Source: a virus. Taken from it: 30,012 bases of DNA. The position numbers and the translations under genes are program-made. The notes beneath the pieces are model-generated. The model was not told where the DNA came from and did not search any database. It saw nothing but the letters and a program-made list of their open reading frames with translations. This document shows positions 1 to 30,012 of the stretch, piece after piece. Positions within the stretch are counted from its first letter, which is position 1. Each line of letters starts with the position of its first letter. Location of the stretch: the UHGV virus genome UHGV-0120925; one strand, given 5' to 3'.

Positions 1-38
1 GTAGCGGCAGGTGTCTATGAACACGTTTCAGTGAAACC

Positions 39-55
39 ATTTAAGAAAGTGTTCT
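39..55. repeat. Left copy of 17-bp perfect direct repeat ATTTAAGAAAGTGTTCT; candidate att core
   Basis: Identical 17-mer at 29958..29974; the two copies bracket the invertase end and the integrase end. A second shorter similarity (TTAAAGGGCAC at 118..128 vs TTAAGGGCAC near 29993) lies just inside/outside. Confidence 0.4.
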
Positions 56-121
56 AATTTATTAGAATTTTGCACTTAAATCAAAAAGTTACTGACAATT
101 CAACCACCAATCAATAAATTA

Positions 122-156
122 AAGGGCACATTAAAGTACACAATATTTGTGCCCTT
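122..156. terminator. Hairpin with perfect 9-bp inverted repeat (AAGGGCACA / TGTGCCCTT) and 17-nt loop, downstream of the invertase gene; possibly bidirectional
   Basis: Stem 122..130 pairs with 148..156; T-rich run follows on the plus strand and an AT-rich run on the minus strand. Loop contains GTACACA, the motif repeated next to int. Confidence 0.4.
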
Positions 157-175
157 CTCTGTTTCTTTCCCGTTA

Positions 176-724
176 TCAGCTAGCTGGAAACTTTTTATAC
201 AGAGTTGAGAGCCCTACTCCATACGTTTTTGATACGCTTTGTCGTGATTCACCGGTTGCCATCCGCTCCCCCATTTCCCGCCATTGCTCATCCGTGAACT
301 TAGGCCTGCGACCACCAACTCGCCATTTTGCCCTGGCTACGGCCAGCCCTGCTAAGGTACGTTCGCTATTAAGATCAGATTCATATTGTGCTGCGGAAAG
401 GATGTTACGAAAGTTATAGCGGCCGCTGGCTGTTTTGAGATCCACGCCATCGGTAATACTGCGGAAGTTGATACCCTTTTCCTGTAACTGCTGGAACATC
501 AACAGCGCATGCAGAACGTTGCGGCCTATCCTGTCCAGCTTCCAGACCACCAGTTCATCCCCCGGCTGCATAGTGGTGATCAGCCGCTTCAGTACCGGAC
601 GATTAGATTTTCTCCCGCTTGCATGCTCTTCAAAAATGTGATCACATCCTGATAACTCAAGGGCAGAGCGCTGAAGTTCAGTATCCTGATGGTTTGTAGA
701 TACTCGGGCATAGCCGTAAATCAT
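176..724 (-). CDS. Serine recombinase, DNA invertase of the Hin/Gin/Cin/Pin family
   Basis: Translation from ATG 724 reads MIYGYARVSTNHQD...LVVWKLDRIGR...ERTLAGLAVARA...GVGLSTLYKKFPAS, matching the N-terminal catalytic serine region and C-terminal HTH of Hin/Pin. RBS AGGAGA upstream. The longer track ORF from 769 is an upstream extension. Confidence 0.92.
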   Translation of the reverse strand: MIYGYARVSTNHQDTELQRSALELSGCDHIFEEHASGRKSNRPVLKRLITTMQPGDELVVWKLDRIGRNVLHALLMFQQLQEKGINFRSITDGVDLKTASGRYNFRNILSAAQYESDLNSERTLAGLAVARAKWRVGGRRPKFTDEQWREMGERMATGESRQSVSKTYGVGLSTLYKKFPAS

Positions 725-779
725 GGGATTTCTCCTGTTATGAAAACAGGAGAAACGGCGAAGCATCACCAGATTTTTG

Positions 780-1586
780 ATGGTTATAAAAAAGGTCGGT
801 TTGGGAAGTGCAGCTATTCTTGATTCTGGGGCAGGACTGAATCAGGTGCTTACATCAACGAATGATGGCACTAAAAGTTTTGGGTTAGGAGCAACGTATC
901 CATCTGTCAGCACTAATGGCCAAGTGGCTACAGATTCAACGGGGTTTTACAGACAAAATAATACAACGGGCTCCAATTTCTTTGGGCATTGGGGGGCTGG
1001 GGTTGGGATTATGTATAGCTCCCCAACTAAATTTAATATTTTCGTCAGGCAAGATGGCAAAATTTATTTCAATAAAGTTTCATCTGGATCAGAAGACTGG
1101 AGAGCTATAGCCAAGACAACACTTAACACGACTGTCGATAGCAATGGTTTCCTTAAAACGGCCTCACCCGTCGTTAAGATTTTCAGCAGCGGTAGATGTG
1201 AAACTAATGAAGAATCGGAAGGTTGTACTGTAACTCGCATGAAAACTGGAGAGTATCTGATCGAGGGCTGCATGGGAATGAACTCAGATGCTGCCTGGGG
1301 AGGTGTTGATGGTGGGTTTGTTATCCCTAAAGATCGCAATGGGCAGGCATTAATATGGCTTGACTACGAGGTAAATGCCGACGGGTCAGTGCTCGTGAAA
1401 ACATTCCACCGGGAATACCCGACAGCACCGATATTTGCGAGGAACTCACGGGAAGGTTTAGTAGATGGTGAACCGGCCGATATTCCGGCCGATCAGTTTG
1501 TCAGTGTCCGGGTAGAGATGCCGCAAAACAGTATCTGGAATCAGCGTGTGGCTATGGATGAAGTTCCTGATTTATCCGCTGATTAA
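780..1586 (+). CDS. Alternative tail-fibre C-terminal cassette, silent in this orientation
   Basis: No RBS before ATG 780. Begins VIKKVGLGS, paralleling ARKNLGLGD in the expressed fibre; C-terminus FVSVRVEMPQNSIWNQR parallels SWIDVRLDMPDDSAFNQR. Converges on and overlaps the expressed cassette by 35 bp. Confidence 0.7.
   Translation: MVIKKVGLGSAAILDSGAGLNQVLTSTNDGTKSFGLGATYPSVSTNGQVATDSTGFYRQNNTTGSNFFGHWGAGVGIMYSSPTKFNIFVRQDGKIYFNKVSSGSEDWRAIAKTTLNTTVDSNGFLKTASPVVKIFSSGRCETNEESEGCTVTRMKTGEYLIEGCMGMNSDAAWGGVDGGFVIPKDRNGQALIWLDYEVNADGSVLVKTFHREYPTAPIFARNSREGLVDGEPADIPADQFVSVRVEMPQNSIWNQRVAMDEVPDLSAD
784..809. repeat. Inversion crossover site 1 (hix/gix-like), adjacent to the invertase gene
   Basis: Core AAAAAGG-TC-GGTTTGGGA is an imperfect inverted copy of the site at 2342..2367 (15 of 18 core positions identical). 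Lies at the first codons of the silent cassette. Confidence 0.6.
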
Positions 1587-2829
1587 AGGCAGAATCATCT
1601 GGCATATCCAGGCGAACATCGATCCAACTGTTCACCGGCACGTCCATCGGTTCCCCTTTCGTTTTGACGATCTCCACGCCATCGCTCAGCATGTATTTCT
1701 GTTTAAACAAGCGGATAGTCAGTCCGCAGCTTTCAGTCTGCTCCGCTTCAACAACACCCATCTCGCCCATGCCGCCAGGGTCCATTGGCGGCAGTATCTG
1801 CCATCCCTCAGAAGCCAGGCCTGCCGAACCGGCGAGCACGTAAACACCGACGTCGAGACGAAAAAGAGTTATTCCCTCCGCCTCAGAGTTCGCCGTTCCA
1901 CAGCCACACCAGGAGAAACCATCCTCTGCAACATCAGCGCGTTCCGTTTCTTCCCGGCTTTTGACAATACGGGCCACTGGTGATGCTGCTTTAAGCGTAC
2001 CATCGGAGGATTTTGTTGTATTAGCAGTTGTATATAATTCTGCTGCAGCCCAGGCGTTAGGGTTCGTAGAGTGTCGACATCGGATGATAGCTCTTGGTGA
2101 CTCGGCGTATGCGTTCAAAATAAACTGACCGCCGACTGCCCCGCCACCTTTAATATTTAATCCGACCTGCCACTGACCCGGGAATACTCCTCCGCCGGAA
2201 GAATTCCAGTAACCGAAACCGGTTGTTTCATTGCCTCCCAGCGGAACCACTGTACTCGCACCATTAAGCGTAATACCCAGCCCGAAAGCACCAACTCCCA
2301 TCACATCATTGCTGCCTGCACCTACACTCCTGGTCGCACTGTCTCCTAAACCGAGGTTTTTGCGAGCGTCTTCTGCCTTCGTTGCCCCGGTCCCGCCGTC
2401 AGCGATTGCAAGCGCACCATTGCTCCCTTTCTGCGCAAGTTTACCGATGCCTGGGATGGTTACGGCGGTGCCGTTGATGGTAACTGTGATGCTTTGGTTT
2501 GCTGAGGTGGTGGCGAACGTCTCCCACGCGCCAATATTCTCGTCATACTCCTTGATAAGCTGCGACATGGCCTGCGCCAGCCCATCAACCGAGATATTGT
2601 CTGATACCAGAATGCCGTACTTCTGGCCGCTCAGCGCCGGAGAAGCTGCAGGCGTTACCGTCATTGACGTGGCGCTATTCACGGATGAAATCTGGAACAT
2701 CTGAACCGGGTTAGACATGACAATAATCGTCTGGCCAGCGCGAACCTGGCTGGCCGGTGCAGTCCAGTTTGTACCGGAGCCGGTTGCGGTATTTCCGTTA
2801 ATAGAGATAGTTCCGGTGCTATAAATCAT
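1552..2829 (-). CDS. Side tail-fibre protein: constant N-terminal part (2355..2829) fused to the currently expressed variable cassette
   Basis: RBS TAGGAG before ATG 2829. GGTGATKAEDARKNLGLG motif is typical of phage tail fibres. Crossover site falls in codons KNLGLG. Confidence 0.85.
   Translation of the reverse strand: MIYSTGTISINGNTATGSGTNWTAPASQVRAGQTIIVMSNPVQMFQISSVNSATSMTVTPAASPALSGQKYGILVSDNISVDGLAQAMSQLIKEYDENIGAWETFATTSANQSITVTINGTAVTIPGIGKLAQKGSNGALAIADGGTGATKAEDARKNLGLGDSATRSVGAGSNDVMGVGAFGLGITLNGASTVVPLGGNETTGFGYWNSSGGGVFPGQWQVGLNIKGGGAVGGQFILNAYAESPRAIIRCRHSTNPNAWAAAELYTTANTTKSSDGTLKAASPVARIVKSREETERADVAEDGFSWCGCGTANSEAEGITLFRLDVGVYVLAGSAGLASEGWQILPPMDPGGMGEMGVVEAEQTESCGLTIRLFKQKYMLSDGVEIVKTKGEPMDVPVNSWIDVRLDMPDDSAFNQRINQELHP
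2342..2367. repeat. Inversion crossover site 2 (hix/gix-like) inside the tail-fibre gene
   Basis: TCTCCTAAACC-GA-GGTTTTTGCGAG has a palindromic core AAACC-GA-GGTTT resembling gix/hix sites. Inverted relative to site 1. Confidence 0.65.
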
Positions 2830-2909
2830 AACAACTCCTAAATTTAGACAACATGAAGCCCGGAGAGGTATATAACCCTCACCAGAAATAATTTCTGAAT
2901 TGGTTTTTA

Positions 2910-3209
2910 ATACATGTTGGGCAACGCCAGTGTTGGCATAGCTATAGTTGTATCAAATGCCATTGACCACCCACCCAAATAATAATTGCCGACTACTTTA
3001 TTCCTTTCTGCTCTGACATTCCCACCTGTCATTACAATTCCTTTATACCTAATATTTCCGTAACCACCAACGTGTCGACAGTTAGCCCCGGTATAAACAA
3101 TCTGGCAAAATTCATCACCAATATTCAGGTTCGCATTGGCGATATTTATTGTCCCATCAAAAATGAATGGCTTCGTGCAAGTAAGAAGACGTTTGCGTTG
3201 ACGATTGGT
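2910..3209 (-). pseudogene. Start-less open frame of 100 codons in AT-rich DNA; possible decayed gene remnant between J and the tail fibre
   Basis: Hand translation of the minus strand is stop-free from 3209 to 2910 (...PFIFDGTINIANANLNIGDEF...GNYYLGGWSMAFDTT...), with the first ATG only at codon 60. Confidence 0.2.
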
Positions 3210-3334
3210 TTATTCAATCCATCAACTAAAATACCATGTAAACGAATTGCCATAACATTTCCAACTTTATTTTACTTACTCAACACAACAAGTATATTAA
3301 AATTGAACCTTGTCAACAACACAAAGGAGTCCCA

Positions 3335-3565
3335 ATGAAACTCGCTCTAATTATGCTGCCATTATGTCTGTCCCTCACTGCATGTGGTAGTGGCCTGAAT
3401 ACCGGTAAACCGAATTCCGGCGTTATCCCAAAACCCTTGGATTGGGATAACGGTTCTTTAATTTATGATACCGAAAAGCTTCCAATGACTGGGCAATGGT
3501 GCCATGAGATTGATCATGAATACCGACGAATTGGTTCACCTTCAAACTGTGTAGCTAACTACTAA
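3335..3565 (+). CDS. Small secreted lipoprotein (moron), predicted outer-membrane localised
   Basis: MKLALIMLPLCLSLTAC has a signal peptide and lipobox L-T-A-C, with Gly at +2. RBS AAGGAG, AT-rich upstream region, opposite strand to the flanking tail genes, terminator immediately downstream. Confidence 0.75.
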   Translation: MKLALIMLPLCLSLTACGSGLNTGKPNSGVIPKPLDWDNGSLIYDTEKLPMTGQWCHEIDHEYRRIGSPSNCVANY

Positions 3566-3571
3566 AAGAAA

Positions 3572-3598
3572 CCCCCCGCGCTAAGCGTGGTTGTTTTT
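3572..3598. terminator. Rho-independent terminator hairpin shared by the lipoprotein gene (plus) and J (minus)
   Basis: CCGCGC-TAA-GCGTGG stem (one G-U pair) followed by TTGTTTTT on the plus strand; the complement gives a U-rich tail after the J stop. Confidence 0.55.
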
Positions 3599-6500
3599 AT
3601 CCTGAGAATGAACCAGAACCGCGCGACACAATGACGGTCGGTGAATTTATATAAGCCCCCATACTATTTTGAGCGGATACCTTAATTTTAACTGTAACGG
3701 CACTACTGGTTACAGGTGATGAGTGCATTACAAGACGCTCGTTGCCGTCTATAGAAAGTTTTTTTTCTGAACCGTCAATGTTTATCGTGCAGCCACCAAA
3801 ACCTTTAACGTTTGCCATAACGCAGATATGTCTTCTATGTGCTGCACTTGATGTGTCATTGTATGTAATTGTTTTTTCGAGTACGCCATCATTTAACCTG
3901 CTAACGTCAGATCCTGTGTACATATTCGCAACGTCTCCCACAAAACTGGTAGCTTCCACAGTACCCGTGAATTTACCTCTTGTTGCTTGTATCTCACCAG
4001 TAAAGCTACCGCCACTAGCATATACTACACCTCTGACGGTCACATTGTTGAATTCAGCATCTCCAGCTTTATTCAACTTCCAACCAGCAGAACCAGCTGC
4101 ATAGTTGTTGGACTGGATATAGTTGCCGATTTTGGCGTTCTCAATGGTGCCGTCCTGGATGAAGCTGGCCCGGATGAATGTCTGCCCGTTCTGGATCACG
4201 AACGGCAAAGCTACGCCGTTACCGGCAGCTGTCGTGACTGCGAAGCGGTCAGCCAGGAAGATGACCTGTGACTGCATGCCGGACGGCGTATTCTCCACGC
4301 CGATCCCCATCCCTGCGGCGTAATACTGACCATTGCTGGAGACACCAACCTTGATGCTGTACATCGCCTTCAGATCACCGTTAACGTTCGCTATGGCCTC
4401 AGCGTTGGTGGTGATCGCAGAAGTATGTCCATTTACGGTCGCCGTGATGCTGTTTACCTGCGTGGCCATAGCCTGCTGGTAATCCGAAAACGTCTGGTTC
4501 AGGCTGTTGATGGAAGCCTTATTGCCGTTCACGTCAGTCTGCAAACTCAGCAGCGAACGCGCCGTTGCCTCCTTCTCGTTGACGATCACCTCATCAATGC
4601 GGTCCAGCTGCGCGCTGTTACCGGCGACGGATGCAGACAGCGTTTTGCGCGCCGCCACCTGCGCCAGGTTGCCCTGAATAATCGCGATGGCAGAGTTCTT
4701 CACTCCTCCCGTCATACCGTCCACAGACACGCTGATGTTATCGATGCGCTGGCCCAGCGCGGTATCAGCCGTCGCCACTGTCTGCTCAAGCTTGCTCAGA
4801 GAAGAAGACACATCTCCGACCGTGCTCGACAGGTTTGTAACGCTGGTCTGAACCTTCCCGATATCCTGGGCGTTTTTGGCGATATCTTTCGCTTGCTGCT
4901 CCAGCTCGTCGGCATGGTTTTTGATTTCGTCAGCCATGCCAGCAATTTTTTCATTGCTGTCCACTGCGCTCTCAATCAGATCTTTAAACGTATCGGAGTC
5001 TTTAATTTCCTCCAGAATCACATCTGTGATATCGGAAACATCGATGCTGGCCTGTCCTCGCACCCATTCTGTGTACCCTGATTCGTTGCCGCTGCGGTCC
5101 ACCAGCTGCGCGCGGTACCAGAAAATCTGCCCAGCCTTTAATCCCATCTGCTGATATTTACGCTGTGGGTATGGCACATCGGCCAGCAATATCGCATCAC
5201 CATCAGTACCGGTCAGGCTGTACTGAATTTCCGTCTTCAGCGTGTCGTCGGTATTCGCCGGGAATCCCCAGTTCAGCTCGATGCCGAAAACCACATTTTC
5301 AGAAGCGATGAAGCCAACCGGTTTCGGCGGATTGCCCACTTTACCCGTAAGATTTACTTCTGATGATGTCGCCCATACTGATGAAACGTCGCTGGCGTTC
5401 ACCGCCCTGACACGGACCAGATAGCGACCCGAGTAGATACCCTGCACTTCAAAGCCGAGAGAAGACGTTCGGGGCACACTAATCCAGTTGCCGCTGTCAC
5501 GCCGCCATTCCGCCTCGTACGCAACTGCACCCTGAACAGAATCCCAGGCAACGCGCATAGTGGTAATCGCAATGTTCTGGTTAACCGTAGAGTAACTGTC
5601 TACGACAATATTTCCTGGGGGAGCCTGAACCCCCGGTGGAATGACACTGACTGGCCGCTCGTCCAGTCTTGCGCCGGTATCAACAGCGGAATAGATATCA
5701 GGGTTGTAAGTCGTCCCGGTGACCTCGAAAGTACCGTCGTTGTTGTCCCGCGTTCCCGTAACACGGAAAAGCGCTATAAACAGATCGTCAGAGTCCACAC
5801 CCCAGTTACATTCAGCCTCCGGCGTTTCGCTGTAGGGTGTGGTGACAGTGACTGTGTTTCCGTTAACGGCCTGGACGGTTCTGGCCTGAGCTGTGCCTGA
5901 CGGAAGATTCAAAAACAGCCTGTTACCGGCTTTCACATCAGCAGCGCGATCGAGGGTTATGTTGCGGCCGTTAACCGCACTCACCCTGCCGCCGATAGTT
6001 CTTCCGGCCAGCTCGTTAGCAGCCACGCCGATCACCTCACCAACAGGGGGGACGTCCATGCCTGTGCTGAAGGTCACCACCTCGCCGATACCGTTGGTAA
6101 GCAGCGCCCAGCGCCCCCGCCGGTTTGCCTCTGACTGCCTGGTGCAGCCGATCGCAGTCATTTCGAGCTGACGATAATCGAAACGCATGGCCAGATCGCT
6201 ATCGTAAACAGGCTCAGGCGTATCTTTGTAGTGGTTGGCAGGGTCTGACCAGTTCACCAGCGCGGCAGTGTTTCGGGTGGTTTCACTCGGGTCCGCAAAG
6301 GTAAATTTACCCTCAACTACGCTGGCGTGGTTATAGATATGCCACACATCGCGGGGCATATCAGCCAGGACATACATCTTATTGTCACCCCAGTACGTCA
6401 TGCCGCGAAATATACCCGCCAGATCACGAAGTACGGTCCAGGCGTCATTACGGTCCTGGATATAAACGTTGCAACGAAAACGAGGCTCCGTCCCGCTGCC

Positions 6501-7493
6501 GCCCTTGCCGTCTGGTACCAGTTGATCGCAATACTGGGCGATGCGATAAAGTTCCCATTTGTCTATCTGAGTCGCATCGATTCTTTGACCCAGCCCGAAG
6601 CGCTCGTTCAGAATGATGTCGTAATAAATCCAGGCAGGGTTATCCGTCCACGCCCATTTAAATACGCCCTCCCATGTACCAGAATAAGTGCGGGTTTCGG
6701 GATCATAAGTATCAGGTACACGGATGATTCGCCCTTTCGGATTACACACAACCTGAGGAATGCCATTAGGGAACTGCTTTGCGTCAAACTCTACATACAG
6801 CAGCGCTGTGTTAACGTAGCGAAGTTTGGCGTCAATAATTTCAGTAACGGCCACAACGCGCATGGTGTCGACGATATTCACGCTCGTGGAATCCGGTGTG
6901 ATTCTGCGAACCCGCAACTGCCATCCAGTCGAGGCTTTCGGAAGATTGACGCGGTGACTGCGCTCATAAAGCGACGTGGTTTTGTCATCAACAGCACCGT
7001 TAACCACCGTTTCATACGGCCCGCCATCGACCGACAGATCGATAGCATACTCAACGCGGGTGCCGACTTTATCGCCGTTGTTTTTCTGGAGTAAAAGAGT
7101 TGGCCATCCCAGGCGAATTCGCAGCGCAGAGAGCTGCGTGTTGGATACCGCGCGCACGTACGGCACAGCCTGTTTCAGCTCATATGAAACCTGAAGTTCG
7201 TTTTCAATGCCCGGAAAGCCCTGAATGTAATCCTGGTCCTGAGTACCGGAACGGAACTCGTATTTTACATTATTGAAATTGTAACTTCCGTCGGCGTTCT
7301 GGAGAGGCGTGTATGAAGATGAGTCACCAAGGAAAATATTTTTACCATCAAGCCCACCGGCGAACTCCCCCTCCCCAAGAGCAATAAGCACTTTTGCCCT
7401 GGCAATGGACTGAATGCTGTCCGGTGCCTCAACAGGCGTTCGGGTCTGATTGCTGCCACCTTTGCCGCGGCCTTTGATGATTGTCGTCGTCAT
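3597..7493 (-). CDS. J: Central tail fibre / host specificity protein J
   Basis: 1298 aa. Strong similarity to lambda J in the region ...NTALLYVEFDAKQF...YSGTWEGVFKWAW...DKWELYRIAQYCDQLVPDG.... Position after I matches lambda order. Confidence 0.93.
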   Translation of the reverse strand: MTTTIIKGRGKGGSNQTRTPVEAPDSIQSIARAKVLIALGEGEFAGGLDGKNIFLGDSSSYTPLQNADGSYNFNNVKYEFRSGTQDQDYIQGFPGIENELQVSYELKQAVPYVRAVSNTQLSALRIRLGWPTLLLQKNNGDKVGTRVEYAIDLSVDGGPYETVVNGAVDDKTTSLYERSHRVNLPKASTGWQLRVRRITPDSTSVNIVDTMRVVAVTEIIDAKLRYVNTALLYVEFDAKQFPNGIPQVVCNPKGRIIRVPDTYDPETRTYSGTWEGVFKWAWTDNPAWIYYDIILNERFGLGQRIDATQIDKWELYRIAQYCDQLVPDGKGGSGTEPRFRCNVYIQDRNDAWTVLRDLAGIFRGMTYWGDNKMYVLADMPRDVWHIYNHASVVEGKFTFADPSETTRNTAALVNWSDPANHYKDTPEPVYDSDLAMRFDYRQLEMTAIGCTRQSEANRRGRWALLTNGIGEVVTFSTGMDVPPVGEVIGVAANELAGRTIGGRVSAVNGRNITLDRAADVKAGNRLFLNLPSGTAQARTVQAVNGNTVTVTTPYSETPEAECNWGVDSDDLFIALFRVTGTRDNNDGTFEVTGTTYNPDIYSAVDTGARLDERPVSVIPPGVQAPPGNIVVDSYSTVNQNIAITTMRVAWDSVQGAVAYEAEWRRDSGNWISVPRTSSLGFEVQGIYSGRYLVRVRAVNASDVSSVWATSSEVNLTGKVGNPPKPVGFIASENVVFGIELNWGFPANTDDTLKTEIQYSLTGTDGDAILLADVPYPQRKYQQMGLKAGQIFWYRAQLVDRSGNESGYTEWVRGQASIDVSDITDVILEEIKDSDTFKDLIESAVDSNEKIAGMADEIKNHADELEQQAKDIAKNAQDIGKVQTSVTNLSSTVGDVSSSLSKLEQTVATADTALGQRIDNISVSVDGMTGGVKNSAIAIIQGNLAQVAARKTLSASVAGNSAQLDRIDEVIVNEKEATARSLLSLQTDVNGNKASINSLNQTFSDYQQAMATQVNSITATVNGHTSAITTNAEAIANVNGDLKAMYSIKVGVSSNGQYYAAGMGIGVENTPSGMQSQVIFLADRFAVTTAAGNGVALPFVIQNGQTFIRASFIQDGTIENAKIGNYIQSNNYAAGSAGWKLNKAGDAEFNNVTVRGVVYASGGSFTGEIQATRGKFTGTVEATSFVGDVANMYTGSDVSRLNDGVLEKTITYNDTSSAAHRRHICVMANVKGFGGCTINIDGSEKKLSIDGNERLVMHSSPVTSSAVTVKIKVSAQNSMGAYINSPTVIVSRGSGSFSG

Positions 7494-7503
7494 ATCGCGT
7501 CCA

Positions 7504-7528
7504 TAAAAAAAGCCACCGTTAGGTGGCT
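7504..7528 (-). terminator. Strong intrinsic terminator between I and J
   Basis: On the minus strand AGCCACC-UAAC-GGUGGCU is followed by six U residues, ending 10 nt before the J start codon. Confidence 0.55.
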
Positions 7529-7546
7529 TACAGTGGGTGGTTTGGT

Positions 7547-8131
7547 TTATTGCTGATCTTCTGCATATATCCCGGCGGAGATAATAGCGCCGCCTATTTC
7601 TCGCTGACCATAAAGCAGGGGAACGGGATTACCGGAAGCTGTCGTATTAACGGGTCCACCAAACGCATAGGAAGGTTTGTTATCAGGATCTTGCCGCATT
7701 CGCAGACCTGAGACCTGAGGAGAGAGCATTTGCACTACACCGCCAACGGCCATCGCGGCACCTACGGAAAACATTAGGTTACTTGCTGCAATACTAACTC
7801 CTGGCATCCATATGGCCGCAGCCACCAAAGCCGTTCCGAGCAATGCCTGGAAAACTCCCGCTCTTTTGCTTCCCCTTATTACAGGGATTATTCTCAGTTC
7901 ATCCCCTGGGCCCAGGAGCTCAAACTCTTCGTGTCCGATATTGCGGCGATCCCGGAAAATAACAAAATCCAGTCCCTTTGCCCGAGCTTCACGCAGATAA
8001 GCATCAAAGCCGTCAATGGTGTTAGAAAGCGCCCTGAACACTTCGCTGGCAGACGTTAGTGCGCGGCGATGTGTCCTGCCAAATCGCTGAGCCATTGAAC
8101 CACTGAGTTTAATGACGGTTTTTCTTTCCAT
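7547..8131 (-). CDS. I: Tail assembly protein I
   Basis: Position after K with a 1-nt stop/start overlap at 8131. Gly/Ala-rich hydrophobic C-terminal half typical of lambda gpI. Confidence 0.8.
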   Translation of the reverse strand: MERKTVIKLSGSMAQRFGRTHRRALTSASEVFRALSNTIDGFDAYLREARAKGLDFVIFRDRRNIGHEEFELLGPGDELRIIPVIRGSKRAGVFQALLGTALVAAAIWMPGVSIAASNLMFSVGAAMAVGGVVQMLSPQVSGLRMRQDPDNKPSYAFGGPVNTTASGNPVPLLYGQREIGGAIISAGIYAEDQQ

Positions 8132-8841
8132 TACATCAAATCCTTATAGCGCAGAATTTTGATGGTACGGTCACGATAATAGCCACCGTATGGAATACGC
8201 TGACTTAGCTGGCCATACATGTGGTGAAGGAGCACATTACCCTCAAGCAAAATACCCGCGTGGTTTGGGACTGCGGACTGTACCTGCATGATCACCATGT
8301 CACCTGGCTGGGAAGGCCCGTCGAACTCCCTGAATCCACACTCATACCAGTTGTCCATGTAGAGGTTTTCGCCCTGCTCCCACCAGTGACGATCCACGCT
8401 GTAATTCGGTAACGTAATACCGTGCTCAGTACGGAAGTAATCCATGATGAGAGACCAGCAGTCGGCGTGACCGAGCACAAACTGGCGACCAGTTAACGGG
8501 CGATCACCACGAGGCATGACGGTACGAATATCCCCTTCAGGCCAGGATGCAATTACCCATGGCAATTCAGTGGCATCGCACATCAGCATGTCGAGTTCAC
8601 TGGGCTGGGTTGTCGCGCCGTCACCAGGATGGCTGTGCACGATAGCAACTACTGTGCCCTGCTCTTCAGCCGCTGCATAATCTTCAGGAGACAATTCAAA
8701 CTGCTCAGTCGGGGATTCAGCCTGATTTCTGCAAGGGATGTATTTCTCTACTCGCCCCTTCTGTATGACAACGCCACAGCATTCGTCTGGACACGATGCG
8801 GCCGCGTGCGCCAGAATGGCGCTAACTGTTTTGTCGCGCAT
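8131..8841 (-). CDS. K: Tail assembly protein K (JAB/MPN plus NlpC/P60-like)
   Basis: HSHP metal-binding motif and Cys/His residues typical of lambda gpK. RBS GAGAGG. Position between L and I. Confidence 0.88.
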   Translation of the reverse strand: MRDKTVSAILAHAAASCPDECCGVVIQKGRVEKYIPCRNQAESPTEQFELSPEDYAAAEEQGTVVAIVHSHPGDGATTQPSELDMLMCDATELPWVIASWPEGDIRTVMPRGDRPLTGRQFVLGHADCWSLIMDYFRTEHGITLPNYSVDRHWWEQGENLYMDNWYECGFREFDGPSQPGDMVIMQVQSAVPNHAGILLEGNVLLHHMYGQLSQRIPYGGYYRDRTIKILRYKDLM

Positions 8842-8843
8842 GA

Positions 8844-9602
8844 TTATCCTCTCAGAAGTGAAGCCCCGGGGAACCCGCCATAATCCAGCTGCTCATTCTC
8901 TCCGAAACGAGGTTTGCAGCCCGTTGACAGCAGTCCGGAGCAAACATCCTGTGAAGGATCGTCCACACGGTTGCCGTCTTTATCGAACCAGCCGTTTTGC
9001 CCGGCGTAGGTGCAGCCGTTCCCGGTTTTGTACCAGCCCCGCATGCACCACGTGCACATTGGCTGAATTTGCCGGGTCGGAATAAGTTGCCCGCGCAGAT
9101 CGGCTGGACTGGAAAGCTCAAACTCTACGGTTTCATCGTCTGACCCTGATTTACGGTCAATGTAATAAACCTGTTTGCGCTCCTCGTTGGGATTCGCAGT
9201 CGGGTTCCCGCCAGGAAAATTTCTTGCGTCCAGGTAGTGTGCAAAGGTGTCATGGATGATCACCTTTGCTTTAGCCATCCCCTGAAATCTTCGGCACAGC
9301 GCGCCAATCGTGCCGCTGATGTTTGCCACGGTGAGAGACGGCCGTGAACTCTGCCCGTCACTGCTGACAGATATGCCGGTCAGTTCATACGGCCACGCGC
9401 CATACTCCTGCCCCTGCCACCACACCGACTTCGGCTCAAGTTTTGACTCGTCGCCGCCTGCGGCGATGATTTCCGCCTCGGTATGCGGGATTGTCTCGTT
9501 GTGAAAGCGAAGAATACCCGCACCGAACGCTGAGCCGTCCACCTCGATCAGGCGGACGCGCTTACCCGGTTCCAGTTTCTGGACATCAGATGAAATACTC
9601 AT
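8844..9602 (-). CDS. L: Minor tail protein L
   Basis: Similar to lambda L (WQGQEYGAWPY..., Cys-rich C-terminus). Start placed at ATG 9602 because it forms an ATGA overlap with the M stop; the longer track ORF from 9692 is an upstream extension. Confidence 0.85.
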   Translation of the reverse strand: MSISSDVQKLEPGKRVRLIEVDGSAFGAGILRFHNETIPHTEAEIIAAGGDESKLEPKSVWWQGQEYGAWPYELTGISVSSDGQSSRPSLTVANISGTIGALCRRFQGMAKAKVIIHDTFAHYLDARNFPGGNPTANPNEERKQVYYIDRKSGSDDETVEFELSSPADLRGQLIPTRQIQPMCTWCMRGWYKTGNGCTYAGQNGWFDKDGNRVDDPSQDVCSGLLSTGCKPRFGENEQLDYGGFPGASLLRG

Positions 9603-9937
9603 GGATGGTATGCCTGTATGAATGTGCTGCTGAGGGTGTATTTTTTGTTGCCGTGGGTAGATATCTGGAAGGATTCCGCGCGCCATAAACATGAAGGCTC
9701 AAGCGGCGGCTTCCAGATAAATGACTTCCACCCGGCATGTCTGTTGAGAAAGTTTTTAATGGCCTGAATGTAAGCCTCGTCACCGGTAAAGCTCACGCTC
9801 CACTGAGGTGTTACCGGGTTGATACCGTCTCCGGCCACCTGCGCATAGCCATCGCCAAACTGTGCCTTTCGGGTACGAAAATTTGTATCAACCTGAGAGG
9901 CAACCTTTGGGCACCAGCTGAAGGTTTCGACTGCCAT
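9599..9937 (-). CDS. M: Minor tail protein M
   Basis: Similar to lambda M (FGDGY.Q, GGWKSF.W.PP). Start at ATG 9937 with RBS AGGGGG, directly after the tape-measure stop. Confidence 0.85.
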   Translation of the reverse strand: MAVETFSWCPKVASQVDTNFRTRKAQFGDGYAQVAGDGINPVTPQWSVSFTGDEAYIQAIKNFLNRHAGWKSFIWKPPLEPSCLWRAESFQISTHGNKKYTLSSTFIQAYHP

Positions 9938-9939
9938 GG

Positions 9940-12900
9940 TTAAACCCCCTTGATTAAACGCCACAGAGGCGATCCAGGCATGCTGGCCTGTTCATTAATG
10001 ACGCCAGTGATGGCATCCTTAAGCTGCCAGCCTGCTGCTCCGGCAGTACCCTGACTGGACGCCTGTGGAGATCCGCCCTGAATATTGATATCGCCGAAGT
10101 TAACTGAAGGCACGCCGCCAGAGACCTGCGGAGTACCAACTGCCCTAACGCCAAGCGAACCGTCAGCTGCCCGCGTGAGTGGCATAATGGCTTCCGGTCC
10201 TGCCTCGGCAAAAACCCCTGCGCCTTTGGCAAAAGCAAACAGCTGAGGCGTCTGGAAAACGCCATTGCTGAAAGCGCTCAGGGACGGAGAGTCGTAAACA
10301 TTACCCTTCGCATTAAAGGTGAAGTTCGCCCCAGCATTCTGAATAGCGGTACCGCTGCTGGCGGTAGCGGATGACGAAGCCCCAAAACTGAACAGTGAAC
10401 CAATTGAGCTAACGCCATTAGCAACAGCCATATTCACCAGCACGTTCTGGATAATCTTCAGTACGCTGACGCCCCAGTCCTTCCAGCTGTCAACGTTGCC
10501 ATTGAGCATGTCGGTGATCGTGGTGACCGCGCCCCCCATAGCCTGCTTCATGCCGTCAGCGGCCATGGAAGAATAGTCAGTAGCTTCGTCCACCCAGTTC
10601 GCATAACCCTCAGACAGTCCCGTCATCCAGTCGTCACGCTGCGCATCAGAAGCTGCGTAATATCCCTCCTGGTCGCGCAGACGCTCCTCGAGATAGCGCT
10701 TATTAAGTGCCAGTCCCTGCTGATAGAACGTCTCGTCGATTTCACCAGCCTGACGCTGGCGGAGAAGATCGGTATTCTTTTGCTCGAACTCCTTACGCAG
10801 ATTGAACTGCTCCTGAAGTCTTTCACGGAACCTGGAGCCCTGCCCGTAGCCCAGCAGTTGCGCTTCATTGGCTGCGCGGGCGCTGGCGTTACTGTCAGCA
10901 AGGTTGGCTTCGTAATTTCGCAGTTGCTCACGTAATTTAACCTGGTCAATCAGCGCAGCATTCTGCAATACCGTCTTTTTCTGGGCTTCTGTCAGAGAAG
11001 CAAGTTCGCCCTGACTAACCTGGTATTTAACCTTCGCCAGTTCAGTATTCTGGCCTTGCAGGGCAATCTGCTCTTTTTGCTGTTTGATCAGCTTGTCATA
11101 GGCATCAGCTGTTTTTTCCGCCTCGGATTTCCCGCCCTTATGGCGGCTTGAGTCACGAATAGCTTGCAACTGCCTGGCTGACTCAACTTCCATGCTGACA
11201 TACTTCTCACGCCAACCAGCAGGGAGATTAAGGTCAGATGCATCGAATTCCGCCTGCTTGCGGGTTTTGTCCAATCCCTTAAGACCGGACAACTCAAGCT
11301 GTCGCTGCGCCTTGTCTATAGCTTGCTGCTGCTTATTATCAAGTGCAGGAAGTACAGGCCCTGCATATTTTGGTGGGGACACTGCTGTAGACTGTCTGGA
11401 AACCTTGTTCAGACGGTCATACATCTCTGTAAGATAACTTACGGCGCCAGCCATTTCTACTGTTTTATTTATAGCCTGATCAGTTATGTCGTTTATTAAC
11501 TGTTGTGTTTGCTTTCTTTTATTGAGCATTTGCTCAAGTCGGCCTTCTTCAACCGCAAGTTCTGAAGCAAACTCTGCTGATTTCTCAACCGCATCGTTAT
11601 ACAGCCATGTTCCATCTGAAGCAGAATTGGCTGCTAATTTTGCGTTATAAAGTTGATTGGATAATTCAGCAACTTTCTGCTTCTGCTGTTCAATCGCACT
11701 ATTTTGAGCATCCAGTGAAATATTCGCCTGTCCAAGGTTGGCGGATATCTGCGTCTGAGACATTGATTTCAGATTATCTCGTACCTGCTCGATTGTGTCC
11801 GCATATTGGATTGCAGATTCCCTGGCTTGTTCTTGGCGTTGATACATCGTGTACCACGCCCCAGCACCCAACATTAAAATTCCTGGCAAACCACCAACTA
11901 ACGACAAAAGCCCCGTAGCGCCAGACTTGAATAAATTCATTACCGATGTTGATCGGTTGAGTGCTTCTTGCGACGCTGATACTGCTTTATTTGACTGAAC
12001 GAGAGTGGCATTGGCGGCTATCATTTCACGCCGTTTGGCAATAGAATTTTGTGTAGCTGTCGCTTCTGCATTTGTGTTTTTTGCAAGTTCCAACTCGGAT
12101 AGCGAGAGCTGATAAGCACGCTCGGCAGCAATCGCATCTGCTGCCGCCTTTCGTTGTGATTGGGTAGCAGATTCAGCCCTTGCAGATGCGAGCGCAATTT
12201 CGTTCTTTCTGGCATCTATTAATTGCGCCGTTTGGTTCCCAAGATCGCCAAACATCCCTCCAAGATAGCGAGCTCCACCTATTGCAGCCAAAGCTCCGGC
12301 AGCCGTAGCCACAGTGTCGATATTGTCAGAAACTGTATTCAATACAGCAACAAGAGCACTTGTCGCACCAGTAGCTTCATTAGCTCCACCTACCCATGCC
12401 ATGAAAGCATTTTCGACTTTCGTCGTGGCAGCAGAAACGGTCTGCGGCATTGCCTCAAATTCACCACGCATAGTGCCAAGTTGACTTATCAGGGCCGGGA
12501 CAACTTTATCTGCGGTTAGCATCCCCTGATCGGCCATTGCCTTCAGATCTTTACGAGCTACACCCATCCCAGCGGCCAGCGCACGGATAACTCGATCACC
12601 GTTTTCGTTAACAGAGTTGAATTCCTCGCCCCGCAGAACGCCCTGAGCTAATGCCTGACTAAACTGGGTGATAACAGAACTTGCCTCTGCCGTGCTGGCG
12701 CCGGATAGCTTTAGTCCAGTAGAAATGGCCTCGGTTACATCCAGAACTTGCTGCGAACTGTATCCGTATTCACGCATTGATGCGGCGGAACGCGCAAAAA
12801 GACTCGCATTATCAGAGAAGGCGGTTCCGGTTCGTTGGCTAATATCCATCAGCGCCCGCTGAGACTCCGTGAAATCATCAGACGATTGGGAAGCCTGCTT

Positions 12901-13206
12901 TAGCCTGGCATTAACAGAGCTCCATTCATCGGCCAGCGATATAAGATGACCAGTCGCAAATACTCCAGCAAATGCACCTGCCATTCCCAGCGCTGAGGCC
13001 TTCGCGGTGTTTATTTGACTAGTTACCTCAGCTAAGGCACGCTGAGTTTCACGCGAAGCTGCGGCCGCTTGGCGTCCTCCAGTCTGCATTACCCGGTAAT
13101 AGTCATTCCCCATTCTTGAAGCACGAGAAATTTCAGACTGAAATGACTGAGAGTTTGCAGATATTTTGATGATCAGTTCGCGCAACGTAGCCATATTTTC
13201 ACCCAT
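9940..13206 (-). CDS. H: Tail tape measure protein
   Basis: 1088 aa, coiled-coil and Ala/Gln-rich, at the position of lambda H between T and M. Start could be ATG 13206 or 13194. Confidence 0.9.
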   Translation of the reverse strand: MGENMATLRELIIKISANSQSFQSEISRASRMGNDYYRVMQTGGRQAAAASRETQRALAEVTSQINTAKASALGMAGAFAGVFATGHLISLADEWSSVNARLKQASQSSDDFTESQRALMDISQRTGTAFSDNASLFARSAASMREYGYSSQQVLDVTEAISTGLKLSGASTAEASSVITQFSQALAQGVLRGEEFNSVNENGDRVIRALAAGMGVARKDLKAMADQGMLTADKVVPALISQLGTMRGEFEAMPQTVSAATTKVENAFMAWVGGANEATGATSALVAVLNTVSDNIDTVATAAGALAAIGGARYLGGMFGDLGNQTAQLIDARKNEIALASARAESATQSQRKAAADAIAAERAYQLSLSELELAKNTNAEATATQNSIAKRREMIAANATLVQSNKAVSASQEALNRSTSVMNLFKSGATGLLSLVGGLPGILMLGAGAWYTMYQRQEQARESAIQYADTIEQVRDNLKSMSQTQISANLGQANISLDAQNSAIEQQKQKVAELSNQLYNAKLAANSASDGTWLYNDAVEKSAEFASELAVEEGRLEQMLNKRKQTQQLINDITDQAINKTVEMAGAVSYLTEMYDRLNKVSRQSTAVSPPKYAGPVLPALDNKQQQAIDKAQRQLELSGLKGLDKTRKQAEFDASDLNLPAGWREKYVSMEVESARQLQAIRDSSRHKGGKSEAEKTADAYDKLIKQQKEQIALQGQNTELAKVKYQVSQGELASLTEAQKKTVLQNAALIDQVKLREQLRNYEANLADSNASARAANEAQLLGYGQGSRFRERLQEQFNLRKEFEQKNTDLLRQRQAGEIDETFYQQGLALNKRYLEERLRDQEGYYAASDAQRDDWMTGLSEGYANWVDEATDYSSMAADGMKQAMGGAVTTITDMLNGNVDSWKDWGVSVLKIIQNVLVNMAVANGVSSIGSLFSFGASSSATASSGTAIQNAGANFTFNAKGNVYDSPSLSAFSNGVFQTPQLFAFAKGAGVFAEAGPEAIMPLTRAADGSLGVRAVGTPQVSGGVPSVNFGDINIQGGSPQASSQGTAGAAGWQLKDAITGVINEQASMPGSPLWRLIKGV

Positions 13207-13236
13207 AAAAAAACCCGCTTGATAGCGGGTCGTGAG
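13207..13236 (-). terminator. Intrinsic terminator immediately upstream of the tape-measure start
   Basis: On the minus strand ACCCGC-UAUCAA-GCGGGU is followed by seven U residues and then the ATG of the tape-measure gene. Confidence 0.55.
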
Positions 13237-13425
13237 TTATAAACTGTCTTTTCTTTTGTGAGCGACTTGTATTAATAAATCTATTTGCGCATCTTGTTTT
13301 TTATTTATCTCTTTAAGGGCTTCAACTTGTTCATTTGCCCTTGTGCTAAACCGTATTAAATAAAAAATCACAATTAGATTTATCAACCAGCCGAATATTC
13401 CAAACACTACTACCAGTGGTTCCAT
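13237..13425 (-). CDS. Small single-pass membrane protein (moron between T and tape measure)
   Basis: Strong RBS AAGGAGG 4 nt before ATG 13425. 62 aa with one hydrophobic helix (PLVVVFGIFGWLINLIVIFYLI) and a charged tail. Lambda has no gene at this position. Confidence 0.6.
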   Translation of the reverse strand: MEPLVVVFGIFGWLINLIVIFYLIRFSTRANEQVEALKEINKKQDAQIDLLIQVAHKRKDSL

Positions 13426-13482
13426 AACGCCTCCTTTTCTTAAGGAAAGAGCGTATCGCCACATTGATGACATGTGAAGCAA

Positions 13483-13761
13483 TTATTGTGTCGCAGCTGT
13501 AAGAGCAGCCTCAAGCCCTGCAAACGGGTCCTTCGGTTCTGATTGCTCATCGCCACCCCATCGCAGGATCGCATCGTCCAGCGGTACTTTTGCCCCCTGC
13601 GAACCGTAGATGGCAGAGACGAGCTGGGCTGCCTGAATGTCGCCACGGATATCGCCAACCGGACTTTGCCTGTCGAACTCAATCCACATCAGAAGCTCGC
13701 TTGCCGTCATATTCTGCCGAAGCTCTGAGAGCGTGCGCCCCATCCGGAGCGCAAGCGACAT
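13483..13761 (-). CDS. T: Tail assembly protein T region, expected to be made as a G-T fusion by -1 frameshift
   Basis: Sequence ...LRMGRTLSEL...ELLMWIEFD...GDIRGDIQAAQLVSAIY... matches the phage tail T family. The frame is open upstream to 13821, overlapping the end of G. Confidence 0.8.
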   Translation of the reverse strand: MSLALRMGRTLSELRQNMTASELLMWIEFDRQSPVGDIRGDIQAAQLVSAIYGSQGAKVPLDDAILRWGGDEQSEPKDPFAGLEAALTAATQ

Positions 13762-13769
13762 CAGAAACT

Positions 13770-14153
13770 TTACCCCGGGGGTTGAGACTTTTCCCGCGCT
13801 TCGTCCGCATTGTTGATCAGGTCAAGCGCCTGTTTGAGCAGACGTGAGTGCACGGGCCCGTAAATTTCACGCACCTGCTCTTCTTCGTCTACGCTGAATA
13901 CCGGTTGCTTATCGGTGTCACACAGAACGTCAATGAAGAGCACCACGTCAGCGCAAAGATTACGGTGCGCCTTTTCCGATACCGACACATTTTCATCGTC
14001 GGCCCCCCCTTTCACCACTTCCTGCCAGCGCAGCCAGGCTTCACCTGACGGCTCACGGAGAACCACTTTGACGCCTTCCCACTCAGGAACGGCGACCGTC
14101 TTATGACGAAATCCCGACATCTTAGCCAGGGCGAGATTTTTAATATTCTTCAT
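13770..14153 (-). CDS. G: Tail assembly chaperone G
   Basis: Position directly after the tail tube gene, RBS GAGAGG, acidic protein, followed by the overlapping -1 frame T ORF. Confidence 0.8.
   Translation of the reverse strand: MKNIKNLALAKMSGFRHKTVAVPEWEGVKVVLREPSGEAWLRWQEVVKGGADDENVSVSEKAHRNLCADVVLFIDVLCDTDKQPVFSVDEEEQVREIYGPVHSRLLKQALDLINNADEAREKSQPPG
13788..13795 (-). other. Candidate programmed -1 ribosomal frameshift site GGGAAAAG
   Basis: On the minus strand the G frame reads CGG GAA AAG, six codons before the G stop. A -1 slip of the Lys tRNA from AAG to AAA enters the T frame (predicted junction ...AREK/VSTPGVKFLMSLALR...). Resembles the lambda GGGAAAG site but with one extra A. 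Confidence 0.45.
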
Positions 14154-14161
14154 GAGACCTC

Positions 14162-14605
14162 TCAGGAGCCAGACTCGATGTTTTCAGGCTTACCTTTCAG
14201 GCGCAGGGAGAACGTTGCCGCCACTACGCCGTTGGTACCGGAAGACCAGGTGTGCTGGCGGATTTCAGCCAGGAACTTAAAGCCCTTGCCGGACGGGAAG
14301 ATAACCTGGAACGCGTAGGTCGTATCGTTGTCATACGCTTCACGCAAGGCGTCCTGCGCCTGATTCTTGTAGAAGTTGCCGGACAGAGAGATTTCTGACG
14401 GAGAAGACAGGCCGTTGATGTTCTCCTGCTCGGTAGAGCAAAGTGTTGTTACGTCGATATCCTGCTTCTGACCACCGGTGAACTGAATTTCTTTGATGGT
14501 GCAACTCAGATCGAGGAAGGTTGCTGAATCCATCGTTTCTTTGGTGGCTGGCAGGGAGGAAATAAGGATCTTCGTCAGCTGCGATTTTTCATAAAGTGCA
14601 GACAT
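14162..14605 (-). CDS. Major tail (tube) protein
   Basis: 147 aa at the position of lambda V between the tail terminator and G. RBS AGGAGA. Hairpin directly upstream. Confidence 0.7.
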   Translation of the reverse strand: MSALYEKSQLTKILISSLPATKETMDSATFLDLSCTIKEIQFTGGQKQDIDVTTLCSTEQENINGLSSPSEISLSGNFYKNQAQDALREAYDNDTTYAFQVIFPSGKGFKFLAEIRQHTWSSGTNGVVAATFSLRLKGKPENIESGS

Positions 14606-14611
14606 ATCTGT

Positions 14612-14645
14612 CTCCTGGAAAAAGAAAACCCGCCATTAGCGGGCT
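14612..14645 (-). terminator. Terminator-like hairpin between the tail terminator gene and the tail tube gene
   Basis: On the minus strand AGCCCGC-UAAUG-GCGGGUU (one G-U pair) is followed by UUCUUUUU and then the tail tube RBS. Confidence 0.45.
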
Positions 14646-14663
14646 CGTTGGGTGAATTAATTG

Positions 14664-15011
14664 TCAGGGGGTAACTTTAAAATCCAGGGTGGCACGGTAG
14701 AGCCGACGGTCTGGCTCGTATCCGTGGATTTTTACCACCTCTGTAGGGTTTAACGGCTTAAGCGAAGAGAGCGCCAAATCTCTCAGAGAGCGTGATTCTT
14801 TTATGGTCGTTGAATACACATCGACCTGAACGGAAACCCTGCTCTCTGCCTGGCCACACATCACGTCAGCGGAAACATCATCGACGATGGAAAAGATAAT
14901 CCAGGGTGGAGTGACCGACGGTTTCCCGTCACTACCTAATGGCGCAACATAGGGGTATACCCGTCCCTCTGCCAGGGTAGAAAGCAAGGCGTAGATATTA
15001 TCTTCATTCAC
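14664..15011 (-). CDS. Tail terminator protein (gpU-like)
   Basis: GTG start overlapping the upstream stop (GTGA), SD GAGGTG. Position before the tail tube gene. Family assignment from recalled motif pattern only. Confidence 0.65.
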   Translation of the reverse strand: MNEDNIYALLSTLAEGRVYPYVAPLGSDGKPSVTPPWIIFSIVDDVSADVMCGQAESRVSVQVDVYSTTIKESRSLRDLALSSLKPLNPTEVVKIHGYEPDRRLYRATLDFKVTP

Positions 15012-15457
15012 TTGCTCAGCACCTCATCAATAGCCTGATTCATCCTGGCAATGGCGACGCTGGCGGCCTCTTCCTCGCGCGTATCGTAAGCGGGTCGCAC
15101 AAAAGGATGCGCAGGCATGTTCGCAGTGCCAAGCTCCACAAAGCGCCAGTAAAAGGCGTTTCTCGGGTTATTCGCCTTCATCGTGTTATCGCTGTTTCCG
15201 GTGCGCGGGTTAACGCCACGAATGTGGACACCGGAAGAAATTTCCCCGCGGCGGCGGCTTTTTTGGGTCACCACCACCACGTTTTTTTTCAGTTTGCCGG
15301 TTCGTTCAGGTGCCCTTTCTATCACCTCATCTTTCAGAACCTCAGCACCAGCTCGAGTGGCATCACGCAGAACTTTGTTGTTTTCGGCACGGCTCAGTAA
15401 TTCCAGATCGCGGGATATCTCTTCAAGGCCAGAAAAATCCAGAGTGATATCAATCAT
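15008..15457 (-). CDS. HK97 gp10-family tail-completion / head-tail adaptor protein
   Basis: ATGA overlap with the upstream gene. Motifs ...ELGTANMPAHPFVRPAYD... are typical of the HK97 gp10 family. Confidence 0.72.
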   Translation of the reverse strand: MIDITLDFSGLEEISRDLELLSRAENNKVLRDATRAGAEVLKDEVIERAPERTGKLKKNVVVVTQKSRRRGEISSGVHIRGVNPRTGNSDNTMKANNPRNAFYWRFVELGTANMPAHPFVRPAYDTREEEAASVAIARMNQAIDEVLSK

Positions 15458-15792
15458 TTTTCCGCTCCATTTTTACAGAGTATTTCCAGCCTGGTGGCTT
15501 TACTGTCGGGTATGGGGGGGCTGATGATATTCAGTACCGCGCCTTTAAATGGTCCTGTGAGCACCTTTAATCTTGACGCAGCAGTCACATCACGCCGGAA
15601 ACGGACCCACACCCGGATCGTTGCCTGCGCCGTTTCCGCCCCCGATTGCAACTGCTCCCTGCCACTGATACCCAGCACTTCCGCCCATATGGTCTTTCCC
15701 TCCTGCCACTCTTCAACCGGCTGGCCTGTCGTATCGCGAAAAGAAGAAAAGTTCAGGATAGTGATACGATGGCGTAATCGACCTGCCTGCAT
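15454..15792 (-). CDS. Head-tail joining (head closure) protein
   Basis: RBS AGGAGGG. N-terminus ...RLRHRITI... is typical of the phage head-tail joining family. Position after the gp6-like connector. Confidence 0.72.
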   Translation of the reverse strand: MQAGRLRHRITILNFSSFRDTTGQPVEEWQEGKTIWAEVLGISGREQLQSGAETAQATIRVWVRFRRDVTAASRLKVLTGPFKGAVLNIISPPIPDSKATRLEILCKNGAEK

Positions 15793-15800
15793 AATCCCTC

Positions 15801-16121
15801 CTACGTTCCCGGTCTTTTGCGGTGCTGTTTGAGAATAGCCTCAACACCGAATGGAATAGTATTGACGCTGTCGTGACTTACTGGCTCTCTGTTCTCATAC
15901 CAGTGCGATACAAGCAACATCAGGGCCAGCTTGACATCGTCATCAATTACCAGTCCATCCGGGTCATCTTCCGGAACAGCGTCATCATAAAGATGGCGAT
16001 TAACAATTTTTTCGGCATGTTTCAGAGAGGCATTAAGGTACAGTTCCAGCATTACATCTTCGGCATCGTCATCACTGTCGATGTGGCATTGGTAGCGAAG
16101 CTCTTGTATGGATGGCTTCAT
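15801..16121 (-). CDS. gp6-like head-tail connector protein
   Basis: Acidic ~106 aa protein with ...LKHAEKIVNRHL...LALMLLVSHWYENRE... typical of the gp6 family. ATGA overlap with the upstream ORF. Confidence 0.72.
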   Translation of the reverse strand: MKPSIQELRYQCHIDSDDDAEDVMLELYLNASLKHAEKIVNRHLYDDAVPEDDPDGLVIDDDVKLALMLLVSHWYENREPVSHDSVNTIPFGVEAILKQHRKRPGT

Positions 16122-16330
16122 TTGGTTTTCCCGCGTTTTGTTACCGCTGGCTCTGGATCTGACTCTGCAGCGACATGAACATCGCCACCACCAAATTTAA
16201 TAATGCGAAGTTCGGCAGCAATTTCCTCAGCGCGAGCAGGTAGCTCACCGTCCGAATACACCCCAGCGGGAATGGATTCGACAATACAACCATCTGGGGA
16301 CCACTTAAGTTCACGCAGTAATTCAGGCAT
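16118..16330 (-). CDS. Hypothetical 70-aa protein between major capsid and connector genes
   Basis: SD GAGGTG before ATG 16330, and translationally coupled (ATGA) to the connector gene. No recognisable family. Confidence 0.5.
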   Translation of the reverse strand: MPELLRELKWSPDGCIVESIPAGVYSDGELPARAEEIAAELRIIKFGGGDVHVAAESDPEPAVTKRGKTK

Positions 16331-16339
16331 AAATCACCT

Positions 16340-16362
16340 CGAAAATCGGGGCCGAAGCCCCA
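16340..16362 (-). terminator. Hairpin immediately downstream of the major capsid gene
   Basis: On the minus strand GGGGC-UUCG-GCCCC is followed by GAUUUUCG. Expression-balancing hairpins after capsid genes are common in phages. Confidence 0.45.
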
Positions 16363-16367
16363 CAGAA

Positions 16368-17576
16368 TTAAGCGCCAGTGCCGATCTGCAGCAGTTTAAT
16401 GGCCTGAGAATCCACCAGCATTCCCCCGGTGCGTTTGGTGGTATAGAAACCAACGAATGGTTTTTTGGTGTAGGGGTCACGAAGAATGCGGGTGCCGATG
16501 CGGTCAACGATGGTATAGCCGCGTTTAAAGTTACCGAACGCAATGGCTTTCGCATCAGCAGCGATATCCGGCATTTGCTCATTCTCAGCAACGCCATAAC
16601 CCGCCAGAGAGGAAGGCTGGCCCAGCTCAAGGCCCGGACGCCAGAGATAGTTACCCTCTGAGTCCTTCAGAATGCGAACCGCAAACAGACTGTTGTTGTT
16701 CATCATGAACTTAGCGCCGTTGCGGTGCACCTTGCGCATGGTGTAGACCAGCTTGATAATCGCATCGGCCGTCACACCCGCCGCCGCACCGGAAAGAATG
16801 TGCTGCAGGGTGCCAAAAGCACGGGTTTTATCGTCATCCAGAGAAGAGGCATAGGCCAGAAAGCCTTTCGGTTTTTTCGTACCGTTGCCGCTGGTAAAGG
16901 CGATTTCTTCCTGCTCTGCAAACTCAATTGCCAGTTCGCTGTTGATCCAGTCTTCGACGTTGAAAAAGGCATCATCCAGCATGGTTTGAGTCGCCTGCGG
17001 GTTACCGTAAATTTCTCCCATGAACGGCTCAATCTGACCGAGTTTAGACGCATCGGTTTCCGGGCGGGCATCAGTTTCACCAACCCAGCCGGAAGCCGTA
17101 CCGCCGAGATTAACCAGTTTTTTATAGTTAGCGCCGCCGACTGTGATGGTTGTCGCCTCCTGGCGCATCACCACTTCATCTTTCAGAAGATTAAGGATCG
17201 TGCGATCCAGCTCTTCCGGCACGGCGTAGCCACCATCTTCATCCACACCGACCTGCAGAGCTTTGCGTTCAAGTTCGCGCAGCCCGTCATCTTTACCCTT
17301 ACGCATAAAGTCAATGAAAGCGGTTTTATGCTCGCTTGCGGCTTTGCTCTGATAACCACCAGTTGGACGTTTAACCTGCTTCAGTTCCTCTTCCAGCGCG
17401 GATTTAAGCTCATCCAGTTCAGACAACTTGCCGTTTAATGTTTCAACCTCCCCCGCCAGATTGCCCTTTTCCTGTTCAACTGCTTCCAGGCGCTTATCGT
17501 TCTTTTCTTTGAACGCATCAAACTTCGCCTGCAGTTCCTGCGCGACCTGCTCTACGTCTTTAACGTCAACTGACAT
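16368..17576 (-). CDS. Major capsid protein, HK97 fold family
   Basis: 402 aa, RBS AGGAG. Position after the prohead protease. N-terminal coiled-coil delta-domain-like region followed by a capsid body. Confidence 0.9.
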   Translation of the reverse strand: MSVDVKDVEQVAQELQAKFDAFKEKNDKRLEAVEQEKGNLAGEVETLNGKLSELDELKSALEEELKQVKRPTGGYQSKAASEHKTAFIDFMRKGKDDGLRELERKALQVGVDEDGGYAVPEELDRTILNLLKDEVVMRQEATTITVGGANYKKLVNLGGTASGWVGETDARPETDASKLGQIEPFMGEIYGNPQATQTMLDDAFFNVEDWINSELAIEFAEQEEIAFTSGNGTKKPKGFLAYASSLDDDKTRAFGTLQHILSGAAAGVTADAIIKLVYTMRKVHRNGAKFMMNNNSLFAVRILKDSEGNYLWRPGLELGQPSSLAGYGVAENEQMPDIAADAKAIAFGNFKRGYTIVDRIGTRILRDPYTKKPFVGFYTTKRTGGMLVDSQAIKLLQIGTGA

Positions 17577-17589
17577 AATTAACTCCTGA

Positions 17590-18243
17590 TTAAAATTTGA
17601 TGTTTTTCAGTGCATCCAGTGCGGTACTCACTTCATCAACATCACGCTGTGAAAGTGAGCCATAACCCCCGGCCATGAATGCTTTAGCCTGGGTGCGTGA
17701 GAGCCCAACATCGCGCAGGACTCGTTCAATACTTTTTTGAGAAGGGATTTCTCCGCGGGAAAATGCGCTTTTGACATCACTTACCCGCGCTTCATCGTTC
17801 GACGGAAACGTTACGAGACTGACTTCCCACAGGTCGATCTCTTTGAGAAGGAACACGCCCTTAACACGGTCGTACTCCCAGTCTTTCAGCATGTAACCAA
17901 TAGAAAGGCCGGTTAAAGAACCGGCCTTCATGTGGGCGTGTGCGCGTTTCGAAAGGGGATCGTCATCAATGAGTAACCGGCCTTTAACATAAAGGCCAAC
18001 CTCATCTTCTTTCATCTCAGTGTAAATACCGATGGGTTCATCCATACGGTGCTGCCAGAGTAATGCAGGGAGAGCATTCTTTTCTTTCCATGCCTGAAGG
18101 GAGGCCGAAAAAGCGCCTGGCACAACAACATCATCGTAGCTGTCCTTTACGCCAAAAACAGAGCCATAGCCTTCAAACTCCCCGCTGTCGCTGACAGACT
18201 TTAGCTGTAGCGGAATATCCAGCCGCTGTTTAGTCATCGGCAT
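17590..18243 (-). CDS. Prohead protease (HK97 family)
   Basis: 217 aa between portal and capsid genes, overlapping the portal 3' end. Sequence ...GYGSVFGV.DSYDDVV.PGAF... is typical of this family. Confidence 0.88.
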   Translation of the reverse strand: MPMTKQRLDIPLQLKSVSDSGEFEGYGSVFGVKDSYDDVVVPGAFSASLQAWKEKNALPALLWQHRMDEPIGIYTEMKEDEVGLYVKGRLLIDDDPLSKRAHAHMKAGSLTGLSIGYMLKDWEYDRVKGVFLLKEIDLWEVSLVTFPSNDEARVSDVKSAFSRGEIPSQKSIERVLRDVGLSRTQAKAFMAGGYGSLSQRDVDEVSTALDALKNIKF

Positions 18244-19459
18244 TATGTTGCTCCTCGGTTGTTTTGTTCTTGCTGCTGTCTGACGGCTTCGTCGTCATGT
18301 TCATTGGCGTAAGGTAAATATCTCCGCCTGCGCGTGGGTTAAGTTCTTCAAGTTCCCGGCAGTCATTTGGTGAGTAAATCCCCCAGTTAATGCCTGTTGA
18401 ATACGCCTCAAATCGCGACTTCATATCCCCGCGCAGCAATGCGCCGGCATTGAATTTTGCGTAGTACACACCCTGCTTTGATTCCTTCACCAGCCCAATG
18501 TTGATTCGCTGCTCAATGCGGGTCATATACGGAACGAGTGAATAATTGATAAACCCCATGCCGAGGTTTTCAATATTGTTAAACGTAGAGCGGTCAGTGT
18601 TCTGCACCATGTGCATCGGCACCCGGAACAGGCGGCATATTTCCTCCAGCTGAAATTTTCTGGTCTCAAGGAACTGACTGTCTTCCGCATTGAGCGCCAT
18701 CGACTTCCAGTCCAGTCCCATTTCGAGAATCATTGGTCGGTGCGCGTTGCTCAGCCCGAGGTGACGATCCTCAAAATCTTTTTTCAGCCTTGCGTAAGCA
18801 GCATCAGTGAGAGTTTGTTCAGTACGGAGTACGCCGGAGGTAACCGCGCCATTTGAGAACAACCGAGCCCCATGTTCCTCTGTTGCCATTCCCAGAGATA
18901 TTGCTTCTCTTGCATAGGCTATAGGGTTGAGCCCCACCAGTCCGTCAAAGGTAAGCGTTCTGACATGCCAGATATCATCCTGCCCAAGCACATCTGTTGA
19001 ACCATCGGGGAATGTTACCTGGTAAACCGGCTGCCACTGGCTGTTAAGCTTTGGTTCAACACACCCGGGGTCAATAGGAAGCAGCTCCACCACCTCGCCA
19101 AGCGCTTTAACTTTGTAGGCGTAAAAATTACCGCGAAGACAAAGACAGACAATGACCAGCTCCCAGAACTCCTGGGGGGTCATGTAATCATTTGGCTTCA
19201 TCGTCAGTAATTTATGCAGCCTTTCAGAAGTCGCTTTTTGTTTACTGTTTCCGGTTATCTTGTACAGGTTACAGGGCAGCATACCCATCGACTCAGCAAG
19301 AACCCTGATACAACCGAAAACTGCTGTAAGCCGCATGGCTTTCTGGCTGCTTACCCTTTTCCCTGTATAGGTGTCGTAAGTCATTCCCACTGCTTCAGCG
19401 AGTTCTGCCGGAGTAGTGACAGGGGCGTCACTTTTTTTGAACATTCCGGGGAAAAACAT
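18230..19459 (-). CDS. Portal protein
   Basis: 409 aa directly downstream of terL. Typical HK97-type portal length and position. Confidence 0.88.
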   Translation of the reverse strand: MFFPGMFKKSDAPVTTPAELAEAVGMTYDTYTGKRVSSQKAMRLTAVFGCIRVLAESMGMLPCNLYKITGNSKQKATSERLHKLLTMKPNDYMTPQEFWELVIVCLCLRGNFYAYKVKALGEVVELLPIDPGCVEPKLNSQWQPVYQVTFPDGSTDVLGQDDIWHVRTLTFDGLVGLNPIAYAREAISLGMATEEHGARLFSNGAVTSGVLRTEQTLTDAAYARLKKDFEDRHLGLSNAHRPMILEMGLDWKSMALNAEDSQFLETRKFQLEEICRLFRVPMHMVQNTDRSTFNNIENLGMGFINYSLVPYMTRIEQRINIGLVKESKQGVYYAKFNAGALLRGDMKSRFEAYSTGINWGIYSPNDCRELEELNPRAGGDIYLTPMNMTTKPSDSSKNKTTEEQHNADD

Positions 19460-19644
19460 CAGTCAGTCCCTCCTCGCAATGTTTTCCCGGCCAGCGAAAG
19501 CGTGCGGGAAACCAGCCATGACCAGATAAGGCAAAGCATACCCGCACTGATTAAGCCTCCAGGCGGATAAATCATCCATACACCAAACGAAAGCAAAATA
19601 GCGCCCATCACCCCGATCAGTGGGGCGAGAATCATCAGGATCAT
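19459..19644 (-). CDS. Small two-helix membrane protein between terL and portal
   Basis: RBS AAGAGG before ATG 19644. Stop overlaps the portal start (TGATG). Two hydrophobic segments in 61 aa. Confidence 0.5.
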   Translation of the reverse strand: MILMILAPLIGVMGAILLSFGVWMIYPPGGLISAGMLCLIWSWLVSRTLSLAGKTLRGGTD

Positions 19645-19654
19645 AACTGCCTCT

Positions 19655-21412
19655 TTATAATGAACGGACGCCGTAACTTTCCAGATGGTCAGAGAGGCTG
19701 TCCTGTTGTTCGCCGCCGTTTACAAGCATGCGGCTCATTGCGGTAAACAAGGCGGCAGGCCCGTCTATTTTCGCTTCTGGCGTGGATTTGTTCGGAAAGA
19801 TATTGTCGTTTTTGTCAGGCTTGACGGTGACGTTAGACATCATCCAGTTCATAACCGGATGATTGCTGTGATGAAAACGCCCGCCATAAACCAGAGACTC
19901 CACCTCTTTCATTGACTCAGAAAAGTTTCTGACCGTCTGCGGAACCTCCACCAGCGGTACACCCTCTTCTGCCAGAGCCAGGCTAAACTGCGTTGCGCTC
20001 CACGGATCGAATCCCGTTTCCTTCAGGTTTTCGCCGCTAATCCATTCCAGAAAATCAGCCTTAATCTGCGCGTGATCGATAACATCACCATCAGTCAGTT
20101 CCAGCTTCCCAAGCTCAGCCCATTTACGGTACATCTGCGCCATTTGAGCGGAACATTTTTCCAGCCGCCCTTCGGGTAACCAGAATTTAAAGTCTGCATG
20201 CGCGTGACCGTTGTCTGCCCGCCAGAGTTTTACTGCTGCGCAAATATCAATCTTGTGGGCCAGATCCACGCCAGCCCACATCGGGTAGGTTTTCAGCTCA
20301 TGACGTGGGGCTATAAACTCACAGTTTTCCCACTTAATCATGTCCATCCAAGCTGACTCAGCGGTCACCCAGATATTCATGTGCTTGGTGAAAAAGTTAA
20401 CCCTGGCGGAAACCTGTTCTTTGGCCTTCTTAGCCAGACGGCGAAGGTCATCCCAGCGCTTACAGATACCGAGTCCGGGGTTAGCCTTTTGCCAGACCGT
20501 TTCATCAAACGGATCATCATCTTTATCCAGGGTGAAGATGATGGCGAAAAAAGTGTCATCCTTCACCGCGCCTTCCACTTCGCTGTTATAGCCACGCAGC
20601 ACCTTAATGGCATAATCGCGCAGCTCGTAACAAATCCCTTCTTTATTAAACCCGGCTGTCGTTATGCCAAACAGAAGAGACTGCAATCGTGCGCCGGTTG
20701 CAGTCTCCAGAACATCCCAGACATCACGGGTTTTATGCGCATGAAGTTCGTCGACGATGCCACAATGGATATTGAGACCATCCAGATTGTTGGCATCAGA
20801 AGAAAGCGGTTCAAACTTGGATGCTGTCTGCTCCTGGTAGATCGCCAGTTTATTGAATTCAAACAGTCGCCCCAGTGTGGGTTTCGCTTTTTTAACCATG
20901 TTTTTCGCATCTTCAAAAACGATGCGAGCCTGATCCCGCGTTGTCGCTGCGGAATAAACCTCTGCCCCACCCTCACCATCGGCGCCAGCCATATAAAGAC
21001 CAACACCAGAAGATAATGTCGACTTGGCGTTTTTACGGGCTACCTCGTTATATGCTGTGCGAAACCGGCGGACCATCACCGGACGACCGCTGCCATCATT
21101 ACGCAGCACAACTTCGCCTGTTTCTTCATTTACCAGGGGGATAACAAAACCGAAGATGTTGATCAGAATGAAAACATGCCAGTCCATCAGCTCAATCGGC
21201 TGGCCTGCCAGTGCTCCTTTAACATGAGGCACGAATTTATAAAAATTGAGGATATGTTGTGCGCGGGGCTCGCTGAAATAGATGCCACGTTCTTCACCGT
21301 GCTTCAGATCATCAAGAAATCGCTGACAGGAAAGACGGACAAATTCACAGGCAATAACCTCCCCGGCAACGACGCGTTCGGCGTAACGTATGCCATCAGT
21401 AACTTTTGCCAT
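19655..21412 (-). CDS. Terminase large subunit
   Basis: 585 aa with ATPase and nuclease regions typical of phage TerL. Start overlaps the terS stop. Confidence 0.93.
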   Translation of the reverse strand: MAKVTDGIRYAERVVAGEVIACEFVRLSCQRFLDDLKHGEERGIYFSEPRAQHILNFYKFVPHVKGALAGQPIELMDWHVFILINIFGFVIPLVNEETGEVVLRNDGSGRPVMVRRFRTAYNEVARKNAKSTLSSGVGLYMAGADGEGGAEVYSAATTRDQARIVFEDAKNMVKKAKPTLGRLFEFNKLAIYQEQTASKFEPLSSDANNLDGLNIHCGIVDELHAHKTRDVWDVLETATGARLQSLLFGITTAGFNKEGICYELRDYAIKVLRGYNSEVEGAVKDDTFFAIIFTLDKDDDPFDETVWQKANPGLGICKRWDDLRRLAKKAKEQVSARVNFFTKHMNIWVTAESAWMDMIKWENCEFIAPRHELKTYPMWAGVDLAHKIDICAAVKLWRADNGHAHADFKFWLPEGRLEKCSAQMAQMYRKWAELGKLELTDGDVIDHAQIKADFLEWISGENLKETGFDPWSATQFSLALAEEGVPLVEVPQTVRNFSESMKEVESLVYGGRFHHSNHPVMNWMMSNVTVKPDKNDNIFPNKSTPEAKIDGPAALFTAMSRMLVNGGEQQDSLSDHLESYGVRSL

Positions 21413-21909
21413 CAGTCCCTCGAATTAAGAAATTGACTTAACAGATCATCATCGTCTGGTTTGTCTTTACTGACCTTAGACCTGCTGGAAGGCGTCATAC
21501 CAAACTCCGCTAACATCGCGCGAAGTCGCTTCCAGGCATCAGCTTTCATCATGGCTGCCGGATGCGGCTTGATCATGCGTATTTCACGCTCTTTCCCTTC
21601 ATCAGCATCATCATCGCTGTATACCGCATAGGTATAACCTTCCCGATCCAGCGTTTCACAATGATGGCGGTATTCCGTATATGCCTCTACCAGCAACTCC
21701 AGAGCCCTGGCATCCAGCTGAGATATGACGCCAATGGCATCAAGTTCTTCGGCCATCCGCTTAAACCAGTACTTCCCCTGCTTGTCGAAATGCTTGGGAA
21801 CTGGGGGGACCCCTTTAGGTGGCTGCGGCTCGTTTTTGTTGATTGGTCGTTTGGAAGGGTTACCCCTCACCAAACGCAGATGGGTAGGGGTTTTCGGCGG
21901 TCCTGACAT
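21412..21909 (-). CDS. Terminase small subunit (P27 family)
   Basis: RBS AGGAG before ATG 21909. 165 aa with a basic N-terminus and acidic C-terminus. First gene of the minus-strand late operon. Confidence 0.82.
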   Translation of the reverse strand: MSGPPKTPTHLRLVRGNPSKRPINKNEPQPPKGVPPVPKHFDKQGKYWFKRMAEELDAIGVISQLDARALELLVEAYTEYRHHCETLDREGYTYAVYSDDDADEGKEREIRMIKPHPAAMMKADAWKRLRAMLAEFGMTPSSRSKVSKDKPDDDDLLSQFLNSRD

Positions 21910-22443
21910 AATCGAAAACTCCTATTAATCATCGGCTGTGGGACCCCAAAAAAAGTTTTCTAACCTGCGGCGATGTGAAGAAAGGCTAGGCGGCGGTCCT
22001 TTTGGCGCCCGGTTACAGGGATTTGACCTCCCCCTCCCCTCCACATCCGTTGATGGTAATCATTATCATTTGAAGCGTTCACGCCCTGTTTTCGAGCGGT
22101 GGCAAGGCCAGCACAGGCTTTCAAGGTTCGAATCATCATCGGTACACGTAAACGTGCTGTATCACCGGGTGCGATCCGGTCGGTGAGAGAGTATCCCCGC
22201 GCGAGAGCGAGAACGGCGTGAGAACGGGCAACACTGGCAGGGAGTTGGCGCTGACCAATACAGGGAATGTTATGGGATGTGGTGAAGGGTTCATGGACGG
22301 GAATATGTCGCACGTAAAGCGGCGAGGCCCGAGGAGCTATTGCCGAAGATAAGTAGGCCGAATCGGGTCGAAATGGGTCTCCCACCTACCACAGCACCAA
22401 AGCATTTCTCCCGCATCAGCGGGTAACTAAGTGGAGAGTAAGT
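21910..22443. promoter_or_regulatory. Non-coding divergent control region between the late (minus) and early-left (plus) operons; likely holds promoters and the packaging site
   Basis: About 530 bp with no RBS-supported ORF. GC-rich, with short direct repeats (GAGAACGG twice at 22207..22226). Exact promoter and cos/pac positions cannot be fixed from sequence alone. Confidence 0.4.
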
Positions 22444-22632
22444 ATGCACAAGTGTCAATTCTGTGGGTACTTTCTGGCATCTGAAGAGATGCAGAGAATA
22501 TCTGTAAACATGGTTGGCAGGCCTTACAACATCTGCATTCCATGCTCAGAAAAGTACAAAAAGAAAGGCCTGTGGGATTCGGCAAAAAACGATATCGACT
22601 GGAAAGCACTTCCATGCGTCGATGAGACATAA
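22444..22632 (+). CDS. Small zinc-ribbon protein (CxxC...CxxC), unknown function
   Basis: RBS GGAGAG. 62 aa with Cys pairs at residues 4/7 and 31/34. First gene of the plus-strand early operon. Confidence 0.6.
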   Translation: MHKCQFCGYFLASEEMQRISVNMVGRPYNICIPCSEKYKKKGLWDSAKNDIDWKALPCVDET

Positions 22633-22665
22633 CCGCATCAGCGGGTAACGACAGAGGGTAAGGGG

Positions 22666-22962
22666 ATGATCGACGACATCAAGCGCATCGACTCAATGAT
22701 AAATGCGCTTCGCAATATGAAACAGGACATCAAGCGTCAGCAGAAACTAAGTGAAATAAACAGTTTAGACCTGTCGCCGAAGCAAGCTCAAAAGCGCAAT
22801 GCCGATGCTGACTGGATTGCGATGGAACAGATTAAGCGTCGGCATGAGCTGCACGCTCTGTCTGTTGAGCTTGGGTTCGCTGAGCGCCGGGAAAGTTATG
22901 CTCCATTTGAATTAACTGACGGGTGGCACCGATTCGACCACAAGCCGCGCGAACCTCAATAG
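22666..22962 (+). CDS. Hypothetical protein (98 aa)
   Basis: RBS AAGGGG. Preceded at fixed spacing by the repeated 17-nt motif. Terminator follows. Confidence 0.55.
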   Translation: MIDDIKRIDSMINALRNMKQDIKRQQKLSEINSLDLSPKQAQKRNADADWIAMEQIKRRHELHALSVELGFAERRESYAPFELTDGWHRFDHKPREPQ

Positions 22963-22984
22963 CCGCCTAACCAGCGGCTTTTTC
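22961..22984 (+). terminator. Rho-independent terminator within the early operon
   Basis: AGCCGC-CTAACCA-GCGGCT followed by TTTTT, overlapping the stop codon of the 98-aa ORF. Confidence 0.55.
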
Positions 22985-23118
22985 ATACCTGGAGTCATTT
23001 ACGAGTGGCTCAAGTTATGACAACCGGCGGCCATCCACCGCCCATTGAAACACTGAATAAATGCGTTGAAGTCTTGTATTAACCGTTCCGTTCGCCGCGA
23101 TAAGGCCAAGAGGAAATC

Positions 23119-23325
23119 ATGGTAAACCAGCACTACGGTACACAGACAGTAAACCGCGGCGCAGTTCAGCCGGGGATGCTCGTCAAACACAAGGATTCAA
23201 CCTGGACGGCATCAGCTAATGCTCGTGGTCGTTTGTATCTGCATCGCGGCGTTGAGATGACTTACACCAGGGATTTGCTGGTTGAAGTTTATCTGAACGG
23301 TCTGGGGAATGGCCTCAGCCATTAA
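23119..23325 (+). CDS. Hypothetical protein (68 aa)
   Basis: RBS AGAGGA before the ATG. No recognisable family. Confidence 0.45.
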   Translation: MVNQHYGTQTVNRGAVQPGMLVKHKDSTWTASANARGRLYLHRGVEMTYTRDLLVEVYLNGLGNGLSH

Positions 23326-23358
23326 CGGAGAGTTGCCAAAACACTTTAAGGACAGGTG

Positions 23359-23517
23359 ATGAAAAAAGAATGTGGTTATTGCCACAAGCCTGTTGAAGAA
23401 GGCGCAGAAGTAAAGAGCACCTTGCTCTATCTCAACGGTTCGCAACTGGCACAGAAAGAAAAAGAATATTGCTCTAAGCAATGCGCTGAATACGACCAGA
23501 TGGCGCACGAAAGTTAA
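23359..23517 (+). CDS. Small zinc-ribbon protein (52 aa), found by hand because it is below the ORF-track cutoff
   Basis: RBS AAGGACAGG before ATG 23359. MKKECGYCHKP...YCSKQCAEY has CxxC and CxxxC pairs. Confidence 0.45.
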   Translation: MKKECGYCHKPVEEGAEVKSTLLYLNGSQLAQKEKEYCSKQCAEYDQMAHES

Positions 23518-23602
23518 ATAGCAGTCCTGAAATATGAAATGAAAAATTCGCCATTAATTTGGCGCGGCTTCTTACACCCTTAATTTAACAACTGGAGATT
23601 TT

Positions 23603-23890
23603 ATGGAAATCGTAAAAATCGAAATGAACCTGAAAGCAGTGAATAAAGAAGTGGCTGCATTCAACTGCGAGAAGAAAGTATCAGGCGTTATTCACTCAAC
23701 TACAAACGGTGAAACAACAGTCATTCTCGACGGTGGCTATGTGCTTGGCAAGTTTGATTGCCCGCACTGCGCCATTGAGGAGATCAGCTTGCTGGTACTC
23801 AAAATCAGCGATAGCGATTACGCCGGCTGGGGAACCTACCGTACATACAAGCAAGATTTTATGAATGAGGCGATCGTAGCCGTCAGTTAA
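23603..23890 (+). CDS. Hypothetical protein (95 aa) with CxxC pair
   Basis: RBS GGAG before the ATG. Followed by hairpin GCCCAC-CGAA-GTGGGC (23897..23912) without a U tract. Confidence 0.5.
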   Translation: MEIVKIEMNLKAVNKEVAAFNCEKKVSGVIHSTTNGETTVILDGGYVLGKFDCPHCAIEEISLLVLKISDSDYAGWGTYRTYKQDFMNEAIVAVS

Positions 23891-24030
23891 GCGAAAGCCC
23901 ACCGAAGTGGGCCCGCCATGTCCGGCCTCACCGACCAAAGTTACACCGGAAACAACATTAAAACCAAAGTTAACCCAATGGGCGCTATCAATGGTCCGGG
24001 GATTCTAACACCCAAAAATGAGGATCTCAC

Positions 24031-26937
24031 ATGGAATTCTTTAATGTGGTTAAAGCCACTCAGAAATCCGGAAAGCAAGATGCAGTGGTCTGGTTCACTG
24101 CTAAAACCGAGGCTCGCGCCAATCTGATGCTGGATGTTGCGCTGGAAGATGCAGGTATCGAAACAGGTCGGGGTAAGGACTACGCCAAACCGATTCGCAC
24201 TGATTTCCCAGTTGTCGACGGCCTGCCGAAAGAAGGTGAAGTTGATTTTACCTGGTGTGATCGCTACGAGCTTCATGACGATGGGCGCACCTGGCTGCCA
24301 AAAGTCACAGCTGAAAACTCTGACGAGAAAACGGCTCAGACCGTTGATAGTCACATAACTACTGAGTCAACGCTGTCAGAAACCGCTGGCATCACGCTGG
24401 ACGAACACGACGACGACTCAACCCTCTACCCGGTAGTGCAGATGCCGTTTCGTAAGCAACTGCTTTCCCAGTTCACCGCCGACGAACTGCGCCACCACGT
24501 AACCCATGAAGAGTACGAAGCTATCGGCGCGCTGGAGATGGACACTGATAACAGTTACGTCCAGAACTTGCTGTTAGCTGCTGAGAACTGCCCGGAAGTG
24601 AAGGGTTACGACACCAAAGACCTGTGGCGTTACACCGATGCCATTCGCAAAGTGTTCAGCCAGGACAAGCGTCACGAACTCGCGCTGGTACTCCGTTTCA
24701 CCAGAATGTGGGCGGCGACTGATTACATTGACCGTGGCATCCTGGCGCGTGAATGGGCCGCCGGTAATCGCATCAGTAGTGTGCAGCGTACTGATTCCGG
24801 CACTAATGCCGACGGCGGTTACGTCACTGACCGTGGACCTGAGGCACACCACACACTGGACACTCTCGATTTAGAGATTGCGTGTGCCCTTCTGCCTATG
24901 GACTTCAACCACTTCGAGATCCCGGGCAGCATTCTTCGTCGCGCTAAAGAAATCGTGACCAAAAAAGAAGAACCATGGAAATCATGGAGCAACATCCTGC
25001 GCAATCAGCCAGGCGTTCTGGGTGTTAACCGCACGGCTATTTTTAACCTGGTACGTATCGCACCGGAAAATATTCATTTAACTCCTGTCGCTCACCTGGA
25101 ATTTGTTAACCAGACCATGACAGCCGCGTTCAATTCCGCGGTCGAGTTATTGCCGTTGCATGAAGCTGAACCCGCAGCACAGGAAATTCCCCAACCTGAA
25201 GGTAAGGAGTCTCCGCGCAAATCCTTCTGCACTCACGAAGAGAACCTGCAACGCGTGCGTGAAGAAGGAGCACGCCGCCGCGCAGAGGAAGCGGCAGCAC
25301 AACCGCAGAAAGTCGAACAAGAACTGGTTAAAAATGTCGGCAACGGAATATTCGACGTTACGGCTTTGCTGCAGAACTCAGCAACTCATGGCACGAAAAA
25401 GGCTACGGAGACCACCAGCAATGTGCAGGTTCAAGAAACTGTCAGTGATGAAAAACAAGCTGGTGATGAAGTACAGCCAGGCGAAAGCAGTCTGGAGTCT
25501 GGTGAAGAGTCAGATACCAGCCAGAAGGACGATGTAGACCAGAATACGGATTCTGTCGCCAAAAATAGCGATTCTGTAAGCCAAACCGAACCAGTTGCAA
25601 CACAAACCGAGCCAGAAGCGCAATCTGACGAACCAGCTGTTGTTTATCCCGCTTATTTCGAGCCAGGCCGCTATGAAGGGCTGCCAAACGAGGTTTACCA
25701 CGCCGCCAACGGCATCAGCTCAACCCAGGTGAAAGATGCGCGCGTTTCGCTGATGTACTTCAATGCGCGCCACGTAGAGAAAACCATCGTCAAAGAGCGC
25801 TCAGCGGTGCTGGACATGGGCAACTTGGTGCATGCGCTGGCGTTGCAGCCTGAACTACTGGACGCAGAATTCAGCGTTGAACCGGTGATCCCTGAAGGCG
25901 CATTCACAACGGCCGCGACCCTGCGCGCCTTTATCGATGAGCACAATGCCAGCCTGCCGGCGCTGCTGTCTGCCGACGACATCAAGGTGTTACTGGAAGA
26001 GTACAACGCCACCCTGCCGCCGCAGGTTCCGCTTGGCGCTAACCTGGAAGAAACGGCACAGAACTATATGGCGCTGCCAGCTGACTTCCAGCGTATTGAT
26101 GGTGACCAGAAGCAGACGGCGACGGCAATGAAGGCATGCATTAAAGAGTACAACGCCACCCTGCCGCCGCCGGTTAAAACCAGCGGCAGCCGTGACGCGC
26201 TGCTGGAGCAGTTGGCAATCATCAACCCTGACCTTGTGGCTCAGGAAGCACAGAAACCGGCACCACTGAAAGTGTCCGGTACCAAAGCAGACATGATCCA
26301 GGCCGTGAAGGCAGTCAAACCAGATGCCGTATTTGCCGACGAACTGCTGGATGCCTGGCGCGATAACCCGGAAGGAAAAGTGCTGGTCACCCGCCAGCAG
26401 CTGAGCACCGCGCTGAATATTCAAAAAGCGCTTCTGGCACACCCGACCGCCGGCATGCTGCTGACCCACCCTAGCCGAGCCGTTGAGGTGAGCTACTTTG
26501 GTTTTGACGAGGAGACGGGCTTGGAAGTTCGTGTGCGCCCTGACCTTGAGATCGACCTGGATGGCGTGCGTATAGGTGCAGACCTGAAAACCATCAGCAT
26601 GTGGAATGTTAAGCAGGAAAGCCTGCGCGCCAGGCTACACCGGGAAATTATTGAACGTGATTATCACCTGAGCGCGGCTATGTACTGCGAAACCGCAGCG
26701 CTGGATCAGTTCTTCTGGATTTTCGTCAACAAAGACGAGAACTACCACTGGATCGCCATCATCGAGGCATCCGCTGAACTACTGGAGCTGGGTATGCTCG
26801 AGTACCGCAAAGCGATGCGCAATATCGCAACCGGATTCGACACAGGTGAATGGCCAGCGCCAATCACTGCTGACTACACCGACGAACTGAACGACTTCGA
26901 CCTGCGCCGCCTTGAAGCGCTGCGTACTCAGGCATAA
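24031..26937 (+). CDS. recE: RecE-like exonuclease VIII (C-terminal PD-(D/E)XK nuclease domain) with long N-terminal extension
   Basis: 968 aa immediately upstream of recT. C-terminal region ...YFEPGRYEGLPNEVYHAANGISSTQ...DLEIDLDGVRIGADLKT... is consistent with a RecE/YqaJ-type nuclease. Central acidic low-complexity stretch. Confidence 0.8.
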   Translation: MEFFNVVKATQKSGKQDAVVWFTAKTEARANLMLDVALEDAGIETGRGKDYAKPIRTDFPVVDGLPKEGEVDFTWCDRYELHDDGRTWLPKVTAENSDEKTAQTVDSHITTESTLSETAGITLDEHDDDSTLYPVVQMPFRKQLLSQFTADELRHHVTHEEYEAIGALEMDTDNSYVQNLLLAAENCPEVKGYDTKDLWRYTDAIRKVFSQDKRHELALVLRFTRMWAATDYIDRGILAREWAAGNRISSVQRTDSGTNADGGYVTDRGPEAHHTLDTLDLEIACALLPMDFNHFEIPGSILRRAKEIVTKKEEPWKSWSNILRNQPGVLGVNRTAIFNLVRIAPENIHLTPVAHLEFVNQTMTAAFNSAVELLPLHEAEPAAQEIPQPEGKESPRKSFCTHEENLQRVREEGARRRAEEAAAQPQKVEQELVKNVGNGIFDVTALLQNSATHGTKKATETTSNVQVQETVSDEKQAGDEVQPGESSLESGEESDTSQKDDVDQNTDSVAKNSDSVSQTEPVATQTEPEAQSDEPAVVYPAYFEPGRYEGLPNEVYHAANGISSTQVKDARVSLMYFNARHVEKTIVKERSAVLDMGNLVHALALQPELLDAEFSVEPVIPEGAFTTAATLRAFIDEHNASLPALLSADDIKVLLEEYNATLPPQVPLGANLEETAQNYMALPADFQRIDGDQKQTATAMKACIKEYNATLPPPVKTSGSRDALLEQLAIINPDLVAQEAQKPAPLKVSGTKADMIQAVKAVKPDAVFADELLDAWRDNPEGKVLVTRQQLSTALNIQKALLAHPTAGMLLTHPSRAVEVSYFGFDEETGLEVRVRPDLEIDLDGVRIGADLKTISMWNVKQESLRARLHREIIERDYHLSAAMYCETAALDQFFWIFVNKDENYHWIAIIEASAELLELGMLEYRKAMRNIATGFDTGEWPAPITADYTDELNDFDLRRLEALRTQA

Positions 26938-26942
26938 GGGGA

Positions 26943-28061
26943 ATGATGATGGAAAACACGAATATCGTAACCGCTGAACAGCAGACTCCAAACACGATCT
27001 CAGCCAGCAATGCCATTTTCAACGTGCAGGCTTTAACCCAGCTTCAGTCTGTCGCCGGGTTGATGGCACAGGCAGCCGTAACGGTGCCTGAGCACCTCCG
27101 CGGCAATCCGGCAGACTGCATGGCCATCATCATGCAGGCGATGCAGTGGGGTATGAACCCTTACGCCGTGGCGCAAAAGACGCACCTGGTTAACGGTGTC
27201 CTGGGATACGAAGCGCAACTGGTTAATGCGGTGATCTCCAGCTCAAACGCCATCGTTGGCCGCTTTCACTATGAGTACGAGGGCGACTGGTCGAAATGTG
27301 CCAGCAGCCGCGAGATAACCGTTAAAAAGCCTGCGAAAGGTGGCGGGACGTACGACAAGAAAGAAATGGTACGCGGTTGGGAAAGTGCTGATGAACAAGG
27401 ACTGTCGGTACGGGTAGGTGCCGTTATTCGCGGTGAAAGTGATATCACCTGGGGAGAGCCTGTTTTACTCTCCAGCGTAATCACACGTAATTCTCCACTT
27501 TGGGTATCAAACCCGAAACAGCAGATCGCTTATCTGGCACTCAAATACTGGGCGCGCCTATATTGCCCTGCAGTTGTTCTTGGTGTGTACACCCCTGATG
27601 AGATTGAACAGCGCACAGAAAAAGAGATCAACCCAACGCCGCAACGCGTTAGCCTGGCTGATATCTCAGGTGACACCGTCACAACCACGCAAAGCGCACA
27701 GGAATCGTCGGTAAATGTCGACTCTCTTGCCGATGATTTCCGCGAACGCATCGAATCTGCTCAGGACGTGGATAGCACCAAATCGCTGCGTGCCGACATT
27801 GAAACGGCGAAAGCTACGCTGGGATCCGCACTATTCACCGAGCTGAAAAACAAAGCCGTAAAGCGTTATTACCTAGTGGATGCACGCAACAAGGTTGAGG
27901 AGGCTATTAAATCCCTGCCCCAGCCCGACGAGCCGCATGCAGCCGAACGGTTCGCTGAAGCCGAGCGCATGCTTACATCTTCAAAGCGTCACTTAGGCGA
28001 TGAACTGCACGATCAATTCAGCATCACCCTGGCGGATATGAAACCGGAATACGTGGCCTGA
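26943..28061 (+). CDS. recT: RecT single-strand annealing recombinase
   Basis: RBS AAGGGG. Region ...CMAIIMQAMQWGMNPYAVAQKTHLVNGVLGYEAQ... matches the RecT family. Paired with the upstream RecE-like gene. Confidence 0.9.
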   Translation: MMMENTNIVTAEQQTPNTISASNAIFNVQALTQLQSVAGLMAQAAVTVPEHLRGNPADCMAIIMQAMQWGMNPYAVAQKTHLVNGVLGYEAQLVNAVISSSNAIVGRFHYEYEGDWSKCASSREITVKKPAKGGGTYDKKEMVRGWESADEQGLSVRVGAVIRGESDITWGEPVLLSSVITRNSPLWVSNPKQQIAYLALKYWARLYCPAVVLGVYTPDEIEQRTEKEINPTPQRVSLADISGDTVTTTQSAQESSVNVDSLADDFRERIESAQDVDSTKSLRADIETAKATLGSALFTELKNKAVKRYYLVDARNKVEEAIKSLPQPDEPHAAERFAEAERMLTSSKRHLGDELHDQFSITLADMKPEYVA

Positions 28062-28099
28062 CGAGACCGGGAGGGGTAACCCTCCCTCAAGGAGATTAT

Positions 28100-28342
28100 A
28101 TGCGACTGATCAATCGAGGAAGTAAGCAATCACCTTTAGCTCGCCAAGCATGCGACATCGCGCTGGCAGCTCACTTGCAAACATATGGCGACTATGGGCG
28201 AAGCAAGATGAAAGAGACTTATACGGTGAAGGTTGAAGGCGTGAAAGTCTGGGTGGAGGTGGTGAACCGAAAGGCGAGCTACGTGGCCACAGCGATGACC
28301 GGCATGCGCCGTCTCCGCTCCCTGCCCGGGCAGGTTGGTTGA
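28100..28342 (+). CDS. Hypothetical protein (80 aa)
   Basis: RBS AAGGAG before ATG 28100. Preceded by the stable hairpin GGGAGGG-GTAA-CCCTCCC (28069..28086). Confidence 0.5.
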   Translation: MRLINRGSKQSPLARQACDIALAAHLQTYGDYGRSKMKETYTVKVEGVKVWVEVVNRKASYVATAMTGMRRLRSLPGQVG

Positions 28343-28383
28343 AAAAGATTTTGAATGGCCCGAACGGGCAACTGGAGAGAGCT

Positions 28384-28581
28384 ATGGATGATATTTTGGT
28401 AACGTCAGACCTGACCAGTCGCTACAAAATTTCACGCAAAACCCTTTGGTCATGGCAAAGTGCAGACACAATGCCTCGGGGCTTCGTATGCCCGTTCCCA
28501 CCCCCTGACTGGCCCGGCAACCCTAACCGCTGGCGCTCTGAGTCAATCAAAGAGTGGGAGGATAAAAAGAAGATAAATTAA
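28384..28581 (+). CDS. xis: Excisionase / AlpA-like DNA-binding protein
   Basis: Start at ATG 28384 with RBS GGAGAG; the track ORF from 28339 begins with TTG. Pattern ...[12 protein letters not shown]...PRGFVCPFP... fits the AlpA/Xis winged-helix family. Converges on the int 3' end. Confidence 0.6.
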
Positions 28582-29771
28582 CTGAAGGGCTCTCCGATGA
28601 TCTCTTCAAGATGGCTCTGCCAAACGCGGAGCCAGTGTTTCTGATCATCGATATAGTCATGAAGGTTGTAATGCGCCATAACCCCCACCATCTGATGCCC
28701 GAGCAGCTTTTCAATTACGTGCGGCGGGCAACCTAACTCAGAGAGATTTGTGGCTATCGTCCGCCTCATATCATGAAGCGACCACTCTGCCATACCTGTT
28801 CCATTCCAAATAGAACGGGCGTAATTGGATGCCACAGGTGAATGAACGGGCGAATCTTTGATCCCGCCATCAATTTTACGTTGTGAAGTCACCAGGTGAT
28901 TGGTGTTTATTTTCTTGAGGTGATTTCTGACCAGGTTAACGGCGGCGTCTGAGAGTCCCCTTCTAATATGTACCCGAGTTTTATAACTGCCCGCAGGCAC
29001 GACCCACTCATTATCATCCAATCGAAACCATGATCTCTCACTAAGTCGAATCTCAGCCGTACGGCATCCGGTAAGCATAATAAATTTCACCAGGAAAACG
29101 GACTCTATCGACATATGGCTTTTCAACCACTGATAGATTTTGCGCAGATCGTCATCGTCCATCCTGCGAGTTCTCTTTTTAGGCTTTTGCCCGACATCAG
29201 ATGGCAGTAATCCCTCGAGTGGGTTTGAGGCGATCACACTTCTGTTAACGCAGAACCTAAACGCCCGTTTGCACAGCGAAAGCATGTAATGAGCCATCAC
29301 CCTGCTTTCTATAGAATCGAAGACGTTGATCCAGTGCATTTTCGCTGTGTTATCGACTTTGACATTCTTCATCGGTTCGGCGATATGTTTCTCAAACACC
29401 TGGCGATAGTAATCGACTTTAACTAGCCCGTTAGCGATACAGTGCCTTTCAATCCAGTAATTGAACGCTTCGGCAACGGACATCGCTTCCTGTCGGGTCT
29501 GCTTATCCAGCTTCACCTGCTCTCGCGGATCCAGTCCCTCAGTTAACCAGTTTCTGAATTGTTGGCGACGCTCTCTTGCCTGGGTGATACTCATTGCAGG
29601 ATAATCACCAACATTGAGTTTTACCGCTTTACCGGCCCAGCGATACCGATAGAAAAATGATATTTTTCCGGCCTGGCTGATTCTGGCGTTGAGCCCGTGC
29701 GAATCAGAAATAATCTCGATATCATCTCTTTTCTTGCCGAGCGCCTTCCTGAGCTTTGTGTCGGTGATCAT
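28578..29771 (-). CDS. int: Tyrosine site-specific integrase
   Basis: C-terminal catalytic region with R...HDMRRT...H...Y residues ([30 protein letters not shown]). Start set at ATG 29771 ([10 protein letters not shown]), typical of P4-type integrase N-termini; upstream in-frame codons run through the GTACACA repeats and are probably untranslated. Confidence 0.88.
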
Positions 29772-29776
29772 TGAAT

Positions 29777-29817
29777 GGGTACACATTTTTGTTTTTGGGT
29801 ACACAAAAGTGTACACA
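29777..29817. repeat. Three direct repeats of G(G/T)GTACACA just upstream of the integrase start; candidate arm-type or operator sites
   Basis: GGGTACACA at 29777..29785 and 29797..29805, GTGTACACA at 29809..29817 (contains the palindrome GTGTACAC). A single GTACACA also sits in the left-end hairpin loop at 136..142. Confidence 0.4.
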
Positions 29818-29957
29818 AAGTTGCCCACTCAAAGCTACACGCAATGTAACACTAGTTCGCAGAGTGTTATGGTTTACATCCTTGAAAGCCTGCTGGATAA
29901 GGGTTTAGCGTAACAGAACGTTTTTACGCGGAATTGTTCGTAATATGCCAAATGACA

Positions 29958-29974
29958 ATTTAAGAAAGTGTTCT
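29958..29974. repeat. Right copy of the 17-bp perfect direct repeat; candidate att core
   Basis: Identical to 39..55. Located 130 bp beyond the integrase start. Confidence 0.4.
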
Positions 29975-30012
29975 GAATAGAGATTCAATATTTAAGGGCA
30001 CGGTTTTTGCAA

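Follow-up and report, generated by a model that had tools for sequence, protein, structure and literature searches.

Phage lambda integrates at the gal-bio locus by means of a system that comprises Int, Xis and IHF, a 15-bp core and arm-type sites. The attachment site of phage phi80 was reportedly described by Leong et al. (1985, J Biol Chem 260:4468; cited in PMC13449921). The att80 repeats at yciI are already known and belong to textbook biology: the phi80 attB, 'gtgaaaccatttaagaaagtgttctga', is located in the 3' end of yciI (PMC13449921), and the junctions of phi80 prophages at this gene have also been verified by PCR (PMC5727415). This attB string contains the 17-mer that is the subject of the present analysis. 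No published text stating a '17-bp core' for phi80 was found in the literature searched; the core length used here is based on our own alignments and on GenBank features.

We analysed a stretch of viral DNA of 30,012 nucleotides (UHGV-0120925, called the window below), in which a pair of perfect 17-bp direct repeats had been proposed as candidate attL and attR in an initial annotation made from the sequence alone. We conclude, with a probability of about 0.97, that these repeats represent the common core (O) of att80, the phi80 attachment site, and that they result from Int-mediated insertion at the end of yciI. The features of the window are reported in table 1.

Table 1. Features of the 30,012-nt window and the evidence for their assignment.
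Feature	Position	Strand	Evidence
yciI 3' end (host)	1–57	+	ends ...VAAGVYEHVSVKPFKKVF*; translation, and annotation under the reconstructed empty site
att core copy 1	39–55		yciI-proximal junction: host arm + core + pin-side phage arm
pin-proximal attP arm	56–175		197/200 to phi80; IHF-consensus matches, GTACACA 136–142, hairpin
pin-like serine DNA invertase	176–769	-	PF00239 + PF02796; annotations in relatives
side-tail-fibre ORF	777–1586	+	Phage_tail_C_2 domain
side-tail-fibre ORF	1552–2829	-	Phage_tail_C_2 domain; convergent with 777–1586
HK97/P27-type virion module	3597–21909	-	PHROGs; PGAP names in relatives
J	3597–7493	-	virion module
tape measure	9940–13206	-	virion module
major capsid	16368–17576	-	virion module
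protease, portal	within 3597–21909	-	virion module
TerL	19655–21412	-	virion module
TerS	21412–21909	-	virion module
HNH endonuclease remnant (last 80 nt)	22066–22145	-	left side of deletion junction
phi80-type nutL leader	22143–22427	+	99.3% to JX871397 32807–33091; right side of deletion junction
N-like antiterminator ORF, 98 aa	22666–22962	+	at the position of phi80 N
recE	24031–26937	+	domain and PHROGs profile matches; annotation of relatives
recT	26943–28061	+	domain and PHROGs profile matches; annotation of relatives
xis, excisionase, 65 aa	28384–28581	+	65/65 identical to phi80 Xis; annotation
int, tyrosine integrase	28578–29771	-	397/397 identical to phi80 Int; PF13356 + PF00589
int-proximal attP arm	29772–29957		186/186 identical to phi80; GTACACA x3
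att core copy 2	29958–29974		kch-proximal junction: int-side phage arm + core + host arm
yciI–kch intergenic host DNA	29975–30012	+	38/38 versus E. coli attB downstream; start of hairpin

The core repeats

The sequence ATTTAAGAAAGTGTTCT was found exactly twice on the + strand in a search of the whole window (39–55 and 29958–29974), and no further copy is present in the window even with up to two mismatches, which bears out the earlier statement that the 17-mer occurs only at these two places. Shuffled sequences contained on average 0.01 matches and none of 100 shuffles carried two or more copies. The identity between the copies covers exactly 17 nt and can be extended to 20 nt at 95% (ACC/ACA + core). 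One other perfect 17-nt direct repeat is present in the window, at 22411 and 22633. The element together with one core copy corresponds to 39–29957 or 56–29974, i.e. 29,919 bp, and the exact prophage boundaries are thereby fixed. By the lambda convention, attL is the att copy adjoining int; the right-hand copy would then be attL and the left-hand copy attR.

Additional similarity had also been reported between the flanks of the two copies (TTAAAGGGCAC versus TTAAGGGCAC), and this part of the initial annotation did not hold: the resemblance is at chance level and comes down to one exact 8-mer, AAGGGCAC, at unequal offsets from the core (at 122 and 29994, respectively 66 and 19 nt past the end of the core). 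By our own estimate, about 2.4 matches of 8 nt are expected between the two 400-nt ends, and about six are seen outside the core. We read the two copies of AAGGGCAC as the 5' halves of two different hairpins, one in the phage arm (AAGGGCAC...GTGCCCTT, 122–129/149–156) and one in the host flank (GCACGGTT...AACCGTG), the latter of which we take to be the yciI terminator.

The host site

Comparison with an uninterrupted host locus had been suggested as a check, and public sequences provide it: positions 1–55 joined to 29975–30012 are 100% identical to the intact 3' end of E. coli yciI, and both host arms match the E. coli attB at 38 of 38 positions. The host was identified from just 93 nt, because the window includes only 38 nt of host DNA per side. 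Among 5,426 complete E. coli genomes, 5,272 contain the reconstructed empty site at a coverage of 80% or more, and it maps inside yciI; attB thus lies at the 3' end of this gene, between tonB and kch. Of the same 5,426 genomes, 174 contain the right junction of the window and 150 the left one; the prophages at the yciI site, present in about 3 per cent of E. coli genomes, are varied.

The yciI gene remains intact after insertion, since its stop codon, TGA in the empty site, is replaced by a phage-supplied TAA with the frame kept (55–57, the T coming from the core and AA from phage DNA). A tRNA or tmRNA target was considered and rejected: no such gene is present in the window, and the target is the 3' end of a protein-coding gene. 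The phi80-based CRIM integration vectors use att80 in yciI; a strain with this element therefore has att80 occupied and split.

The phage arms and the recombination genes

The inner flanks of the repeats are those of a phi80-type attP. The phage arms are identical to the phi80 attP at 400 of 400 positions on the int side and at 197 of 200 on the pin side. In a four-way alignment, the left junction is composed of the attB left arm, the core and one attP arm, and the right junction of the other attP arm, the core and the attB right arm; the core is common to both junctions, to the attP of phi80 and mEpX1 and to the E. coli attB. The circular junction, another check that had been suggested, is available in public sequences: phi80, mEpX1, mEp237 and HK225 join the inner arms of the window through a single 17-mer, annotated as attP. 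Exactly this 17-mer is annotated as attP in the mEpX1 record (JQ182727, 22058–22074), and a 17-bp attP is annotated at the corresponding position in that of mEp237. The 'attP core' feature of JX871397 (24623–24639) overlaps the 17-mer but starts 3 nt later than the block of actual identity (24620–24636). With yciI attB on the outer sides and a phi80-type attP on the inner sides, the proposal that the repeats represent attL and attR is supported.

The cognate recombination genes lie beside att, and their products are identical to those of phi80. The Int protein carries the catalytic domain PF00589 (7.8e-17) with the R-K-H-R-H-Y signature, assigned by motif to R237, K264, H333, R336, H359 and Y368, and an N-terminal arm-binding domain (PF13356, Arm-DNA-bind_3, 1.4e-18, residues 2–87). 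The xis gene is convergent with int and their 3' ends overlap.

GTACACA motifs had been noticed near both ends of the element, and they are indeed enriched beside both cores: the window contains nine copies versus 2.4 expected, a number reached in none of 100 shuffles. Four copies, all on the + strand, are within 180 nt of a core (Poisson P about 2e-7 for at least four in 600 nt), three of them in the int-side arm (29779–29785, 29799–29805 and 29811–29817) and one in the pin-side arm (136–142). They are plausible candidates for the arm-type sites of Int. The arm motif was also examined by comparative footprinting on the sequences of five Citrobacter and Kluyvera relatives whose Int is 81–87% identical. 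It is conserved for the most part, and two of the three copies on the int side do not vary among these relatives; the comparison does not discriminate, because the surrounding sequence is as conserved as the motif. The copy at 29811–29817 overlaps the putative -10 of the int promoter pI, which is annotated in JX871397, and the three int-side repeats lie between this putative -10 and the start of int.

The IHF consensus WATCAANNNNTTR has only two matches in the window, at 79–91 and 109–121, both in the pin-proximal arm, and an IHF site is annotated in the phi80 record JX871397 at the position of the first. As candidate IHF sites, both fit the architecture of such an arm.

Gene content and internal deletion

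Sequence geometry, identities and gene content are direct readings from this analysis. The bracketed element is a mosaic prophage, combining an HK97-like virion module, a pin-like invertase, recET and the phi80 int–xis pair. The N-like ORF belongs to a region in which window positions 22633–22700 match 1769–1836 of a comparison sequence (L006), N starting at 1802 of the latter.

The pin-like invertase likely starts near 724, and the palindrome at 729–755 is the counterpart of 'IR3' in the phi80 record. The invertase and two convergent fibre ORFs are both present in the window. No convincing inverted pair of crossover sites for a Gin/Pin-type invertible tail-fibre segment was found in the window: the search gave only a 14-nt match of 86% (729/1905), whose register does not fit the fibre domains, and an isolated palindrome (3423–3450).

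A deletion junction is located at 22143–22145, where the 3' end of an HNH gene meets the phi80 nutL leader with a 3-nt overlap. On the left side, positions 21800–22145 match the ES5 prophage (L004, 28853–29198), in which the HNH coding sequence occupies 29119–29469, and EC2001 (L008, 8618–8272). On the right side, pL, oL and boxA, which in phi80 lie upstream of the nutL leader, are absent from the window. In comparison with the intact 42-kb relative in ES5, about 11 kb are deleted, with the repressor, pL, replication, Q, lysis and most of HNH; the repressor and operators, replication, Q and lysis functions of an intact inducible lambdoid prophage, and the HNH required for HK97-type packaging, are thus not found in the window. 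What the element retains is all of the long virion ORFs together with recET, Int/Xis and perfect att sites; its own regulation, replication and lysis are all lost. A structured RNA was considered for the ORF-poor region 21910–22430 and rejected: an Rfam search of this region gave nothing credible, and it consists of the HNH remnant and the long phi80 nutL leader.

Judging from its sequence, the element is most likely a defective prophage that excises poorly, since pL was lost with the 11-kb deletion; its att sites are structurally intact. In phi80, pL is situated upstream of the early-left genes, xis among them, and from its absence here we infer that xis expression is lost. Read-through transcription or another promoter may still serve xis. 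The internal deletion represents ordinary prophage decay.

Integration at att80 and alternative explanations

In the proposed mechanism, a phi80-type tyrosine integrase, probably with host IHF, would have recombined the phage attP with the chromosomal attB, situated at the very end of yciI, the 17 bp being common to both. One copy of the core would be left at each prophage–host junction, because the exchange is conservative and takes place inside the shared 17 bp, and each junction combines an arm of host origin with an arm of phage origin. The core provides the last codons of yciI, and the phage arm brings in another stop codon. For excision, the two junctions would have to recombine in the opposite direction, a reaction that requires both Int and Xis. 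We infer the position of strand exchange within the core, the binding of Int to GTACACA and the binding of IHF. Nothing in the sequence contradicts the att80 explanation.

The chances are about equal for and against a more complex history, in which the att80 core is real but the present element, instead of being freshly inserted by Int, entered an older att80 prophage through homologous recombination or replacement. The junctions would then be ancestral, and the body would have formed later as a mosaic or through deletion. The mosaic body, with its HK97-like virion, phi80 int–xis–att and recET like that of mEp237, is consistent with such a history, as is the variety of the prophages found at this site in about 3 per cent of E. 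coli genomes. The deletion itself must post-date integration, because it would make the phage non-viable. The identity of the repeats would nevertheless be unchanged, and an original Int-mediated insertion would still be needed to form the junctions.

It is improbable that the element depends on a helper, a co-resident lambdoid phage providing the missing functions for its excision and packaging, or that it has been domesticated as a source of recET or tail fibres, and just as improbable, as a separate matter, that Int represses itself via GTACACA. If helper dependence or domestication were true, the deletion derivative would be more than a decaying relic.

We give next to no weight to a transposase that duplicated its target by a staggered cut and fill-in, with no pre-existing shared core: flanking direct repeats are also a hallmark of transposition, but in the genomes of the free phages the 17-mer already stands between these two arms, neither terminal inverted repeats nor a transposase are present, and the adjacent gene encodes a tyrosine integrase identical to that of phi80. 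A chance match, the bracketing being an artefact of where the window was cut, is practically negligible: an exact 17-mer pair in 30 kb is not astronomically rare (about 0.03 pairs expected by our own estimate) and the repeat at 22411/22633 offers a precedent, but no shuffle yielded two copies, a real host gene is restored when the outer flanks are joined, and a real annotated attP when the inner ones are. The repeats are thus best explained as the att80 core. The integration system is phi80 Int/Xis at att80, and beyond correct annotation this has little significance.

Comparison with known phages

The att region shares with that of lambda the common logic of a heterobivalent tyrosine integrase, a short shared core and an excisionase conferring directionality, together with long attP arms that carry a repeated motif and IHF-consensus sites (here, matches to the consensus). 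The two systems differ in the sequence of the core, in its length (17 versus 15 bp) and in the locus, yciI instead of gal-bio. Moreover, int here has a promoter of its own, reads away from att and is convergent with xis, and the integrase is of the Arm-DNA-bind_3 (PF13356) type.

The prophage of E. coli ES5 (NZ_CM184343.1) is an intact 42-kb element at the same yciI site, with the same order of modules (pin, tail fibres, J to TerS, then N, kil, recET and int); over 81% of the first 25 kb, the identity is 95.8%. It keeps the HNH, lysis, Q, nin, O/P and cro genes and a repressor of the LexA family (L004, 29.1–40.8 kb), all of which are deleted in the window.

The lambdoid coliphages mEpX1, mEp237 and HK225 have an attP annotated as similar to that of phi80. 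In mEpX1 both ends of the window are joined through one copy of the 17-mer, and mEp237 is 99.7% identical to the window over 25000–29978, a segment that includes recE, recT, xis, int and att. These three are complete viable phages of 41–45 kb, whereas the element in the window has 29.9 kb and is devoid of the early-right and late regulatory regions.

Phage phi80 (Lula; JX871397, X04051), known as a prophage at att80 in yciI of E. coli K-12, shares with the element the core, the int-side arm and nearly all of the pin-side arm, Int, Xis, attB and the convergent arrangement of xis and int. In contrast to phi80, the virion module in the window is of the HK97/P27 type, recET is found in place of phi80 exo/bet, and the whole block of immunity, replication, Q and lysis is missing.

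The attachment-site repeats and the empty site in yciI

The 17-mer ATTTAAGAAAGTGTTCT occurs on the + strand near each end of the 30,012-nt window (see table), and no third copy was found there with up to two mismatches allowed. In 100 dinucleotide-preserving shuffles the mean number of matches was 0.01 and two copies were never found (0/100), confirming the perfect and unique direct repeats of the initial annotation. The two copies have different neighbouring bases (C/A before, A/G after), which limits the exact identity to 17 nt; with relaxed matching it can be extended to 20 nt at 95%.

The proposal that these repeats are candidate attL and attR sites is supported by both pairs of flanks, the outer ones rebuilding the end of yciI and the inner ones a phage attP. 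Window positions 1–55 joined to 29975–30012 through one core give a 93-mer, which is 100% identical to the uninterrupted yciI 3' end in many E. coli chromosomes; all of the 38 + 38 host bases match. At 80% coverage or more, the 93-mer is found in 5,272 of the 5,426 complete E. coli genomes, in every case at yciI. In strain 120899, for example, the 17-mer is found where yciI ends, at its final codons, with tonB and kch on either side. The first 57 nt of the window translate as ...VAAGVYEHVSVKPFKKVF*, matching the empty site. yciI thus survives the insertion undisrupted: its TGA stop is replaced by TAA, whose AA is supplied by the phage arm.

The K-12 gene order is kch-yciI-tonB, so the window runs opposite to the standard E. 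coli map. Since lambda usage gives the name attL to the junction next to int, the right-hand core is attL here and the left-hand core attR; these labels depend on orientation.

Table. Features of the window, from left to right.
Feature	Position	Strand	Remarks
Left-hand core	39–55	+	attR
IHF-consensus match	79–91		IHF site annotated in phi80
IHF-consensus match	109–121
GTACACA, one copy	81 nt after left-hand core		pin-side arm
pin-like serine invertase	176–769	-
Palindrome TTTCTCCTGTTATGAAAACAGGAGAAA	729–755		27 nt, just upstream of likely invertase start
Two convergent tail-fibre ORFs	after invertase
Palindrome TTATCCCAAAACCCTTGGATTGGGATAA	3423–3450		separate from TTTCTCCTGTTATGAAAACAGGAGAAA
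HK97/P27-type virion module, J to TerS		-	complete
HNH endonuclease gene remnant	22066–22145		last 80 nt
phi80 nutL leader homology	22143–22427	+
Repeat CCGCATCAGCGGGTAAC	22411–22427, 22633–22649		perfect, direct, 17 nt
62-aa CxxC...CxxC ORF	22444–22632
N-like ORF, kil- and ydaE-like small ORFs		+
isrB match (RF01386)	23892–23989	-	Hfq-binding sRNA
recE, recT, DUF4060	after kil-/ydaE-like ORFs	+
Xis ORF	28384–28581	+	65/65 identical to phi80 Xis
Int ORF	28578–29771	-	last in order; 397/397 identical to phi80 Int; N-terminal arm-DNA-binding PF13356, tyrosine-recombinase catalytic PF00589
GTACACA, three copies	179, 159, 147 nt before right-hand core		int-side arm
Right-hand core	29958–29974	+	attL

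The attP site of free phages

Over its last 5 kb on the right, the window shares 99.7% identity with phage mEp237 and 96.7% with HK225; in the int-xis-att region, identity to phi80 and mEpX1 is 99.5–99.6%. In these four free phages, the two inner ends of the window are contiguous through a single copy of the core, which is the junction expected of the excised form. A four-way alignment resolves the left junction into the attB left arm, the core and one attP arm, and the right junction into the other attP arm, the core and the attB right arm. Compared with phi80 attP, the int-side arm (phage DNA before the right core) is identical at 400/400 positions and the pin-side arm (after the left core) at 197/200.

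In the mEpX1 record precisely this 17-mer is labelled attP, the older phi80 record X04051 begins its 'attP core region' at base 1 of the 17-mer, and in the mEp237 record the equivalent position carries a 17-bp attP feature. The 17-bp 'attP core' of the GenBank phi80 record is 3 nt out of register with the 17-mer that it overlaps: it is placed at 24623–24639 of JX871397.1 (3335–3351 of our extracted locus, L001), and the true attP/attB identity block is 24620–24636.

The published phi80 attB, gtgaaaccatttaagaaagtgttctga, located 'within 3' end of yciI' (PMC13449921), includes the 17-mer. Prophage-yciI junctions of phi80 have been tracked by diagnostic PCR (PMC5727415), and its attP, Int and Xis are a standard integration tool (PMC2532685).

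The right-hand junction (int-side arm, core and host) is complete in 174 and the left-hand junction in 150 of the 5,426 complete E. coli genomes; in the remainder the match ends at the core boundary. By these counts, roughly 3% of the sequenced E. coli have a prophage of some kind at att80.

Integrase and accessory sites

Int has the signature residues R237, K264, H333, R336, H359 and Y368, and xis is convergent with int, as annotated in phi80. A 567-nt contig of an assembly labelled Streptococcus danieliae (NZ_JACBXX010000235.1) codes for an Int fragment with 100% identity to that of phi80, most likely contamination from E. coli or phi80.

The GTACACA motifs noted near both ends represent a real enrichment: the window has nine copies versus 2.4 expected, a number never reached in shuffles, and four of them adjoin the cores in a single orientation (Poisson P ~2e-7). 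The int-side copies have the int start codon on one side and, on the other, pI, a putative promoter in the phi80 record whose -10 element the third copy overlaps. The IHF consensus WATCAANNNNTTR has only two matches in the whole window. The further flank similarity that had been proposed (TTAAAGGGCAC and TTAAGGGCAC) amounts to one 8-mer at unequal distances from the cores, within chance.

In five Citrobacter and Kluyvera relatives (Int 81–87% identical, at the orthologous position), two of the three int-side copies show no change and the third has two substitutions. The surrounding arm is equally conserved, so this conservation does not single out GTACACA. On sequence grounds, the motifs may reasonably be regarded as arm-type Int-binding sites, with a possible role in int autoregulation.

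The Citrobacter and Kluyvera prophages (L009–L013, at ~2280–2330 of each locus) adjoin a core-like sequence distinct from the E. coli core, e.g. AGAATACTTTTTTAAAT and AAAATACTTTTTTGTAT (int strand), an indication that in each genus the core follows the 3' end of the host's yciI.

Content of the element

The two cores bracket 29.9 kb. The stretch at 176–2829 holds the invertase and, beside it, the two tail-fibre ORFs, which carry the same type of C-terminal domain. This arrangement hints at a host-range segment that can invert, but a search for a second crossover site gave none that was convincing.

The copies of CCGCATCAGCGGGTAAC, a small hairpin with the lead-in to a ribosome-binding site, flank the 62-aa ORF, which is inserted after the nutL leader and ahead of the N-like gene. 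In phi80 there is one copy, without the insert, which is common to HK225 and E. coli G3/10 and KL53. The arrangement resembles that of a 'moron', a small gene cassette whose insertion duplicated the junction.

The Rfam match to isrB, antisense between a 95-aa ORF and recE, scores 38.2 bits, just above the gathering score of 35 (E = 0.0013). A hairpin read by eye (GCCCAC TTCG GTGGGC), followed by TTTCGCTT, falls at its 3' end.

An internal deletion and comparison with known prophages

The intact 42-kb prophage of E. coli ES5 has the same insertion site and gene order. Only ES5 carries, between TerS and N, HNH, holin/lysozyme/Rz, Q, nin genes, O/P, cro and a LexA-family repressor; in all, ~11 kb is missing from the window relative to ES5, pL/oL and boxA included. 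Homology to the TerS-HNH side extends to 22145 and that to the nutL leader begins at 22143. Positions 22143–22145 are thus a clean deletion junction with a 3-nt overlap, at a point upstream of which phi80 has pL, the operators and boxA. This junction is absent from all complete E. coli genomes in the collection, and the deletion looks recent because all long ORFs are intact.

Alone, the element would be incapable of replication, lysis and late transcription. Excision is probably impaired as well, despite intact Int, Xis and both junctions, because xis belongs in phi80 to the early-left block downstream of pL.

The repeats are the long-known attachment site of phi80, reportedly first described by Leong et al. 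(1985, J Biol Chem 260:4468), and present nothing new. Only the stop codon regenerated upon insertion and the internal deletion of this copy are mildly noteworthy.

Follow-up and report, generated by a model that had tools for sequence, protein, structure and literature searches.

A lambdoid prophage at the Escherichia coli yciI/kch site, very probably grounded by a single internal deletion

The DNA analysed here, the 30,012-nucleotide virus genome UHGV-0120925 (hereafter the window), holds a 29.9-kb lambdoid prophage at the yciI/kch attachment site of E. coli. It is best explained, with a probability of roughly 0.9, as an ordinary lambdoid prophage that was crippled by one internal deletion of about 12 kb while integrated, leaving a grounded and silent remnant. 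Judged by its genes, its architecture combines an HK97-type head and terminase, a lambda-type tail and an early-left arm of the phi80/Rac type (Table 1), and the loss is a recent, private decay event of an already known kind. A first-pass annotation had left open whether the element is a deletion-derived defective prophage or depends on a helper; the former reading is borne out by the element's collinearity with an intact prophage that occupies the same site and by a junction that truncates a gene.

Table 1. Features of the prophage, in window coordinates.
Feature	Position	Strand	Remarks
att core, yciI side	39..55	.	overlaps yciI 3' end; 17-bp exact direct repeat with 29958-29974
Pin/Gin-type serine invertase	179..724	-	Pfam Resolvase and HTH_7; ES5 recombinase 95% identical, 182 aa
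Alternative tail-fibre C-terminus	777-1586	+	Phage_tail_C_2
Side tail fibre gene	1552-2829	-	whole fibre region 729..2829; Phage_tail_C_2
Lambda-type tail module, complete	3597..14605	-	J, I, K, L, M, tape measure, YebO-like small ORF, T, G, tail tube
Head-tail joining genes	14664..16330	-	gp17 tail completion, HK97 gp10-like, head closure, gp6-like connector, 70-aa ORF
HK97-type head/packaging genes	16368..21909	-	major capsid, prohead protease, portal, 61-aa ORF, TerL, P27-family TerS
cos region, retained	21910..22065	-	99.2% identical to ES5
HNH endonuclease 3' remnant	22066..22145	-	80 bp: 77 coding bases and stop; last 25 codons and part of the next
Deletion junction	22143..22145	.	3-bp microhomology TAC; ES5-type sequence ends at 22145, phi80/G3-10-type begins at 22143
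phi80-type leader of leftward early operon	22145..22443	+	starts at nutL core; phi80 99.3% identical from nutL core on
62-aa C4 zinc-ribbon-like ORF	22444..22632	+	phrog_19863; usual first gene of such a pL operon
N antiterminator, phi80 type	22666..22962	+	98 aa, 100% identical to phi80 N; PF26859 Phage_N_antitermin
Kil/KilR cell-division inhibitor, 68 aa	23119-23325	+	phrog_294 Kil, PF27398, NF041288 and phrog_2434 set (Kil-YdaE-95-aa block, 23119..23890)
YdaE, 53 aa	23356-23517	+	NF041288 YdaE
95-aa ORF	23603-23890	+	same annotation set as Kil and YdaE
RecE exonuclease VIII (968 aa) and RecT (372-aa ORF)	24031..28061	+	Pfam Exonuc_VIII, RecT
DUF4060 protein and excisionase	28100..28581	+	last genes of leftward operon; PF13269, phrog_1553
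Excisionase	28339-28581	+	phrog_1553, E = 1.4e-33 (PHROGs)
Tyrosine integrase	28578..29771	-	convergent with xis; Arm-DNA-bind_3 and Phage_integrase (Pfam)
att core, kch side	29958..29974	.	17-bp repeat partner; kch comes next on an identical metagenome contig

The closest intact relative is the 42.1-kb prophage of E. coli ES5 (NZ_CM184343.1, 949-991 kb), which occupies the same yciI/kch site and carries an identical integrase; the integrase of the window is 100% identical over 397 aa to that of ES5 and of the G3/10 prophage (WP_000627155.1). The boundaries originally assigned to the element are correct, as it lies between the two copies of the 17-bp att repeat ATTTAAGAAAGTGTTCT and its joined flanks recreate the common empty yciI-kch site. 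Of 5426 complete E. coli genomes, 5272 have this rebuilt site uninterrupted at the yciI 3' end, counted where at least 80% of its 93 nt aligned in one place, with best matches at 100% identity. As in a functional lambdoid prophage, an integrase gene is accompanied by att direct repeats, and other strains have the site unoccupied. The available view covers only the 30-kb window and about 0.9 kb of flank, and one might imagine an intact prophage that extends further or was split by rearrangement, with its regulatory, replication and lysis genes elsewhere. This relocation is scarcely credible, because the att repeats bound the element and their joined flanks give an empty site whose best matches are 100% identical, kch stands directly next on an identical contig, and the missing genes belong between HNH and nutL, inside the element, in every relative examined.

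The full morphogenesis and recombination modules reported earlier are indeed there: the head, tail and terminase genes are complete and uninterrupted, and the RecE/RecT-Xis-Int arm is in place. All structural proteins are full length, measured against ES5 or, for the tail tube, against phage records. The structural module is collinear with that of ES5 at mostly 92-100% protein identity (92-99% for the head-tail joining proteins and 98-100% for the head and packaging proteins, both full length and with Pfam support); each ES5 tail protein likewise aligns over its whole length without interruption, in agreement with the Pfam families. The tape measure, at 64%, the tail-fibre end and the C-terminus of the tail tube are unlike those of ES5. 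The 147-aa tail tube was considered as a second lesion and rejected, since it is a natural short form found at full length in the phage records of AsXd-1, SaltyDalty and LAU1. A nonsense mutation suspected in a seemingly missing DUF6453 ORF (2907-3164) was rejected as well, the frame being open in both the window and ES5; the RefSeq model begins at a non-canonical codon. Two Phage_tail_C_2 domains lie on opposite strands in the fibre region, and an inverted repeat (729-742 and 1905-1918) adjoins the invertase gene, so that the C-terminal segment of the side tail fibre is probably invertible. The cryptic prophage e14 has a Pin invertase and an invertible tail-fibre segment.

The packaging site is also retained. 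A core resembling a cos end, GGACCGCCGCC, lies at about 21975-22000, and, read on the reverse strand, the region can be aligned with the right terminus of linear HK97 DNA, ...GACCGCCGCCAAA. The placement of cos relies on this alignment to the HK97 genome ends; among close phage isolates with defined ends, only matches of 77-85% were found. HK97 shares with the window the gene order HNH-cos-terS-terL, the family of head genes and the conserved cos-end motif GACCGCCGCC, but the HNH gene of the window is cut to the last 25 codons, and the two small terminase subunits (165 aa in the window, 161 aa for HK97 gp1) are only about 15% identical, with 25 identical residues in a global alignment. The TerS protein is itself very common in enterobacterial prophages, an identical one being listed in 2636 blocks of the collection.

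Comparison with intact relatives, which the first-pass annotation had proposed, locates the missing block between HNH and nutL. Window positions 14185-22145 correspond to 21236-29198 of the ES5 locus (L001), and positions 22633-30012 to 40849-48240; between these collinear segments ES5 has 11,650 bp and the window 487 bp. The 11.65 kb that ES5 keeps holds HNH, lysis genes, Q, nin, O/P, cro and cI. On the left of the junction, residues 92-116 of the 116-residue ES5 HNH protein are found by tblastn at 22143-22069 with 100% identity; an intact 116-aa HNH gene occupies this place in each of the 10 further contexts in which an identical TerS occurs, with lysis genes upstream in at least nine of them. 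On the right, 22143-23114 (nutL core, N and the tL1 region) is 99-100% identical to phi80 (JX871397) and to the G3/10 prophage at kch, and the sequence beyond is ES5-like, which makes this flank a mosaic. The N-kil-ydaE-recE-recT-DUF4060 arm has 98.7% DNA identity to ES5, and the proteins are 97.6% identical for RecE and 98.9% for RecT (370 aa in ES5). The pL/immunity segment of ES5 is of another type. The element is therefore collinear with an intact relative except for an internal block, and its junction truncates a gene, as in a deletion-made defective prophage. The amount lost may be estimated at about 11.7 kb by ES5 and about 12 kb by G3/10; it is an estimate because no exact parent carrying both junction flanks was identified among the relatives compared.

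The stretch between the end of terS (21909) and the start of the RecE-like gene (24031) proved richer than first described. The five small ORFs noted there exist, all on the + strand, with sizes of 62, 98, 68, 53 and 95 aa, and so does the gene-free stretch (534 bp, 21910-22443); the latter is not featureless, since it holds cos, the HNH remnant, the junction and the nutL leader. This leader begins at the nutL core CACGTAAACGTG (22145-22156) and lacks pL, the three OL operators and boxA, which the phi80 annotation places just upstream of the point where the similarity starts. Unlike phi80 and G3/10, the window is also without cI and everything to the right of it. The 62-aa gene is shared with G3/10 and absent from phi80, relative to which it forms a 205-bp insert with the 17-bp repeat CCGCATCAGCGGGTAAC on either side. 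In its 10 other contexts a cI-type repressor gene always lies upstream, and in nine of them the gene stands just upstream of a small ORF in the N position; the tenth locus ends too early. The earlier statement that no antiterminator is present holds for Q only, as the 98-aa ORF is phi80 N, followed by a tL1A-like terminator hairpin (22961-22979). An older Pfam set returned nothing for the five small ORFs and missed both N and Kil; their annotation took newer Pfam models (for identical proteins), PHROGs and NCBIfam, N being without a named function in PHROGs and NCBIfam.

For the other functions said to be missing, the first reading stood up well. When 40 proteins of three relatives, drawn from their early, immunity, replication, Q and lysis genes, were compared with the window by tblastn, only N and the last 25 HNH residues matched. 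Searches with Pfam and PHROGs, including the repressor, holin, endolysin and Q families that had been singled out, found none of these, and nothing relevant was seen among 122 ORFs of at least 50 aa outside the assigned genes. The assigned genes themselves gave structural, recombination and integration families only, among the matches listed (25 of 36 families in one Pfam scan). Accordingly, tblastn and the HMM scans detected no cI-type repressor or Cro, no O/P-type replication gene or origin, and no Q, holin, endolysin or spanin. OL/pL, boxA, OR/pR and pR' were likewise not found, and the best matches to phi80-type operators anywhere in the window have 4-6 mismatches. The 4 sigma-70-like matches around the junction, against 2.5 expected, do not stand out from shuffled sequence.

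The proposed event is an illegitimate recombination at two TAC triplets, one within the 3' part of the HNH gene and the other immediately before the nutL core. In one step it would have taken OL/pL, boxA, cI, cro, a cII-like gene, O/P with the origin, nin and Q with pR', together with the holin-endolysin-spanin cassette and most of HNH. With neither an SOS-sensing repressor nor an early promoter left, N, kil, recET and xis would be promoterless, and the loss of Q and of the late promoter would leave the 22-kb morphogenesis operon in the same condition. Replication and lysis would be gone, as would HNH-assisted cleavage of cos; the HNH protein gp74 is described as aiding cos cleavage in HK97 (PMC9410871). 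Given these gene and promoter losses, the element is predicted neither to excise and replicate nor to make particles or lyse its host, and its remaining operons are probably silent, weak internal promoters being possible. The genes for int and the invertase, and small morons such as a lipoprotein gene at 3335-3565 and an isrB-like RNA, may still be active. Such a deletion would be tolerated because pL and pR went with cI, so that lethal early functions cannot be derepressed. The loss is limited to the central block for control, replication and lysis while the virion module is whole, which argues for one recent event rather than long decay; the recency of the deletion would explain why the genes are still intact.

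The junction has been found in a handful of assemblies with identical proteins. Megablast of positions 22000-22800 against 5,426 complete E. coli genomes did not recover it, the matches only starting at the junction; a 26-nt junction pattern had no match among GTDB species representatives and a 23-nt pattern none in JGI metagenomes, and two matches to an 18-nt pattern, both in Acidobacteria MAGs, were discarded as evident chance. A rival reading takes the junction for an assembly artefact joining parts of one intact prophage or of two different ones. A MEGAHIT-style contig from a metagenome (ERZ27229574 k119_107796) matches positions 20031-30012 at 100% identity, and the right flank resembles another lineage (G3/10, phi80) than the left, as an artefact would have it. 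However, the 3 bp common to both sides are far too short for joining in a k-mer graph, and past the junction the window remains collinear with ES5 as far as att and kch. Only three to four contigs carry the exact RecE, tape-measure and J proteins. For RecE there are four, with similar neighbouring genes, and three sources (JGI/IMG, Logan and ENA) list the identical proteins. Mosaic early regions are, moreover, normal in lambdoid phages. We consider an artefact extremely unlikely.

The dependence on a helper suggested at first, with a co-resident or superinfecting lambdoid phage supplying induction, replication, late activation, HNH and lysis, also found no support and is very unlikely. Intact cos, terS, terL, int, xis and both att copies would suit such a lifestyle, and the 2636 blocks with identical TerS indicate that phages of matching packaging specificity are plentiful. 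However, OL/pL, boxA and pR'/qut are deleted, leaving a helper's N or Q without a target, and tblastn and HMM scans revealed neither replication genes nor an origin. Genes for satellite-type regulation or interference were not seen either, the switch, primase/rep with ori and interference or redirection genes of satellites (PICI, cf-PICI, P4-like) all being absent among the Pfam and PHROGs matches listed. The junction runs through a gene and a nut site, which suggests damage rather than design. Nor is the arrangement conserved: across the 5,426 E. coli genomes, GTDB representatives and JGI metagenomes it does not recur as a satellite architecture would, and it is confined to one small assembly set with identical proteins. 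At 29.9 kb, finally, the element is about 71% the size of its ES5 relative and about 75% that of HK97; going by lambda, this is less than cos phages usually need for packaging. A tailocin or gene transfer agent, which would be inherited vertically in a host lineage, expressed under host control and equipped with a lysis function for release, finds little in its favour, with one small assembly set, no lysis genes in the window and no recognisable promoter.

The grounded remnant might nevertheless serve other phages as a landing pad. A phage with the same HNH and terminase could cut the in-situ cos, or could rescue tail and host-range genes by recombination; this is quite improbable, and the idea arises because an intact chromosomal cos, a very common TerS/TerL specificity, RecET and undamaged virion genes have all been kept. 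Leftward packaging would then carry the 22 kb of virion genes and the adjacent yciI-tonB-trp region. The lambda "doc" particles of the older literature are a precedent for in-situ cos packaging.

The cryptic prophages of E. coli K-12 (Rac, DLP12, e14 and Qin) are likewise grounded lambdoid remnants made by deletion, and Rac also has recE, recT, kilR and ydaE. Most virion genes have been lost from the K-12 remnants; the window differs, by these general descriptions, in keeping its whole virion module. According to surveys, incomplete prophages have preferentially lost their genes for replication, packaging and release (PMC7744054).

Overall, the element offers a clean example of how one microhomology-mediated deletion turns a complete lambdoid prophage into a grounded remnant. 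For annotation pipelines it holds a lesson, since it would score as "intact" by its structural genes even though it is without replication, lysis or regulatory genes except N, and since small ORFs hide a recognisable N and Kil that are easily missed. Beyond annotation, its significance is little.

In E. coli strain ES5 (NZ_CM184343.1), an intact prophage of 42.1 kb occupies the same att site as the element and carries the same integrase, and the two are collinear except for one missing block. Window positions 14185-22145 correspond to 21236-29198 of the ES5 locus (96% identity) and 22633-30012 to 40849-48240 (98.7% identity); between these flanks lie 11,650 bp in ES5 but only 487 bp in the window. 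The ES5 block contains an HNH gene, three lysis genes, Q, nin genes, P, O, a YdaT/cII-like gene, cro and a LexA-family cI. Comparison with intact relatives, which the first-pass annotation had named as the way to find a deletion, thus locates one, and its suggestion of a deletion-derived defective prophage is borne out.

The 487 bp is not of foreign origin: the window from 22143 onward is 99-100% identical to phage phi80 (JX871397) and to the G3/10 prophage, likewise at kch. The first phi80 bases to match are precisely those that its record labels 'nutL core' CACGTAAACGTG; in that record the three OL operators, pL and nutL boxA all lie upstream of this core, and none of them is found anywhere in the window. 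The junction, between a 3' remnant of the HNH gene and the phi80-type leader, reads ...ATCATCGG-TAC-ACGTAAACGTG..., and the TAC common to both parents is the signature of illegitimate recombination at microhomology. An origin of this junction in assembly is unlikely, in that only 3 bp are common to its two sides and the exact RecE occurs on four contigs, with gene neighbourhoods so alike that they were collapsed into one. Independent contexts, in two sets, agree with the deletion. In 10 of 10 places examined, an intact 116-aa HNH gene comes before the identical TerS, and at least nine of the ten also have recognisable lysis genes ahead of it. For the identical 62-aa gene, each of the 10 places examined has a cI-type repressor upstream, and in nine other prophages small N-position ORFs of 64-145 aa come after the gene, the tenth locus ending before that point.

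When the window was searched by tblastn with 40 proteins from the HNH-lysis-Q-nin-O/P-cro-cI region of ES5, G3/10 and phi80, only N and the last 25 residues of HNH were matched, and Pfam and PHROGs scans of the 122 unassigned ORFs of at least 50 aa in the window gave nothing relevant. The reported lack of repressor/Cro, O/P, Q, holin and endolysin therefore stands; that of an antiterminator is wrong for N, as the 98-aa ORF is 100% identical to phi80 N, with a tL1A-like terminator kept after it. The recombination module is present as described.

Features of the window and their positions
Feature	Position	Strand	Remark
yciI 3' end	1-57		E. coli gene
17-bp direct repeat ATTTAAGAAAGTGTTCT	39-55, 29958-29974		attachment site
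Element	56-29957		29,919 bp
Predicted host-range switch	179-2829		Pin/Gin type
14-nt inverted repeat	729-742 / 1905-1918		
76-aa predicted lipoprotein	3335-3565	plus	phrog_12984
Morphogenesis operon	21909-3597	minus	Pfam support
P27-family TerS, TerL, portal, S78 prohead protease, HK97-fold capsid protein		minus	packaging and head
gp6-like connector, head closure protein, gp10-like protein, gp17 tail completion protein		minus	head-tail joining
Tail tube, G and T chaperones, tape measure, M, L, K, I, J		minus	tail
Tape measure	9940-13206	minus	
81-aa YebO-like ORF	13237-13482	minus	PF13974, E = 8e-9
HNH remnant	22143-22069	minus	last 25 residues
Junction	22143-22145		TAC
nutL core	22145-22156		
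17-bp direct repeat CCGCATCAGCGGGTAAC	22411-22427, 22633-22649		short hairpin, then ribosome-binding region
Early-left gene run	22444-28581	plus	
62-aa zinc-ribbon-like ORF		plus	
N antiterminator		plus	98-aa ORF
Kil/KilR, YdaE, 95-aa ORF		plus	
RecE (968 aa), RecT, DUF4060 protein, excisionase		plus	
isrB match (RF01386)	23892-23989	minus	Hfq-binding sRNA
Tyrosine integrase			convergent with the plus-strand run

The limits of the element are correct and its host is E. coli, because of the repeats, the contiguous empty site and the neighbouring kch, which directly adjoins the element on an identical metagenome contig. A 93-nt empty site, joined from the sequence left of the first repeat copy and right of the second, is found unbroken at a single location, over 80% or more of its length, in 5272 of 5426 complete E. 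coli genomes, the best matches being at 100% identity. Extension of the prophage beyond the window is excluded by the repeats and this test.

The morphogenesis module is complete, as first noted, and all ES5 proteins of the module align with it full length and uninterrupted, the sole exception being the tail tube (147 aa vs 234 aa in ES5). This was rejected as a lesion: the 147-aa form is a natural variant, being full-length in phage records AsXd-1, SaltyDalty and LAU1. The tape-measure protein is 64% identical to that of ES5 (locus 16255-19719) and 66 aa shorter, whereas the tail genes on either side are 92-100% identical, a pattern best read as local mosaic replacement within the tail module. 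Between the tape-measure and T chaperone genes, the YebO-like ORF is a moron-like insertion; ES5 has an unrelated plus-strand ORF there instead. Encoded downstream of J in the opposite orientation, the lipoprotein matches its ES5 counterpart at 100% identity; its gene may be a Cor-like exclusion gene and might still be active from a promoter of its own. At the left end, a Pin-type serine invertase adjoins the side tail fibre gene, and the opposite strand encodes a second, alternative version of that gene's C-terminal Phage_tail_C_2 domain; the separate tail-fibre assembly gene of ES5 is absent. In the early-left arm, the CCGCATCAGCGGGTAAC copies flank a 205-bp module encoding the zinc-ribbon ORF; phi80 has a single copy and lacks the ORF, and the repeat looks like a gene-cassette boundary for mosaic exchange. 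The Rfam model of isrB scores 38.2 bits (gathering score 35, E = 0.0013), and its match falls in the gap from the 95-aa ORF to recE, antisense to the leftward operon.

Still present is the cos region that separates HNH from terS (99% identical to ES5); read on the reverse strand, it lines up with the right end of the linear HK97 genome via the motif GACCGCCGCC. The losses comprise the two early promoters and their operators, the repressor, the origin, O/P, Q with pR', the lysis cassette and the terminase's HNH partner. PMC3592412 deals with HNH genes adjoining cos and terminase genes, and PMC9410871, citing Kala et al. 2014, has the HK97 HNH protein promoting cos cleavage. Both the N-kil-recET-xis operon and the 22-kb late operon would be promoterless; upstream of terS the only minus-strand gene appears to be the distant int, and sigma-70-like matches near the junction are no commoner than in shuffled sequence. 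The element would thus be unable to sense SOS, excise efficiently, replicate, express virions, cut cos or lyse. The deletion would be survivable because pL and pR were lost along with cI, so that kil and in-situ replication could not be derepressed.

That the element depends instead on a helper is conceivable only in that cos, terminase and Int/Xis remain and its TerS type is very common, but the deletion took away the cis sites on which a helper's N or Q would have to act, an origin and satellite-type genes are lacking, a gene and a nut site are damaged at the junction, the architecture is not seen to recur, and 29.9 kb is only about 71-75% of related genomes. The junction was not found in the 5,426 complete E. 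coli genomes, in GTDB (one genome per species) or in JGI metagenome contigs; ENA metagenome contig ERZ27229574 k119_107796 matches window 20031-30012 at 100% identity, and the exact RecE, tape-measure and J proteins occur on only 3-4 contigs on record (JGI/IMG, Logan, ENA). This rarity indicates, together with the undamaged state of every gene that remains and with junction flanks 99-100% identical to intact relatives, that the deletion was a recent event, private to one lineage.

By their defining tests, the element is neither a functional temperate phage nor a satellite, and it is no domesticated tailocin or GTA either. It is, and works as, a cryptic lambdoid prophage of the Rac, DLP12 or e14 type, resembling Rac in the recE, recT, kilR and ydaE of its early-left arm. 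In surveys of incomplete prophages, replication, packaging and release genes are lost preferentially (PMC7744054). The element's sole unusual trait is an undamaged full virion module, which one recent deletion explains.

Follow-up and report, generated by a model that had tools for sequence, protein, structure and literature searches.

The window, that is, the whole 30,012-nt stretch of virus genome UHGV-0120925 that was analysed, contains a phi80-like prophage of a human-gut Escherichia (gut E. coli), with yciI as its insertion site. The att core at its left end differs by one mismatch from the annotated phi80 attP core, and an exact second copy is present at positions 29955-29971. Since phi80 att cores are located at both ends (36-52 and 29955-29971), the window represents a whole prophage of ~29.9 kb. 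In E. coli genomes, yciI lies directly to the left of the prophage end. The prophage has kept complete head, tail, terminase, and RecET genes and has lost its immunity, replication, and lysis genes. Only ~2 kb separates the small terminase subunit gene from recE; this stretch contains N and kil homologues, and no repressor, replication, Q, or lysis gene was found in it. An earlier sequence-only reading of this DNA had called the element defective, which agrees with the missing immunity, replication, and lysis genes, and the prophage is without the genes required for independent production and release of particles. The candidate tail fibre switch described here is located at the right end of the phi80-like prophage and comprises an invertase gene, two crossover sites, and two fibre cassettes (Table 1).

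Table 1. Features of the tail fibre switch region and the adjoining prophage end (window coordinates)
Feature	Position	Strand	Basis or remark
Prophage left end, phi80-type att core ACCATTTAAGAAAGTGT	36..52		Adjoins the 3' end of yciI
Serine DNA invertase, phi80 PinL type, 182 aa	176..724	-	Pfam Resolvase and HTH_7
Putative Fis-dependent enhancer stretch, invertase CDS nt 19-90	635..706	-	Position only
Left, invertase-proximal crossover site TTATAAAAAAGG TC GGTTTGGGAAGT	784..809		Core TC at 796-797
Invertible segment, 1,557 bp between core centres	797..2353		Bounded by the two sites
Silent cassette B, 262 codons and a stop codon, first residues G-L-G-S-A-A-I-L	798..1586	+	Pfam, PF25670 (2.6e-61)
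Expressed cassette A, fibre residues 160-425	1552..2352	-	Pfam, PF25670 tip (1.3e-28)
Right crossover site within the fibre gene GTCTCCTAAACC GA GGTTTTTGCGAG	2341..2366		Core GA at 2353-2354
Constant N-terminal side tail fibre part, residues 1-159, ending A-R-K-N-L	2353..2829	-	phrog_1591, tail fibre

The invertase ORF (182 aa from its ATG) contains a Resolvase domain (PF00239, 1.5e-36) and an HTH_7 domain (PF02796, 1.6e-9), and its residues 1 to 181 align with Mu Gin (PDB 3UJ3) with an E value of 1e-55, compared with 8.5e-22 for gamma-delta resolvase. These Pfam domains and the full-length Gin alignment support the earlier assignment of 176..724 to the Hin/Gin/Pin type, and the protein has the catalytic domain, the C-terminal HTH, and a length within the ~180 to 190 aa of small serine invertases. 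It shares 95% identity with phi80 PinL and 51 to 52% with Gin, Cin, and Fin. The catalytic Ser9 is present, with YARVSTNHQ aligning with YVRVSTNDQ of Gin, and S9, D64, R65, and R68 are the majority residues among 150 representatives. One conserved residue is altered: position 134 (codon at 323-325) is Trp in this copy, a private change. It is Gly in all seven aligned invertases, in all 13 members of the protein's own 90% cluster, and in 139 of 140 diverse relatives, a conservation comparable to that of the catalytic Ser9 (142 of 144). W134 aligns with G137 ('AKG') of gamma-delta resolvase, the last residue of an E helix that spans Y102 to G137 (PMC3575834), so Trp here replaces the conserved glycine that closes helix E ahead of the G-G-R minor-groove arm. 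G134W is no assembly error, since it is identical in at least four assemblies, and the invertase of this copy may no longer flip the segment. The putative enhancer was assigned by position, because the P1 record annotates an enhancer at nt 19-90 of the cin CDS; 635-706 aligns with that stretch, and many positions differ.

The two crossover sites are ~26 bp long, lie in inverted orientation, and share an identical central TC, the right site reading CTCGCAAAAACC TC GGTTTAGGAGAC as its reverse complement. The sequence-only reading had placed the left site correctly at 784..809 and the right site 1 nt off at 2342..2367, which is corrected here to 2341-2366; its estimate of a ~1.56-kb segment between inverted sites matches the 1,557 bp now defined. 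In a generic repeat search over 4 kb, the site pair (18 nt, 83%) ranked only 5th among 55 inverted pairs, and the inverted repeat alone is therefore not above chance. An alignment to known sites had been proposed along with the original coordinates, and when it was run against Mu gix and P1 cix, the cores matched gix; the right site shares the core AAACC TC GGTTTA of the annotated Mu record. The motif AAASSTCGGTTTRGGA, a pattern derived post hoc from the two sites, occurs twice in the 30 kb, both times at the sites, and had no match in 100 shuffles. The left site has a degenerate outer half (AAAAGG versus AAAACC), which matches a gix half-site poorly, and AAAGG-type halves are also present at internal sites of multi-cassette relatives. 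E. coli elements that carry PinL-type invertases (EC09) have exactly this outer half, and the sites of Enterobacter hormaechei elements and phage LLS have exactly this inner half. In many E. coli genomes and in HK97, similarity to the constant fibre part begins at 2342.

The fibre ORF (1552-2829, minus strand) encodes 425 aa and the opposing cassette ORF (777/780-1586, plus strand) 268 to 269 aa, and both carry PF25670. The cassettes converge with a 35-bp overlap of their 3' ends at 1552-1586, as had been read from the letters alone. The constant N-terminus is common to HK97 Stf and to the phi80 and mEpX fibres. The fibre with cassette A is 94.6% identical in amino acid sequence over its full length to that of E. 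coli ABWA45, and the distal part of cassette A has its homologue in the E. hormaechei L012 silent cassette. Cassette B has no promoter or ribosome-binding site of its own, and a promoter and terminator scan of positions 1-3700 yielded nothing exceeding shuffle expectation. It shares 98.7% nucleotide identity with the cassette expressed in fibre P0003 of E. hormaechei and 99.2% amino acid identity with the cassette part of P0148, and it matches the C-terminus of SU10 gp12 (E value, 6e-59). The dN/dS of cassette B is uninformative, with only 4 synonymous and 6 nonsynonymous differences.

The codons across the sites are AAA AAC CTC GGT TTA GGA (K N L G L G) in the active copy and AAA AAG GTC GGT TTG GGA (K K V G L G) in the silent copy, so the sequence-only reading was right that both sites fall in K-(N/K)-(L/V)-G-L-G codons, which are in a common reading-frame register. 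The reading frame is kept because both crossovers occur at the second and third bases of the Leu/Val codon. In silico, exchange at TC yields an open 421-aa fibre consisting of residues 1-159 and the 262 residues of cassette B, which agrees with the predicted in-frame fusion of the constant N-terminus to the silent cassette, and full-length homologues with exactly the predicted flipped junction exist. No tail fibre assembly gene (tfa) is present in the segment 797-2353, where the other ORFs are antisense and without Pfam or PHROG hits. This absence had been noticed before and is correct for the segment, but it is no peculiarity, as relatives with PF25670 tips, namely, LLS, mEpX1, and E. hormaechei prophages, are also without the gene. 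The absence of a tail fibre assembly gene is the rule for PF25670-type fibre tips, and none of the related elements examined has a chaperone gene adjacent to such tips. The missing chaperone genes account for the small size of the switch (1.56 kb) and for the tail-to-tail contact of its cassettes.

The E. hormaechei relatives carry the main evidence for inversion. Between loci L012 and L018, the flanks are 100% identical and the intervening segment (5471-7066) is inverted. Window positions 796-2039 are collinear with this two-orientation segment at 91.6%, and ~80% of the segment analysed here is present there. When the L012 fibre was flipped in silico at the TC core, the resulting 434-aa protein was identical to the public protein P0121, found on 12 contigs, and the unflipped form was found on ~24 contigs, which gives an orientation ratio of ~2:1 among assemblies. 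In addition, P0148, a full-length E. hormaechei fibre of 421 aa, is 96% identical to the predicted flipped fibre of this element, and the silent tip is thus expressed in E. hormaechei as part of a full-length fibre. The inversion mechanism that had been proposed for the locus is therefore backed by a sister element with both orientations and the same core exchange, comparative evidence that strongly supports it.

The orientation of the element itself is uniform. All eight contigs carrying it, as assembled, have a single orientation (8:0), and they are 100% identical; uniform orientation is weak evidence, because eight identical contigs may come from one clone. The exact flipped fibre of this element was absent among ~15 billion proteins. 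The flipped 29-nt junction was found in two JGI metagenome contigs, which turned out to be different elements (constant part 80% and cassette 68% identical). The flipped junction of the EC09 locus, which has G134 and TT-core sites, was absent in 5,426 complete E. coli genomes, a search that is uninformative since that cassette combination occurs in only one genome. Two independent records of phage mEpX1 are collinear and uninformative on the activity of the PinL clade; these two comparisons revealed no orientation polymorphism for elements with PinL-clade invertases. The invertase of this copy, a PinL-clade member, is only 51 to 52% identical to those of elements with demonstrated flipping. 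Contigs L010 and L011 start at window positions 719 and 767, respectively. These starts were considered as an assembly branch caused by mixed orientations: for k = 31, a contig beginning at 767 points to a branch at the C of the core (797), and inversion would diverge at 803. Divergence at 797 fits a co-occurring TT-core relative better, and the starts were not used as evidence.

Taken together, the locus is very probably a two-cassette inversion switch of the Gin/Pin family for the C-terminus of the side tail fibre, and it is most likely locked in the tip-A state because of W134 and the lost immunity-to-lysis block. By analogy with the invertase family, dimers would bind the two 26-bp gix-like sites in inverted orientation and synapse, normally helped by Fis at the enhancer in the 5' part of the invertase gene. 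Both duplexes would then be cut at the central TC with a 2-nt stagger, and one subunit pair would rotate by 180 degrees before religation of the DNA. Inversion would swap fibre residues 160-425 (tip A) for the 262 residues of tip B. The DNA substrate of the switch appears intact, and any residual flipping would be slow or would depend on another Pin/Gin-type invertase acting in trans. The host-range phase variation suggested by the sequence-only reading is doubtful for this copy in view of W134, the 8:0 orientation, the absence of the flipped fibre from the protein collection, and the loss of genes that autonomous particle production and release require.

Other explanations differ widely in probability. 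A fully active switch, in which Trp134 is tolerated, the segment flips with the low frequency typical of such switches, and clonal sampling plus consensus assembly account for the single orientation, is possible but not likely. The invertase retains all its catalytic residues and its HTH domain, both sites share the central TC needed for productive inversion, the silent cassette is uninterrupted over 269 codons and near-identical to copies expressed elsewhere, and the eight identical contigs are maybe not independent. However, position 134 is Gly in nearly all diverse relatives and in every close relative, and in the homologous structure this residue is the last of helix E, at the turn of the chain towards the minor-groove arm (PMC3575834). 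The E. hormaechei sister is found in both orientations at ~2:1, whereas the ratio here is 8:0. The intactness of the silent cassette is explicable by recent import rather than selection, since it is so similar to the Enterobacter copies (10 nt differences in 774). A more tentative suggestion, and a rather unlikely one, is that the element is a frozen hybrid, in which an Escherichia PinL-clade invertase was joined by imported Enterobacter-type (Fin/Gin-clade) cassettes and sites and locked by G134W, with the silent tip as a stored receptor-binding cassette and no longer an option for phase variation. The PinL-clade invertase shares only 50 to 52% identity with its counterparts in LLS, ABWA45, and E. 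hormaechei and is paired here with PF25670 cassettes that are usually accompanied by invertases of the Fin/Gin-like clade; the module is therefore a hybrid. If the frozen state were true, superinfecting phi80/HK97-like phages could capture the silent tip by homologous recombination, a foreign invertase could flip it in trans, and G134W would represent a naturally occurring separation-of-function mutation in the hinge of a serine invertase.

It is highly improbable that cassette B is an independent gene for a second fibre-associated protein. Gene callers do report a product of 268 aa, and the frame has a start codon (ATG) at 780, but no Shine-Dalgarno or promoter-like signal lies upstream, the callers disagree on the start (products of 104 or 268 aa), the product has no N-terminal attachment module, and in homologous cassettes G-L-G is the precise point of fusion to the constant part. 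Least credible of all is the absence of any switch, with the sites being two copies of the fibre motif A-R-x-N-L-G-L-G joined by mosaic recombination next to an unrelated recombinase. The inverted repeat is indeed short and unexceptional by rank, the same 29-nt junction sequence is also found in unrelated fibre genes, the motif is present twice in the SU10 gp12 fibre, and a weaker look-alike occurs at 873-891 in K-S-F-G-L-G codons. Against this, the arrangement of an invertase, an opposite cassette without promoter or start, and a site at each cassette start recurs in LLS, mEpX1, ABWA45, and E. hormaechei, is demonstrably inverted at exactly these cores in E. hormaechei, and has cores that match gix.

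As an inversion switch, the locus is another example of a well-understood strategy, the exchange of phage receptor-binding tips by site-specific inversion, and opens no new question. It does illustrate that comparative data alone, that is, identical flanks, an inverted segment, and a predicted flipped protein with an exact public match, can validate such switches without reads, and that a minimal switch with PF25670-type tips takes up ~1.5 kb and has no chaperone genes. Prophages of Escherichia and Enterobacter exchange PF25670 tips, and the crossover site forms the mosaic boundary. In addition, the private G134W, at one of the family's most conserved residues, makes this copy an inexpensive natural experiment on what the last glycine of helix E does.

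Invertible tail fibre segments include Mu G, P1 C, e14 P, and p15B Min, and the type of switch is already known from Mu G, P1 C, phage LLS, and Enterobacter phage FRphi. The invertase aligns with Mu Gin over its full length at 51% identity, and the Mu gix site (TTATCCAAAACC TC GGTTTACAGGAA) and the right site share their core. In Mu S, Q-N-L-G-L is read across gix in the identical frame, and P1 S has the same codon register. As in Mu G and P1 C, the invertase gene adjoins the segment on the strand of the fibre gene, and a constant N-terminus is combined with alternative C-termini. The segment is 1.56 kb long here, compared with ~3 kb in Mu and 4.2 kb in P1, and the Mu and P1 segments carry U/U' tail fibre assembly genes, whereas this one carries none. 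It also differs from Mu in having PF25670 tips instead of Mu S-type tips, a siphovirus side fibre instead of a myovirus fibre, a degenerate outer half of the left site, and Trp at the conserved Gly134.

A matching architecture was found among the tfa-less PF25670 switches compared here (phage LLS, mEpX1, E. coli ABWA45, and E. hormaechei prophages), whose sites read CTCGCxxAAACC TC GGTTT on the fibre side and xxTAxAAAxG TC GGTTT on the invertase side. The present locus has the traits of this group, namely, an HK97/phi80-type fibre N-terminus, convergent PF25670 tips, and matching sites. In phage LLS (PQ299149; Genome Res 2025), gene 22, gene 23, and the Fin invertase are accompanied by annotated IR-L and IR-R, and the paper noted the tfa-less architecture and proposed inversion (PMC12315714). 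LLS likewise has two convergent tfa-less cassettes with an adjacent serine invertase and a constant N-terminal part 86% identical at the DNA level, and its sites are CTCGCGCAAACC TC GGTTTGGGAAGT and ATCTATAAAACG TC GGTTTGGGAAAC. Its invertase belongs to the Fin/Gin-like clade (51% identical), its cassettes are only ~50% identical, and LLS is a viable phage, unlike the defective prophage analysed here. The tail fibre shufflon of FRphi, a possible counterpart in fibre family and tfa-less architecture that was compared here through its published description, has three cassettes (C1-C3). Long reads show mixed fibre isoforms that a gin deletion locks, and experiments in 2025-26 showed that the Gin-dependent locus alters infectivity (PMC13418256). 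The E. hormaechei elements L012, L018, and L019 share the collinear segment and the silent tip with the present element but their invertases are Gin/Fin-like and have Gly134, and three cassettes occur in some of them (L019). The pinL region of phi80 (JX871397) shares the integration site, the att core, the invertase (95%), and the fibre N-terminus. However, phi80 PinL is truncated at its C-terminus and is without the last 10 HTH residues, and the phi80 segment is degenerate, its pinL and fibre genes being separated by dinL and pseudogene fragments, whereas the present element has a full-length invertase and an intact two-cassette segment.

The fibre region of the window contains an invertase gene, an expressed fibre gene and, on the opposite strand, a silent cassette (see the table). 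The invertase aligns with Mu Gin (PDB 3UJ3) over its full length (E 1e-55), and both fibre ORFs, which overlap by 35 bp at their 3' ends, finish in a PF25670 ('phage tail protein C-terminal') domain. An earlier sequence-only reading proposed that two inverted sites bound a switchable segment here. Both sites were confirmed, with the right one shifted by one base. The pair ranked only 5th of 55 in a blind repeat search, so the repeat as such is unremarkable. The sites are convincing because the core AAACC TC GGTTTA of Mu gix (TTATCCAAAACC TC GGTTTACAGGAA) is also that of the right site (the gix and cix sequences compared were those annotated for Mu and P1 in their records); because the codon register is shared, with Q-N-L-G-L of Mu S across gix corresponding to K-N-L-G-L; and because the 16-nt motif common to the two sites, a pattern chosen post hoc, has no further occurrence in 30 kb and none in shuffles. 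Exchange in silico at the TC cores joins residues 1-159 to G-L-G-S-A-A-I-L... in an open 421-aa fibre, as expected from the in-frame fusion proposed earlier. A weaker look-alike within the silent cassette, at 873-891 (AAAAGTTTTGGGTTAGGAG, codons K-S-F-G-L-G), lacks the AAACC/GGTTT core, occurs in the expressed Enterobacter homologue too and is probably merely a repeated fibre peptide motif.

Features of the prophage and its fibre module
Feature	Position	Strand	Details
yciI 3' end	first ~60 bases
phi80 att core, left copy	36-52		one mismatch
Invertase	176-724	-	Resolvase and HTH_7 domains
Silent ORF	777-1586	opposite to fibre	269 codons; C-terminal PF25670
Left crossover site	784-809		TTATAAAAAAGG TC GGTTTGGGAAGT
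Expressed fibre ORF	1552-2829	-	425 aa; C-terminal PF25670
Right crossover site	2341-2366		reverse complement CTCGCAAAAACC TC GGTTTAGGAGAC
Native junctions (current orientation)			...CGCAAAAACCTCGGTTTAGGAGACAG and ATAAAAAAGGTCGGTTTGGGAAGTGC
Flipped junctions (inverted orientation)			CGCAAAAACCTCGGTTTGGGAAGTGC and ATAAAAAAGGTCGGTTTAGGAGACAG
DUF6453 reading frame	2907-3164	-	proper start codon absent
Promoter-like site, lipoprotein gene	3271-3298
Lipoprotein gene	3335-3565	+	76 aa; MKLALIMLPLCLSLTAC...; phrog_12984; opposite strand, between fibre gene and J
Terminator-like hairpin, lipoprotein gene	3576-3590
Tail genes, head genes, terminase	after J, up to 21.9 kb		in this order
Prophage deletion junction	21910-22143		small terminase gene, then N-kil-like sequence within about 230 bp
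N and kil homologues	~2 kb stretch past terminase		recE, recT and int follow
phi80 att core, right copy	29955-29971		exact

Inversion of this kind of module was found in relatives from Enterobacter hormaechei. Used as a query, the predicted flipped fibre retrieved full-length E. hormaechei fibres (P0001-P0003) with 91% identity, the loci of which are laid out like the window, with J, small genes, a 417-aa fibre, a convergent 267-aa PF25670 cassette and a resolvase-type gene. The expressed tip of this element is a homologue of the window's silent tip, and the window's expressed tip has its homologue in the distal half of the element's silent tip. Flipping the E. hormaechei element in silico at the TC cores yields a 434-aa protein identical to a public one, P0121, which has several NCBI accessions. 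In the loci encoding P0121 the flanks are 100% identical to those of the first set, and the segment between them (5471-7066) lies the other way round, with breakpoints that fall in the shared 14-bp core. One orientation is found on about 24 contigs and the other on 12.

Positions 796-2039 of the window, 80% of the segment, are collinear with the E. hormaechei invertible segment (91.6%) in the orientation of the prophage loci L018 and L019. Between the silent tip and the expressed Enterobacter copy, only 10 of 774 nucleotides differ, and P0148, a 421-aa E. hormaechei fibre, is 96% identical to the predicted flipped fibre overall and 99.2% in the cassette part. The constant fibre part is far more diverged than the silent tip (dS 0.72), and similarity to it in many E. 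coli genomes and HK97 begins at 2342. A near-identical cassette, a diverged constant part and this starting point make the crossover site a mosaic boundary too, the one at which phages exchange tips. Two loci, in E. coli ABWA45 (L004, NZ_CP022154, 2036-5256) and E. hormaechei (L019, 5001-8498), contain three cassettes and three sites, with two silent cassettes in tandem, and are shufflon-like multi-inversion versions of the module.

The window is a human-gut metagenome scaffold (ENA ERZ28577049, FENG16-1_SAMEA4378308 scaffold_934). Homologous elements in complete E. coli genomes have yciC-yciB-yciA-tonB-yciI directly on the left side, and the last 1.9 kb shares 99.3% identity with the phi80 xis-int region. 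With att cores at both ends, the window thus contains a whole phi80-like prophage of ~29.9 kb, which begins with the invertase, the fibre region, the lipoprotein gene and J (1,298 aa). The repressor, replication, Q and lysis genes, which form one block in phi80, were all absent from the window, so the element was correctly called defective. The sequence that follows the small terminase gene shares 99% identity with the phi80/HK225 N-kil region, and this joint indicates that the block from repressor through lysis is missing. Only Arg/Gly/Pro-rich ORFs, non-coding in appearance, occur at 21925-22400, and a putative isrB Hfq-binding sRNA (23892-23989, minus strand; Rfam full-model match, 38.2 bits against a gathering score of 35) lies directly upstream of recE. 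The lipoprotein gene, placed much as cor is in phi80 and mEpX1, may be a moron or a gene for superinfection exclusion. The DUF6453 frame is identical to a copy annotated in E. coli ABWA45. It matches a PHROG membrane protein of 332 aa over the final ~42 positions only, and hence has the look of a gene remnant.

The invertase is a member of the phi80 PinL clade: its identity to PinL is 95%, against no more than 50-52% to Gin, Cin, LLS Fin and the invertase of the E. hormaechei element. In its outer half, the left site has the same sequence as the site of E. coli elements that carry PinL-type invertases and have TT cores; the site's core and inner half are of the Enterobacter type, so the module is a hybrid. 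Compared with the common E. coli yciI-locus allele (EC09/ET729/HK225; L002, L003 and L026; window 1-806), changes in the invertase are clustered at residues 19-29, within the stretch equivalent by position to the P1 cin enhancer (635-706), and this clustering suggests allele exchange within the gene. Residue 134 is Trp (codon 323-325) through a single G-to-T substitution. Gly occupies this position in 7 of 7 aligned invertases, in all 13 members of the enzyme's own 90% cluster and in 139 of 140 occupied cells of an alignment of 150 representatives of 50%-identity clusters, on par with the catalytic Ser9. It aligns with G137 of gamma-delta resolvase, the last residue of the E-helix before the DNA-binding domain (PMC3575834). 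G134W recurs in at least four independent assemblies, each 100% identical to the window, and on these comparisons is a private substitution, with Gly in all close relatives.

The sequence-only reading was right about the kind of system, but ongoing host-range phase variation in the window copy is doubtful. All eight assembled contigs carrying the fibre have the window's orientation; the flipped fibre was absent from the protein collection searched, and a search with the flipped junction returned unrelated elements only. These observations are no proof of an inactive switch, as the contigs may be clonal, but together with G134W and the missing genes for immunity, replication and lysis they make phase variation the weakest part of that reading. 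Two short, independent contigs (L010 and L011, from ERZ27262196 and ERR2017791) begin a short way to the left of the left site, at window positions 719 and 767. Inversion was considered as the cause; with k=31, a start at 767 implies that the graph branches at base 797 (the second core base), which favours a co-occurring TT-core relative instead. Cross-reactivity within the Pin/Gin family is established, and the segment could still be flipped in trans if the cell contained another invertase of the Pin/Gin type.

A tail-fibre assembly gene is absent, as had been noted in contrast to Mu; the implied novelty does not hold, since this is already documented for the PF25670-tip fibre family. The same tfa-less layout occurs in phages mEpX1 and LLS; the GenBank record of the latter annotates IR-L, IR-R and a 'serine-type DNA invertase Fin', and Mu/P1-like tip switching has been proposed for it (PMC12315714). 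E. coli ABWA45, also tfa-less, has the expressed tip of the window and, in addition, two silent cassettes with a site each, in an element located at malI, not yciI, with a Fin-type invertase. HK97 has the same fibre N-terminus but a lambda-Stf-type tip and tfa, which indicates that tfa absence tracks the PF25670 tip, not the locus. In sequence, the tips match gp12 of SU10, the 'long tail fiber proximal protein', over its C-terminal third (E 6e-59), a part not resolved in the structure; a structure model and fold search gave weak phage-fibre-like matches only. In Enterobacter phage FRphi, a 2025-26 study using long reads found three fibre isoforms mixed, with gin deletion locking the isoforms and only one isoform infecting the host (PMC13418256).

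What the first reader, a model, noticed from the sequence alone, without database searches (positions are those of the whole stretch)
3210..3600. Outer-membrane lipoprotein moron between J and the tail fibre
A 76-aa lipoprotein gene with its own AT-rich upstream region, strong RBS and terminator is inserted antisense to the tail genes. Position and architecture resemble lipoprotein morons near tail-fibre genes (Cor-like receptor-blocking or Bor-like proteins), so it is a candidate superinfection-exclusion or host-fitness factor. No sequence similarity to a named family is asserted.
Basis: partly seen in the sequence, partly recalled or inferred. Interest (0 to 1): 0.6.

Follow-up and report, generated by a model that had tools for sequence, protein, structure and literature searches.

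The report
LamB-linked phage exclusion lipoprotein gene
This small prophage gene encodes a membrane-anchored lipoprotein from a family in which one member is already known to stop other phages that enter through the maltose porin LamB, so it is a real but fairly ordinary member of a recently described kind of phage-exclusion gene.

Summary
Window 3335..3565 (+) is a 76-aa ORF with a signal peptide and lipobox (LTAC, Cys17). It has an AT-rich upstream region with a promoter-like site, an AAGGAG ribosome-binding site and a terminator hairpin shared with the convergent J gene. It lies antisense between J and the tail-fibre genes.

It evolves under purifying selection (dN/dS 0.06-0.2 in the mature part). 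It matches phrog_12984 "lipoprotein" (E 2e-50) but has no Pfam, NCBIfam or PADLOC match.

Homologues sit in the same position in:
- all four LamB-dependent BASEL Seuratvirus phages;
- phage CSP1, which uses LamB;
- phage 9g;
- the four LamB-dependent mEpimmI temperate phages (54-55% identity).

The mEp010 homologue, Lpp010, was cloned in a published study and excluded mEp010, mEp044, mEp554 and lambda. The last ~112 residues of the window's J belong to a receptor-binding type found only in phages known to use LamB, and are unrelated to lambda J's own tip.

The gene is therefore most likely a superinfection-exclusion lipoprotein acting on LamB. It works like Cor, Llp and Rtp45 but is not homologous to them. 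It is a new member of a known kind. The molecular mechanism is inferred, not shown.

The parts
3271..3298 (+). Promoter-like site TTTACT-16-TATATT for the lipoprotein gene
   Evidence: Consensus scan. The site is conserved in phage homologues, where the -35 reads TTGACT in CSP1C and SeppeHuegi. It lies in an 81-bp intergenic stretch of 31% G+C. Activity was not tested.
3324..3329 (+). Ribosome-binding site AAGGAG, 5 nt before the ATG
   Evidence: Read directly from the sequence. Conserved in CSP1C, SeppeHuegi and 9g.
3335..3565 (+). Lipoprotein gene, 76 aa including the signal peptide. Residues 1-16 are the signal peptide, Cys17 (codon 3383-3385) is the lipidated residue, and the mature protein is 60 aa (about 6.6 kDa, pI 5.4).
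   Evidence: ORF. phrog_12984 match at E 2e-50. Homologues in phages and prophages. Invariant C17, PNSGV, T46-E47 and G53, and near-invariant C56 and C72. dN/dS 0.06-0.2 in the mature part. Lipobox and +2 residue.
3576..3600 (.). Terminator hairpin with T-runs on both strands, between the convergent lipoprotein and J genes
   Evidence: Stem-preserving substitutions across phages. The equivalent hairpins are annotated in 9g (H1 loop) and mEp010 (T18).
3600..3935 (-). C-terminal ~112 residues of J, the presumed LamB-binding tip and functional partner of the lipoprotein
   Evidence: 85% identical to mEp044 J, 83.5% to CSP1 and mEp554, 73-76% to mEp010 and mEp013, 62-63% to 9g, HK97 and KurtStettler. 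All of these with a known receptor use LamB. No similarity to the lambda J tip.
3597..7493 (-). J-like tail tip protein, 1298 aa
   Evidence: Pfam FNIII-A_GpJ, Phage-tail_3 and Phage_Tail_Tip. 31% identical to lambda J over about 900 aa.
3195..4151 (.). Extent of the shared cassette: 5' end of a lateral-fibre gene, promoter, lipoprotein gene, terminator and the 3' end of J
   Evidence: blastn: 84% identity to CSP1C over 3195-4151, 78% to 9g over 3167-4192, 90% to SeppeHuegi over 3195-3552, and 75.5% to mEp010 over 3464-3977.
3155..3253 (-). Relic of the first 33 codons of a Queuovirinae-type lateral tail fibre gene, marking the left edge of the cassette
   Evidence: 85% aa identity to the N-terminus of the 9g fibre. 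The reading frame stops after 37 codons.

Best explanation
The gene encodes a small secreted lipoprotein. Signal peptidase II would cleave it before Cys17. Because the +2 residue is Gly, the Lol pathway would sort it to the inner leaflet of the outer membrane.

It belongs to the same family as Lpp010 of phage mEp010 and is inherited together with a J receptor-binding tip that targets the maltoporin LamB. Its most likely function is superinfection exclusion: it makes LamB unusable as a phage receptor. Cells carrying this (apparently cryptic) prophage would then resist phages that need LamB. In a lytic cycle, progeny would not be lost on infected cells or debris.

What is shown:
- gene anatomy;
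- purifying selection;
- homology to Lpp010;
- linkage to the LamB-type J tip.

What is taken from the literature:
- exclusion activity of the 54-55%-identical Lpp010;
- LamB dependence of the phages that carry the family.

What is inferred:
- that this copy is expressed and active;
- that it binds LamB directly from the periplasmic side, by analogy with Llp-FhuA and Rtp45-LptD;
- that two conserved cysteines (C56, C72) form a disulfide.
For: 1. Homology. phrog_12984 E 2e-50. 54-55% identity, E 1e-20, to mEp010/013/044/554. mEp010_116 is Lpp010, because residues K2, A11, Q38 and V40 match the paper's description.

2. Published function. Lpp010 expressed in W3110 excluded mEp010, mEp044, mEp554 and lambda (PMC11893012).

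3. Association with receptor.
- Among phage records the family occurs in all four LamB-dependent BASEL Seuratviruses, Bas21-24, and in CSP1, which uses LamB.
- It occurs in the four LamB-dependent mEp phages.
- It is absent from the LptD-type Bas19, Bas20 and Bas25 and from the OmpA-type mEp021 and mEp515.
- VogelGryff (LptD) carries a different 321-aa gene in the same slot.

4. The window's J tip is the LamB-associated type. It is co-transferred with the lipoprotein gene.

5. Lambda and the mEp phages have unrelated J tips (10.64898/2026.04.02.716166) and share LamB as their outer-membrane receptor. Cross-exclusion therefore points to LamB as the target.

6. Lipobox in 25 of 29 family members, with a +2 residue that is never Asp.

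7. Same placement and antisense orientation as T1 cor.
Against: - No experiment exists on this protein. Identity to the tested homologue is only 54-55%, and differences are concentrated in the N-terminal third of the mature protein.
- Lpp010 did not exclude the LamB-dependent mEp013, so exclusion is not a simple loss of LamB.
- The paper reports plating assays only: no adsorption data and no binding data.
- The AlphaFold2 model is unusable (pLDDT 54.8), so nothing structural supports LamB binding.
- In E. coli Nissle 1917, which has an intact homologue, lambda was reported still to bind LamB (PMC5987069). Either that copy is weakly expressed or the block comes after adsorption.
- The window's -35 hexamer (TTTACT) is weaker than in the lytic phages.
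- HK97 has the same J tip type but no homologue.
Confidence: 0.7

Rival explanations
1. The lipoprotein excludes phages after adsorption. LamB still binds the phage tip, but DNA ejection or passage through the periplasm is blocked, for example by plugging the LamB channel or interfering with tape-measure insertion.
For: Lambda was reported to bind LamB of Nissle 1917, which carries an intact homologue, without productive infection. Lpp010 spares mEp013 although it also depends on LamB. That fits an effect on a step that differs between phages.
Against: The three structurally or genetically understood analogues (Cor, Llp, Rtp45) all prevent receptor binding. The tight linkage is with the J tip, not with the tape measure. 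Expression of the Nissle copy is unknown, and another Nissle factor (the pr repressor) explains part of the resistance.
Confidence: 0.15
2. In this cryptic prophage the gene is a silent passenger. It is a leftover of a cassette whose real role is in lytic growth (protecting progeny from debris), and it has no effect on the present host.
For: The prophage lacks immunity, replication and lysis genes between recE and terS. The neighbouring fibre 5' end and DUF6453 gene are relics. The family is also carried by strictly virulent phages. A frameshifted variant, P0016, occurs in some E. coli.
Against: The ORF, promoter-like site, ribosome-binding site and terminator are all intact, while adjacent genes have decayed. 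The identical protein occurs in many assemblies and at two or more integration sites. dN/dS is low between prophage copies (window vs Nissle 0.08-0.10).
Confidence: 0.1
3. It is a host-fitness lipoprotein of the Bor/Iss type (serum resistance, adhesion) or a lysis-related outer-membrane spanin, unrelated to phage entry.
For: Small outer-membrane lipoproteins encoded by prophages include Bor and o-spanins (established knowledge). The architecture, with its own promoter and terminator, is moron-like.
Against: No Pfam hit at E<=10, which includes the Lambda_Bor family as far as I recall its presence in Pfam. The gene is not next to lysis genes, and it sits in the tail module of virulent phages as well. 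A family member has demonstrated exclusion activity.
Confidence: 0.04

Closest known systems
Lpp010, the type-C lipoprotein of mEpimmI phages (mEp010 gp116; Negrete-Mendez et al. 2025, PMC11893012)
   Same: Homologous (54-55% identity; shared core PNSGVIP...DTEKLP.TGQWCHE.DH..RRIGSPSNCV.NY with two cysteines). Lipobox. Placed antisense between J and the tail fibre and followed by a shared terminator. The adjacent J tip is 73-85% identical.
   Different: The signal peptide and the first ~12 mature residues differ, and the window protein lacks the AVDKEAALHN insert. The host element is a lambda-J-like, HK97-head-type cryptic prophage rather than an mEpimmI phage (J N-terminal 1000 aa only 28% identical). 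Activity of this copy is untested.
Unnamed 77-aa lipoprotein of LamB-dependent Queuovirinae (9g gp69, Seurat, CAjan, BASEL Bas21-24, CSP1_019) in the 'bona fide RBP locus' of Maffei et al. 2021
   Same: 79-91% amino-acid identity. Promoter, ribosome-binding site and terminator are conserved at the DNA level. Same position next to J.
   Different: Those phages are virulent and have modified DNA. Their lipoprotein has not been tested individually, as far as the searched literature shows. The window copy has a one-residue deletion (DWD-NGS against DRDGNGS).
Cor (T1, phi80, N15, HK022), the FhuA-directed exclusion lipoprotein
   Same: Small lipoprotein (75 aa) encoded antisense just downstream of the tail-tip/RBP genes. 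Works by disabling the phage's own outer-membrane receptor.
   Different: No homology beyond the signal peptide (hhalign aligns 21 columns only). Its target is FhuA, a TonB-dependent transporter, not LamB.
Llp of T5 (FhuA) and Rtp45 of phage Rtp (LptD), exclusion lipoproteins with solved complexes (PMC9586334; PMC12685063, PDB 9RPS)
   Same: Periplasmic, outer-membrane-anchored mini-lipoproteins of about 6 kDa with a disulfide, encoded beside the receptor-binding protein. They change extracellular loops from the periplasmic side. This is the mechanism proposed here by analogy.
   Different: No sequence similarity: a family profile searched against all PDB chains found neither. LamB is a trimeric sugar porin with no plug domain, so the structural solution must differ.
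Bor / Lom morons of lambda
   Same: Lom occupies the equivalent J-to-stf position in lambda. Bor is a small prophage lipoprotein.
   Different: Lom is a beta-barrel protein on the same strand as J. Bor is unrelated in sequence (no Pfam hit) and is located elsewhere. Neither is an exclusion factor.

Membership tests
Lpp010-type (phrog_12984) LamB-linked exclusion lipoproteins | Sequence homology to Lpp010 / phrog_12984 over the whole mature protein | tested here: met
   phrog_12984 E 2.3e-50, profile positions 1-77 of 77. tblastn 54-55% identity, E 1e-20, to mEp010/013/044/554. Alignment.
Lpp010-type (phrog_12984) LamB-linked exclusion lipoproteins | Signal peptide with a lipobox and an invariant Cys | tested here: met
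   LTAC, with Cys17 invariant in 29 of 29 sequences. The strict lipobox pattern holds in 25 of 29. Processing itself is not testable here.
Lpp010-type (phrog_12984) LamB-linked exclusion lipoproteins | Encoded antisense between J and the tail-fibre gene, convergent with J across a shared terminator | tested here: met
Lpp010-type (phrog_12984) LamB-linked exclusion lipoproteins | Adjacent J carries the LamB-associated C-terminal tip | tested here: met
   Last 112 aa are 62-85% identical to J of mEp044/554/013/010, CSP1, 9g, HK97 and KurtStettler. Their receptors are LamB.
Lpp010-type (phrog_12984) LamB-linked exclusion lipoproteins | Expression excludes LamB-dependent phages | not testable with these tools
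   Shown only for Lpp010 (PMC11893012). Needs plating and adsorption assays.
Cor (T1/phi80/N15) | Sequence homology of the mature protein | tested here: not met
   hhalign of family alignment A1 against T1 Cor aligns only the signal peptide and lipobox (21 columns). The PHROGs scan returned no other family apart from a weak hit (E 0.074) on the signal-peptide region (residues 3-36).
Cor (T1/phi80/N15) | Carried by FhuA-dependent phages | tested here: not met
   All carriers with a known receptor use LamB.
Llp (T5) and Rtp45 (Rtp) | Sequence homology to the solved exclusion lipoproteins | tested here: not met
   Profile search of A1 against 177,635 distinct PDB sequences at E<=10 returned only three chance hits, none Llp or Rtp45. 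No fold comparison was possible (pLDDT 54.8).
Bor/Iss (Lambda_Bor) | Match to the Pfam family | tested here: not met
   No Pfam family at E<=10. No NCBIfam family.
Catalogued anti-phage defence systems (PADLOC) | Match to any PADLOC model | tested here: not met
   0 families at E<=10.

The most novel reading that the evidence does not exclude
The family could be a structurally new way of disabling a plug-less trimeric porin from the periplasm. The 6.6-kDa lipoprotein would bind LamB and block a step after reversible adsorption, rather than abolishing binding. It might carry a cost for maltodextrin uptake. Its Nissle 1917 copy might be the 'unidentified prophage factor' behind that probiotic's complete resistance to lambda. 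No structure, binding data or adsorption data exist for any member, and the family is absent from Pfam, NCBIfam and PADLOC.
Probability: 0.2. Interest if true: 0.6.

Novelty: new member of a known kind. Interest (0 to 1): 0.33.

Why it matters
- Annotation. RefSeq labels this gene 'hypothetical protein' in every E. coli genome that carries it, including the probiotic and chassis strain Nissle 1917. Assigning it to a LamB-directed exclusion family gives a usable annotation.

- Phage resistance. It predicts resistance of carrier strains to LamB-dependent phages: lambda, HK97, many Seuratvirus and Dhillonvirus phages, and CSP1. This is relevant to phage therapy, phage contamination and lambda-based tools.

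- Gene exchange. A roughly 1-kb 'receptor tip plus exclusion lipoprotein' cassette has moved between temperate prophages and virulent Queuovirinae.

- Mechanism. LamB would be a third receptor class, after FhuA and LptD, for which an exclusion lipoprotein could be studied structurally.

Tried and rejected
- Pfam, NCBIfam and PADLOC scans of the protein gave no hits.
- The AlphaFold2 prediction from a 29-sequence alignment had mean pLDDT 54.8 and pTM 0.30. I judged it too poor and ran no fold searches.
- A family profile searched against all PDB sequences returned only chance hits.
- hhalign against T1 Cor matched the signal peptide only.
- An exhaustive profile search of 1.84 billion representatives found only 3 true clusters. 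It also found two long repeat proteins (4467 and 704 aa). The 704-aa one is a low-complexity repeat protein, and I treat its similarity to the 'G.L.YDTEK' stretch as spurious. The 4467-aa one was not inspected.
- No complete E. coli genome matched the window at 99% or better over the tail region, so the source strain was not identified. A metagenome contig, L011, has the same J, I and K protein lengths.
- Kim et al. 2024 on the CSP1 receptor (PMC11494877) could not be read. The LamB statement is taken second-hand from PMC13577005.
- The spanin and Bor readings were considered and rejected on context and lack of homology.
- The Rfam scan found no RNA family in 3200-3600.
Full report
**1. What is in the sequence**

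Window 3335..3565 (+) is an ATG-initiated ORF of 76 codons: MKLALIMLPLCLSLTACGSGLNTGKPNSGVIPKPLDWDNGSLIYDTEKLPMTGQWCHEIDHEYRRIGSPSNCVANY.

- The N-terminus has Lys2, a hydrophobic core and the lipobox L-T-A-C, with Cys17 as the predicted lipidated residue.
- The residue after Cys is Gly. By the established '+2 rule', a non-Asp residue there predicts Lol-dependent sorting to the outer membrane. This is inference from established knowledge.
- The 81-bp upstream spacer has 31% G+C, against 51% for the window.
- It holds a sigma-70-like site, TTTACT-16-TATATT, at 3271-3298.
- AAGGAG lies 5 nt before the ATG.
- Downstream, hairpin 3576-3590 with flanking T-runs (-11.4 kcal/mol, z = -3.3) sits between this gene's stop codon and that of the convergent J gene (3597..7493, -).
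- The other neighbours on the minus strand are gene relics at 2907-3253 and the tail fibre gene 1552..2829.

**2. It is a real gene**

- Against homologues from Nissle 1917, CSP1C, SeppeHuegi, 9g and mEp010, dN/dS for the mature part is 0.06-0.20. The signal peptide varies more freely.
- In a 29-sequence family alignment, C17, PNSGV, T46-E47 and G53 are invariant. C56 and C72 are nearly so, which suggests a disulfide.
- 25 of 29 members fit the strict lipobox pattern, and none has Asp at +2.
- The terminator stem is kept through compensatory substitutions: CCCCGCGC/GCGGGG against CCCCTC/GAGGGG.
- The promoter-like hexamers are conserved, with a better -35 (TTGACT) in the lytic phages.

**3. 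Relatives and their context**

- Pfam, NCBIfam and PADLOC give nothing.
- PHROGs gives phrog_12984 'lipoprotein' at E 2e-50.
- The family is tiny. There are 29 clusters at 90% identity, all unnamed or 'hypothetical'. There are three true clusters at 50% identity among 1.84 billion representatives.
- At the DNA level the gene and its flanks match prophages in 42-43 of 5426 complete E. coli genomes, including Nissle 1917.
- More strikingly, they match virulent Queuovirinae phages (9g, Seurat, CAjan, slur01, CSP1, BASEL isolates) at 84-92% identity.
- In 9g, SeppeHuegi, CSP1C and mEp010 the homologue lies exactly as here: antisense between J and the lateral or tail fibre gene.

**4. Link to LamB**

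tblastn over 50,697 phage records lists 54 records. About 44 are true homologues. They include:
- all four BASEL Seuratviruses whose terminal receptor was determined as LamB: Bas21 GottfriedDienst, Bas22 KurtStettler, Bas23 WildeMaa and Bas24 SeppeHuegi (S5 table of PMC8594841);
- CSP1 and CSP1C, which use LamB (PMC13577005 citing Kim et al. 2024);
- the four LamB-dependent mEpimmI phages mEp010, mEp013, mEp044 and mEp554 (PMC11893012).

The following do not appear in that list:
- the LptD-dependent Queuovirinae Bas19, Bas20 and Bas25;
- the OmpA-dependent mEp021 and mEp515.

As a control, VogelGryff (Bas25, LptD) has a shorter J and an unrelated 321-aa antisense gene in the same slot.

The last 112 residues of the window's J show these identities:

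| Phage J | Identity |
|---|---|
| mEp044 | 85% |
| mEp554, CSP1 | 83.5% |
| mEp013 | 76% |
| mEp010 | 73% |
| 9g, HK97, KurtStettler | 62-63% |

HK97 also adsorbs to LamB (PMC6832061). This tip has no detectable similarity to the LamB-binding tip of lambda J, although the rest of J is lambda-like at 31% identity. [quoted passage not shown]

**5. Function of a family member**

mEp010_116 is the Lpp010 of Negrete-Mendez et al. Its residues K2, A11, Q38 and V40 match the paper's text. Expressed from a plasmid in W3110, it excluded mEp010, mEp044, mEp554 and lambda, but not mEp013.

Lambda and the mEp phages have unrelated J tips and share LamB as their outer-membrane receptor. The simplest target is therefore LamB itself. 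This is my inference. The paper reports plating assays only.

**6. Proposed mechanism**

By analogy with Llp-FhuA and Rtp45-LptD, where about 6-kDa lipoproteins bind the periplasmic side of the receptor and rearrange extracellular loops (PMC9586334; PMC12685063), I propose the following. The mature 60-residue lipoprotein, anchored in the inner leaflet of the outer membrane, binds LamB and makes it unusable for phages.

Escape of mEp013 fits a conformational effect rather than a removal of the receptor.

None of this is shown for any member. The AlphaFold2 model is unusable (pLDDT 54.8), and no complex prediction could be run.

A post-adsorption block is a live alternative. Nissle 1917, which has an intact homologue in a defective lambdoid prophage, was reported to bind lambda via LamB yet resist infection through an unidentified prophage factor (PMC5987069).

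**7. Comparison with known families**

Functionally and architecturally this is the LamB counterpart of Cor, Llp and Rtp45. T1 cor is likewise a 75-aa antisense lipoprotein gene just past the tail-tip genes.

It is not homologous to them:
- hhalign against Cor aligns only the signal peptide;
- a family profile finds neither Llp nor Rtp45 among PDB sequences;
- there is no Bor/Pfam match.

It is a member of the Lpp010/phrog_12984 family on four tested criteria. The fifth, exclusion activity, cannot be tested here.

**8. Cassette and host element**

- DNA similarity to CSP1C runs from 3195 to 4151. That span covers the fibre-gene 5' end, promoter, lipoprotein gene, terminator and J tip.
- Similarity to mEp010 runs from 3464 to 3977, spanning the gene's 3' half and the J tip.
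- Receptor tip and exclusion gene therefore travel together. This fits the 'bona fide RBP loci' and their frequent horizontal transfer described by Maffei et al..
- Left of the cassette, the first 33 codons of a Queuovirinae-type fibre gene survive as a relic.
- The window's element has integrase, recE/recT, an HK97-type head module and lambda-type tail genes. It has no room for immunity, replication or lysis genes, so it looks cryptic. The intact lipoprotein gene next to decayed neighbours is compatible with retention for host benefit, but this is not proof.

**9. Verdict**

The gene is a new member of a known, recently characterised kind. Interest is modest. The open points are the molecular mechanism on LamB, expression from the cryptic prophage, and the possible role of the Nissle homologue.

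Noticed in passing
window 176-2829 (sites at 789-806, 873-891, 2344-2361): Invertible tail-fibre system. It comprises a Hin/Gin-type recombinase (176..769, -) and an alternative fibre C-terminal cassette (777..1586, +, Phage_tail_C_2) converging on the fibre gene 1552..2829 (-). Crossover-like inverted repeats have the AAACC-NN-GGTTT core. Related contigs show the segment in other orientations or with other cassettes (L013 vs L014).
   Followed up: partly
window 2907-3253 (-): Gene relics between the lipoprotein gene and the fibre gene. At 3253..3140, 37 codons stop after a T5 run, and the first 33 match the N-terminus of the 9g lateral fibre at 85%. An 85-aa ORF at 3164..2907 matches only positions 229-289 of the 291-position DUF6453 profile. 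RefSeq annotates it with an ATT start.
   Followed up: partly
window 21909-29828: The prophage looks cryptic. Integrase is at 28578..29828 (-), recE-like at 24031..26937 and recT at 26943..28061 (+). Only about 2 kb separates recE from the small terminase gene, so no immunity, replication, antitermination or lysis genes are present.
   Followed up: partly
window 23892-23989 (-): Rfam match to the isrB Hfq-binding sRNA family (38.2 bits, gathering score 35, E 0.0013), just upstream of recE.
   Followed up: no
L009 (E. coli Nissle 1917, NZ_CP022686.1 425500-472000), lipoprotein at L009:4770-5003: Nissle 1917 carries an intact 77-aa homologue in a defective lambdoid prophage between yecD and yecN (portal and tail-assembly T are pseudogenes). 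Bury et al. 2018 attributed Nissle's lambda resistance partly to a repressor of a defective lambdoid 'prophage 3' and postulated a further unidentified factor. This lipoprotein is a candidate, but I did not verify that this is their prophage 3.
   Followed up: partly
L010-L015; L001: The identical lipoprotein with a similar tail module occurs at two or more chromosomal sites: next to malI in ABWA45, and next to yciA/yciB-type genes in other assemblies. The J proteins are 1298 or 1304 aa and only 68% identical overall, so the cassette is shared among diverged prophages.
   Followed up: no
phage HK97 (AF069529.1 18693-19028): HK97 J has the same LamB-type tip (62% identity), but no homologue of the lipoprotein was found in HK97 by tblastn at E<=10. 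The tip can therefore exist without this exclusion gene.
   Followed up: no

Follow-up and report, generated by a model that had tools for sequence, protein, structure and literature searches.

A probable resident intrinsic terminator between tail genes I and J of a lambdoid late operon, equivalent in position to the I-J hairpin of lambda

Terminators inside lambdoid late operons are read through by Q-loaded polymerase, which is textbook biology. An intrinsic terminator consists of a GC-rich hairpin followed by a U-tract of 7-8 nt, and Q renders RNA polymerase resistant to such signals (PMC6606751). In the Caulobacter GTA cluster, internal terminators are bypassed only via the antiterminator GafZ (PMC11150451). 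Both this cluster and the lambda late operon follow the same logic, in which terminators of a structural operon are passed only by a modified polymerase; the two antiterminators, GafZ and Q, are different, and the DNA analysed here does not encode a late-gene antiterminator. The first moron described was gp15 of HK97; morons, accessory genes that phage genomes have acquired, carry a promoter and a terminator of their own and are expressed from repressed prophages (PMC3594210). The PeSLs of T4-like phages are composite terminator/promoter motifs that mediate modular shuffling (PMC4122927).

In lambda (NC_001416) gene I ends at 15444 and gene J starts at 15505, leaving a gap of 60 nt (15445..15504) with the sequence UGAUGCAAAAUGUUUUAUGUGAAACCGCCUGCGGGCGGUUUUGUCAUUUAUGGAGCGUGAGGAAUG. 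The gap contains an eight-pair hairpin, AAACCGCC-UGCG-GGCGGUUU, which is followed by UGUCAUUUAUGGAG; the NC_001416 record has no feature annotated in it. Among viral contigs the stem is kept in all 76 readable lambda-type loci (24 distinct sequences), with a loop that varies between UGCG, UCCG and UCAG. In phage HK639 (GenBank HM208537) a "terminator" is annotated at 19137..19160 between the genes for tail assembly (I) and host specificity (J). The element reported here is thus already known, since it exists in lambda and is annotated in HK639, and it is ordinary as a finding. A full-text literature search that included lambda late-operon terminators, Term-seq, HK639 and the conserved 14-mer retrieved no paper on the I-J hairpin.

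The stretch of DNA analysed, here called the window, comprises 30,012 nucleotides of the virus genome UHGV-0120925. Its late genes are all encoded on the minus strand, and coupled genes overlap. In the sense of transcription the order is terminase small and large subunits, portal, prohead protease, major capsid protein, head-tail connectors, major tail protein, chaperones, tape measure, M, L, K, I and J; an identical order is annotated in a near-identical Escherichia coli prophage. Gene I (7547..8131, minus strand, 194 aa) was assigned by its open reading frame, a Pfam Lambda_tail_I match (E = 7e-8) and the annotation of relatives as tail assembly protein. Gene J (3597..7493, minus strand, 1298 aa) codes for the tail tip or host-specificity protein and has the Pfam matches FNIII-A_GpJ, Phage-tail_3 and Phage_Tail_Tip. 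The I stop codon UAA (7549..7547) is followed on the minus strand by a spacer of 17 nt (7530..7546), the sequence of which is not conserved while its length is kept (15-18 nt in relatives). A ribosome parked at the I stop codon would not reach a hairpin at this distance or prevent its folding. The 17 nt of the window do not hold an accessory open reading frame.

In the hairpin itself (7510..7529, minus strand), the 5' arm AAGCCACC spans 7529..7522 and the 3' arm GGUGGCUU spans 7517..7510, with the loop UAAC (7521..7518) between them. A run of seven U (7505..7511, minus strand) lies directly 3' of the G/C-rich stem core and forms the most conserved columns of the junction (invariant T); the first two of these U are able to pair with the AA found at the stem base. 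The remaining 11 nt up to the J AUG (7493..7491) are filled by the ribosome-binding site, with no promoter in between. This translation-initiation region, AUGGACGCGAU (7494..7504, minus strand), is a diverged copy of the consensus AUGGGUGAAAU and carries the Shine-Dalgarno-like GGACGCGAU at 7502..7494, which we read as a match to the complement of the 16S rRNA 3' end. The eight pairs (five of them G-C) and the loop of four fold with -12.6 kcal/mol when taken alone and the six-pair G/C-rich core with -10.1 kcal/mol; the fold in its 76-nt context has a z-score of -2.25, and 5 of 200 shuffles folded equally well. The signal is unidirectional, since the plus strand (ACAGTGGG) has a hairpin without a T-run after it. 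A preceding sequence-only reading had placed a hairpin with a U-run between I and J at 7504..7528, and its coordinates are right: the structure is of the canonical intrinsic-terminator type, on the coding strand and just upstream of J. Its description as a 7-bp stem with six U ending 10 nt before J concerns the same structure, with the boundary between stem and tail drawn one base differently.

Lambda and the window share the position of the hairpin relative to I and J, the eight-pair stem and the four-base loop, and the lambda hairpin is followed by UUUAUGGAG. The stems, AAACCGCC/GGCGGUUU in lambda and AAGCCACC/GGUGGCUU in the window, differ by two compensated pairs (A-U to G-C and G-C to A-U). 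The U-run of lambda is interrupted (UUUUGUCAUUUAU), whereas that of the window is unbroken, which by sequence gives lambda a much weaker terminator score. HK639 has the same junction, strand and architecture, AAGCACCC-AAUU-GGGUGCUU with seven U, AUGGAUGUAAU and the AUG; its stem sequence differs from that of the window, its I protein is 51.5% identical, and its terminator is known as an annotation.

A lenient terminator scan of the window detected 26 sites compared with 20.1 +/- 3.9 in shuffled sequences, so there is no overall enrichment. When the definition was made strict (7 or more Watson-Crick pairs, 5 or more of them G-C, a loop of 3-6 bases, and 6 or more T among the 8 bases that follow the last G/C pair), three sites were found in the 30-kb window, at 7529..7510, 13230..13213 and 17928..17905, where 200 dinucleotide-preserving shuffles gave a mean of 0.01. 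All three have the sense orientation of the late operon (minus strand) and are located within or adjoining its few long intergenic gaps. Terminator strength, a prediction proposed with the sequence-only reading, was calculated as a d'Aubenton-Carafa-type score with energies from ViennaRNA and values taken per site; a genome-wide scan with this score passed over the site at 13231, where it drew the boundary between stem and tail through a G-U pair. The I-J hairpin of the window reached about 34, compared with 36 for the HK639 I-J terminator, 31 for the hairpin preceding the tape-measure gene (the moron terminator), 42 for the site of the T1-like phage pSf-1 and about 19 for the lambda I-J hairpin. 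The predicted strength is thus in the range of good terminators. Rfam reported no family at the I-J site at gathering thresholds.

To describe the junction in relatives, loci were gathered with the I protein as bait (80 from viral contigs and 33 from a set with one genome per species), and the start of J was located in 96 loci, including the window, lambda and three annotated relatives. A GC hairpin with a U-run is present in 95 of these 96 loci and in 46 of 47 distinct J-upstream sequences, with 5-8 U directly after the stem, and it ends about 16 nt before J. The hosts include Enterobacter, Kluyvera, Pantoea, Rahnella, Erwinia, Providencia and Acinetobacter, and the identity of the I proteins among element-bearing relatives goes down to 33% (Acinetobacter prophages). 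The distance from the I stop codon to the hairpin is 15-18 nt, that from the end of the stem to the J start 15-19 nt in Enterobacterales, and the 14 nt after the U-run are strongly conserved. The stems vary: the 47 distinct sequences contain 23 different ones with compensatory changes, for example GGCCGCC/GGCGGC, GGCUCGC/GCGGGCC, AAGGUCGUCC/GGACGGCCUU, AACCCGC/GCGGGUU, AACCGGC/GCCGGUU and GGCGCA/UGCGCC.

Covariation was counted for the eight-pair structure, with 35 distinct sequences in a plain MAFFT alignment. Standard pairs occupied 82.8% of the cells, compared with 73.6 +/- 1.1% after shuffling; six of the eight pairs were changed on both sides (2.9 +/- 1.1 in shuffles), as were 22 cells (7.5 +/- 2.5 in shuffles). 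The covariation score of 0.263 (0.125 in shuffles) was matched by none of 500 shuffles, and sliding the 3' partner by 1-3 columns reduced it to 0.116 or less. These counts are conservative, because a few stems whose loops have five or six bases are misplaced in the alignment. Across the junction the spacer is variable, the stem covaries, the loop is free, the U-run is invariant and the ribosome-binding region is conserved; judged from the alignment, this is the pattern of a terminator. An accessory open reading frame is present at the I-J junction of some relatives (L008, L075, L104, L105, L108 and L110), and gene insertions in relatives do fall just upstream of the hairpin.

Inspection of twelve named phages at the I-J junction gave a mixed picture. 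The element is present in HK639 and mEpX2. In Pseudomonas phage 5399, I is closely followed by a hairpin whose tail is U-rich and which precedes an open reading frame; downstream, the record has a gene annotated on the opposite strand. The Stx-type phage Lys8385Vzw has an I-J gap of 245 nt with several hairpins, one of which has a U-run about 45 nt before J. In Dhillonvirus WFI, Burkholderia phage vB_E438, Vibrio phage Cla, Moraxella phage Mcat10 and Klebsiella phage vB_Kp3, I and J overlap or almost touch and there is no hairpin. phi80 carries the accessory gene morF between I and J; J overlaps morF and an I-J hairpin is absent, while "putative rightward transcription terminators" are annotated within the tail operon of the phi80 record. 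The element is dispensable for tail making, because several phages with I and J have neither gap nor hairpin. In the virulent T1-like phages pSf-1 (Shigella) and K50_evo2 (Klebsiella) a GC hairpin with 6-9 U directly follows I; unlike in the window, TTGCGC-17-TATAAT and a leader of approximately 45 nt lie between the hairpin and J. Such a layout fits a true terminator followed by a promoter, and would imply that J is re-initiated there and not read through.

The window does not contain a Q gene. Homology on the terminase/HNH side stops at approximately 22145, within the gene for an HNH endonuclease, and from approximately 22143 onwards the sequence is 99.6% identical at the nucleotide level to the pL-N region of phi80. 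It encodes a phi80-type N of 98 aa (22666..22962, plus strand; 99.6% nucleotide identity to phi80), followed by genes for RecE-family and RecT-family proteins and an integrase. N acts on early operons. Immunity, replication and lysis genes as well as Q and a late promoter are missing from the window, and no complete E. coli genome spans the joint at ~22144. The lack of Q is due to truncation or rearrangement of the prophage at this position, and the copy in the window is probably a rearranged, defective prophage. An intact prophage of E. coli SZQ1 is 99.5% identical across K-I-J, and PGAP annotates there, upstream of the same tail genes, replication proteins, a "bacteriophage antitermination protein Q", two holins, an endolysin, HNH and terminase; all of these genes share one orientation. 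The absence of Q in the window thus marks a truncated, probably defective prophage and not an unusual regulatory design.

The arrangement of hairpin, U-run and start signals is not restricted to J. A second copy of the module is found before the tape-measure gene (13205..13231, minus strand), with the hairpin GACCCGCUAUCAAGCGGGUU at 13231..13212, seven U at 13213..13207 and then AUGGGUGAAAAU; the AUG at 13194 (MATLRELI) is the probable true start of the tape measure. The sequence after this hairpin, UUUUUUUAUGGGUGAAAAUAUG, is near-identical to the I-J consensus of relatives, UUUUUUUAUGGGUGAAAUAUG. Between the chaperone and tape-measure genes, at the position of the HK97 gp15 moron, lies a YebO-like open reading frame of 62 aa (13237..13425, minus strand; Pfam YebO, E = 1e-9), annotated as YebO family protein in SZQ1, and the hairpin follows its stop codon. 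The open reading frame at 13237..13425 and the hairpin at 13212..13231 are equivalent to the moron terminator arrangement of HK97 gp15, whereas the I-J hairpin of the window has no accessory gene ahead of it. A third, weaker hairpin with a U-rich tail (14626..14646, minus strand) lies ahead of the major tail gene (AUG 14605), where the intergenic gap measures 58 nt.

When viral contigs were scanned for exact copies of the 20-mer U6-AUGGGUGAAA(N)UAUG, at least 121 matches in at least 119 stretches were obtained. Among the matches listed, the final AUG of the 20-mer starts J in 50 cases and the tape measure in 45; the remaining listed matches start 13 other unrelated protein clusters, giving at least 15 unrelated clusters in total. 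The others include L and M (minor tail), I, a Mu Gp36-like protein, a Mu-type DNA-circularisation protein, an HNH endonuclease and an amidase. In 99% of the 121 matches listed the U-run is immediately preceded by a stable hairpin (-7 kcal/mol or better), compared with 24% of random 32-mers from the same loci. Most phages have this arrangement, in shorthand hairpin / U-run / AUGGGUGAAAUAUG, at the chaperone/tape-measure junction without a moron, the hairpin following directly after the stop codon; accessory genes, if one of the two junctions has any, occupy the space from the upstream stop codon to the hairpin. The terminator looks resident rather than imported, because moron-less relatives have the hairpin at both junctions. 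The I-J hairpin might be read as a copy of a portable junction cassette (terminator hairpin, U-run, the ribosome-binding site AUGGGUGAAAU and AUG) that serves as a docking site, an idea which we put forward tentatively and consider somewhat unlikely. From the sequences compared, the cassette may be resident at late-operon boundaries of siphophages and Mu-like phages, before J, the tape measure, L, M, I, the amidase, the HNH endonuclease and others. If this were true, an accessory gene dropped upstream of the hairpin would at once gain a terminator, and the downstream phage gene would keep its start signals; that the cassette promotes gene gain is a hypothesis built on this arrangement. It would revise the textbook view that morons bring their own terminator, and the cassette would be to lambdoid phages what the PeSL cassettes are to T4. 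With PeSLs it shares the nature of a short conserved stem-loop regulatory unit at many gene boundaries with gene gain and loss, but in the cassette the terminator is joined to a ribosome-binding site and not to a promoter. The recurrent combination of terminator and ribosome-binding site may merit a dedicated comparison of the ways in which tail operons acquire accessory genes.

We consider it reasonably probable that the I-J element is an intrinsic terminator resident in a lambdoid late operon under Q antitermination, equivalent in position to the I-J hairpin of lambda. It is taken as such because it has the full sequence features of an intrinsic terminator (G/C stem, short loop, U-tract and sense-strand location) and because compensatory changes indicate selection that preserves the structure; that it actually terminates, that Q reads through it and why it was selected are what we infer from this. 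With ordinary RNA polymerase, the six-pair G/C-rich stem would fold as the seven-U tract is transcribed, and the RNA would be released 11-18 nt before the J AUG. Transcription that has not begun at the Q-controlled late promoter, for instance stray transcription or that from promoters of accessory genes expressed in the lysogen, would stop short of J and the distal genes, while during lytic growth Q-loaded polymerase would ignore intrinsic terminators and J would be made. The U-run is packed against the ribosome-binding site of J, probably via compaction of the junction, and may double as its U-rich leader. The read-through half of this model does not apply to the copy in the window, because the window has no Q; without the Q, late-promoter and lysis segment the terminator would sit in an orphaned late operon and could only block. 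The most economical idea for the selective role is insulation, which is favoured because accessory genes of relatives lie immediately upstream of this hairpin and because repressed prophages express morons (PMC3594210). The fixed distance to the start codon and the conserved 14 nt suggest that selection also acts on translation initiation, and termination may perhaps not be the whole function or even not the selected one.

A role in translation initiation could also stand at the centre. The hairpin would then sequester the upstream sequence and the U-run would be an unstructured landing site for ribosomes (protein S1); J is uncoupled from I and would need an efficient start of its own, and termination would be a side effect that is tolerated as Q-loaded polymerase ignores it. 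This would account for the almost fixed distance of 15-19 nt between the end of the stem and the AUG in Enterobacterales, for the 14 nt after the U-run that are highly conserved and unchanged before at least 15 unrelated genes, and for the observation that, in the window's tail module, each of the three long gaps shows the order hairpin, U-rich tract, Shine-Dalgarno and AUG, whereas coupled genes overlap. Yet insulation of a ribosome-binding site does not require a perfect run of 6-8 U abutting a G/C stem, and this is the most invariant feature; moreover, in the T1-like phages approximately 45 nt, including a promoter-like site, separate hairpin and U-run from the start codon, and phages with overlapping I and J do without a hairpin. 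We regard such a module as unlikely to be the main explanation; it is compatible with the terminator reading and the two are not exclusive. A function in RNA punctuation is also not exclusive with termination and seems improbable to us. Here, the hairpin would shield the 3' end of the K-I message after endonuclease cleavage in the U/A-rich stretch or, alternatively, would protect the long J message as a 5' stem, so that segments of the late transcript get different lifetimes. A stable stem followed by a single-stranded U/A-rich tract fits this, such hairpins occur at boundaries where the demand for protein changes (before the major tail gene and at lambda D/E), and terminator hairpins are reported to raise the stability of upstream mRNA (PMC11696848). 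However, K and I are needed in small amounts, which leaves no evident reason for stabilising their message, and no observation made here separates punctuation from termination.

The sequence-only reading had regarded the hairpin as a terminator inserted specifically in this element, which attenuates J or makes J dependent on an antiterminator that is not visibly encoded, on the grounds that I and J are contiguous in lambda. The window has indeed no Q, and this part holds; it does encode the phi80-type N at 22666..22962 on the plus strand, which acts on early operons. The two lambda genes are 60 nt apart in NC_001416 with an equivalent hairpin between them, and the element occurs in the J-upstream sequences of 46 of 47 distinct relatives and in 76 of 76 readable lambda-type loci, which contradicts an insertion. 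Furthermore, the intact, near-identical prophage of SZQ1 has Q, and Q is missing from the window through the truncation at ~22144, which no complete E. coli genome shares. The observation of the hairpin was therefore sound and the interpretation was built on a wrong premise about lambda; an element-specific attenuator is very improbable, and the gap before J should not be taken for an anomaly or an insertion. That the inverted repeat arose by chance and has no function could be argued from the lenient scan, in which terminator-like sites were not enriched overall, but three strict sites were found where 0.01 were expected and the stem is conserved with compensatory changes, leaving this option a negligible probability. 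The reading as a resident terminator of the late operon is the one we prefer.

Several further candidates were considered and rejected. A promoter-like match at 7610..7581 (minus strand) would lead straight into the hairpin, and the frequency of such matches is within chance expectation. The hairpin could have been the 3' end of a small RNA like the phage RNA PreS; the spacer between I and the hairpin is not conserved, hence there is no conserved seed, and lambda PreS belongs to the early left operon at tL2a. A recombination linker was also considered: in sliding comparisons of nine relatives with the window, identity shifts inside gene I (7741..7941) and not at the hairpin. Loci with an ATPase gene after I (L051-L065 and L084) had appeared as I-J insertions; a host-like gene comes next in L084, and these are prophages truncated after I. 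Enterobacter "phage" LAU1 was discarded as evidence for viability, as its record contains host genes and an ISEcp1-CTX-M-15 insertion and represents a prophage remnant.

An exact scan of viral contigs placed the 20-mer U6-AUGGGUGAAA(N)UAUG immediately 5′ of the start codon in genes from at least 15 unrelated clusters of phage proteins (loci L210-L328). Among the matches listed, the genes behind the 20-mer encode J, tape measure, L, M, I, a Mu Gp36-like protein, a DNA-circularisation protein, an HNH protein, an amidase and others. At least 119 stretches carry the 20-mer, compared with well under one expected by chance according to a rough estimate. The GC hairpins located 5′ of it vary in sequence, and a stable hairpin is present in 99% of the matches listed. 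Judged by sequence, the 20-mer and its hairpin look like a recurrent cassette, in which a terminator is joined to a ribosome-binding site.

At the I-J junction, seven relatives (L008, L010, L075, L104, L105, L108 and L110) have an extra 400-825 nt with small ORFs between the I stop codon and the hairpin, and the hairpin with its U-run is still found immediately 5′ of J; several of these inserts are closed by the shared motif AACAUCCUGAUAUUCGAUCAGUAA. In the alignment of the I-J junctions, nearly all relatives have a start codon as the first triplet 3′ of the U-run. This triplet is AUG in most of them, including lambda, GUG in L100, L110, L111 and L115, and AUU in L112-L114. The short frame opened by this triplet showed no conservation in the same alignment.

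In the tail module of the window, each of the three long gaps between genes shows the order hairpin, U-rich tract, Shine-Dalgarno, AUG. The 58-nt gap preceding the major tail gene contains a hairpin with a U-rich tail (14626..14646, minus strand); AGGAG and then the AUG at 14605 lie 3′ of it. A copy of the hairpin/U-run/20-mer-type module lies before the tape-measure gene (13205..13231, minus strand). The ORF listing and the comparison with relatives differ in the start of this gene (13192..13206, minus strand): the listed ORF begins at AUG 13206, straight after the U-run and without a Shine-Dalgarno sequence, whereas the conserved start, shared with about 45 relatives among the matches listed, is the AUG at 13194 (MATLRELI). 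The two AUGs are in frame in the window, 12 nt apart; in most relatives the corresponding AUGs are separated by 11 nt and lie in different frames. A strong hairpin of 10 pairs, AAGGCCGGUU-CUUU-AACCGGCCUU, whose U-rich tail is weak, is located in the sense orientation within the prohead protease coding region (17905..17928, minus strand).

Between the tail chaperone and tape-measure genes the window encodes a YebO-like ORF of 62 amino acids (13237..13425, minus strand) with its own ribosome-binding site, AAGGAGG, and the terminator-type hairpin at 13231..13212 comes after it. The ORF shares position and family with the superinfection-exclusion moron gp15 of HK97.

The hairpin that follows gene I in virulent T1-like phages shares sequence with a promoter-like TTGCGC-17-TATAAT (L120, 1786..1865; L129, 1801..1878), with the -35 element within the stem-loop and the U-run as spacer. 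From its sequence, this site is a predicted composite terminator/promoter, conserved in one Shigella and one Klebsiella phage. One group of relatives carries a 62-aa ORF and a 483-aa ABC-type ATPase downstream of gene I (L058, 3315..4766; L084, 3487..4938). The best PADLOC match of the ATPase is HEC-04 (E = 5e-48), and it is also AriA- and GajA-like. One more gene is found behind the ATPase in L084, which by eye is DNA glycosylase-like and looks host-derived. J was not found within the 2.5-kb flank, so the prophage ends after I.

Lambda has further sense hairpins between D and E (GGCCGCCUGUGCGGCU followed by U7, 6100..6115) and after lom (GCCCGCCGGAACCGGUGGGC followed by U6, 19613..19632); by the terminator score used here, the latter is the strongest in the left 23 kb. 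MN688132, recorded as "Enterobacter phage LAU1, complete genome", was rejected as a phage genome and is a prophage remnant: early and lysis genes are missing from the record, which opens with the host genes yeaG and yeaH and closes with ISEcp1, blaCTX-M-15 and a Tn2 transposase.

The window itself probably represents a prophage that is defective or rearranged. It lacks the immunity, replication and lysis genes, Q and the late promoter, and at approximately 22143..22145 a truncated HNH endonuclease/terminase segment meets a segment 99.6% identical to the pL-N region of phi80, a joint that is not spanned by any complete E. coli genome. Downstream of a phi80-type N antiterminator gene (22666..22962, plus strand) come a RecE-family gene (968 aa) and a RecT-family gene (24031..28061, plus strand), and an integrase gene is encoded on the opposite strand (28578..29828, minus strand). 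In Rfam, the Hfq-binding small RNA isrB matches a stretch immediately upstream of the RecE-family gene (23892..23989, minus strand) with 38.2 bits (gathering score 35) and E = 0.0013.

Follow-up and report, generated by a model that had tools for sequence, protein, structure and literature searches.

What does the short open reading frame between the tail assembly gene T and the tape-measure gene of the viral genome UHGV-0120925 encode, and is it a new element? The initial annotation of the window (the whole 30,012-nt stretch of DNA that was analysed) took it to be a moron for a small single-pass membrane protein of unknown function, and listed toxins, exclusion factors and modulators as roles that such proteins often have.

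The gene 15 moron of phage HK97 and its product Gp15 were reportedly the subject of work by Juhala et al. in 2000 and by Cumby et al. in 2012. The term "moron" was first coined for this element, whose place is between the gene for the tail assembly chaperone and that for the tape-measure protein (PMC3594210). According to the same paper, the prophage expresses Gp15, which goes into the inner membrane and keeps HK97 and HK75 from superinfecting the cell; the receptors stay functional, and the effect is independent of repressor immunity (PMC3594210). The block is described as being relieved when the tail tube and tape-measure protein (TMP) of HK022 are swapped into the incoming phage (PMC3594210; PMC10883804; PMC4737114), and the later papers class Gp15 among the blockers of DNA injection (PMC10883804; PMC4737114). 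Entry of HK97 requires LamB, FkpA and PtsG, and the TMP has been linked to PtsG.

We conclude, with a probability of roughly 0.9 for identity and function taken jointly, that the element in the window is an orthologue of the HK97 gene 15 moron. The element is real yet already known rather than new, since it is a near-identical copy of HK97 gene 15 and the function of the product, superinfection exclusion, has already been published for the orthologue.

The gene 15 copy and its relation to HK97

Reading 5' to 3' along the minus strand, the locus consists of G, T, a 57-nt spacer, gene 15, a 5-nt trailer, a hairpin with a run of seven U residues, and the TMP reading frame. The features are as follows, with the evidence for each in parentheses:

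13770 to 14153, minus strand: gene G (Pfam Phage_TAC_1)
13483 to 13761, minus strand: T, tail assembly protein, the -1 frameshift extension of G (Pfam Phage_tail_T, E = 5e-20; -1 frame relative to G open on reading the sequence)
13485 to 13483, minus strand: TAA stop codon of T, the left boundary of the insertion
13232 to 13482, minus strand: inserted moron DNA, 251 nt, comprising promoter region, ribosome binding site, gene 15 and the 5-nt trailer (alignment with cargo-free junctions; GC content)
13450 to 13478, minus strand: candidate sigma-70 promoter, with -35 TTCACA (13478 to 13473), a 17-nt spacer and -10 TACGCT (13455 to 13450) (relaxed positional scan)
13430 to 13436, minus strand: Shine-Dalgarno sequence AAGGAGG of gene 15, 4 nt upstream of the ATG (read from the sequence)
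13237 to 13425, minus strand: gene 15 orthologue, 62 codons plus TAA (Pfam YebO; phrog_5031; match to HK97 Gp15)
13207 to 13231, minus strand: intrinsic-terminator-like hairpin plus U7, with stem 13231 to 13224 paired with 13219 to 13212, loop AUCA and U7 at 13213 to 13207 (fold; terminator scan; HK97 annotation)
13199 to 13204, minus strand: Shine-Dalgarno sequence GGGTGA of the tape-measure gene (GGGTGA or AGGTGG conserved in gp15-bearing and cargo-free relatives)
9940 to 13194, minus strand: tape-measure gene, 1084 aa from the corrected start (Pfam TMP_3, Phage_HK97_TLTM and Tape_meas_lam_C)

The product of the reading frame is identical to HK97 Gp15 (AAF31105.1) at 59 of 62 residues (95%), and the three differences (M14L, L24I and Q57K) are conservative substitutions, all at sites where natural variation occurs within the family. 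It also matches WP_059291502.1, an accession annotated as "YebO family protein", at all 62 residues. A 411-nt segment is 97% identical at the DNA level to HK97, HK75, HK106, HK446, HK544, HK633, mEp234 and mEpX1, and reaches 99.5% identity with an E. coli EC2001 prophage; of 5426 complete E. coli genomes, only 6 contain the whole segment, which is also present in the HK97 group of phages. The HK97 record labels the gene "15: Gp15, moron product" and places a putative terminator after it. Likeness to HK97 extends to the position between T and TMP, the ribosome binding site, the terminator, the low GC content of the insert and the adjacent TMP, which is 90% identical to HK97 Gp16. The window copy differs from that of HK97 in its genomic surroundings, in a terminator tail of seven rather than eight U residues, and in two neighbouring proteins, a TMP whose C-terminal 65 or so residues differ and a tail tube protein that has no Ig domain. 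More widely, a homologue with 62 to 100% identity lies between T and TMP in all 41 of the viral-contig loci.

The picture of a small single-pass membrane protein translated from a strong ribosome binding site was borne out. The 62-codon frame is intact, the AAGGAGG sequence lies at 13436 to 13430, and its GGAG core is present in every variant of the alignment. The product matches Pfam YebO (PF13974) with 38.9 bits against a gathering threshold of 27, and phrog_5031 with E = 8e-29 over residues 1 to 61. The topology prediction that the initial annotation had proposed gave a single N-terminal transmembrane helix, at about residues 4 to 24 (Kyte-Doolittle 19-mer mean of 2.5 over residues 4 to 22), with lysine or arginine residues after it; the arginines directly following the helix, R25 and R29, suggest an N-out/C-in orientation. 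AlphaFold2 predicts one continuous helix over residues 2 to 61 (pLDDT 94.6). The identity and the anatomy of the element come directly from this analysis, as do its insertion boundaries and the purifying selection acting on it.

Function of the gene product

E. coli YebO (b1825; PF13974) shares with the gene 15 product a single N-terminal transmembrane helix, a following R-x-S-x-R-(A/T)-N-E-Q sequence and a helical tail, and pairwise BLASTP gave 38% identity to K-12 YebO over 48 aa. YebO differs from the gene 15 product in being 95 aa long and chromosomal, in adjoining mgrB and in having a different tail. A k-mer-limited search of a collection of 5.8 billion proteins returned only 35 close clusters of gene 15 homologues, all PF13974; Citrobacter, Klebsiella and Raoultella are the sources of the named ones. 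Chromosomal YebO was beyond the reach of this search, and the link between gene 15 and YebO rests on Pfam and the pairwise BLASTP comparison.

One could imagine that the window protein modulates host physiology in the manner of YebO and has no exclusion activity here, or that its phage specificity has been lost or changed. Membership in the YebO Pfam family, the three substitutions relative to HK97 Gp15 and a TMP C-terminus unlike that of HK97 would all be compatible with such a role. The protein is, however, 95% identical to a tested exclusion protein, with its substitutions confined to naturally variable sites, and it is a member of the gp15 group. No variation is seen in EINKKQDAQIDLLIQ of the predicted cytoplasmic helix across gp15 variants, and the C-terminal motif specific to that group is invariant. 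In PMC3594210, Gp15 is described as resembling YebO N-terminally, and neither overexpression nor deletion of YebO had an effect on HK97, arguing that the gp15 and YebO groups are functionally distinct. We regard a YebO-like role in the window as improbable.

A small membrane toxin, either of type I or holin-like and acting in abortive infection or addiction, is more improbable still. A short, single-pass hydrophobic protein behind a strong ribosome binding site is what such a toxin would look like, but the 251-nt insert contains no antisense or antitoxin partner, and PADLOC gave no model above noise for Gp15 or for any of the alternative cassettes described below. Furthermore, prophages express the orthologue, which is described as beneficial to the host, with no toxicity reported in that paper (PMC3594210), and the published effect is exclusion at DNA entry rather than cell death (PMC3594210; PMC10883804). 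The last possibility, a chance non-coding frame in an AT-rich spacer, could appeal to the shortness of the frame and its low-GC surroundings and is already refuted by the comparative data: a disrupted frame in relatives, which the initial annotation had named as contrary evidence, was looked for and not found, since the frame is intact in 29 of 29 distinct DNA variants (16 protein variants), dN/dS is 0.03 to 0.07 against moderately diverged copies, the Shine-Dalgarno sequence is conserved, and the product has Pfam and PHROG matches. Even taken together, the three alternatives account for only a small part of the probability.

The reading that remains is exclusion of the Gp15 type. The description of the function as unknown is outdated, because a 95%-identical orthologue has been characterised, and the reading as a moron and possible exclusion factor is supported; the window copy probably behaves like HK97 Gp15. 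Such a protein would have counterparts in other prophages. The Cor lipoproteins of HK022, N15 and phi80 are likewise products of prophage morons that confer superinfection exclusion, but Cor inactivates the FhuA receptor (PMC3594210), whereas Gp15 has no lipobox and the receptors stay functional; phrog_5031 was the only PHROG matched by the gene 15 product, and the Cor family phrog_1119 was not matched. The prophage-encoded SieA of P22, Ltp of TP-J34 and Sie2009 of Tuc2009 are envelope proteins that stop DNA from entering once the phage has adsorbed, and in these systems the determinants of escape lie in the ejection or tape-measure proteins of the phage that comes in (PMC10883804). They have no sequence relationship to Gp15 and differ from it in size and anchor, Ltp being a surface lipoprotein and SieA a larger inner-membrane protein.

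An insertion between T and the tape-measure gene

The junction was surveyed in 61 genomic loci, taken at species level, in which a T homologue and a TMP could both be identified. The gap between the two genes is only 6 to 35 nt in 35 of these loci, and cargo is present in the other 26; the fact that so many related junctions are empty argues that the gene 15 element is a true insertion. Its GC content is 35.1%, compared to 58.1% for T and 50.7% for TMP, and the insert thereby combines two of the marks by which the Juhala/Hendrix definition recognises a moron, DNA absent from collinear relatives and a deviating base composition; the definition also names an own promoter and an own terminator, for which the candidates are taken up below. 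HK022 has a T-TMP gap of 19 nt, and lambda is not known to have a gene at the site. The statement in the initial annotation that lambdoid phages have no gene at this position is correct for HK022 but too broad for tail modules of the HK97 type, which are often occupied (80 of the 80 closest viral loci and 26 of the 61 genomic loci).

The start of the tape-measure gene

The TMP reading frame is open for 1088 codons from its first in-frame ATG (13206), which abuts the U-run, and the terminator had accordingly been described as ending exactly at the tape-measure ATG. The start is instead the second ATG, at 13194 to 13192. This is the start used by the HK97 depositors and by PGAP, and the sequence MATLRELIIK begins at the equivalent position in every relative. 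The first ATG is absent in diverged gp15 loci (ATTAGGTGG...) and out of frame in most empty junctions (GAAAT as opposed to GAAAAT), and a conserved GGGTGA or AGGTGG Shine-Dalgarno sequence lies between the two ATGs. With the start at 13194, the U-run ends 12 nt before the gene.

The TMP is nearly identical to HK97 Gp16 up to about residue 1020. The last 65 or so residues (9940 to 10135, minus strand) are unrelated to those of Gp16, and this divergence points to a recombination breakpoint inside the gene.

Which phages Gp15 excludes is probably determined by the TMP. Across loci, the identity of Gp15 follows that of the TMP N-terminus far more closely than that of T; in one locus (L018), for example, Gp15 is 97%, the TMP N-terminus 99% and T 69% identical. 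This kind of co-variation would be expected from tight linkage to TMP. The divergent C-terminus of the window TMP could shift the specificity of exclusion.

The hairpin and the T-TMP junction as a cassette site

The stem and the seven U residues recognised in the initial annotation were confirmed. The hairpin, GACCCGCU-AUCA-AGCGGGUU at 13231 to 13212, has a core of 6 to 7 Watson-Crick pairs, folds with -14.9 kcal/mol (z = -3.0 relative to shuffled sequences) and was also picked up by the terminator scan; in the HK97 record the same hairpin element is annotated as a putative terminator. Across 35 diverse junctions the pairing is held in 93.6% of cells, and 3 of 5 pairs show compensatory changes.

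Of 137 distinct loci, 113 have a hairpin with a U-run at a distance of 15 to 24 nt upstream from the TMP ATG, and about 18 of the hairpin-bearing loci, as counted by gap length, are free of cargo. In those cargo-free junctions that were inspected, the hairpin directly abuts the T stop codon, and the TTTTTTTATGGGTGAAAT-ATGGC block that the window also has comes after it. Examples of cargo-free junctions with a hairpin are L164 (Enterobacter sp. ECC-219), L167, L178, L179, L185 (Pseudomonas lundensis) and L188. With terminator-like hairpins at many cargo-free junctions, the hairpin was not clearly brought in by the moron. These loci suggest that the hairpin may be a resident element of the junction. 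Against this, three cassettes with one common Shine-Dalgarno block carry three different hairpins, arguing that hairpins can travel with the cargo. The hairpin-only loci could also be scars of cassette loss.

The cargo itself is diverse. The survey of cassettes covered L003 to L005, L047 to L126 and L128 to L191, at the junction equivalent to 13195 to 13482 of the window. The junction is filled in all 80 of the closest viral loci, those with a T of at least 97% identity, and at least seven kinds of cargo were found: gp15/YebO-like proteins, a zinc-ribbon protein of 111 aa with two transmembrane segments, three lipoproteins (121, 113 and 78 aa), a signal-peptide protein of about 98 aa, and a tail-anchored protein of about 140 aa encoded on the reverse strand. 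The 78-aa lipoprotein cassette encodes a homologue of the Cor superinfection-exclusion protein (phrog_1119, E = 2e-30) and sits exactly in the T-TMP slot of related prophages, and distant YebO-like proteins occupy the slot in Buttiauxella, Pantoea and Serratia. One Cor-type cassette (L049, IMGVR_UViG_2872117924_000003) contains an IS5-family transposase that truncates the lipoprotein reading frame.

These observations can be put together in a tentative model, to which we would give somewhat less than even odds, in which the T-TMP junction is a terminator-insulated landing pad for interchangeable envelope-protein cassettes and the hairpin is a resident that is older than the cargo. Such a landing pad would explain why exclusion genes accumulate here, because a resident hairpin would stop inserted promoters from activating the tail genes in the lysogen. 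A literature search, incomplete in its coverage, found no earlier account of the T-TMP junction as a hotspot.

A candidate promoter and a model for exclusion

The initial annotation had also suggested looking for an independent promoter between 13426 and 13482. The best candidate, the sigma-70-like site at 13478 to 13450, does lie within this interval, but it would be a weak promoter, since it matches only 8 of 12 consensus positions, and it falls below the threshold of the standard promoter scan, which found nothing in 12900 to 14300. In the relaxed scan of eight diverged gp15 variants, the candidate site at -53 to -56 from the gene 15 ATG was the top-scoring one in seven loci and the third in the eighth, and its position is constant though the sequences differ.

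The most likely mode of action of the element begins with a lysogen in which the tail operon would be silent. A weak constitutive promoter just past the T stop codon would give a short transcript with a strong ribosome binding site, and this transcript would end at the hairpin and U7, 12 nt before the TMP start, so that the downstream tail genes would stay off. The 62-aa product would lie in the inner membrane, probably N-out/C-in, with a conserved cytoplasmic helix of about 38 residues. There it would block genome entry by superinfecting phages with an HK97-type tail tube or TMP, presumably by keeping them from completing the TMP-dependent DNA-entry channel, and outer-membrane receptors would be unaffected. 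During lytic growth, antiterminated late transcription would be expected to pass through the hairpin, as general knowledge of lambdoid late operons suggests. The related prophage of EC2001 encodes an antitermination protein. Within this scheme, expression from the prophage and the dependence of exclusion on the tail tube or TMP of the incoming phage come from the published work on HK97 Gp15; the position of the promoter, the topology of the protein, the read-through of the hairpin and the likeness of this copy to HK97 Gp15 in behaviour are inferred. The element that carries the gene 15 copy in the window may be defective.

Other features of the window

Two further strong hairpins with U-runs lie between late genes. 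One lies at 7510 to 7529 (minus strand), just upstream of J, with the sequence AAGCCACC-UAAC-GGUGGCUU followed by U7. Another, at 14626 to 14646 (minus strand), precedes the tail tube gene, at a place where a terminator is annotated in HK97 as well. Hairpins between cistrons thus seem to recur regularly in the late operon.

The tail tube protein (14162 to 14605, minus strand) is 147 aa long and 92% identical to residues 1 to 145 of HK97 Gp12, without the C-terminal Ig-like domain. In EC2001 and ECONIH5 the equivalent gene is called a pseudogene by PGAP; phage LAU1 has an intact gene of the same short form, which argues that the protein is probably a natural domain-less variant rather than a pseudogene product. 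In the same operon, the heptamer C CCG GGG (13779 to 13773, minus strand) lies directly before the G stop codon; it fits the pattern X XXY YYZ and has the right phase for a -1 frameshift from G to T. The sequence GGGAAAA in G was rejected as a frameshift site because it is in the wrong phase.

Towards the other end of the window (22400 to 29830), the terminase end of the structural module lies about 1.6 kb from recE/recT (24031 to 28061, plus strand), with an integrase gene at 28578 to 29828 (minus strand). No lysis or regulatory genes were found between the terminase end and recE/recT/integrase in the window, and the terminase-recE/recT junction was absent from the 5426 complete E. coli genomes. 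In the relative in EC2001, the genes follow the normal lambdoid layout. The window may represent a chimeric or deleted prophage. A resolvase/invertase with Resolvase and HTH_7 domains is encoded at 176 to 769 (minus strand) and adjoins the tail-fibre genes, an arrangement that suggests a Pin/Gin-type invertible tail-fibre segment nearby.

Conclusions

The gene 15 copy in the window by itself adds little, being a further example of a textbook moron. The results do bear on annotation: the gene can be annotated as a "Gp15-like superinfection exclusion protein" instead of a "YebO family protein" or a hypothetical one, and the start of the tape-measure gene should be placed at 13194. Beyond this single copy, the variety of cassettes at the T-TMP junction and the hairpins at empty junctions could merit a short comparative study of the ways in which tail operons acquire exclusion genes.

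Follow-up and report, generated by a model that had tools for sequence, protein, structure and literature searches.

The window, by which is meant the whole 30,012-nucleotide stretch of DNA analyzed here, very probably carries the HK97-type gp13/gp14 −1 frameshift, in which a slip at the codons GAA AAG makes a minor 223-aa GT protein. The shift heptamer, G_GAA_AAG, lies at 13788..13794 on the minus strand, and its codon register puts GAA (Glu) in the P site and AAG (Lys) in the A site. The site is an ordinary one that was already known, because it is the annotated frameshift site of HK97 gp13/gp14. That this particular phage frameshifts, and at what rate, is inferred. A survey of the family adds a small but clear point: A_AAG in register appears to be required, and the P-site codon drifts among AAA, GGA, GAA, GCA, and GTA. 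Current understanding of frameshifting or of tail assembly is unchanged by these results.

Organization of the tail gene block

The tail block is encoded on the minus strand in the HK97-type order of major tail protein, G, T, a small moron, and tape measure protein. The gene for the major tail (tail tube) protein, identified from the ORF list and Pfam, occupies 14162..14605 (minus strand) and lies directly 5' of G. The G gene (13770..14153, minus strand, from the ORF list and its translation) encodes a tail assembly chaperone of 127 aa, which is the zero-frame product and a homologue of HK97 gp13. Its protein ends in ...NNADEAREKSQPPG (...AREKSQPPG*), with the TAA stop at 13772..13770, and it matches Pfam family PF06222 (Phage_TAC_1) with E=5.5e-60. 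The T frame, a homologue of HK97 gp14, is in frame −1 relative to G and matches PF06223 (Phage_tail_T) with E=8.9e-20. The ATG of the T ORF is at 13761, and the frame is open from 13821, exactly 20 codons 5' of this ATG. A TGA in the −1 frame at 13822..13824 (minus strand) sets the upstream limit of the window in which a shift can occur. As read from the translation, the −1 frame part of the GT fusion covers 13483..13788 (minus strand) and ends at the stop 13485..13483. The predicted fusion of 223 aa continues from the G part through the linker VSTPGVKFLM into the T domain.

The locus therefore looks like a lambda-type G/GT pair in its layout. Two overlapping ORFs lie between the major tail and tape measure genes, their products are homologous by Pfam to known G and T families, and the second ORF is in frame −1, is open across the end of G, and has no conserved start signal of its own. 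The tape measure gene (9940..13206, minus strand, 1088 aa; Pfam TMP_3, Phage_HK97_TLTM, and Tape_meas_lam_C) follows 3' of T. Between T and the tape measure gene there is a membrane-like ORF of 62 aa (13237..13425, minus strand), which shares 95% identity with gp15 of HK97, a 'moron product', and has a YebO-like Pfam match (E=8e-9). Hairpin prediction places a terminator-like hairpin 3' of this ORF, just before the tape measure start (13231..13212, minus strand). A second terminator-like hairpin, just 5' of the major tail protein gene (14626..14646, minus strand), is the counterpart of the putative terminator between HK97 genes 11 and 12. For the putative terminator that separates HK97 genes 12 and 13, no counterpart was found at the matching place in the window. 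The major tail protein of the window is itself short. Its 147 aa match HK97 gp12 (234 aa) only over the first 145 residues, at 92% identity, and the ~89 residues at the C-terminus of gp12 are missing.

The shift site and its counterpart in HK97

The sequence GGGAAAAG at 13795..13788 reads CGG GAA AAG TCT in the zero frame and GCG GGA AAA GTC in the −1 frame. An earlier note on this DNA had proposed that T is read in the −1 frame, which stays open over the 20 codons ahead of the T ATG and overlaps the end of G, and that the zero-frame codons at GGGAAAAG are GAA AAG rather than GGA AAG. Reading of the ORFs and of the codon register bore out both points. The note had also described GGGAAAAG as a variant of the lambda slippery sequence, which holds in that the two differ by one base when aligned on AAG, and in that relatives of the window carry G_GGA_AAG or A_AAA_AAG. 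The feature is real, and it lies where the note placed it. The site does not follow the strict X_XXY_YYZ pattern, because the first triplet, GGA, of G_GAA_AAG is not homogeneous. It does carry A_AAG: GAA AAG is in frame, and an A precedes the A-site AAG, so that tRNA-Lys is cognate on AAA after the slip. The run of four A residues is well under the lengths associated with transcriptional slippage. A text search of the literature for the shift motif returned only unrelated primer matches.

Translation with a −1 shift at the Lys codon gives the junction ...AREK|VSTPGVKFLMS.... Evidence that this is the junction comes from HK97. The region of the window is ~94% identical in nucleotide sequence to HK97 and its relatives (HK106, mEp234, HK446, HK75, and others), and the gene order is the same as that of HK97 genes 13 and 14 (AF069529 / NC_002167). 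The HK97 record lists gene 13 as a 'tail assembly chaperone' and gene 14 as a join of two pieces that is 'translated due to a -1 frameshift', and it places a terminator after gene 15, the 'moron product'. The same gp15 moron and the same terminators are found between T and the tape measure gene in the window. The HK97 sequences CGGGAAAAGTC and ...GCGCGGGAAAAGTCTCAACCCCCGG... are identical to those of the window and are in the same register. HK97 gp14 was built with three alternative junctions, and each construct was looked up by exact sequence. Only the AREK|VSTPGVKF construct was found, as AAF31104.1/NP_037707.1 together with the HK446 copy; constructs with the alternative junctions were absent. 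In other words, the deposited HK97 gp14 uses exactly the junction AREK-VSTPGVK that the earlier note had predicted, and the HK97 reference record places the frameshift at exactly this codon.

The G proteins of the window and HK97 differ at both ends. The N-terminus is MKNIKNLALAK in the window and MSQTLKQLAMAK in HK97. The last residue is Gly in the window and Ala in HK97, a change that creates a second heptamer, C_CCG_GGG, in the window.

Conservation of A_AAG among relatives

A first scan of IMG/VR returned only loci that were 98-99% identical and were uninformative on selection. A scan of genome_contigs with an alignment of G homologues, using one genome per species, recovered 73 loci whose G is 39-98% identical to that of the window. 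An intact T ORF in the −1 frame, about 100-145 aa long, was present in 70 of these loci and in the window (71 in total), and these comprise 69 distinct sequences in 25 clusters at 70% identity. All 69 distinct loci have an in-frame NNA_AAG in the G/T overlap, at the Lys aligned with the K of AREK in the window, so that the conserved shift-prone motif of a lambda-type G/GT pair is present as well. The most common form is A_AAA_AAG (42 loci), followed by A/G_GCA_AAG (10), G_GAA_AAG (9), G_GGA_AAG (5), A_GAA_AAG (2), and G_GTA_AAG (1).

Such codon pairs are rare by chance. Elsewhere in the G genes, in-frame NNA_AAG accounts for 50 of 7531 codon pairs (0.66%), AAG for 32% of Lys codons, and A for 19% of third positions. 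Eight loci have an overlap of just 7 nt between the opening of the −1 frame and the G stop, which leaves a single codon pair and no alternative site, and that pair is NNA_AAG in 8/8. The −1 peptide K-V-x-x-P-G-x-x-F-L-M, which is encoded 5' of the T ATG, is also conserved across the family. Because A_AAG is invariant while the P-site codon varies, the conserved determinant is A_AAG in register. It thus appears that A_AAG in register, read by tRNA-Lys, is the essential element and that the P-site codon is free to drift.

GAA as the P-site codon occurs in four separate clusters. The heptamer of the window, G_GAA_AAG, is that of the HK97 clade and recurs in two other loci (L101/L111) whose neighbors have G_GCA_AAG. 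Within the HK97 clade (70-98% identity) it is fixed, and its flanks vary synonymously (GCG/GCA, CGG/CAG, TCT/TCG, and CAA/CTA).

The loci with N_GCA_AAG or G_GTA_AAG (L104-L106, L116-L120, L131, L138, and L149) have poor re-pairing in the −1 P site, and in one of them (L117) the overlap is only 7 nt, which leaves no alternative site. These relatives appear, from their sequences, to be natural G-T shift sites that use A_AAG only. A further difference among relatives concerns the end of G. The G stop lies directly 3' of AAG in 42/69 distinct loci (A_AAA_AAG_TAA/TAG; loci L091-L156), and five more codons are read after AAG before the G stop in the HK97 clade. Where the stop follows directly, tRNA-Lys could slip in the P site during the pause of the ribosome at the stop codon.

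Mechanism of slippage and comparison with known sites

How would ribosomes make both G and GT? Most ribosomes translating G would stop at the TAA at 13772..13770 and release the 127-aa chaperone. A minority would slip back by one base with GAA and AAG (13793..13788) in the P and A sites, and tRNA-Lys, which carries mnm5s2U34 and is the only Lys tRNA in enterobacteria, would move from AAG to the better-matched AAA. Translation would then resume in the −1 frame (GTC...) to give the 223-aa G-T fusion, ...AREK|VSTPGVKFLM.... The analogy with lambda gpG/gpGT suggests that binding of the tape measure protein falls to the G part and recruitment of the major tail protein to the T part, with the G:GT ratio set by the low shift rate. 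A_AAG is shifty in E. coli and its relatives because their single tRNA-Lys pairs better with AAA than with AAG (PMC5009743), and of all tetramers it is by far the one that shifts best in E. coli (PMC4066793).

The earlier note had held that the sequence implies a slip of a single tRNA (Lys) over a tandem slip. This does not follow, because tRNA-Glu can re-pair on GGA after the −1 shift through G:C, G·U, and A:U, that is, two Watson-Crick pairs and a central G·U. The same re-pairing, from GAA to GGA, is described at GGGGGAA sites of mycobacteriophages (PMC10885494), and heptamers with an imperfect first triplet, for example X_XX = G_GA, are listed as known intermediates (PMC5009743). A near-cognate tandem slip at G_GAA_AAG, re-pairing by tRNA-Lys alone, and P-site slippage of tRNA-Lys ahead of the decoding of the next codon (UCU) are all possible. 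The single-tRNA idea is plausible, in that A_AAG is invariant and relatives have poorly re-pairing GCA and GTA codons, but the sequence does not imply it. The GCA and GTA codons indicate that good P-site re-pairing is dispensable in this chaperone family. All of these routes give Lys and then Val, so that peptide sequencing or mass spectrometry cannot separate a single from a tandem slip. The same point, that peptide identity cannot tell slip routes apart, has been made for dnaX (PMC5009743).

The window resembles the lambda G/G-T system in position, in that the site lies between the major tail and tape measure genes and the shift occurs a few codons before the G stop. Both sites have AAG as the A-site codon, read by tRNA-Lys, and both T domains belong to PF06223. 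The assignment to Phage_TAC_1 applies to G of the window. The lambda heptamer G_GGA_AAG and the G_GAA_AAG of the window are one base apart when aligned on AAG, and the difference falls in the P-site codon. Lambda has GGA (Gly) with cognate re-pairing, whereas the window has GAA (Glu), whose re-pairing is near-cognate with a central G·U. Neither lambda nor the window has an obvious stimulator. Lambda-type tail assembly requires ~3% shifting, and low-level shifting in lambda gives a G:GT ratio of about 30:1.

Other natural NNA_AAG sites include B. subtilis cdd (A_CGA_AAG) and IS1222 (G_CGA_AAG) (PMC5009743). There, as is predicted for the window, the shift rests on movement of tRNA-Lys from AAG to AAA, and the P-site codon lacks perfect re-pairing; G_GAA_AAG keeps more potential for P-site pairing than CGA or GCA. 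The relatives with N_GCA_AAG and G_GTA_AAG belong clearly to this class of sites. However, cdd/IS1222-type sites generally need a pseudoknot, hairpin, or SD for above-background shifting in reporters, and none was found in the window. The E. coli dnaX site, A_AAA_AAG, has the same A-site codon and the same dependence on tRNA-Lys as the window, and most relatives of the window's G use exactly this dnaX-type heptamer. In dnaX an upstream SD-like element and a downstream hairpin accompany ~50% shifting, but neither element is conserved in the family of the window.

Stimulators and shift efficiency

The flanking stimulators expected of an NNA_AAG site, which are a structure at 5-9 nt or an SD-like element, were not found in the window. 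The 98 nt after the shift site fold no better than shuffled sequences (z −0.30). In a family scan of 50 nt starting 5 nt after the heptamer, the mean z was −0.45 and no structure was conserved, including at the 5-9 nt spacing downstream of the shift site. The upstream SD-like element scores −3.2 kcal/mol in the window, and only 6/69 loci reach −6 or better.

There is a local RNA hairpin further downstream (13722..13766, minus strand), in the LMSLALRMGRTLSE codons, with a fold of −22.5 kcal/mol and z −3.2. Its start is 21 nt downstream of G_GAA_AAG and 6 nt downstream of C_CCG_GGG. The HK97 clade has in G_GAA_AAG a weakened heptamer, and its hairpin, 21 nt downstream, is unusually stable. As a conserved stimulator this hairpin was rejected, because across the family 58% of cells were paired compared with 41-52% in slid controls and there were no compensatory changes. 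The hairpin is for the most part specific to the HK97 clade and to the LALRMGRT codons.

What level of shifting might be expected? A_AAG alone, and even G_GGA_AAG alone, gives ~0.15-0.3% shifting in reporters without stimulators (PMC4066793). GGGAAAG in E. coli, for example, gives 0.28% without stimulators, 3.8% with IS911 stimulators, and 43% with the IS3 pseudoknot (PMC4066793). Two genes of a tail chaperone cluster similar to an HK97 protein showed 6-7% frameshifting in an E. coli reporter (PMC3711429), which lends indirect support to the making of both G and a minor G-T fusion. Because no stimulator was found and isolated motifs give 0.15-0.3%, the shift efficiency in the window could be low. 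Alternatively, the family may have a stimulator that escaped recognition, such as a long-spacer hairpin, the nascent C-terminal peptide of G, or the stop after AAG. The reasons to consider it are that relatives with N_GCA_AAG lack P-site re-pairing altogether and that there is a gap between the 0.15-0.3% given by the motifs alone and both the ~3% needed for lambda-type assembly and the 6-7% of the HK97-like genes; we regard it as unlikely.

Other routes to a T-containing protein

In the first alternative to a frameshift at GAA AAG, no shift occurs and T is made alone from its ATG at 13761 as a protein of 92 aa. The ATG is present, and many RefSeq records carry the 'phage tail assembly protein T / DUF4035' as a protein of its own with 92 aa. 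Furthermore, the GGGG allele of the window forms an SD-like duplex of −6.3 kcal/mol located 11 nt 5' of the T ATG, comparable to the −6.4 of the SD of G itself. However, the family does not share this signal: the mean SD score before the T ATG is −0.8 kcal/mol, and −6 is reached in 1/69 loci, which is the window itself. The −1 peptide KVxxPGxxF upstream of the T ATG is conserved, which indicates that it is translated, and the −1 frame is open back to A_AAG in every locus, in several by exactly 7 nt. In lambda, T sequences are reportedly made only as gpGT. Independent initiation is unlikely as the designed route to T, and the reading in which T is made solely in this way is very improbable.

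The allele itself is a rare one. A G at 13774 (C in HK97) makes both C_CCG_GGG and the SD-like GGGG (13773..13776) before the T ATG, and the duplex of −6.3 kcal/mol compares with −1.7 in HK97-type alleles. This GGGG allele might permit some free T protein in this phage, and C_CCG_GGG together with the SD-like GGGG might provide a second route to a T-containing protein.

A second alternative is a shift at C_CCG_GGG (13773..13779, minus strand), which would give the junction ...SQPPG|VKFLM.... The earlier note had called GGGAAAAG the only slippery candidate, a claim that is wrong but harmless, since C_CCG_GGG (13779..13773) lies in the same overlap and in register. It is a formally perfect X_XXY_YYZ heptamer just before the G stop, with CCG GGG in the zero frame and TAA directly after, and the stable hairpin (−22.5 kcal/mol, z −3.2) that starts 6 nt 3' of it might aid the shift. 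However, the heptamer results from a single base change, and HK97, mEp234, and 77 close relatives read CCG GCG TAA. Among the IMG/VR loci just two have CCG GGG in common with the window, C_CCG_GGG is absent from all more distant relatives, and the junction of the deposited HK97 gp14 lies elsewhere. In a systematic study of all 64 heptamers in E. coli, in which backgrounds were 0.04-0.07%, the frameshifting measured on CCCGGGG was 0.053% in the absence of stimulators, 0.055% when the IS911 stimulators were present, and 0.41% when the strong IS3 pseudoknot was present (PMC4066793). C_CCG_GGG was rejected as the shift site because it is not conserved and its published efficiency is near background. 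It is judged non-functional or negligible, and a shift there is even less probable than the sole use of the T ATG.

The least credible alternative, and one that hardly merits belief, is RNA polymerase slippage on the A run, in which an A added to or deleted from some transcripts would let standard translation produce GT: some relatives have 7-9 A at the shift site (for example ACC AAA AAA AAG in L091) and in reporter work cited in PMC3711429 efficiency climbed with A-run length from 7 to 11, but the 4 A of GGGAAAAG fall well below the lengths tied to transcriptional slippage (PMC3711429), and what is conserved is the codon register (an in-frame A_AAG, always AAG and never AAA) rather than run length, which argues for a ribosomal and not a polymerase mechanism.

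Consequences for annotation

The relevance of a frameshift at GAA AAG is mainly one of annotation. Automatic pipelines give G and a separate 92-aa 'T/DUF4035', and the fusion is missed. Motif finders restricted to X_XXY_YYZ would overlook roughly one site in three in this chaperone family, and in the window such a finder would choose the wrong site, C_CCG_GGG.

Two observations were made on deposited proteins. In a protein collection, the exact 127-aa G of the window is placed in a 90% cluster in which the other members listed are 252-aa 'phage minor tail protein L', which looks like a clustering artefact of that collection. A few short metagenome contigs encode contiguous G+T fusion proteins (P0001, P0003, P0004, and P0037). 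They come from short single contigs and are probably not natural fusions but indels in the A run that arose as sequencing or assembly errors. They were left out of the evidence, apart from the observation that one of them, P0004, joins the two frames just where the shift is predicted (...GEVKK|VALPGMRFLM).

Follow-up and report, generated by a model that had tools for sequence, protein, structure and literature searches.

Terminator-like hairpins in the late operon of an HK97-like prophage: placement, conservation and candidate roles

Why are terminator-like hairpins found between the head and tail genes of a phage late operon? The question is raised by UHGV virus genome UHGV-0120925, of which the whole 30,012 nt was analysed and is called the window here. 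Its HK97-like late operon runs on the minus strand, so that sense and minus strand coincide for the hairpins. A preliminary description had pointed to one hairpin after the major capsid gene and another before the tail tube gene, and had suggested that such structures set stoichiometry by partial termination or stabilize upstream mRNA. Both are found there on the minus strand (Table 1); the ranges given at that time, 16340-16362 and 14612-14645, cover the hairpin and the U run, and the second also includes the ribosome-binding site. The count of at least five structures holds as well, as hairpins are also present before the tape-measure gene, before J and after J. A sixth such hairpin, absent from the preliminary description, lies inside the prohead protease gene.

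Table 1. Late-operon hairpins of the window and the genes next to them, in order of position
Feature	Position	Strand	Remarks
Lipoprotein gene, reverse-oriented	3335-3565	+	convergent with J (minus strand)
Bidirectional terminator between convergent J and lipoprotein gene	3576..3590	both	
Terminator between I and J	7505..7529	-	stem-loop 7529-7510; 8-bp stem, then U7
Terminator of HK97 gene 15 homologue, just before tape-measure gene	13207..13231	-	stem-loop 13231-13212
Small inserted gene ('moron'), HK97 gene 15 homologue	13237..13425	-	
Major tail (tube) gene	14162..14605	-	short 147-aa form
Canonical intrinsic terminator before tube gene	14619..14646	-	stem-loop 14626-14646, U tract to 14619
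Tail terminator protein gene, HK97 gp11-like	14664..15011	-	directly upstream of pre-tube hairpin
Small gene 3' of capsid hairpin	16118..16330	-	70 aa, no assigned function
Hairpin after major capsid gene	16347..16362	-	from sequence and fold, dG about -11.3 kcal/mol
Major capsid protein gene	16368..17576	-	402 aa; phrog_10, E 1.7e-96
Terminator-like hairpin inside prohead protease gene	17896..17929	-	stem-loop 17929-17904

Structure and placement of the hairpins

An intrinsic terminator is taken here to have a G/C-rich stem of about 5-14 bp and a loop of 3-8 nt, and the terminator scan requires at least 5 U in 8 nt, beginning 0-2 nt past the stem. Free energy alone is no criterion, since dozens of coding windows are equally stable.

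The capsid hairpin begins 5 nt past the TAA stop of the capsid gene (16368-16370) and reads U-GGGGC-UUCG-GCCCC-G on the minus strand (16362-16347), with a UUCG tetraloop on a stem of five G-C pairs closed by a U-G pair. Next come A-UUUU-C (16341-16346; U at 16345-16342), a GAGGUG ribosome-binding site and the ATG (16330) of the next gene. The G/C stem and the loop are those of an intrinsic terminator. The U tract is not: the tail, (G)AUUUUCG, has U at 4 of 8 positions, and the hairpin is not called in the terminator scan. It is terminator-like, but it is no canonical terminator.

The pre-tube hairpin, GAGCCCGCU-AAU-GGCGGGUUU (14646-14626, dG about -13), begins 17 nt past the stop of the tail-terminator gene. 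It has a stem of 9 bp (5 G-C), an AAU loop and the tail UUUUCUUUUU, which precedes the ribosome-binding site of the tube gene. The stretch 3' of the hairpin is UCUUUUUCC, then AGGAG (14612-14616), then the ATG at 14605. This hairpin passes the terminator scan in stem, loop and U tract. No minus-strand promoter-like site is found nearby that could serve as its partner. It is not obvious what a stabilizing hairpin would be good for behind the low-copy connector genes.

Folding energy, proposed earlier as a check, bears out one of the two hairpins and not the other. The pre-tube hairpin in its 105-nt context has z = -3.3, and none of 200 shuffles folds as well, whereas the energy of the capsid hairpin is unexceptional (z -0.5 to -0.9; 35-58 of 200 shuffles fold equally well), and among the stable 28-nt windows of the sense strand it ranks about 37th. 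Note that shuffle tests are uninformative for the capsid hairpin, since shuffles that keep its runs of G and C refold; it is judged here on positional conservation instead.

The pre-tape-measure hairpin has an 8-bp stem followed by U7 (dG -13, z -5.2). The hairpin after J folds better on the plus strand, where the scan finds a match with a TTGTTTTT tail, and its minus-strand fold is weak (z -1.1). The hairpin inside the protease gene, at codons about 105-115, pairs over 11 bp, with a CUUU loop and UUUCUAUU as its tail (dG -19.4, z -5.4).

The operon spans 18,313 nt, of which 296 are intergenic; of the 37 sense-strand windows with the greatest stability, four lie in this intergenic part, where about 0.6 would be expected (P about 0.003, a Poisson estimate). 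Location thus counts against chance because the stable windows are concentrated in intergenic sequence. The window has four canonical sense-strand matches with at least 8 pairs, and these include three of the few intergenic gaps. Across 16 representative relatives, canonical sites number 83 on the sense strand and 41 on the antisense strand, counts that are not independent of one another. A repeated extragenic palindrome or other repeat element was considered and rejected, as no repeat family includes the hairpins; a short CCCGC...GCGGG core is common to only two of them. In Rfam, no match to the hairpins is found at the gathering score or at E <= 1, apart from one chance match.

Conservation among relatives and counterparts in known phages

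A hairpin is found at the same place after the capsid gene in 80 of 80 relatives, with several different stems. When all examined relatives, HK97 and lambda are taken together, at least nine different stems occur at this site. The number of U in the 8 nt that follow ranges from 0 to 7 among the relatives. Because the stem is always kept while the U tract varies in this way, stabilization of the upstream mRNA would be a reasonable reading of the capsid hairpin.

At the pre-tube site, 22 distinct variants were compared, and the tube proteins of the relatives that carry them are 48-99% identical. Each variant folds (dG -9.6 to -16.7), and a G/C stem and a U tract are present in 22 of 22. The stems themselves differ, e.g., ACCCGCC, GACCGCC, ACCGGC-GAAA-GCCGGU, and CCCGC-UUCG-GCGGG. 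These variants were assessed by folding each sequence separately, the MAFFT alignment having placed one lineage one column out of register. The conserved U tract could instead be a U-rich translation enhancer ahead of the ribosome-binding site.

The protease-gene hairpin is found at the same offset in 16 of 16 representative relatives. Among 59 unique relatives the synonymous-site entropy of the gene reaches its minimum here (0.083; gene mean 0.658), and the stem and U tract together form the gene's strongest island of synonymous-site conservation. The few changes in the stem retain G-U wobble pairing. A complete terminator inside the protease gene thus appears to be held by selection at synonymous sites. 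Conservation at the capsid and pre-tube sites is a stronger argument against chance than location is. In relatives with a contractile-tail module no hairpins are found around the sheath and tube genes, and for this reason hairpin punctuation is not universal.

Terminator-like hairpins in lambdoid late operons are already known, and their annotation goes back to the publication of the HK97 genome. In HK97 (GenBank AF069529) several 'putative terminator' features are annotated in the late operon. The one at 6692-6719 is the direct homologue of the pre-tube hairpin in the window, the one at 8398-8422 corresponds to the pre-tape-measure hairpin and is identical apart from one U, and the one at 15107-15129 is the homologue of the pre-J hairpin. 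All three are near-identical to their HK97 counterparts, and the DNA flanking them is about 91-96% identical to HK97. The HK97 capsid gene, too, is directly followed by a terminator with a tetraloop hairpin (5192-5213, GGGCGGG-GAAA-CCCGCCC), which shares the position of the capsid hairpin but not its sequence. Because the head module of the window is of a different lineage, the capsid hairpin is only a positional analogue of this element. Several parts of HK97 are absent from the window: the hairpins after gene 12 and before gene I, the inserted genes 22 and 23 between I and the pre-J hairpin, and the C-terminal Ig-like domain of gp12, which the tube protein of the window lacks. In place of the protease-gene hairpin of the window, HK97 has one at the 3' end of the portal gene.

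A similar arrangement is seen in lambda, and this pattern together with the HK97 annotation agrees with the original observation that terminator-like hairpins punctuate the late operon. An ATGGCCC-UUCG-GGGCCAT hairpin lies 2 nt past the E stop of lambda and is followed by a U-rich stretch and the ribosome-binding site of FI. A G/C hairpin with a U-rich tail, an analogue of the pre-J element, is located just before J, and a canonical terminator-like hairpin is located inside the protease gene C. There is no hairpin before V. The sequences are unrelated to those of the window, with the possible exception of the pre-J element. The gene C hairpin has no variation among 80 loci, but these are 98-100% identical and 6.7% of windows are likewise invariant. 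The late-operon hairpins are not annotated in the lambda database record, and no experimental work on them was found in the literature, nor was any transcript-end mapping for HK97-like phages.

In the P22-like phage L, a Rho-independent terminator is predicted after the coat gene, at the end of the procapsid module (PMC8022706). It lies within a single-promoter operon under antitermination, and its authors call its role unknown (PMC8022706). Terminators after the coat gene of late operons are described as known, and either partial termination or the stopping of non-antiterminated transcription has been proposed for them (PMC8022706). The P22-like phages are another phage group with other sequences, and the window differs in having several elements, one of them inside a coding region. 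T-phi of T7 is an experimentally characterized hairpin terminator directly after the capsid gene 10, past which part of the transcription continues. Transcription there is by the phage's own polymerase, and Q-type antitermination is absent. The placement after the capsid gene is the same, but the hairpins in the window are predicted from sequence. Inefficient terminators of T7 are also mentioned elsewhere (PMC9163698).

The terminators of lambdoid 'morons' resemble the hairpin at 13212-13231, which ends the small transcription unit of the HK97 gene 15 homologue (by annotation in an E. coli relative, a YebO family protein). They are unlike the capsid and pre-tube hairpins, upstream of which no inserted gene exists in the window or in the examined relatives. 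For these two hairpins the terminator of an inserted gene was rejected as an origin, their upstream neighbors being the capsid and tail-terminator genes.

Candidate roles in the late operon

The reading that we favor, with a probability of roughly 0.55, is that these are RNA hairpins of the intrinsic-terminator type, typical of lambdoid late operons, and that they were inherited together with head and tail modules of the HK97-like and related kinds. Polymerase modified by Q would read through them and unmodified polymerase would be stopped, while the capsid hairpin would probably protect the 3' end of the mRNA. It is known from lambda biology that Q-modified polymerase reads through terminators. 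In an intact phage one promoter would drive the late operon, and a Q-type antiterminator would make polymerase resistant to terminators; during lytic growth the hairpins would be transcribed and mostly read through. Their transcriptional job would be to stop polymerase without the Q modification, whether it comes from leak-through at the late promoter, from promoters of inserted genes or from spurious starts. Stopping such polymerase would keep the structural genes silent in the lysogen. This fail-safe would apply to the elements with a conserved U tract, namely the pre-tube, pre-tape-measure, pre-J and protease-gene hairpins. As a terminator, the capsid hairpin would be weak at most. What is conserved in it is the stem with its stable tetraloop, and it would most likely act on RNA as a barrier to 3'-to-5' exonucleases, lengthening the life of the capsid message. 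From the structures, homology, conservation and orientation described above we infer that the hairpins terminate transcription or affect RNA half-life in these ways.

The contrasts among the hairpins suggest two different jobs. The stem after the capsid gene is kept without a fixed U tract, the pre-tube site always has both, and the protease gene holds a complete terminator. RNA protection would be one job, and stopping non-antiterminated polymerase the other. In annotation, these hairpin sites should not be read as operon ends.

A less probable explanation is that all of the hairpins act purely on RNA. After endonuclease cuts they would block 3' exonucleases (or RNase E at the 5' end) and so define stable segments, and termination would be irrelevant. 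The conservation of the stem rather than the U tract after the capsid gene is in line with this, as are the post-tube hairpins of HK97 and several relatives, which lack U tracts, and the dominance of UUCG and GNRA tetraloops. Terminator hairpins are reported to raise the stability of upstream mRNA (PMC11696848), and this too is consistent with such a role. However, an exonuclease barrier needs no U tract, and the U tract is invariant in the 22 pre-tube variants and conserved at synonymous sites in the protease gene. There is also no clear benefit in protecting the low-copy connector-gene segment.

Partial termination is unlikely. According to this model each hairpin stops a fraction of polymerases even with Q, and mRNA falls stepwise from head to tail genes, matching the need for each protein. 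The gene order does run roughly from abundant to rare products (capsid, tube, tape measure, J), and the pre-tube, pre-tape-measure and pre-J hairpins are canonical terminators. However, the strongest of the intergenic terminators separates low-copy connector genes from the abundant tube gene, where it would lower the product needed in greater amount. The capsid hairpin is often without a U tract, and intact relatives carry a Q-type antiterminator upstream of the operon. Reportedly, lambda late-gene ratios are attributed to translation initiation, to judge by the title of Sampson et al. 1988 (cited in PMC5712128). In T7 and other phages, terminators that leak and so balance expression have been documented (PMC9163698), and the same idea has been proposed for P22-like phages (PMC8022706). 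For the window, the evidence on terminator placement, on Q and on lambda does not support the stoichiometry proposal of the preliminary description.

It is less probable still that the hairpins are leftovers or joints of mosaicism, i.e., terminators that arrived with inserted genes or short shared sequences used in recombination, with no role in late expression. In favor of this reading, the pre-tape-measure hairpin belongs to the inserted gene 15 homologue as its terminator, the pre-J hairpin of HK97 follows the inserted genes 22 and 23, and in one recombinant relative (locus L014) the joint falls at the shared capsid hairpin. Yet no relative has an inserted gene upstream of the pre-tube or post-capsid hairpin, and the window retains the pre-J hairpin without any inserted gene. 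The stems vary between lineages and always pair, and the protease-gene element is under synonymous-site selection.

Chance G/C-rich inverted repeats without function are effectively refuted by the comparative data: although the capsid hairpin does not stand out in shuffle tests, equal stability is common among coding-region windows and the 25 terminator-like matches in the operon fall within the shuffle range (20.7 +/- 3.7), the position is conserved with different stems across 80 relatives, HK97 and lambda, and the hairpins show intergenic enrichment and a sense-strand bias.

The favored reading, read-through with Q and arrest without it, has a bolder and less probable version. Sense-strand terminators, one of them selected inside the protease gene upstream of the capsid gene, would form a layered fail-safe that keeps virion proteins unexpressed in lysogens unless Q is present. 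Capsid, portal or tube protein made by leakage might do harm or be detected by host defence systems. No description of an embedded, selected terminator as a general feature of lambdoid head modules was found in the literature. Lambda gene C and the end of the HK97 portal gene offer analogues of the protease-gene element.

The late operon of the window prophage

In the prophage of the window itself the hairpins are probably inherited relics, because Q, the lysis genes and the immunity region have been deleted, and normal expression of the late operon may not take place here. A Q-type antiterminator, a late promoter and lysis genes are absent upstream of the terminase genes. Upstream of terS, the HNH gene breaks off at about 22146, where a kil/ydaE/recE/recT/xis/int segment is joined to it. 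In a close relative, an E. coli prophage, terS is preceded by the gene of an 'antitermination protein', lysis genes and HNH.

Hairpins of the late operon

The virion-assembly operon of the window is complete (3597-21909, minus strand). Its gene order is small terminase, large terminase, portal, prohead protease, major capsid protein, 70-aa protein, head-tail adaptor, head closure protein, HK97 gp10-like protein, tail terminator protein, tail tube, chaperone pair, small inserted gene, tape-measure, homologues of M, L, K and I, and J. Region 13000-15726 shares ~91% identity with phage HK97 and its close kin. The head genes are of a lineage other than that of HK97, common in E. coli and Klebsiella prophages. 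The preliminary description had placed hairpins after the capsid gene and before the tail tube gene (hairpins 1 and 2), before the tape-measure gene, and before and after J. An element is present at each site, hairpins 1 and 2 being on the sense strand and the one after J pairing better on the opposite strand, and a sixth hairpin lies within the protease gene.

Hairpins and associated genes of the late operon
Feature	Position	Strand	Sequence or remark
Sixth hairpin	17929-17904 (with tail to 17896)	minus	GAAGGCCGGUU-CUUU-AACCGGCCUUU, then CUAUU; terminator scan match
Major capsid protein gene	16368-17576	minus	
Hairpin 1	16362-16347	minus	U-GGGGC-UUCG-GCCCC-G
Tail terminator protein gene	14664-15011	minus	
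Hairpin 2	14646-14626	minus	GAGCCCGCU-AAU-GGCGGGUUU; called by terminator scan
Tail tube gene	14162-14605	minus	147-aa short form
Inserted gene (HK97 gene 15 homologue)	13237-13425		
Pre-tape-measure hairpin	13231-13212		called by terminator scan
Pre-J hairpin	7529-7510		called by terminator scan
Post-J element	3576-3590	both; plus-strand pairing better	between J and convergent lipoprotein gene
Lipoprotein gene (phrog_12984)	3335-3565	plus	reverse-oriented

The window hairpins are real and conserved, and such features are already known from HK97-like and lambda-like late operons. The HK97 GenBank record (AF069529) has 'putative terminator' features after the capsid gene (5192-5213), before and after the major tail gene (6692-6719 and 7443-7462), before H (8398-8422), before I, before J (15107-15129) and at the portal gene 3' end. 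The HK97 capsid hairpin, GGGCGGG-GAAA-CCCGCCC-UUUU, has the same place as hairpin 1 but a different sequence. Lambda has ATGGCCC-UUCG-GGGCCAU 2 nt past the E stop; before J it has a G/C hairpin whose tail is U-rich, and within gene C a canonical terminator-like hairpin.

Hairpin 1 begins 5 nt past the capsid stop; after it come A-UUUU-C, the GAGGUG ribosome-binding site and the start codon of the following gene. With just four U in its tail, it is not called by the terminator scan. Among 80 viral contigs whose capsid proteins are 83-98% identical to that of the window, 80 have a hairpin a few nt beyond the stop. Stems include GGGGC-UUCG-GCCCC, GGGGC-UUAG-GCCCC, GGGGC-UAAG-GUCCC, GGGGGC-GACA-GCCCCC, GGGGC-GUAU-GCCCC, GGGGCGCGG-AA-CCGCGCCCC, CCGGGAGC-GCAG-GCUCCCGG, GCGGGGU-UUCG-GCCCCGC and GUGCCCGC...GCGGGCAC. 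The 8 nt 3' of the stem contain 0 to 7 U; the stem is kept but the U tract is not. In one compared locus, L014, the sequence just past the capsid stop (~11210-11250) joins a window-type intergenic left flank to a right flank of the type in another locus, L031. Because this joint falls at the common GGGGCUUCGGCCCC hairpin, it suggests that the post-capsid hairpin can act as a short patch of homology through which modules are exchanged. Four other loci (L029, L063, L065 and L073) have a second canonical terminator, AACCCGC...GCGGGUU with a U run, after the small post-capsid gene, ~1460-1560 nt from the capsid gene start; the window has none.

Hairpin 2 is followed by UCUUUUUCC-AGGAG-ACAGAU-AUG. 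It is homologous to the HK97 putative terminator at 6692-6719, with almost identical flanks and a slight stem difference (GAGCCCGC/GCGGGUUU in hairpin 2, AACCCGCC/GGCGGGUU in HK97). Of 22 distinct variants from relatives with tube proteins 48-99% identical, all fold (dG -9.6 to -16.7) and all keep the U tract directly before the ribosome-binding site. Several stems occur among them; in ACCGGC-GAAA-GCCGGU a G-C pair is swapped to C-G. HK97 gp12 has a C-terminal Ig-like domain of ~87 aa that the tail tube gene of the window lacks, and the hairpin trailing gene 12 in HK97 is also absent. The short form is found in 8 viral contigs as well; in E. coli EC2001 it is flagged by RefSeq as a pseudogene with an incomplete C-terminus.

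The pre-tape-measure hairpin is the terminator of the inserted gene. The first ATG of the tape-measure frame (13206) abuts its U tract and lacks a ribosome-binding site. In the HK97 annotation H starts 12 nt further downstream, at the second ATG (window 13194), which stands behind GGGUGA and is the likelier start. The pre-J hairpin equals that of HK97 save for the loop. In HK97 it comes after two inserted genes, neither of which is present in the window. Since the post-J element sits between J and the convergent lipoprotein gene, it would be a bidirectional terminator. The lipoprotein gene, an insertion that separates J from the side tail fibre gene, has this terminator in common with J.

Energy, location and selection

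Folding energy, proposed as a check in the preliminary description, sets hairpin 2 apart (z = -3.3 in a 105-nt context; 0/200 shuffles fold as well) but not hairpin 1 (~-11.3 kcal/mol), for which dinucleotide shuffles give z of only -0.5 to -0.9 and which ranks ~37th among stable 28-nt sense-strand windows. The 25 terminator-like matches are within the shuffle range (20.7 +/- 3.7). Energy alone is thus insufficient to tell the hairpins from chance, and location is more telling. Intergenic DNA makes up 296 nt of the operon's 18,313 nt, and 4 of the 37 most stable sense-strand windows are intergenic where ~0.6 are expected (Poisson estimate, P ~0.003). Each intergenic gap >30 nt is essentially filled by a hairpin, except the gap before the inserted gene. 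The 16 representative loci together have 83 canonical terminator-like sites on the sense strand versus 41 on the antisense strand, counts that are not independent. In relatives whose tail modules are of other non-contractile types, a ~165-aa gene in the major-tail position is followed, and sometimes also preceded, by a terminator; where the tail module is contractile, no terminator lies around the sheath and tube genes.

The sixth hairpin, among the three most stable sense-strand windows, covers codons ~105-115 of the prohead protease gene with an 11-bp stem and a UUUCUAUU tail. Among 59 unique relatives, synonymous-site entropy reaches its gene-wide minimum here (0.083 versus a mean of 0.658), and the conserved block is exactly the stem and U-rich tail. 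Stem changes are rare and preserve G-U pairing, and the offset is identical in 16/16 representative relatives. These patterns are good evidence that a full terminator-type element is selected even where it limits the choice of codons. Analogues are found in lambda gene C (4484-4505) and at the HK97 portal gene 3' end (3309-3335); in a parallel synonymous-site comparison for gene C, the relatives fetched were 98-100% identical. This embedded terminator is the sole mildly new point of the analysis.

Possible roles

Fail-safe, RNA-protection and partial-termination roles have each already been speculated in the literature. Lambda Q renders polymerase terminator-resistant across the late operon. 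In a close prophage relative from E. coli, terS is preceded by a gene annotated as an antitermination protein, by lysis genes and by an HNH gene, which is the lambdoid arrangement. By this analogy, the U-tract-conserving elements most likely act on polymerase not modified by Q. In the lysogen they would most likely limit leak-through, read-out from inserted genes and spurious transcription, and during lytic growth they would most likely be read through. Since its stem but not its U tract is kept, the capsid hairpin more likely works in RNA, shielding the capsid message from 3' exonucleases. Partial termination is not favoured as the main purpose, because the strongest intergenic terminator lies ahead of the abundant tube gene and trails low-copy genes, Q-type antitermination is present in intact relatives, and lambda late-gene ratios are reportedly ascribed to translation initiation (by the title of Sampson et al. 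1988). In other phages, tuning of expression by leaky terminators is documented (PMC9163698).

State of the prophage

The virion genes are intact over all 18 kb despite what looks like an internal deletion. Of the HNH gene upstream of terS, just the 3' part is left. At ~22146 the window switches to a segment that neighbours kil, ydaE and recE in other E. coli prophages and continues (22146-29828) into recE, recT, xis and integrase. No Q, late promoter, lysis, immunity or replication genes are found between the HNH remnant and the integrase segment. Because the prophage thus looks internally deleted, its hairpins are probably inherited features and not working parts. Adjoining the deletion joint is an exact 17-nt direct repeat, GTTACCCGCTGATGCGG (22411-22427 and 22633-22649, minus strand), each copy with a small CCGC...GCGG palindrome inside; a 67-aa reading frame (22427-22630) lies between the copies. 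The early-region segment also has an Rfam match to the Hfq-binding small RNA isrB (23892-23989, minus strand; 38.2 bits versus a gathering score of 35). At the other end of the window, a Pin-like serine invertase (176-769) adjoins a tail fibre gene (1552-2829, minus strand) as well as a tail-fibre C-terminal reading frame (777-1586, plus strand) that runs opposite to that gene; region 176-2829 looks like an invertible host-range segment.

Follow-up and report, generated by a model that had tools for sequence, protein, structure and literature searches.

What is the gene-free stretch that separates the late and early operons of this lambdoid prophage? In the window (the whole 30,012-nt stretch of DNA that was analysed) the gap itself is real. 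It measures 534 nt (21910–22443) and extends from the start of terS, at 21909 on the minus strand, to the first credible plus-strand gene, orf62, which begins at 22444. The sequence-only reading took it for a GC-rich, compositionally distinct, divergent control region, the likely site of promoters and of packaging (cos or pac), which could also encode a regulatory RNA. Our analysis points elsewhere. We put at roughly 0.85 the probability that the gap was left behind as a scar when a single illegitimate deletion occurred in an E. coli lambdoid prophage, which would make it a product of ordinary prophage decay.

The window extends from the 3' end of yciI to the intergenic DNA between int and kch, and thus takes in a complete prophage integrated at the phi80 attachment site. 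From left to right come a DNA invertase, tail-fibre genes and a lambda-like tail module and then, on the minus strand, HK97-like head genes (capsid, protease and portal), terL and terS. The latter (21412–21909, minus strand) codes for a P27-family small terminase of 165 aa (Pfam PF05119 Terminase_4, E = 3.4e-24) and is the first gene of the late or structural operon, which runs leftward to the tail fibres; the identical protein is present in 2,636 blocks of the collection searched. On the plus strand, starting from the gap, there are orf62, a phi80-type N gene, kil, ydaE, an ORF of phrog_2434, recE (968 aa), recT, a DUF4060 gene and xis, with a convergent integrase at the far end of the run. 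Protein-family scans found no repressor, cro, replication, nin, Q or lysis genes in the window, and neither an HTH or S24 repressor nor a second HNH gene was seen within it.

Some features away from the gap were also observed. At the yciI end, the invertase (phrog_125; 176–769, minus strand) adjoins oppositely oriented tail-fibre and tail-fibre-assembly genes (777–2829), which is the arrangement of an invertible host-range switch of the Pin/Gin/Min type. The stretch 24031–28061 codes for RecE (968 aa, with Exonuc_VIII and a PDDEXK domain) and for RecT, which at 372 aa is unusually long; both are left without pL, and in this they resemble the silent recET of the Rac prophage. The sole Rfam match of the window is to isrB, an Hfq-binding sRNA (RF01386), in antisense orientation in the interval that separates the phrog_2434 ORF from the recE start (23892–23989, minus strand; 38.2 bits versus a gathering threshold of 35, E = 0.0013).

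The gap and its joint

Two unrelated pieces join at 22143–22145, and the only bases that they share are TAC, i.e., a deletion or recombination joint with a 3-bp microhomology. In a four-way alignment of the window with EC2001 (HNH side) and with G3/10 and phi80 (N-leader side), the window tracks the terS-HNH sequence of EC2001 up to ...CATCGG-TAC and from there follows phi80 and G3/10 as TAC-ACGTAAACGTG... The same point was located by megablast against 5,426 complete E. coli genomes, where the matches end or start at query positions 744–746, which are the joint, and BLAST against phages and E. coli gave two non-overlapping sets of matches bounded by it. No record spanning the joint was found by BLAST in phages or in the 5,426 complete E. 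coli genomes, and the 24- and 25-mers of the junction were absent from the GTDB representatives (two scans), IMG/VR and the JGI metagenomes. With TAC as the only bases that the two parents have in common, the joint bears the hallmark of illegitimate joining mediated by microhomology, and the lack of any match to the junction in the GTDB species representatives, IMG/VR and the JGI metagenomes speaks for a private event and not for a conserved architecture. Each half of the gap is conserved elsewhere, but their juxtaposition was found nowhere else in the collections searched, and the halves are never adjacent in the close comparators.

At first sight, the divergent flanking genes, the gene-free 534 nt between them, a tandem 8-mer, several dyads and two weak promoter-like matches would all suit a genuine control region, with late promoters toward terS and early ones toward N, and perhaps with the repeated GAGAACGG acting as an operator and a regulatory RNA. 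The GC content of the gap is 54.1% versus 50.9% for the whole window, and 23.6% of windows of the same size are at least as GC-rich, so that the composition is hardly distinctive; moreover, it is the right-hand piece, with 56.4%, that raises the value, the cos part having 50.6%. The direct repeat GAGAACGG is indeed present twice, at 22209–22216 and 22220–22227. Both copies are unchanged from the phi80-type N leader in the alignment, where the pair lies within the transcribed leader, downstream of pL, and close 8-mer repeats occur in the window at a background rate of ca. 0.29 per 534 nt, so that the pair is not significant on its own.

The dyads are there as well, one across the terS start (21885–21896/21913–21924), CACGTAAACGTG at 22145–22156 and CCCGCATCAGCGGG at 22409–22422, but the folding energy of 22143–22460 is no better than that of shuffled sequences (z = -0.55 for the plus strand and +0.57 for the minus strand). 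The Rfam covariance-model scan that had been proposed as a check gave no relevant match in the gap, either at the gathering threshold (whole window) or at E <= 10 (21700–22700); the best E-values for the latter stretch, 0.21–0.24, belong to eukaryotic families that score far below their cut-offs. With no match and no folding signal, and with a right half that is a leader lacking its promoter, the proposal of a new regulatory RNA finds no support. Regarding promoters, the scan gave two matches in the gap, both on the plus strand and both 9/12 (21903–21932 and 22040–22069), versus 2.3 +/- 1.3 in shuffles, and none directed toward terS; pL, OL and boxA lie beyond the breakpoint.

The left piece: predicted cos site and HNH remnant

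The left piece (21910–22145) is 98 to 99% identical to a module of P27/HK97-type prophages in which an HNH endonuclease gene and terS are separated by 156 nt. What is left of the endonuclease gene is its last 25 codons and the stop (22066–22142, minus strand), with the translation TDDDSNLESLCWPCHRSKTGRERFK, 100% identical to residues 92–116 of the 116-aa HNH protein of EC2001; the catalytic and N-terminal part has been deleted. When translated over 22066–22146 (minus strand), the sequence reads CTDDDSNLESLCWPCHRSKTGRERFK before the stop, and its residues 2–26 are the ones that match EC2001 residues 92–116. The full 116-aa protein is found upstream of the identical terS in all ten contexts listed, in most of them with the 156-nt spacer, and in these contexts HNH is preceded, where identifiable, by lysis genes. 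Such contexts are difficult to reconcile with a divergent control region upstream of terS. The gap is therefore not purely non-coding in origin, since 22066–22142 is the exact 3' end of an HNH gene.

The claim that there is no credible ORF stands to the extent that no protein family could be matched. The three mechanical ORFs of the gap, 21938–22186 (plus), 21960–22385 (minus) and 22218–22352 (plus), had no match in the PHROG scan, and the last one, the only one scanned against NCBIfam, had none there. The two junction-spanning ORFs (141 and 82 aa) are not recorded as called genes. We rejected the 141-aa one as a gene and regard it as spurious because its frame differs from that of the HNH remnant and it belongs to no family.

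Between the remnant and terS, the comparisons support a packaging site of the cos type, apparently intact. The proposal of a packaging site thus survives in its cos version, on the strength of a conserved core and of the likeness to the ends of HK97 and SfV, but not as pac. Among 12 relatives, a Klebsiella phage and mEp235 included, the terS-proximal ca. 95 nt hardly vary, and this is so also in those with a different HNH-proximal spacer. This invariant sequence reads AAGGACCGCCGCCTAGCCTTTCTTCACATCGCCGCAGGTTAGAAAACTTTTTTTGGGG...TAGGAG...ATG, and AAGGACCGCCGCCTA is invariant in all the relatives compared. The terS leader (21910–21985, minus strand) includes the ribosome-binding site TAGGAG and a block conserved in the 12 relatives (21944–21979), a candidate TerS-binding site analogous to positions +15 to +29 of HK97. 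On the other side, the HNH-proximal flank (21996–22065) has a G-run and GTCAAATC (22020–22042) in common with the right ends of the HK97 and SfV genomes. Local alignment of the cos region scored 30 versus the HK97 end (15.1 +/- 2.1 in shuffles) and 42 versus the end of the SfV record (14.9 +/- 2.1).

The record end of HK97 falls on the window between 21986 and 21985 and that of the Proteus phage Pm34 between 21995 and 21996, 10 nt apart. In HK97, the cos ends have 10-nt 3' overhangs and cleavage is stimulated by the HNH protein gp74 (PMC9410871, PMC11331095), and TerS binds 15–29 bp downstream of the cut (PMC11331095). The similarity to the HK97 and SfV ends, the 10-nt spacing given by Pm34, the conservation among relatives and the cos biology of HK97 together lead us to predict cosN at 21986–21995, a 10-nt cohesive end with the sequence CTAGGCGGCG on the plus strand and CGCCGCCTAG on the terS-sense strand, and a TerS-binding block at ca. 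21944–21979. The transfer of the HK97 TerS-binding site is an analogy only, since BLASTP found no similarity between the terS product of the window and HK97 gp1. Record ends were taken as cos evidence for Pm34, HK97 and SfV; those of mEp235 (exactly before the terS ATG) and Fraca (14 nt before it) were dropped as apparently arbitrary linearisations. Next to this predicted cos, only the stub of an HNH partner is found.

It should be mentioned that the dyad at the terS start is a 12-nt inverted repeat (21885–21896/21913–21924, 92% complementary) that spans the ribosome-binding site and the start codon. It could occlude the Shine-Dalgarno sequence in the mRNA. One of its arms is coding, and Pm34 shows only partial conservation of the two.

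The right piece: N-gene leader and orf62 cassette

The right piece (22143–22443) is 99 to 100% identical to the N-gene leader of phi80, G3/10 and KL53 prophages, and begins exactly at the annotated putative nutL core hairpin of phi80. This hairpin, CACGTAAACGTG (22145–22156, plus strand; "nutL core; putative" among the phi80 features), is kept identical in the window, without boxA and without pL. In phi80 and G3/10, pL (with its -35 and -10), three CI operators and the nutL boxA are located 45–200 nt upstream of the break, and the window lacks them all; homology to these two starts 111 nt after the predicted start of pL. The boxA of phi80 is TGCTTTTTA (positions 2450–2458 of the phi80 record), also upstream of the breakpoint. 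The succession of a boxB-like hairpin, N and a terminator is found in the window. The right half has its homologue in a transcribed leader that carries a putative nut element, and is thus by descent a cis-regulatory sequence acting at the RNA level. Our search of the literature on the phi80 nutL/boxB found nothing specific.

The leader is itself a mosaic, in which two blocks recur separately in other phages. Block A (22143–22279, plus strand), which holds both copies of GAGAACGG, is common to phi80 (99% identity), HK225 and Stx2a phages (96%, e.g., TL-2011c). Block B (22273–22402, plus strand) has 85–91.5% identity to HK106, Louie and phi419; in HK106, it is located between an annotated pL-like promoter and an N-like gene and, in Louie and phi419, immediately upstream of an N-like gene or overlapping it. 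Both are gene-free modules conserved at ca. 85–99% in many Stx and lambdoid phages.

Other details of these blocks were noted. In Stx2a phages of the TL-2011c type (Oslovirus), block A (positions 1201–1337 of TL-2011c), including the nutL core and the GAGAACGG pair, is 96% identical and sits in a gene-free gap of ca. 750 nt that has a BsuBI-type restriction gene on one side and a Rha-family regulator on the other, with no adjoining N. The motif CACGTAAA appears twice, at 22145–22152 in the nutL core hairpin and at 22311–22318 in block B (GTCGC-ACGTAAA-GCGGC), and the second copy is possibly another boxB-like element. A 26-codon ORF, MGCGEGFMDGNMSHVKRRGPRSYCRR (22272–22352, plus strand), starts at the first base of block B and has an arginine-rich C-terminus and a plausible ribosome-binding site, AGGGA; its 26-aa product (22272–22349), scanned within a 44-aa ORF, had no family match.

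Downstream of block B, repeat analysis and the phi80 alignment delimit a hairpin, CCCGC-ATCA-GCGGG followed by TAAC (22409–22427, plus strand). It belongs to a 17-nt exact direct repeat, CCGCATCAGCGGGTAAC, with copies at 22411–22427 and 22633–22649 (hairpin CCGC-ATCA-GCGG inside), that brackets a cassette of 222 bp containing orf62. The genome of phi80 has a single copy of the 17-nt repeat and no orf62 cassette, and the repeat is a mosaic boundary in other prophages. Since it precedes varied short ORFs in the N position elsewhere, it looks like a boundary for module exchange or a translational or processing signal. The gene orf62 (22444–22632, plus strand) codes for a 62-aa CxxC...CxxC protein (phrog_19863, PHROG E = 7.9e-44), found exactly in 338 blocks of the collection. 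In the ten places listed for this widespread gene, it stands downstream of the repressor region, and the N position that follows it is taken by various short ORFs, most of them unannotated. In the window, it is followed by a phi80-type N gene of 98 aa (22666–22962, plus strand; phrog_25091), in a region that matches the N region of phi80 in two pieces, 336 bp in all, at 99.4% identity. The corresponding 98-aa product of KL53, whose DNA is 99.9% identical over the stretch, is recorded as PF26859 Phage_N_antitermin. The terminator scan placed a terminator of the phi80 tL1A type at 22961–22979 (plus strand).

Origin of the joint and its consequences

The size of what is missing can be appreciated in the ES5 prophage, which occupies the same yciI/kch site and whose head module and pL operon are 98.5 and 98.7% identical to those of the window. 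There, the points that match 22145 and 22633 of the window are 11.65 kb apart, and the interval contains the rest of HNH, DUF2829, the lysis genes, Q, nin, the replication genes (O/P among them, between HNH and N), a cro-like gene, a LexA-family repressor and a small ORF. The prophage of the window measures ca. 29.8 kb versus ca. 42.2 kb for this full-length relative. No sequenced genome combines the G3/10-type leader and orf62, the recET-type pL operon and the head module. The leader (22143–22632) is 100% G3/10-like, 22633–30012 is 99.8% like strain LR536430, and the head module is closest to EC2001 and ES5. The exact parent and the size of the deletion are therefore deduced from mosaic relatives. 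The lengths of the head gene products equal those of EC2001 (terL 585 aa, portal 409 aa and protease 217 aa), which makes the deletion look recent.

What the data show directly is which pieces make up the gap, where they meet and that the window lacks the missing modules. The event that would explain them is one deletion of roughly 11–12 kb, through the 3-bp microhomology, in a prophage located between yciI and kch. It would have removed the 5' three-quarters of HNH, the lysis genes, Q with the late promoter, nin, replication, cro/cI with their operators and, at its right end, pL, OL and the nutL boxA. There would remain an apparently intact cos of HK97/P27 type directly upstream of terS, a dead HNH stub of 25 codons and, from the putative nutL core hairpin onward, the distal stretch of the leader of N. 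In intact relatives, Q-antiterminated late transcription gets to terS by way of the lysis genes and HNH, whereas N depends on pL, which CI controls. These native promoters, pL in the case of N and the Q-dependent late promoter in that of terS, lie within the ca. 11.6-kb segment of the full-length relative. Both flanking operons would thus have lost their native promoters, and for this reason the region probably has no designed regulatory role.

An illegitimate recombination between two prophages, e.g., tandem lysogens at att-phi80, one with a P27/HK97-type head and the other phi80/G3-10-like, seems unlikely to us. The three ancestries (a G3/10 leader, an LR536430-like right part and an EC2001/ES5-like head) that no genome combines could be read in this way, but the mixed ancestry is accounted for by lambdoid mosaicism, through exchange at the 17-nt hairpin repeat, and needs no tandem lysogeny. 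For the region, this origin gives the same outcome, a non-functional scar. We find it quite improbable that the joint is an assembly artefact, i.e., a chimeric joining of contig ends within an intact prophage of ca. 42 kb or between two prophages. In favour of an artefact, the junction is unique among all the collections searched, and lambdoid prophages share repeats that often break assemblies. However, the two sides overlap by only 3 bp, whereas long repeats are where assemblers mis-join, and their order and orientation are those to be expected if one prophage at one att site underwent a simple internal deletion. Host flanks, yciI and kch-side DNA, were found at the two ends of the window.

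Even less probable, in our view, is a helper-dependent, satellite-like element, an idea that would suit a repressor-less prophage with an intact cos, a complete set of virion genes, int/xis and a promoter-less nutL core, N and recET. A co-resident lambdoid phage of P27/HK97 type would have to supply HNH, activators and lysis in trans, and the ca. 29.8 kb of DNA would be packaged via its own cos. Finally, we give hardly any credence to a genuine divergent control region, since the gap holds a truncated gene and a leader severed from its promoter, operators and boxA, its halves are never adjacent in the complete E. coli genomes, IMG/VR, JGI metagenome contigs and GTDB representatives searched, and the repressor gene is absent from the whole window, the repressor and Cro-type genes of relatives being within the segment missing here.

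If the gap is a deletion scar, as we favour, several consequences can be expected. With their promoters missing, the late genes and the N-kil-recET operon would be silent or receive only fortuitous read-through. The predicted cos would be cut only with terminase and an HNH partner provided in trans, and the prophage would be defective and non-inducible. Recognising the scar keeps it from being annotated as a regulatory region or as a non-coding RNA locus and flags the prophage as defective (no repressor, replication genes, Q, lysis genes or HNH). The locus also illustrates cleanly how a prophage decays through microhomology, the promoters of both flanking operons being lost together. For the widespread prophages with a P27-type terS, a concrete cos cut site can be predicted, CGCCGCCTAG, with the invariant flank AAGGACCGCCGCCTA.

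The remains of this locus can be compared with well-known systems. In the HK97-type arrangement (gp74, cos and gp1/gp2; also in SfV, phiP27 and mEp235), cos likewise lies downstream of an HNH gene and directly upstream of terS, and the window cos has the G-run, (G/A)TCAAATC and GACCGCCGCC motifs in common with the right end of HK97. The 10-nt spacing of the HK97 and Pm34 termini on the window fits the 10-nt 3' overhang of HK97. Unlike the HK97 locus, the HNH partner here has been cut to 25 codons and terS belongs to the P27 family. The phi80 leader from pL through nutL to N (JX871397, depositor annotation) is 99% identical over 22143–22427 of the window, and the likeness resumes 33 nt before the N start and continues into N and then to the tL1A terminator. 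With respect to it, the window lacks pL, the three CI operators and the nutL boxA and has the 222-bp orf62 cassette as an extra.

Defective lambdoid prophages of E. coli that arose by internal deletion are known, for example, Rac with its silent recET. As in the Rac-like case, the prophage of the window keeps int/xis, kil and recE/recT, the latter pair without their usual promoter, and essential functions of regulation, replication and lysis are gone. In contrast to the Rac type, the head and tail set is apparently complete and the repressor has been lost too, and the deletion looks recent and private to one strain. The components are all of already known kinds, namely, a cos with HNH, a phi80-type nutL/N leader, lambdoid mosaic boundaries and Rac-like decay, and their combination is a strain-specific scar and not a new system.
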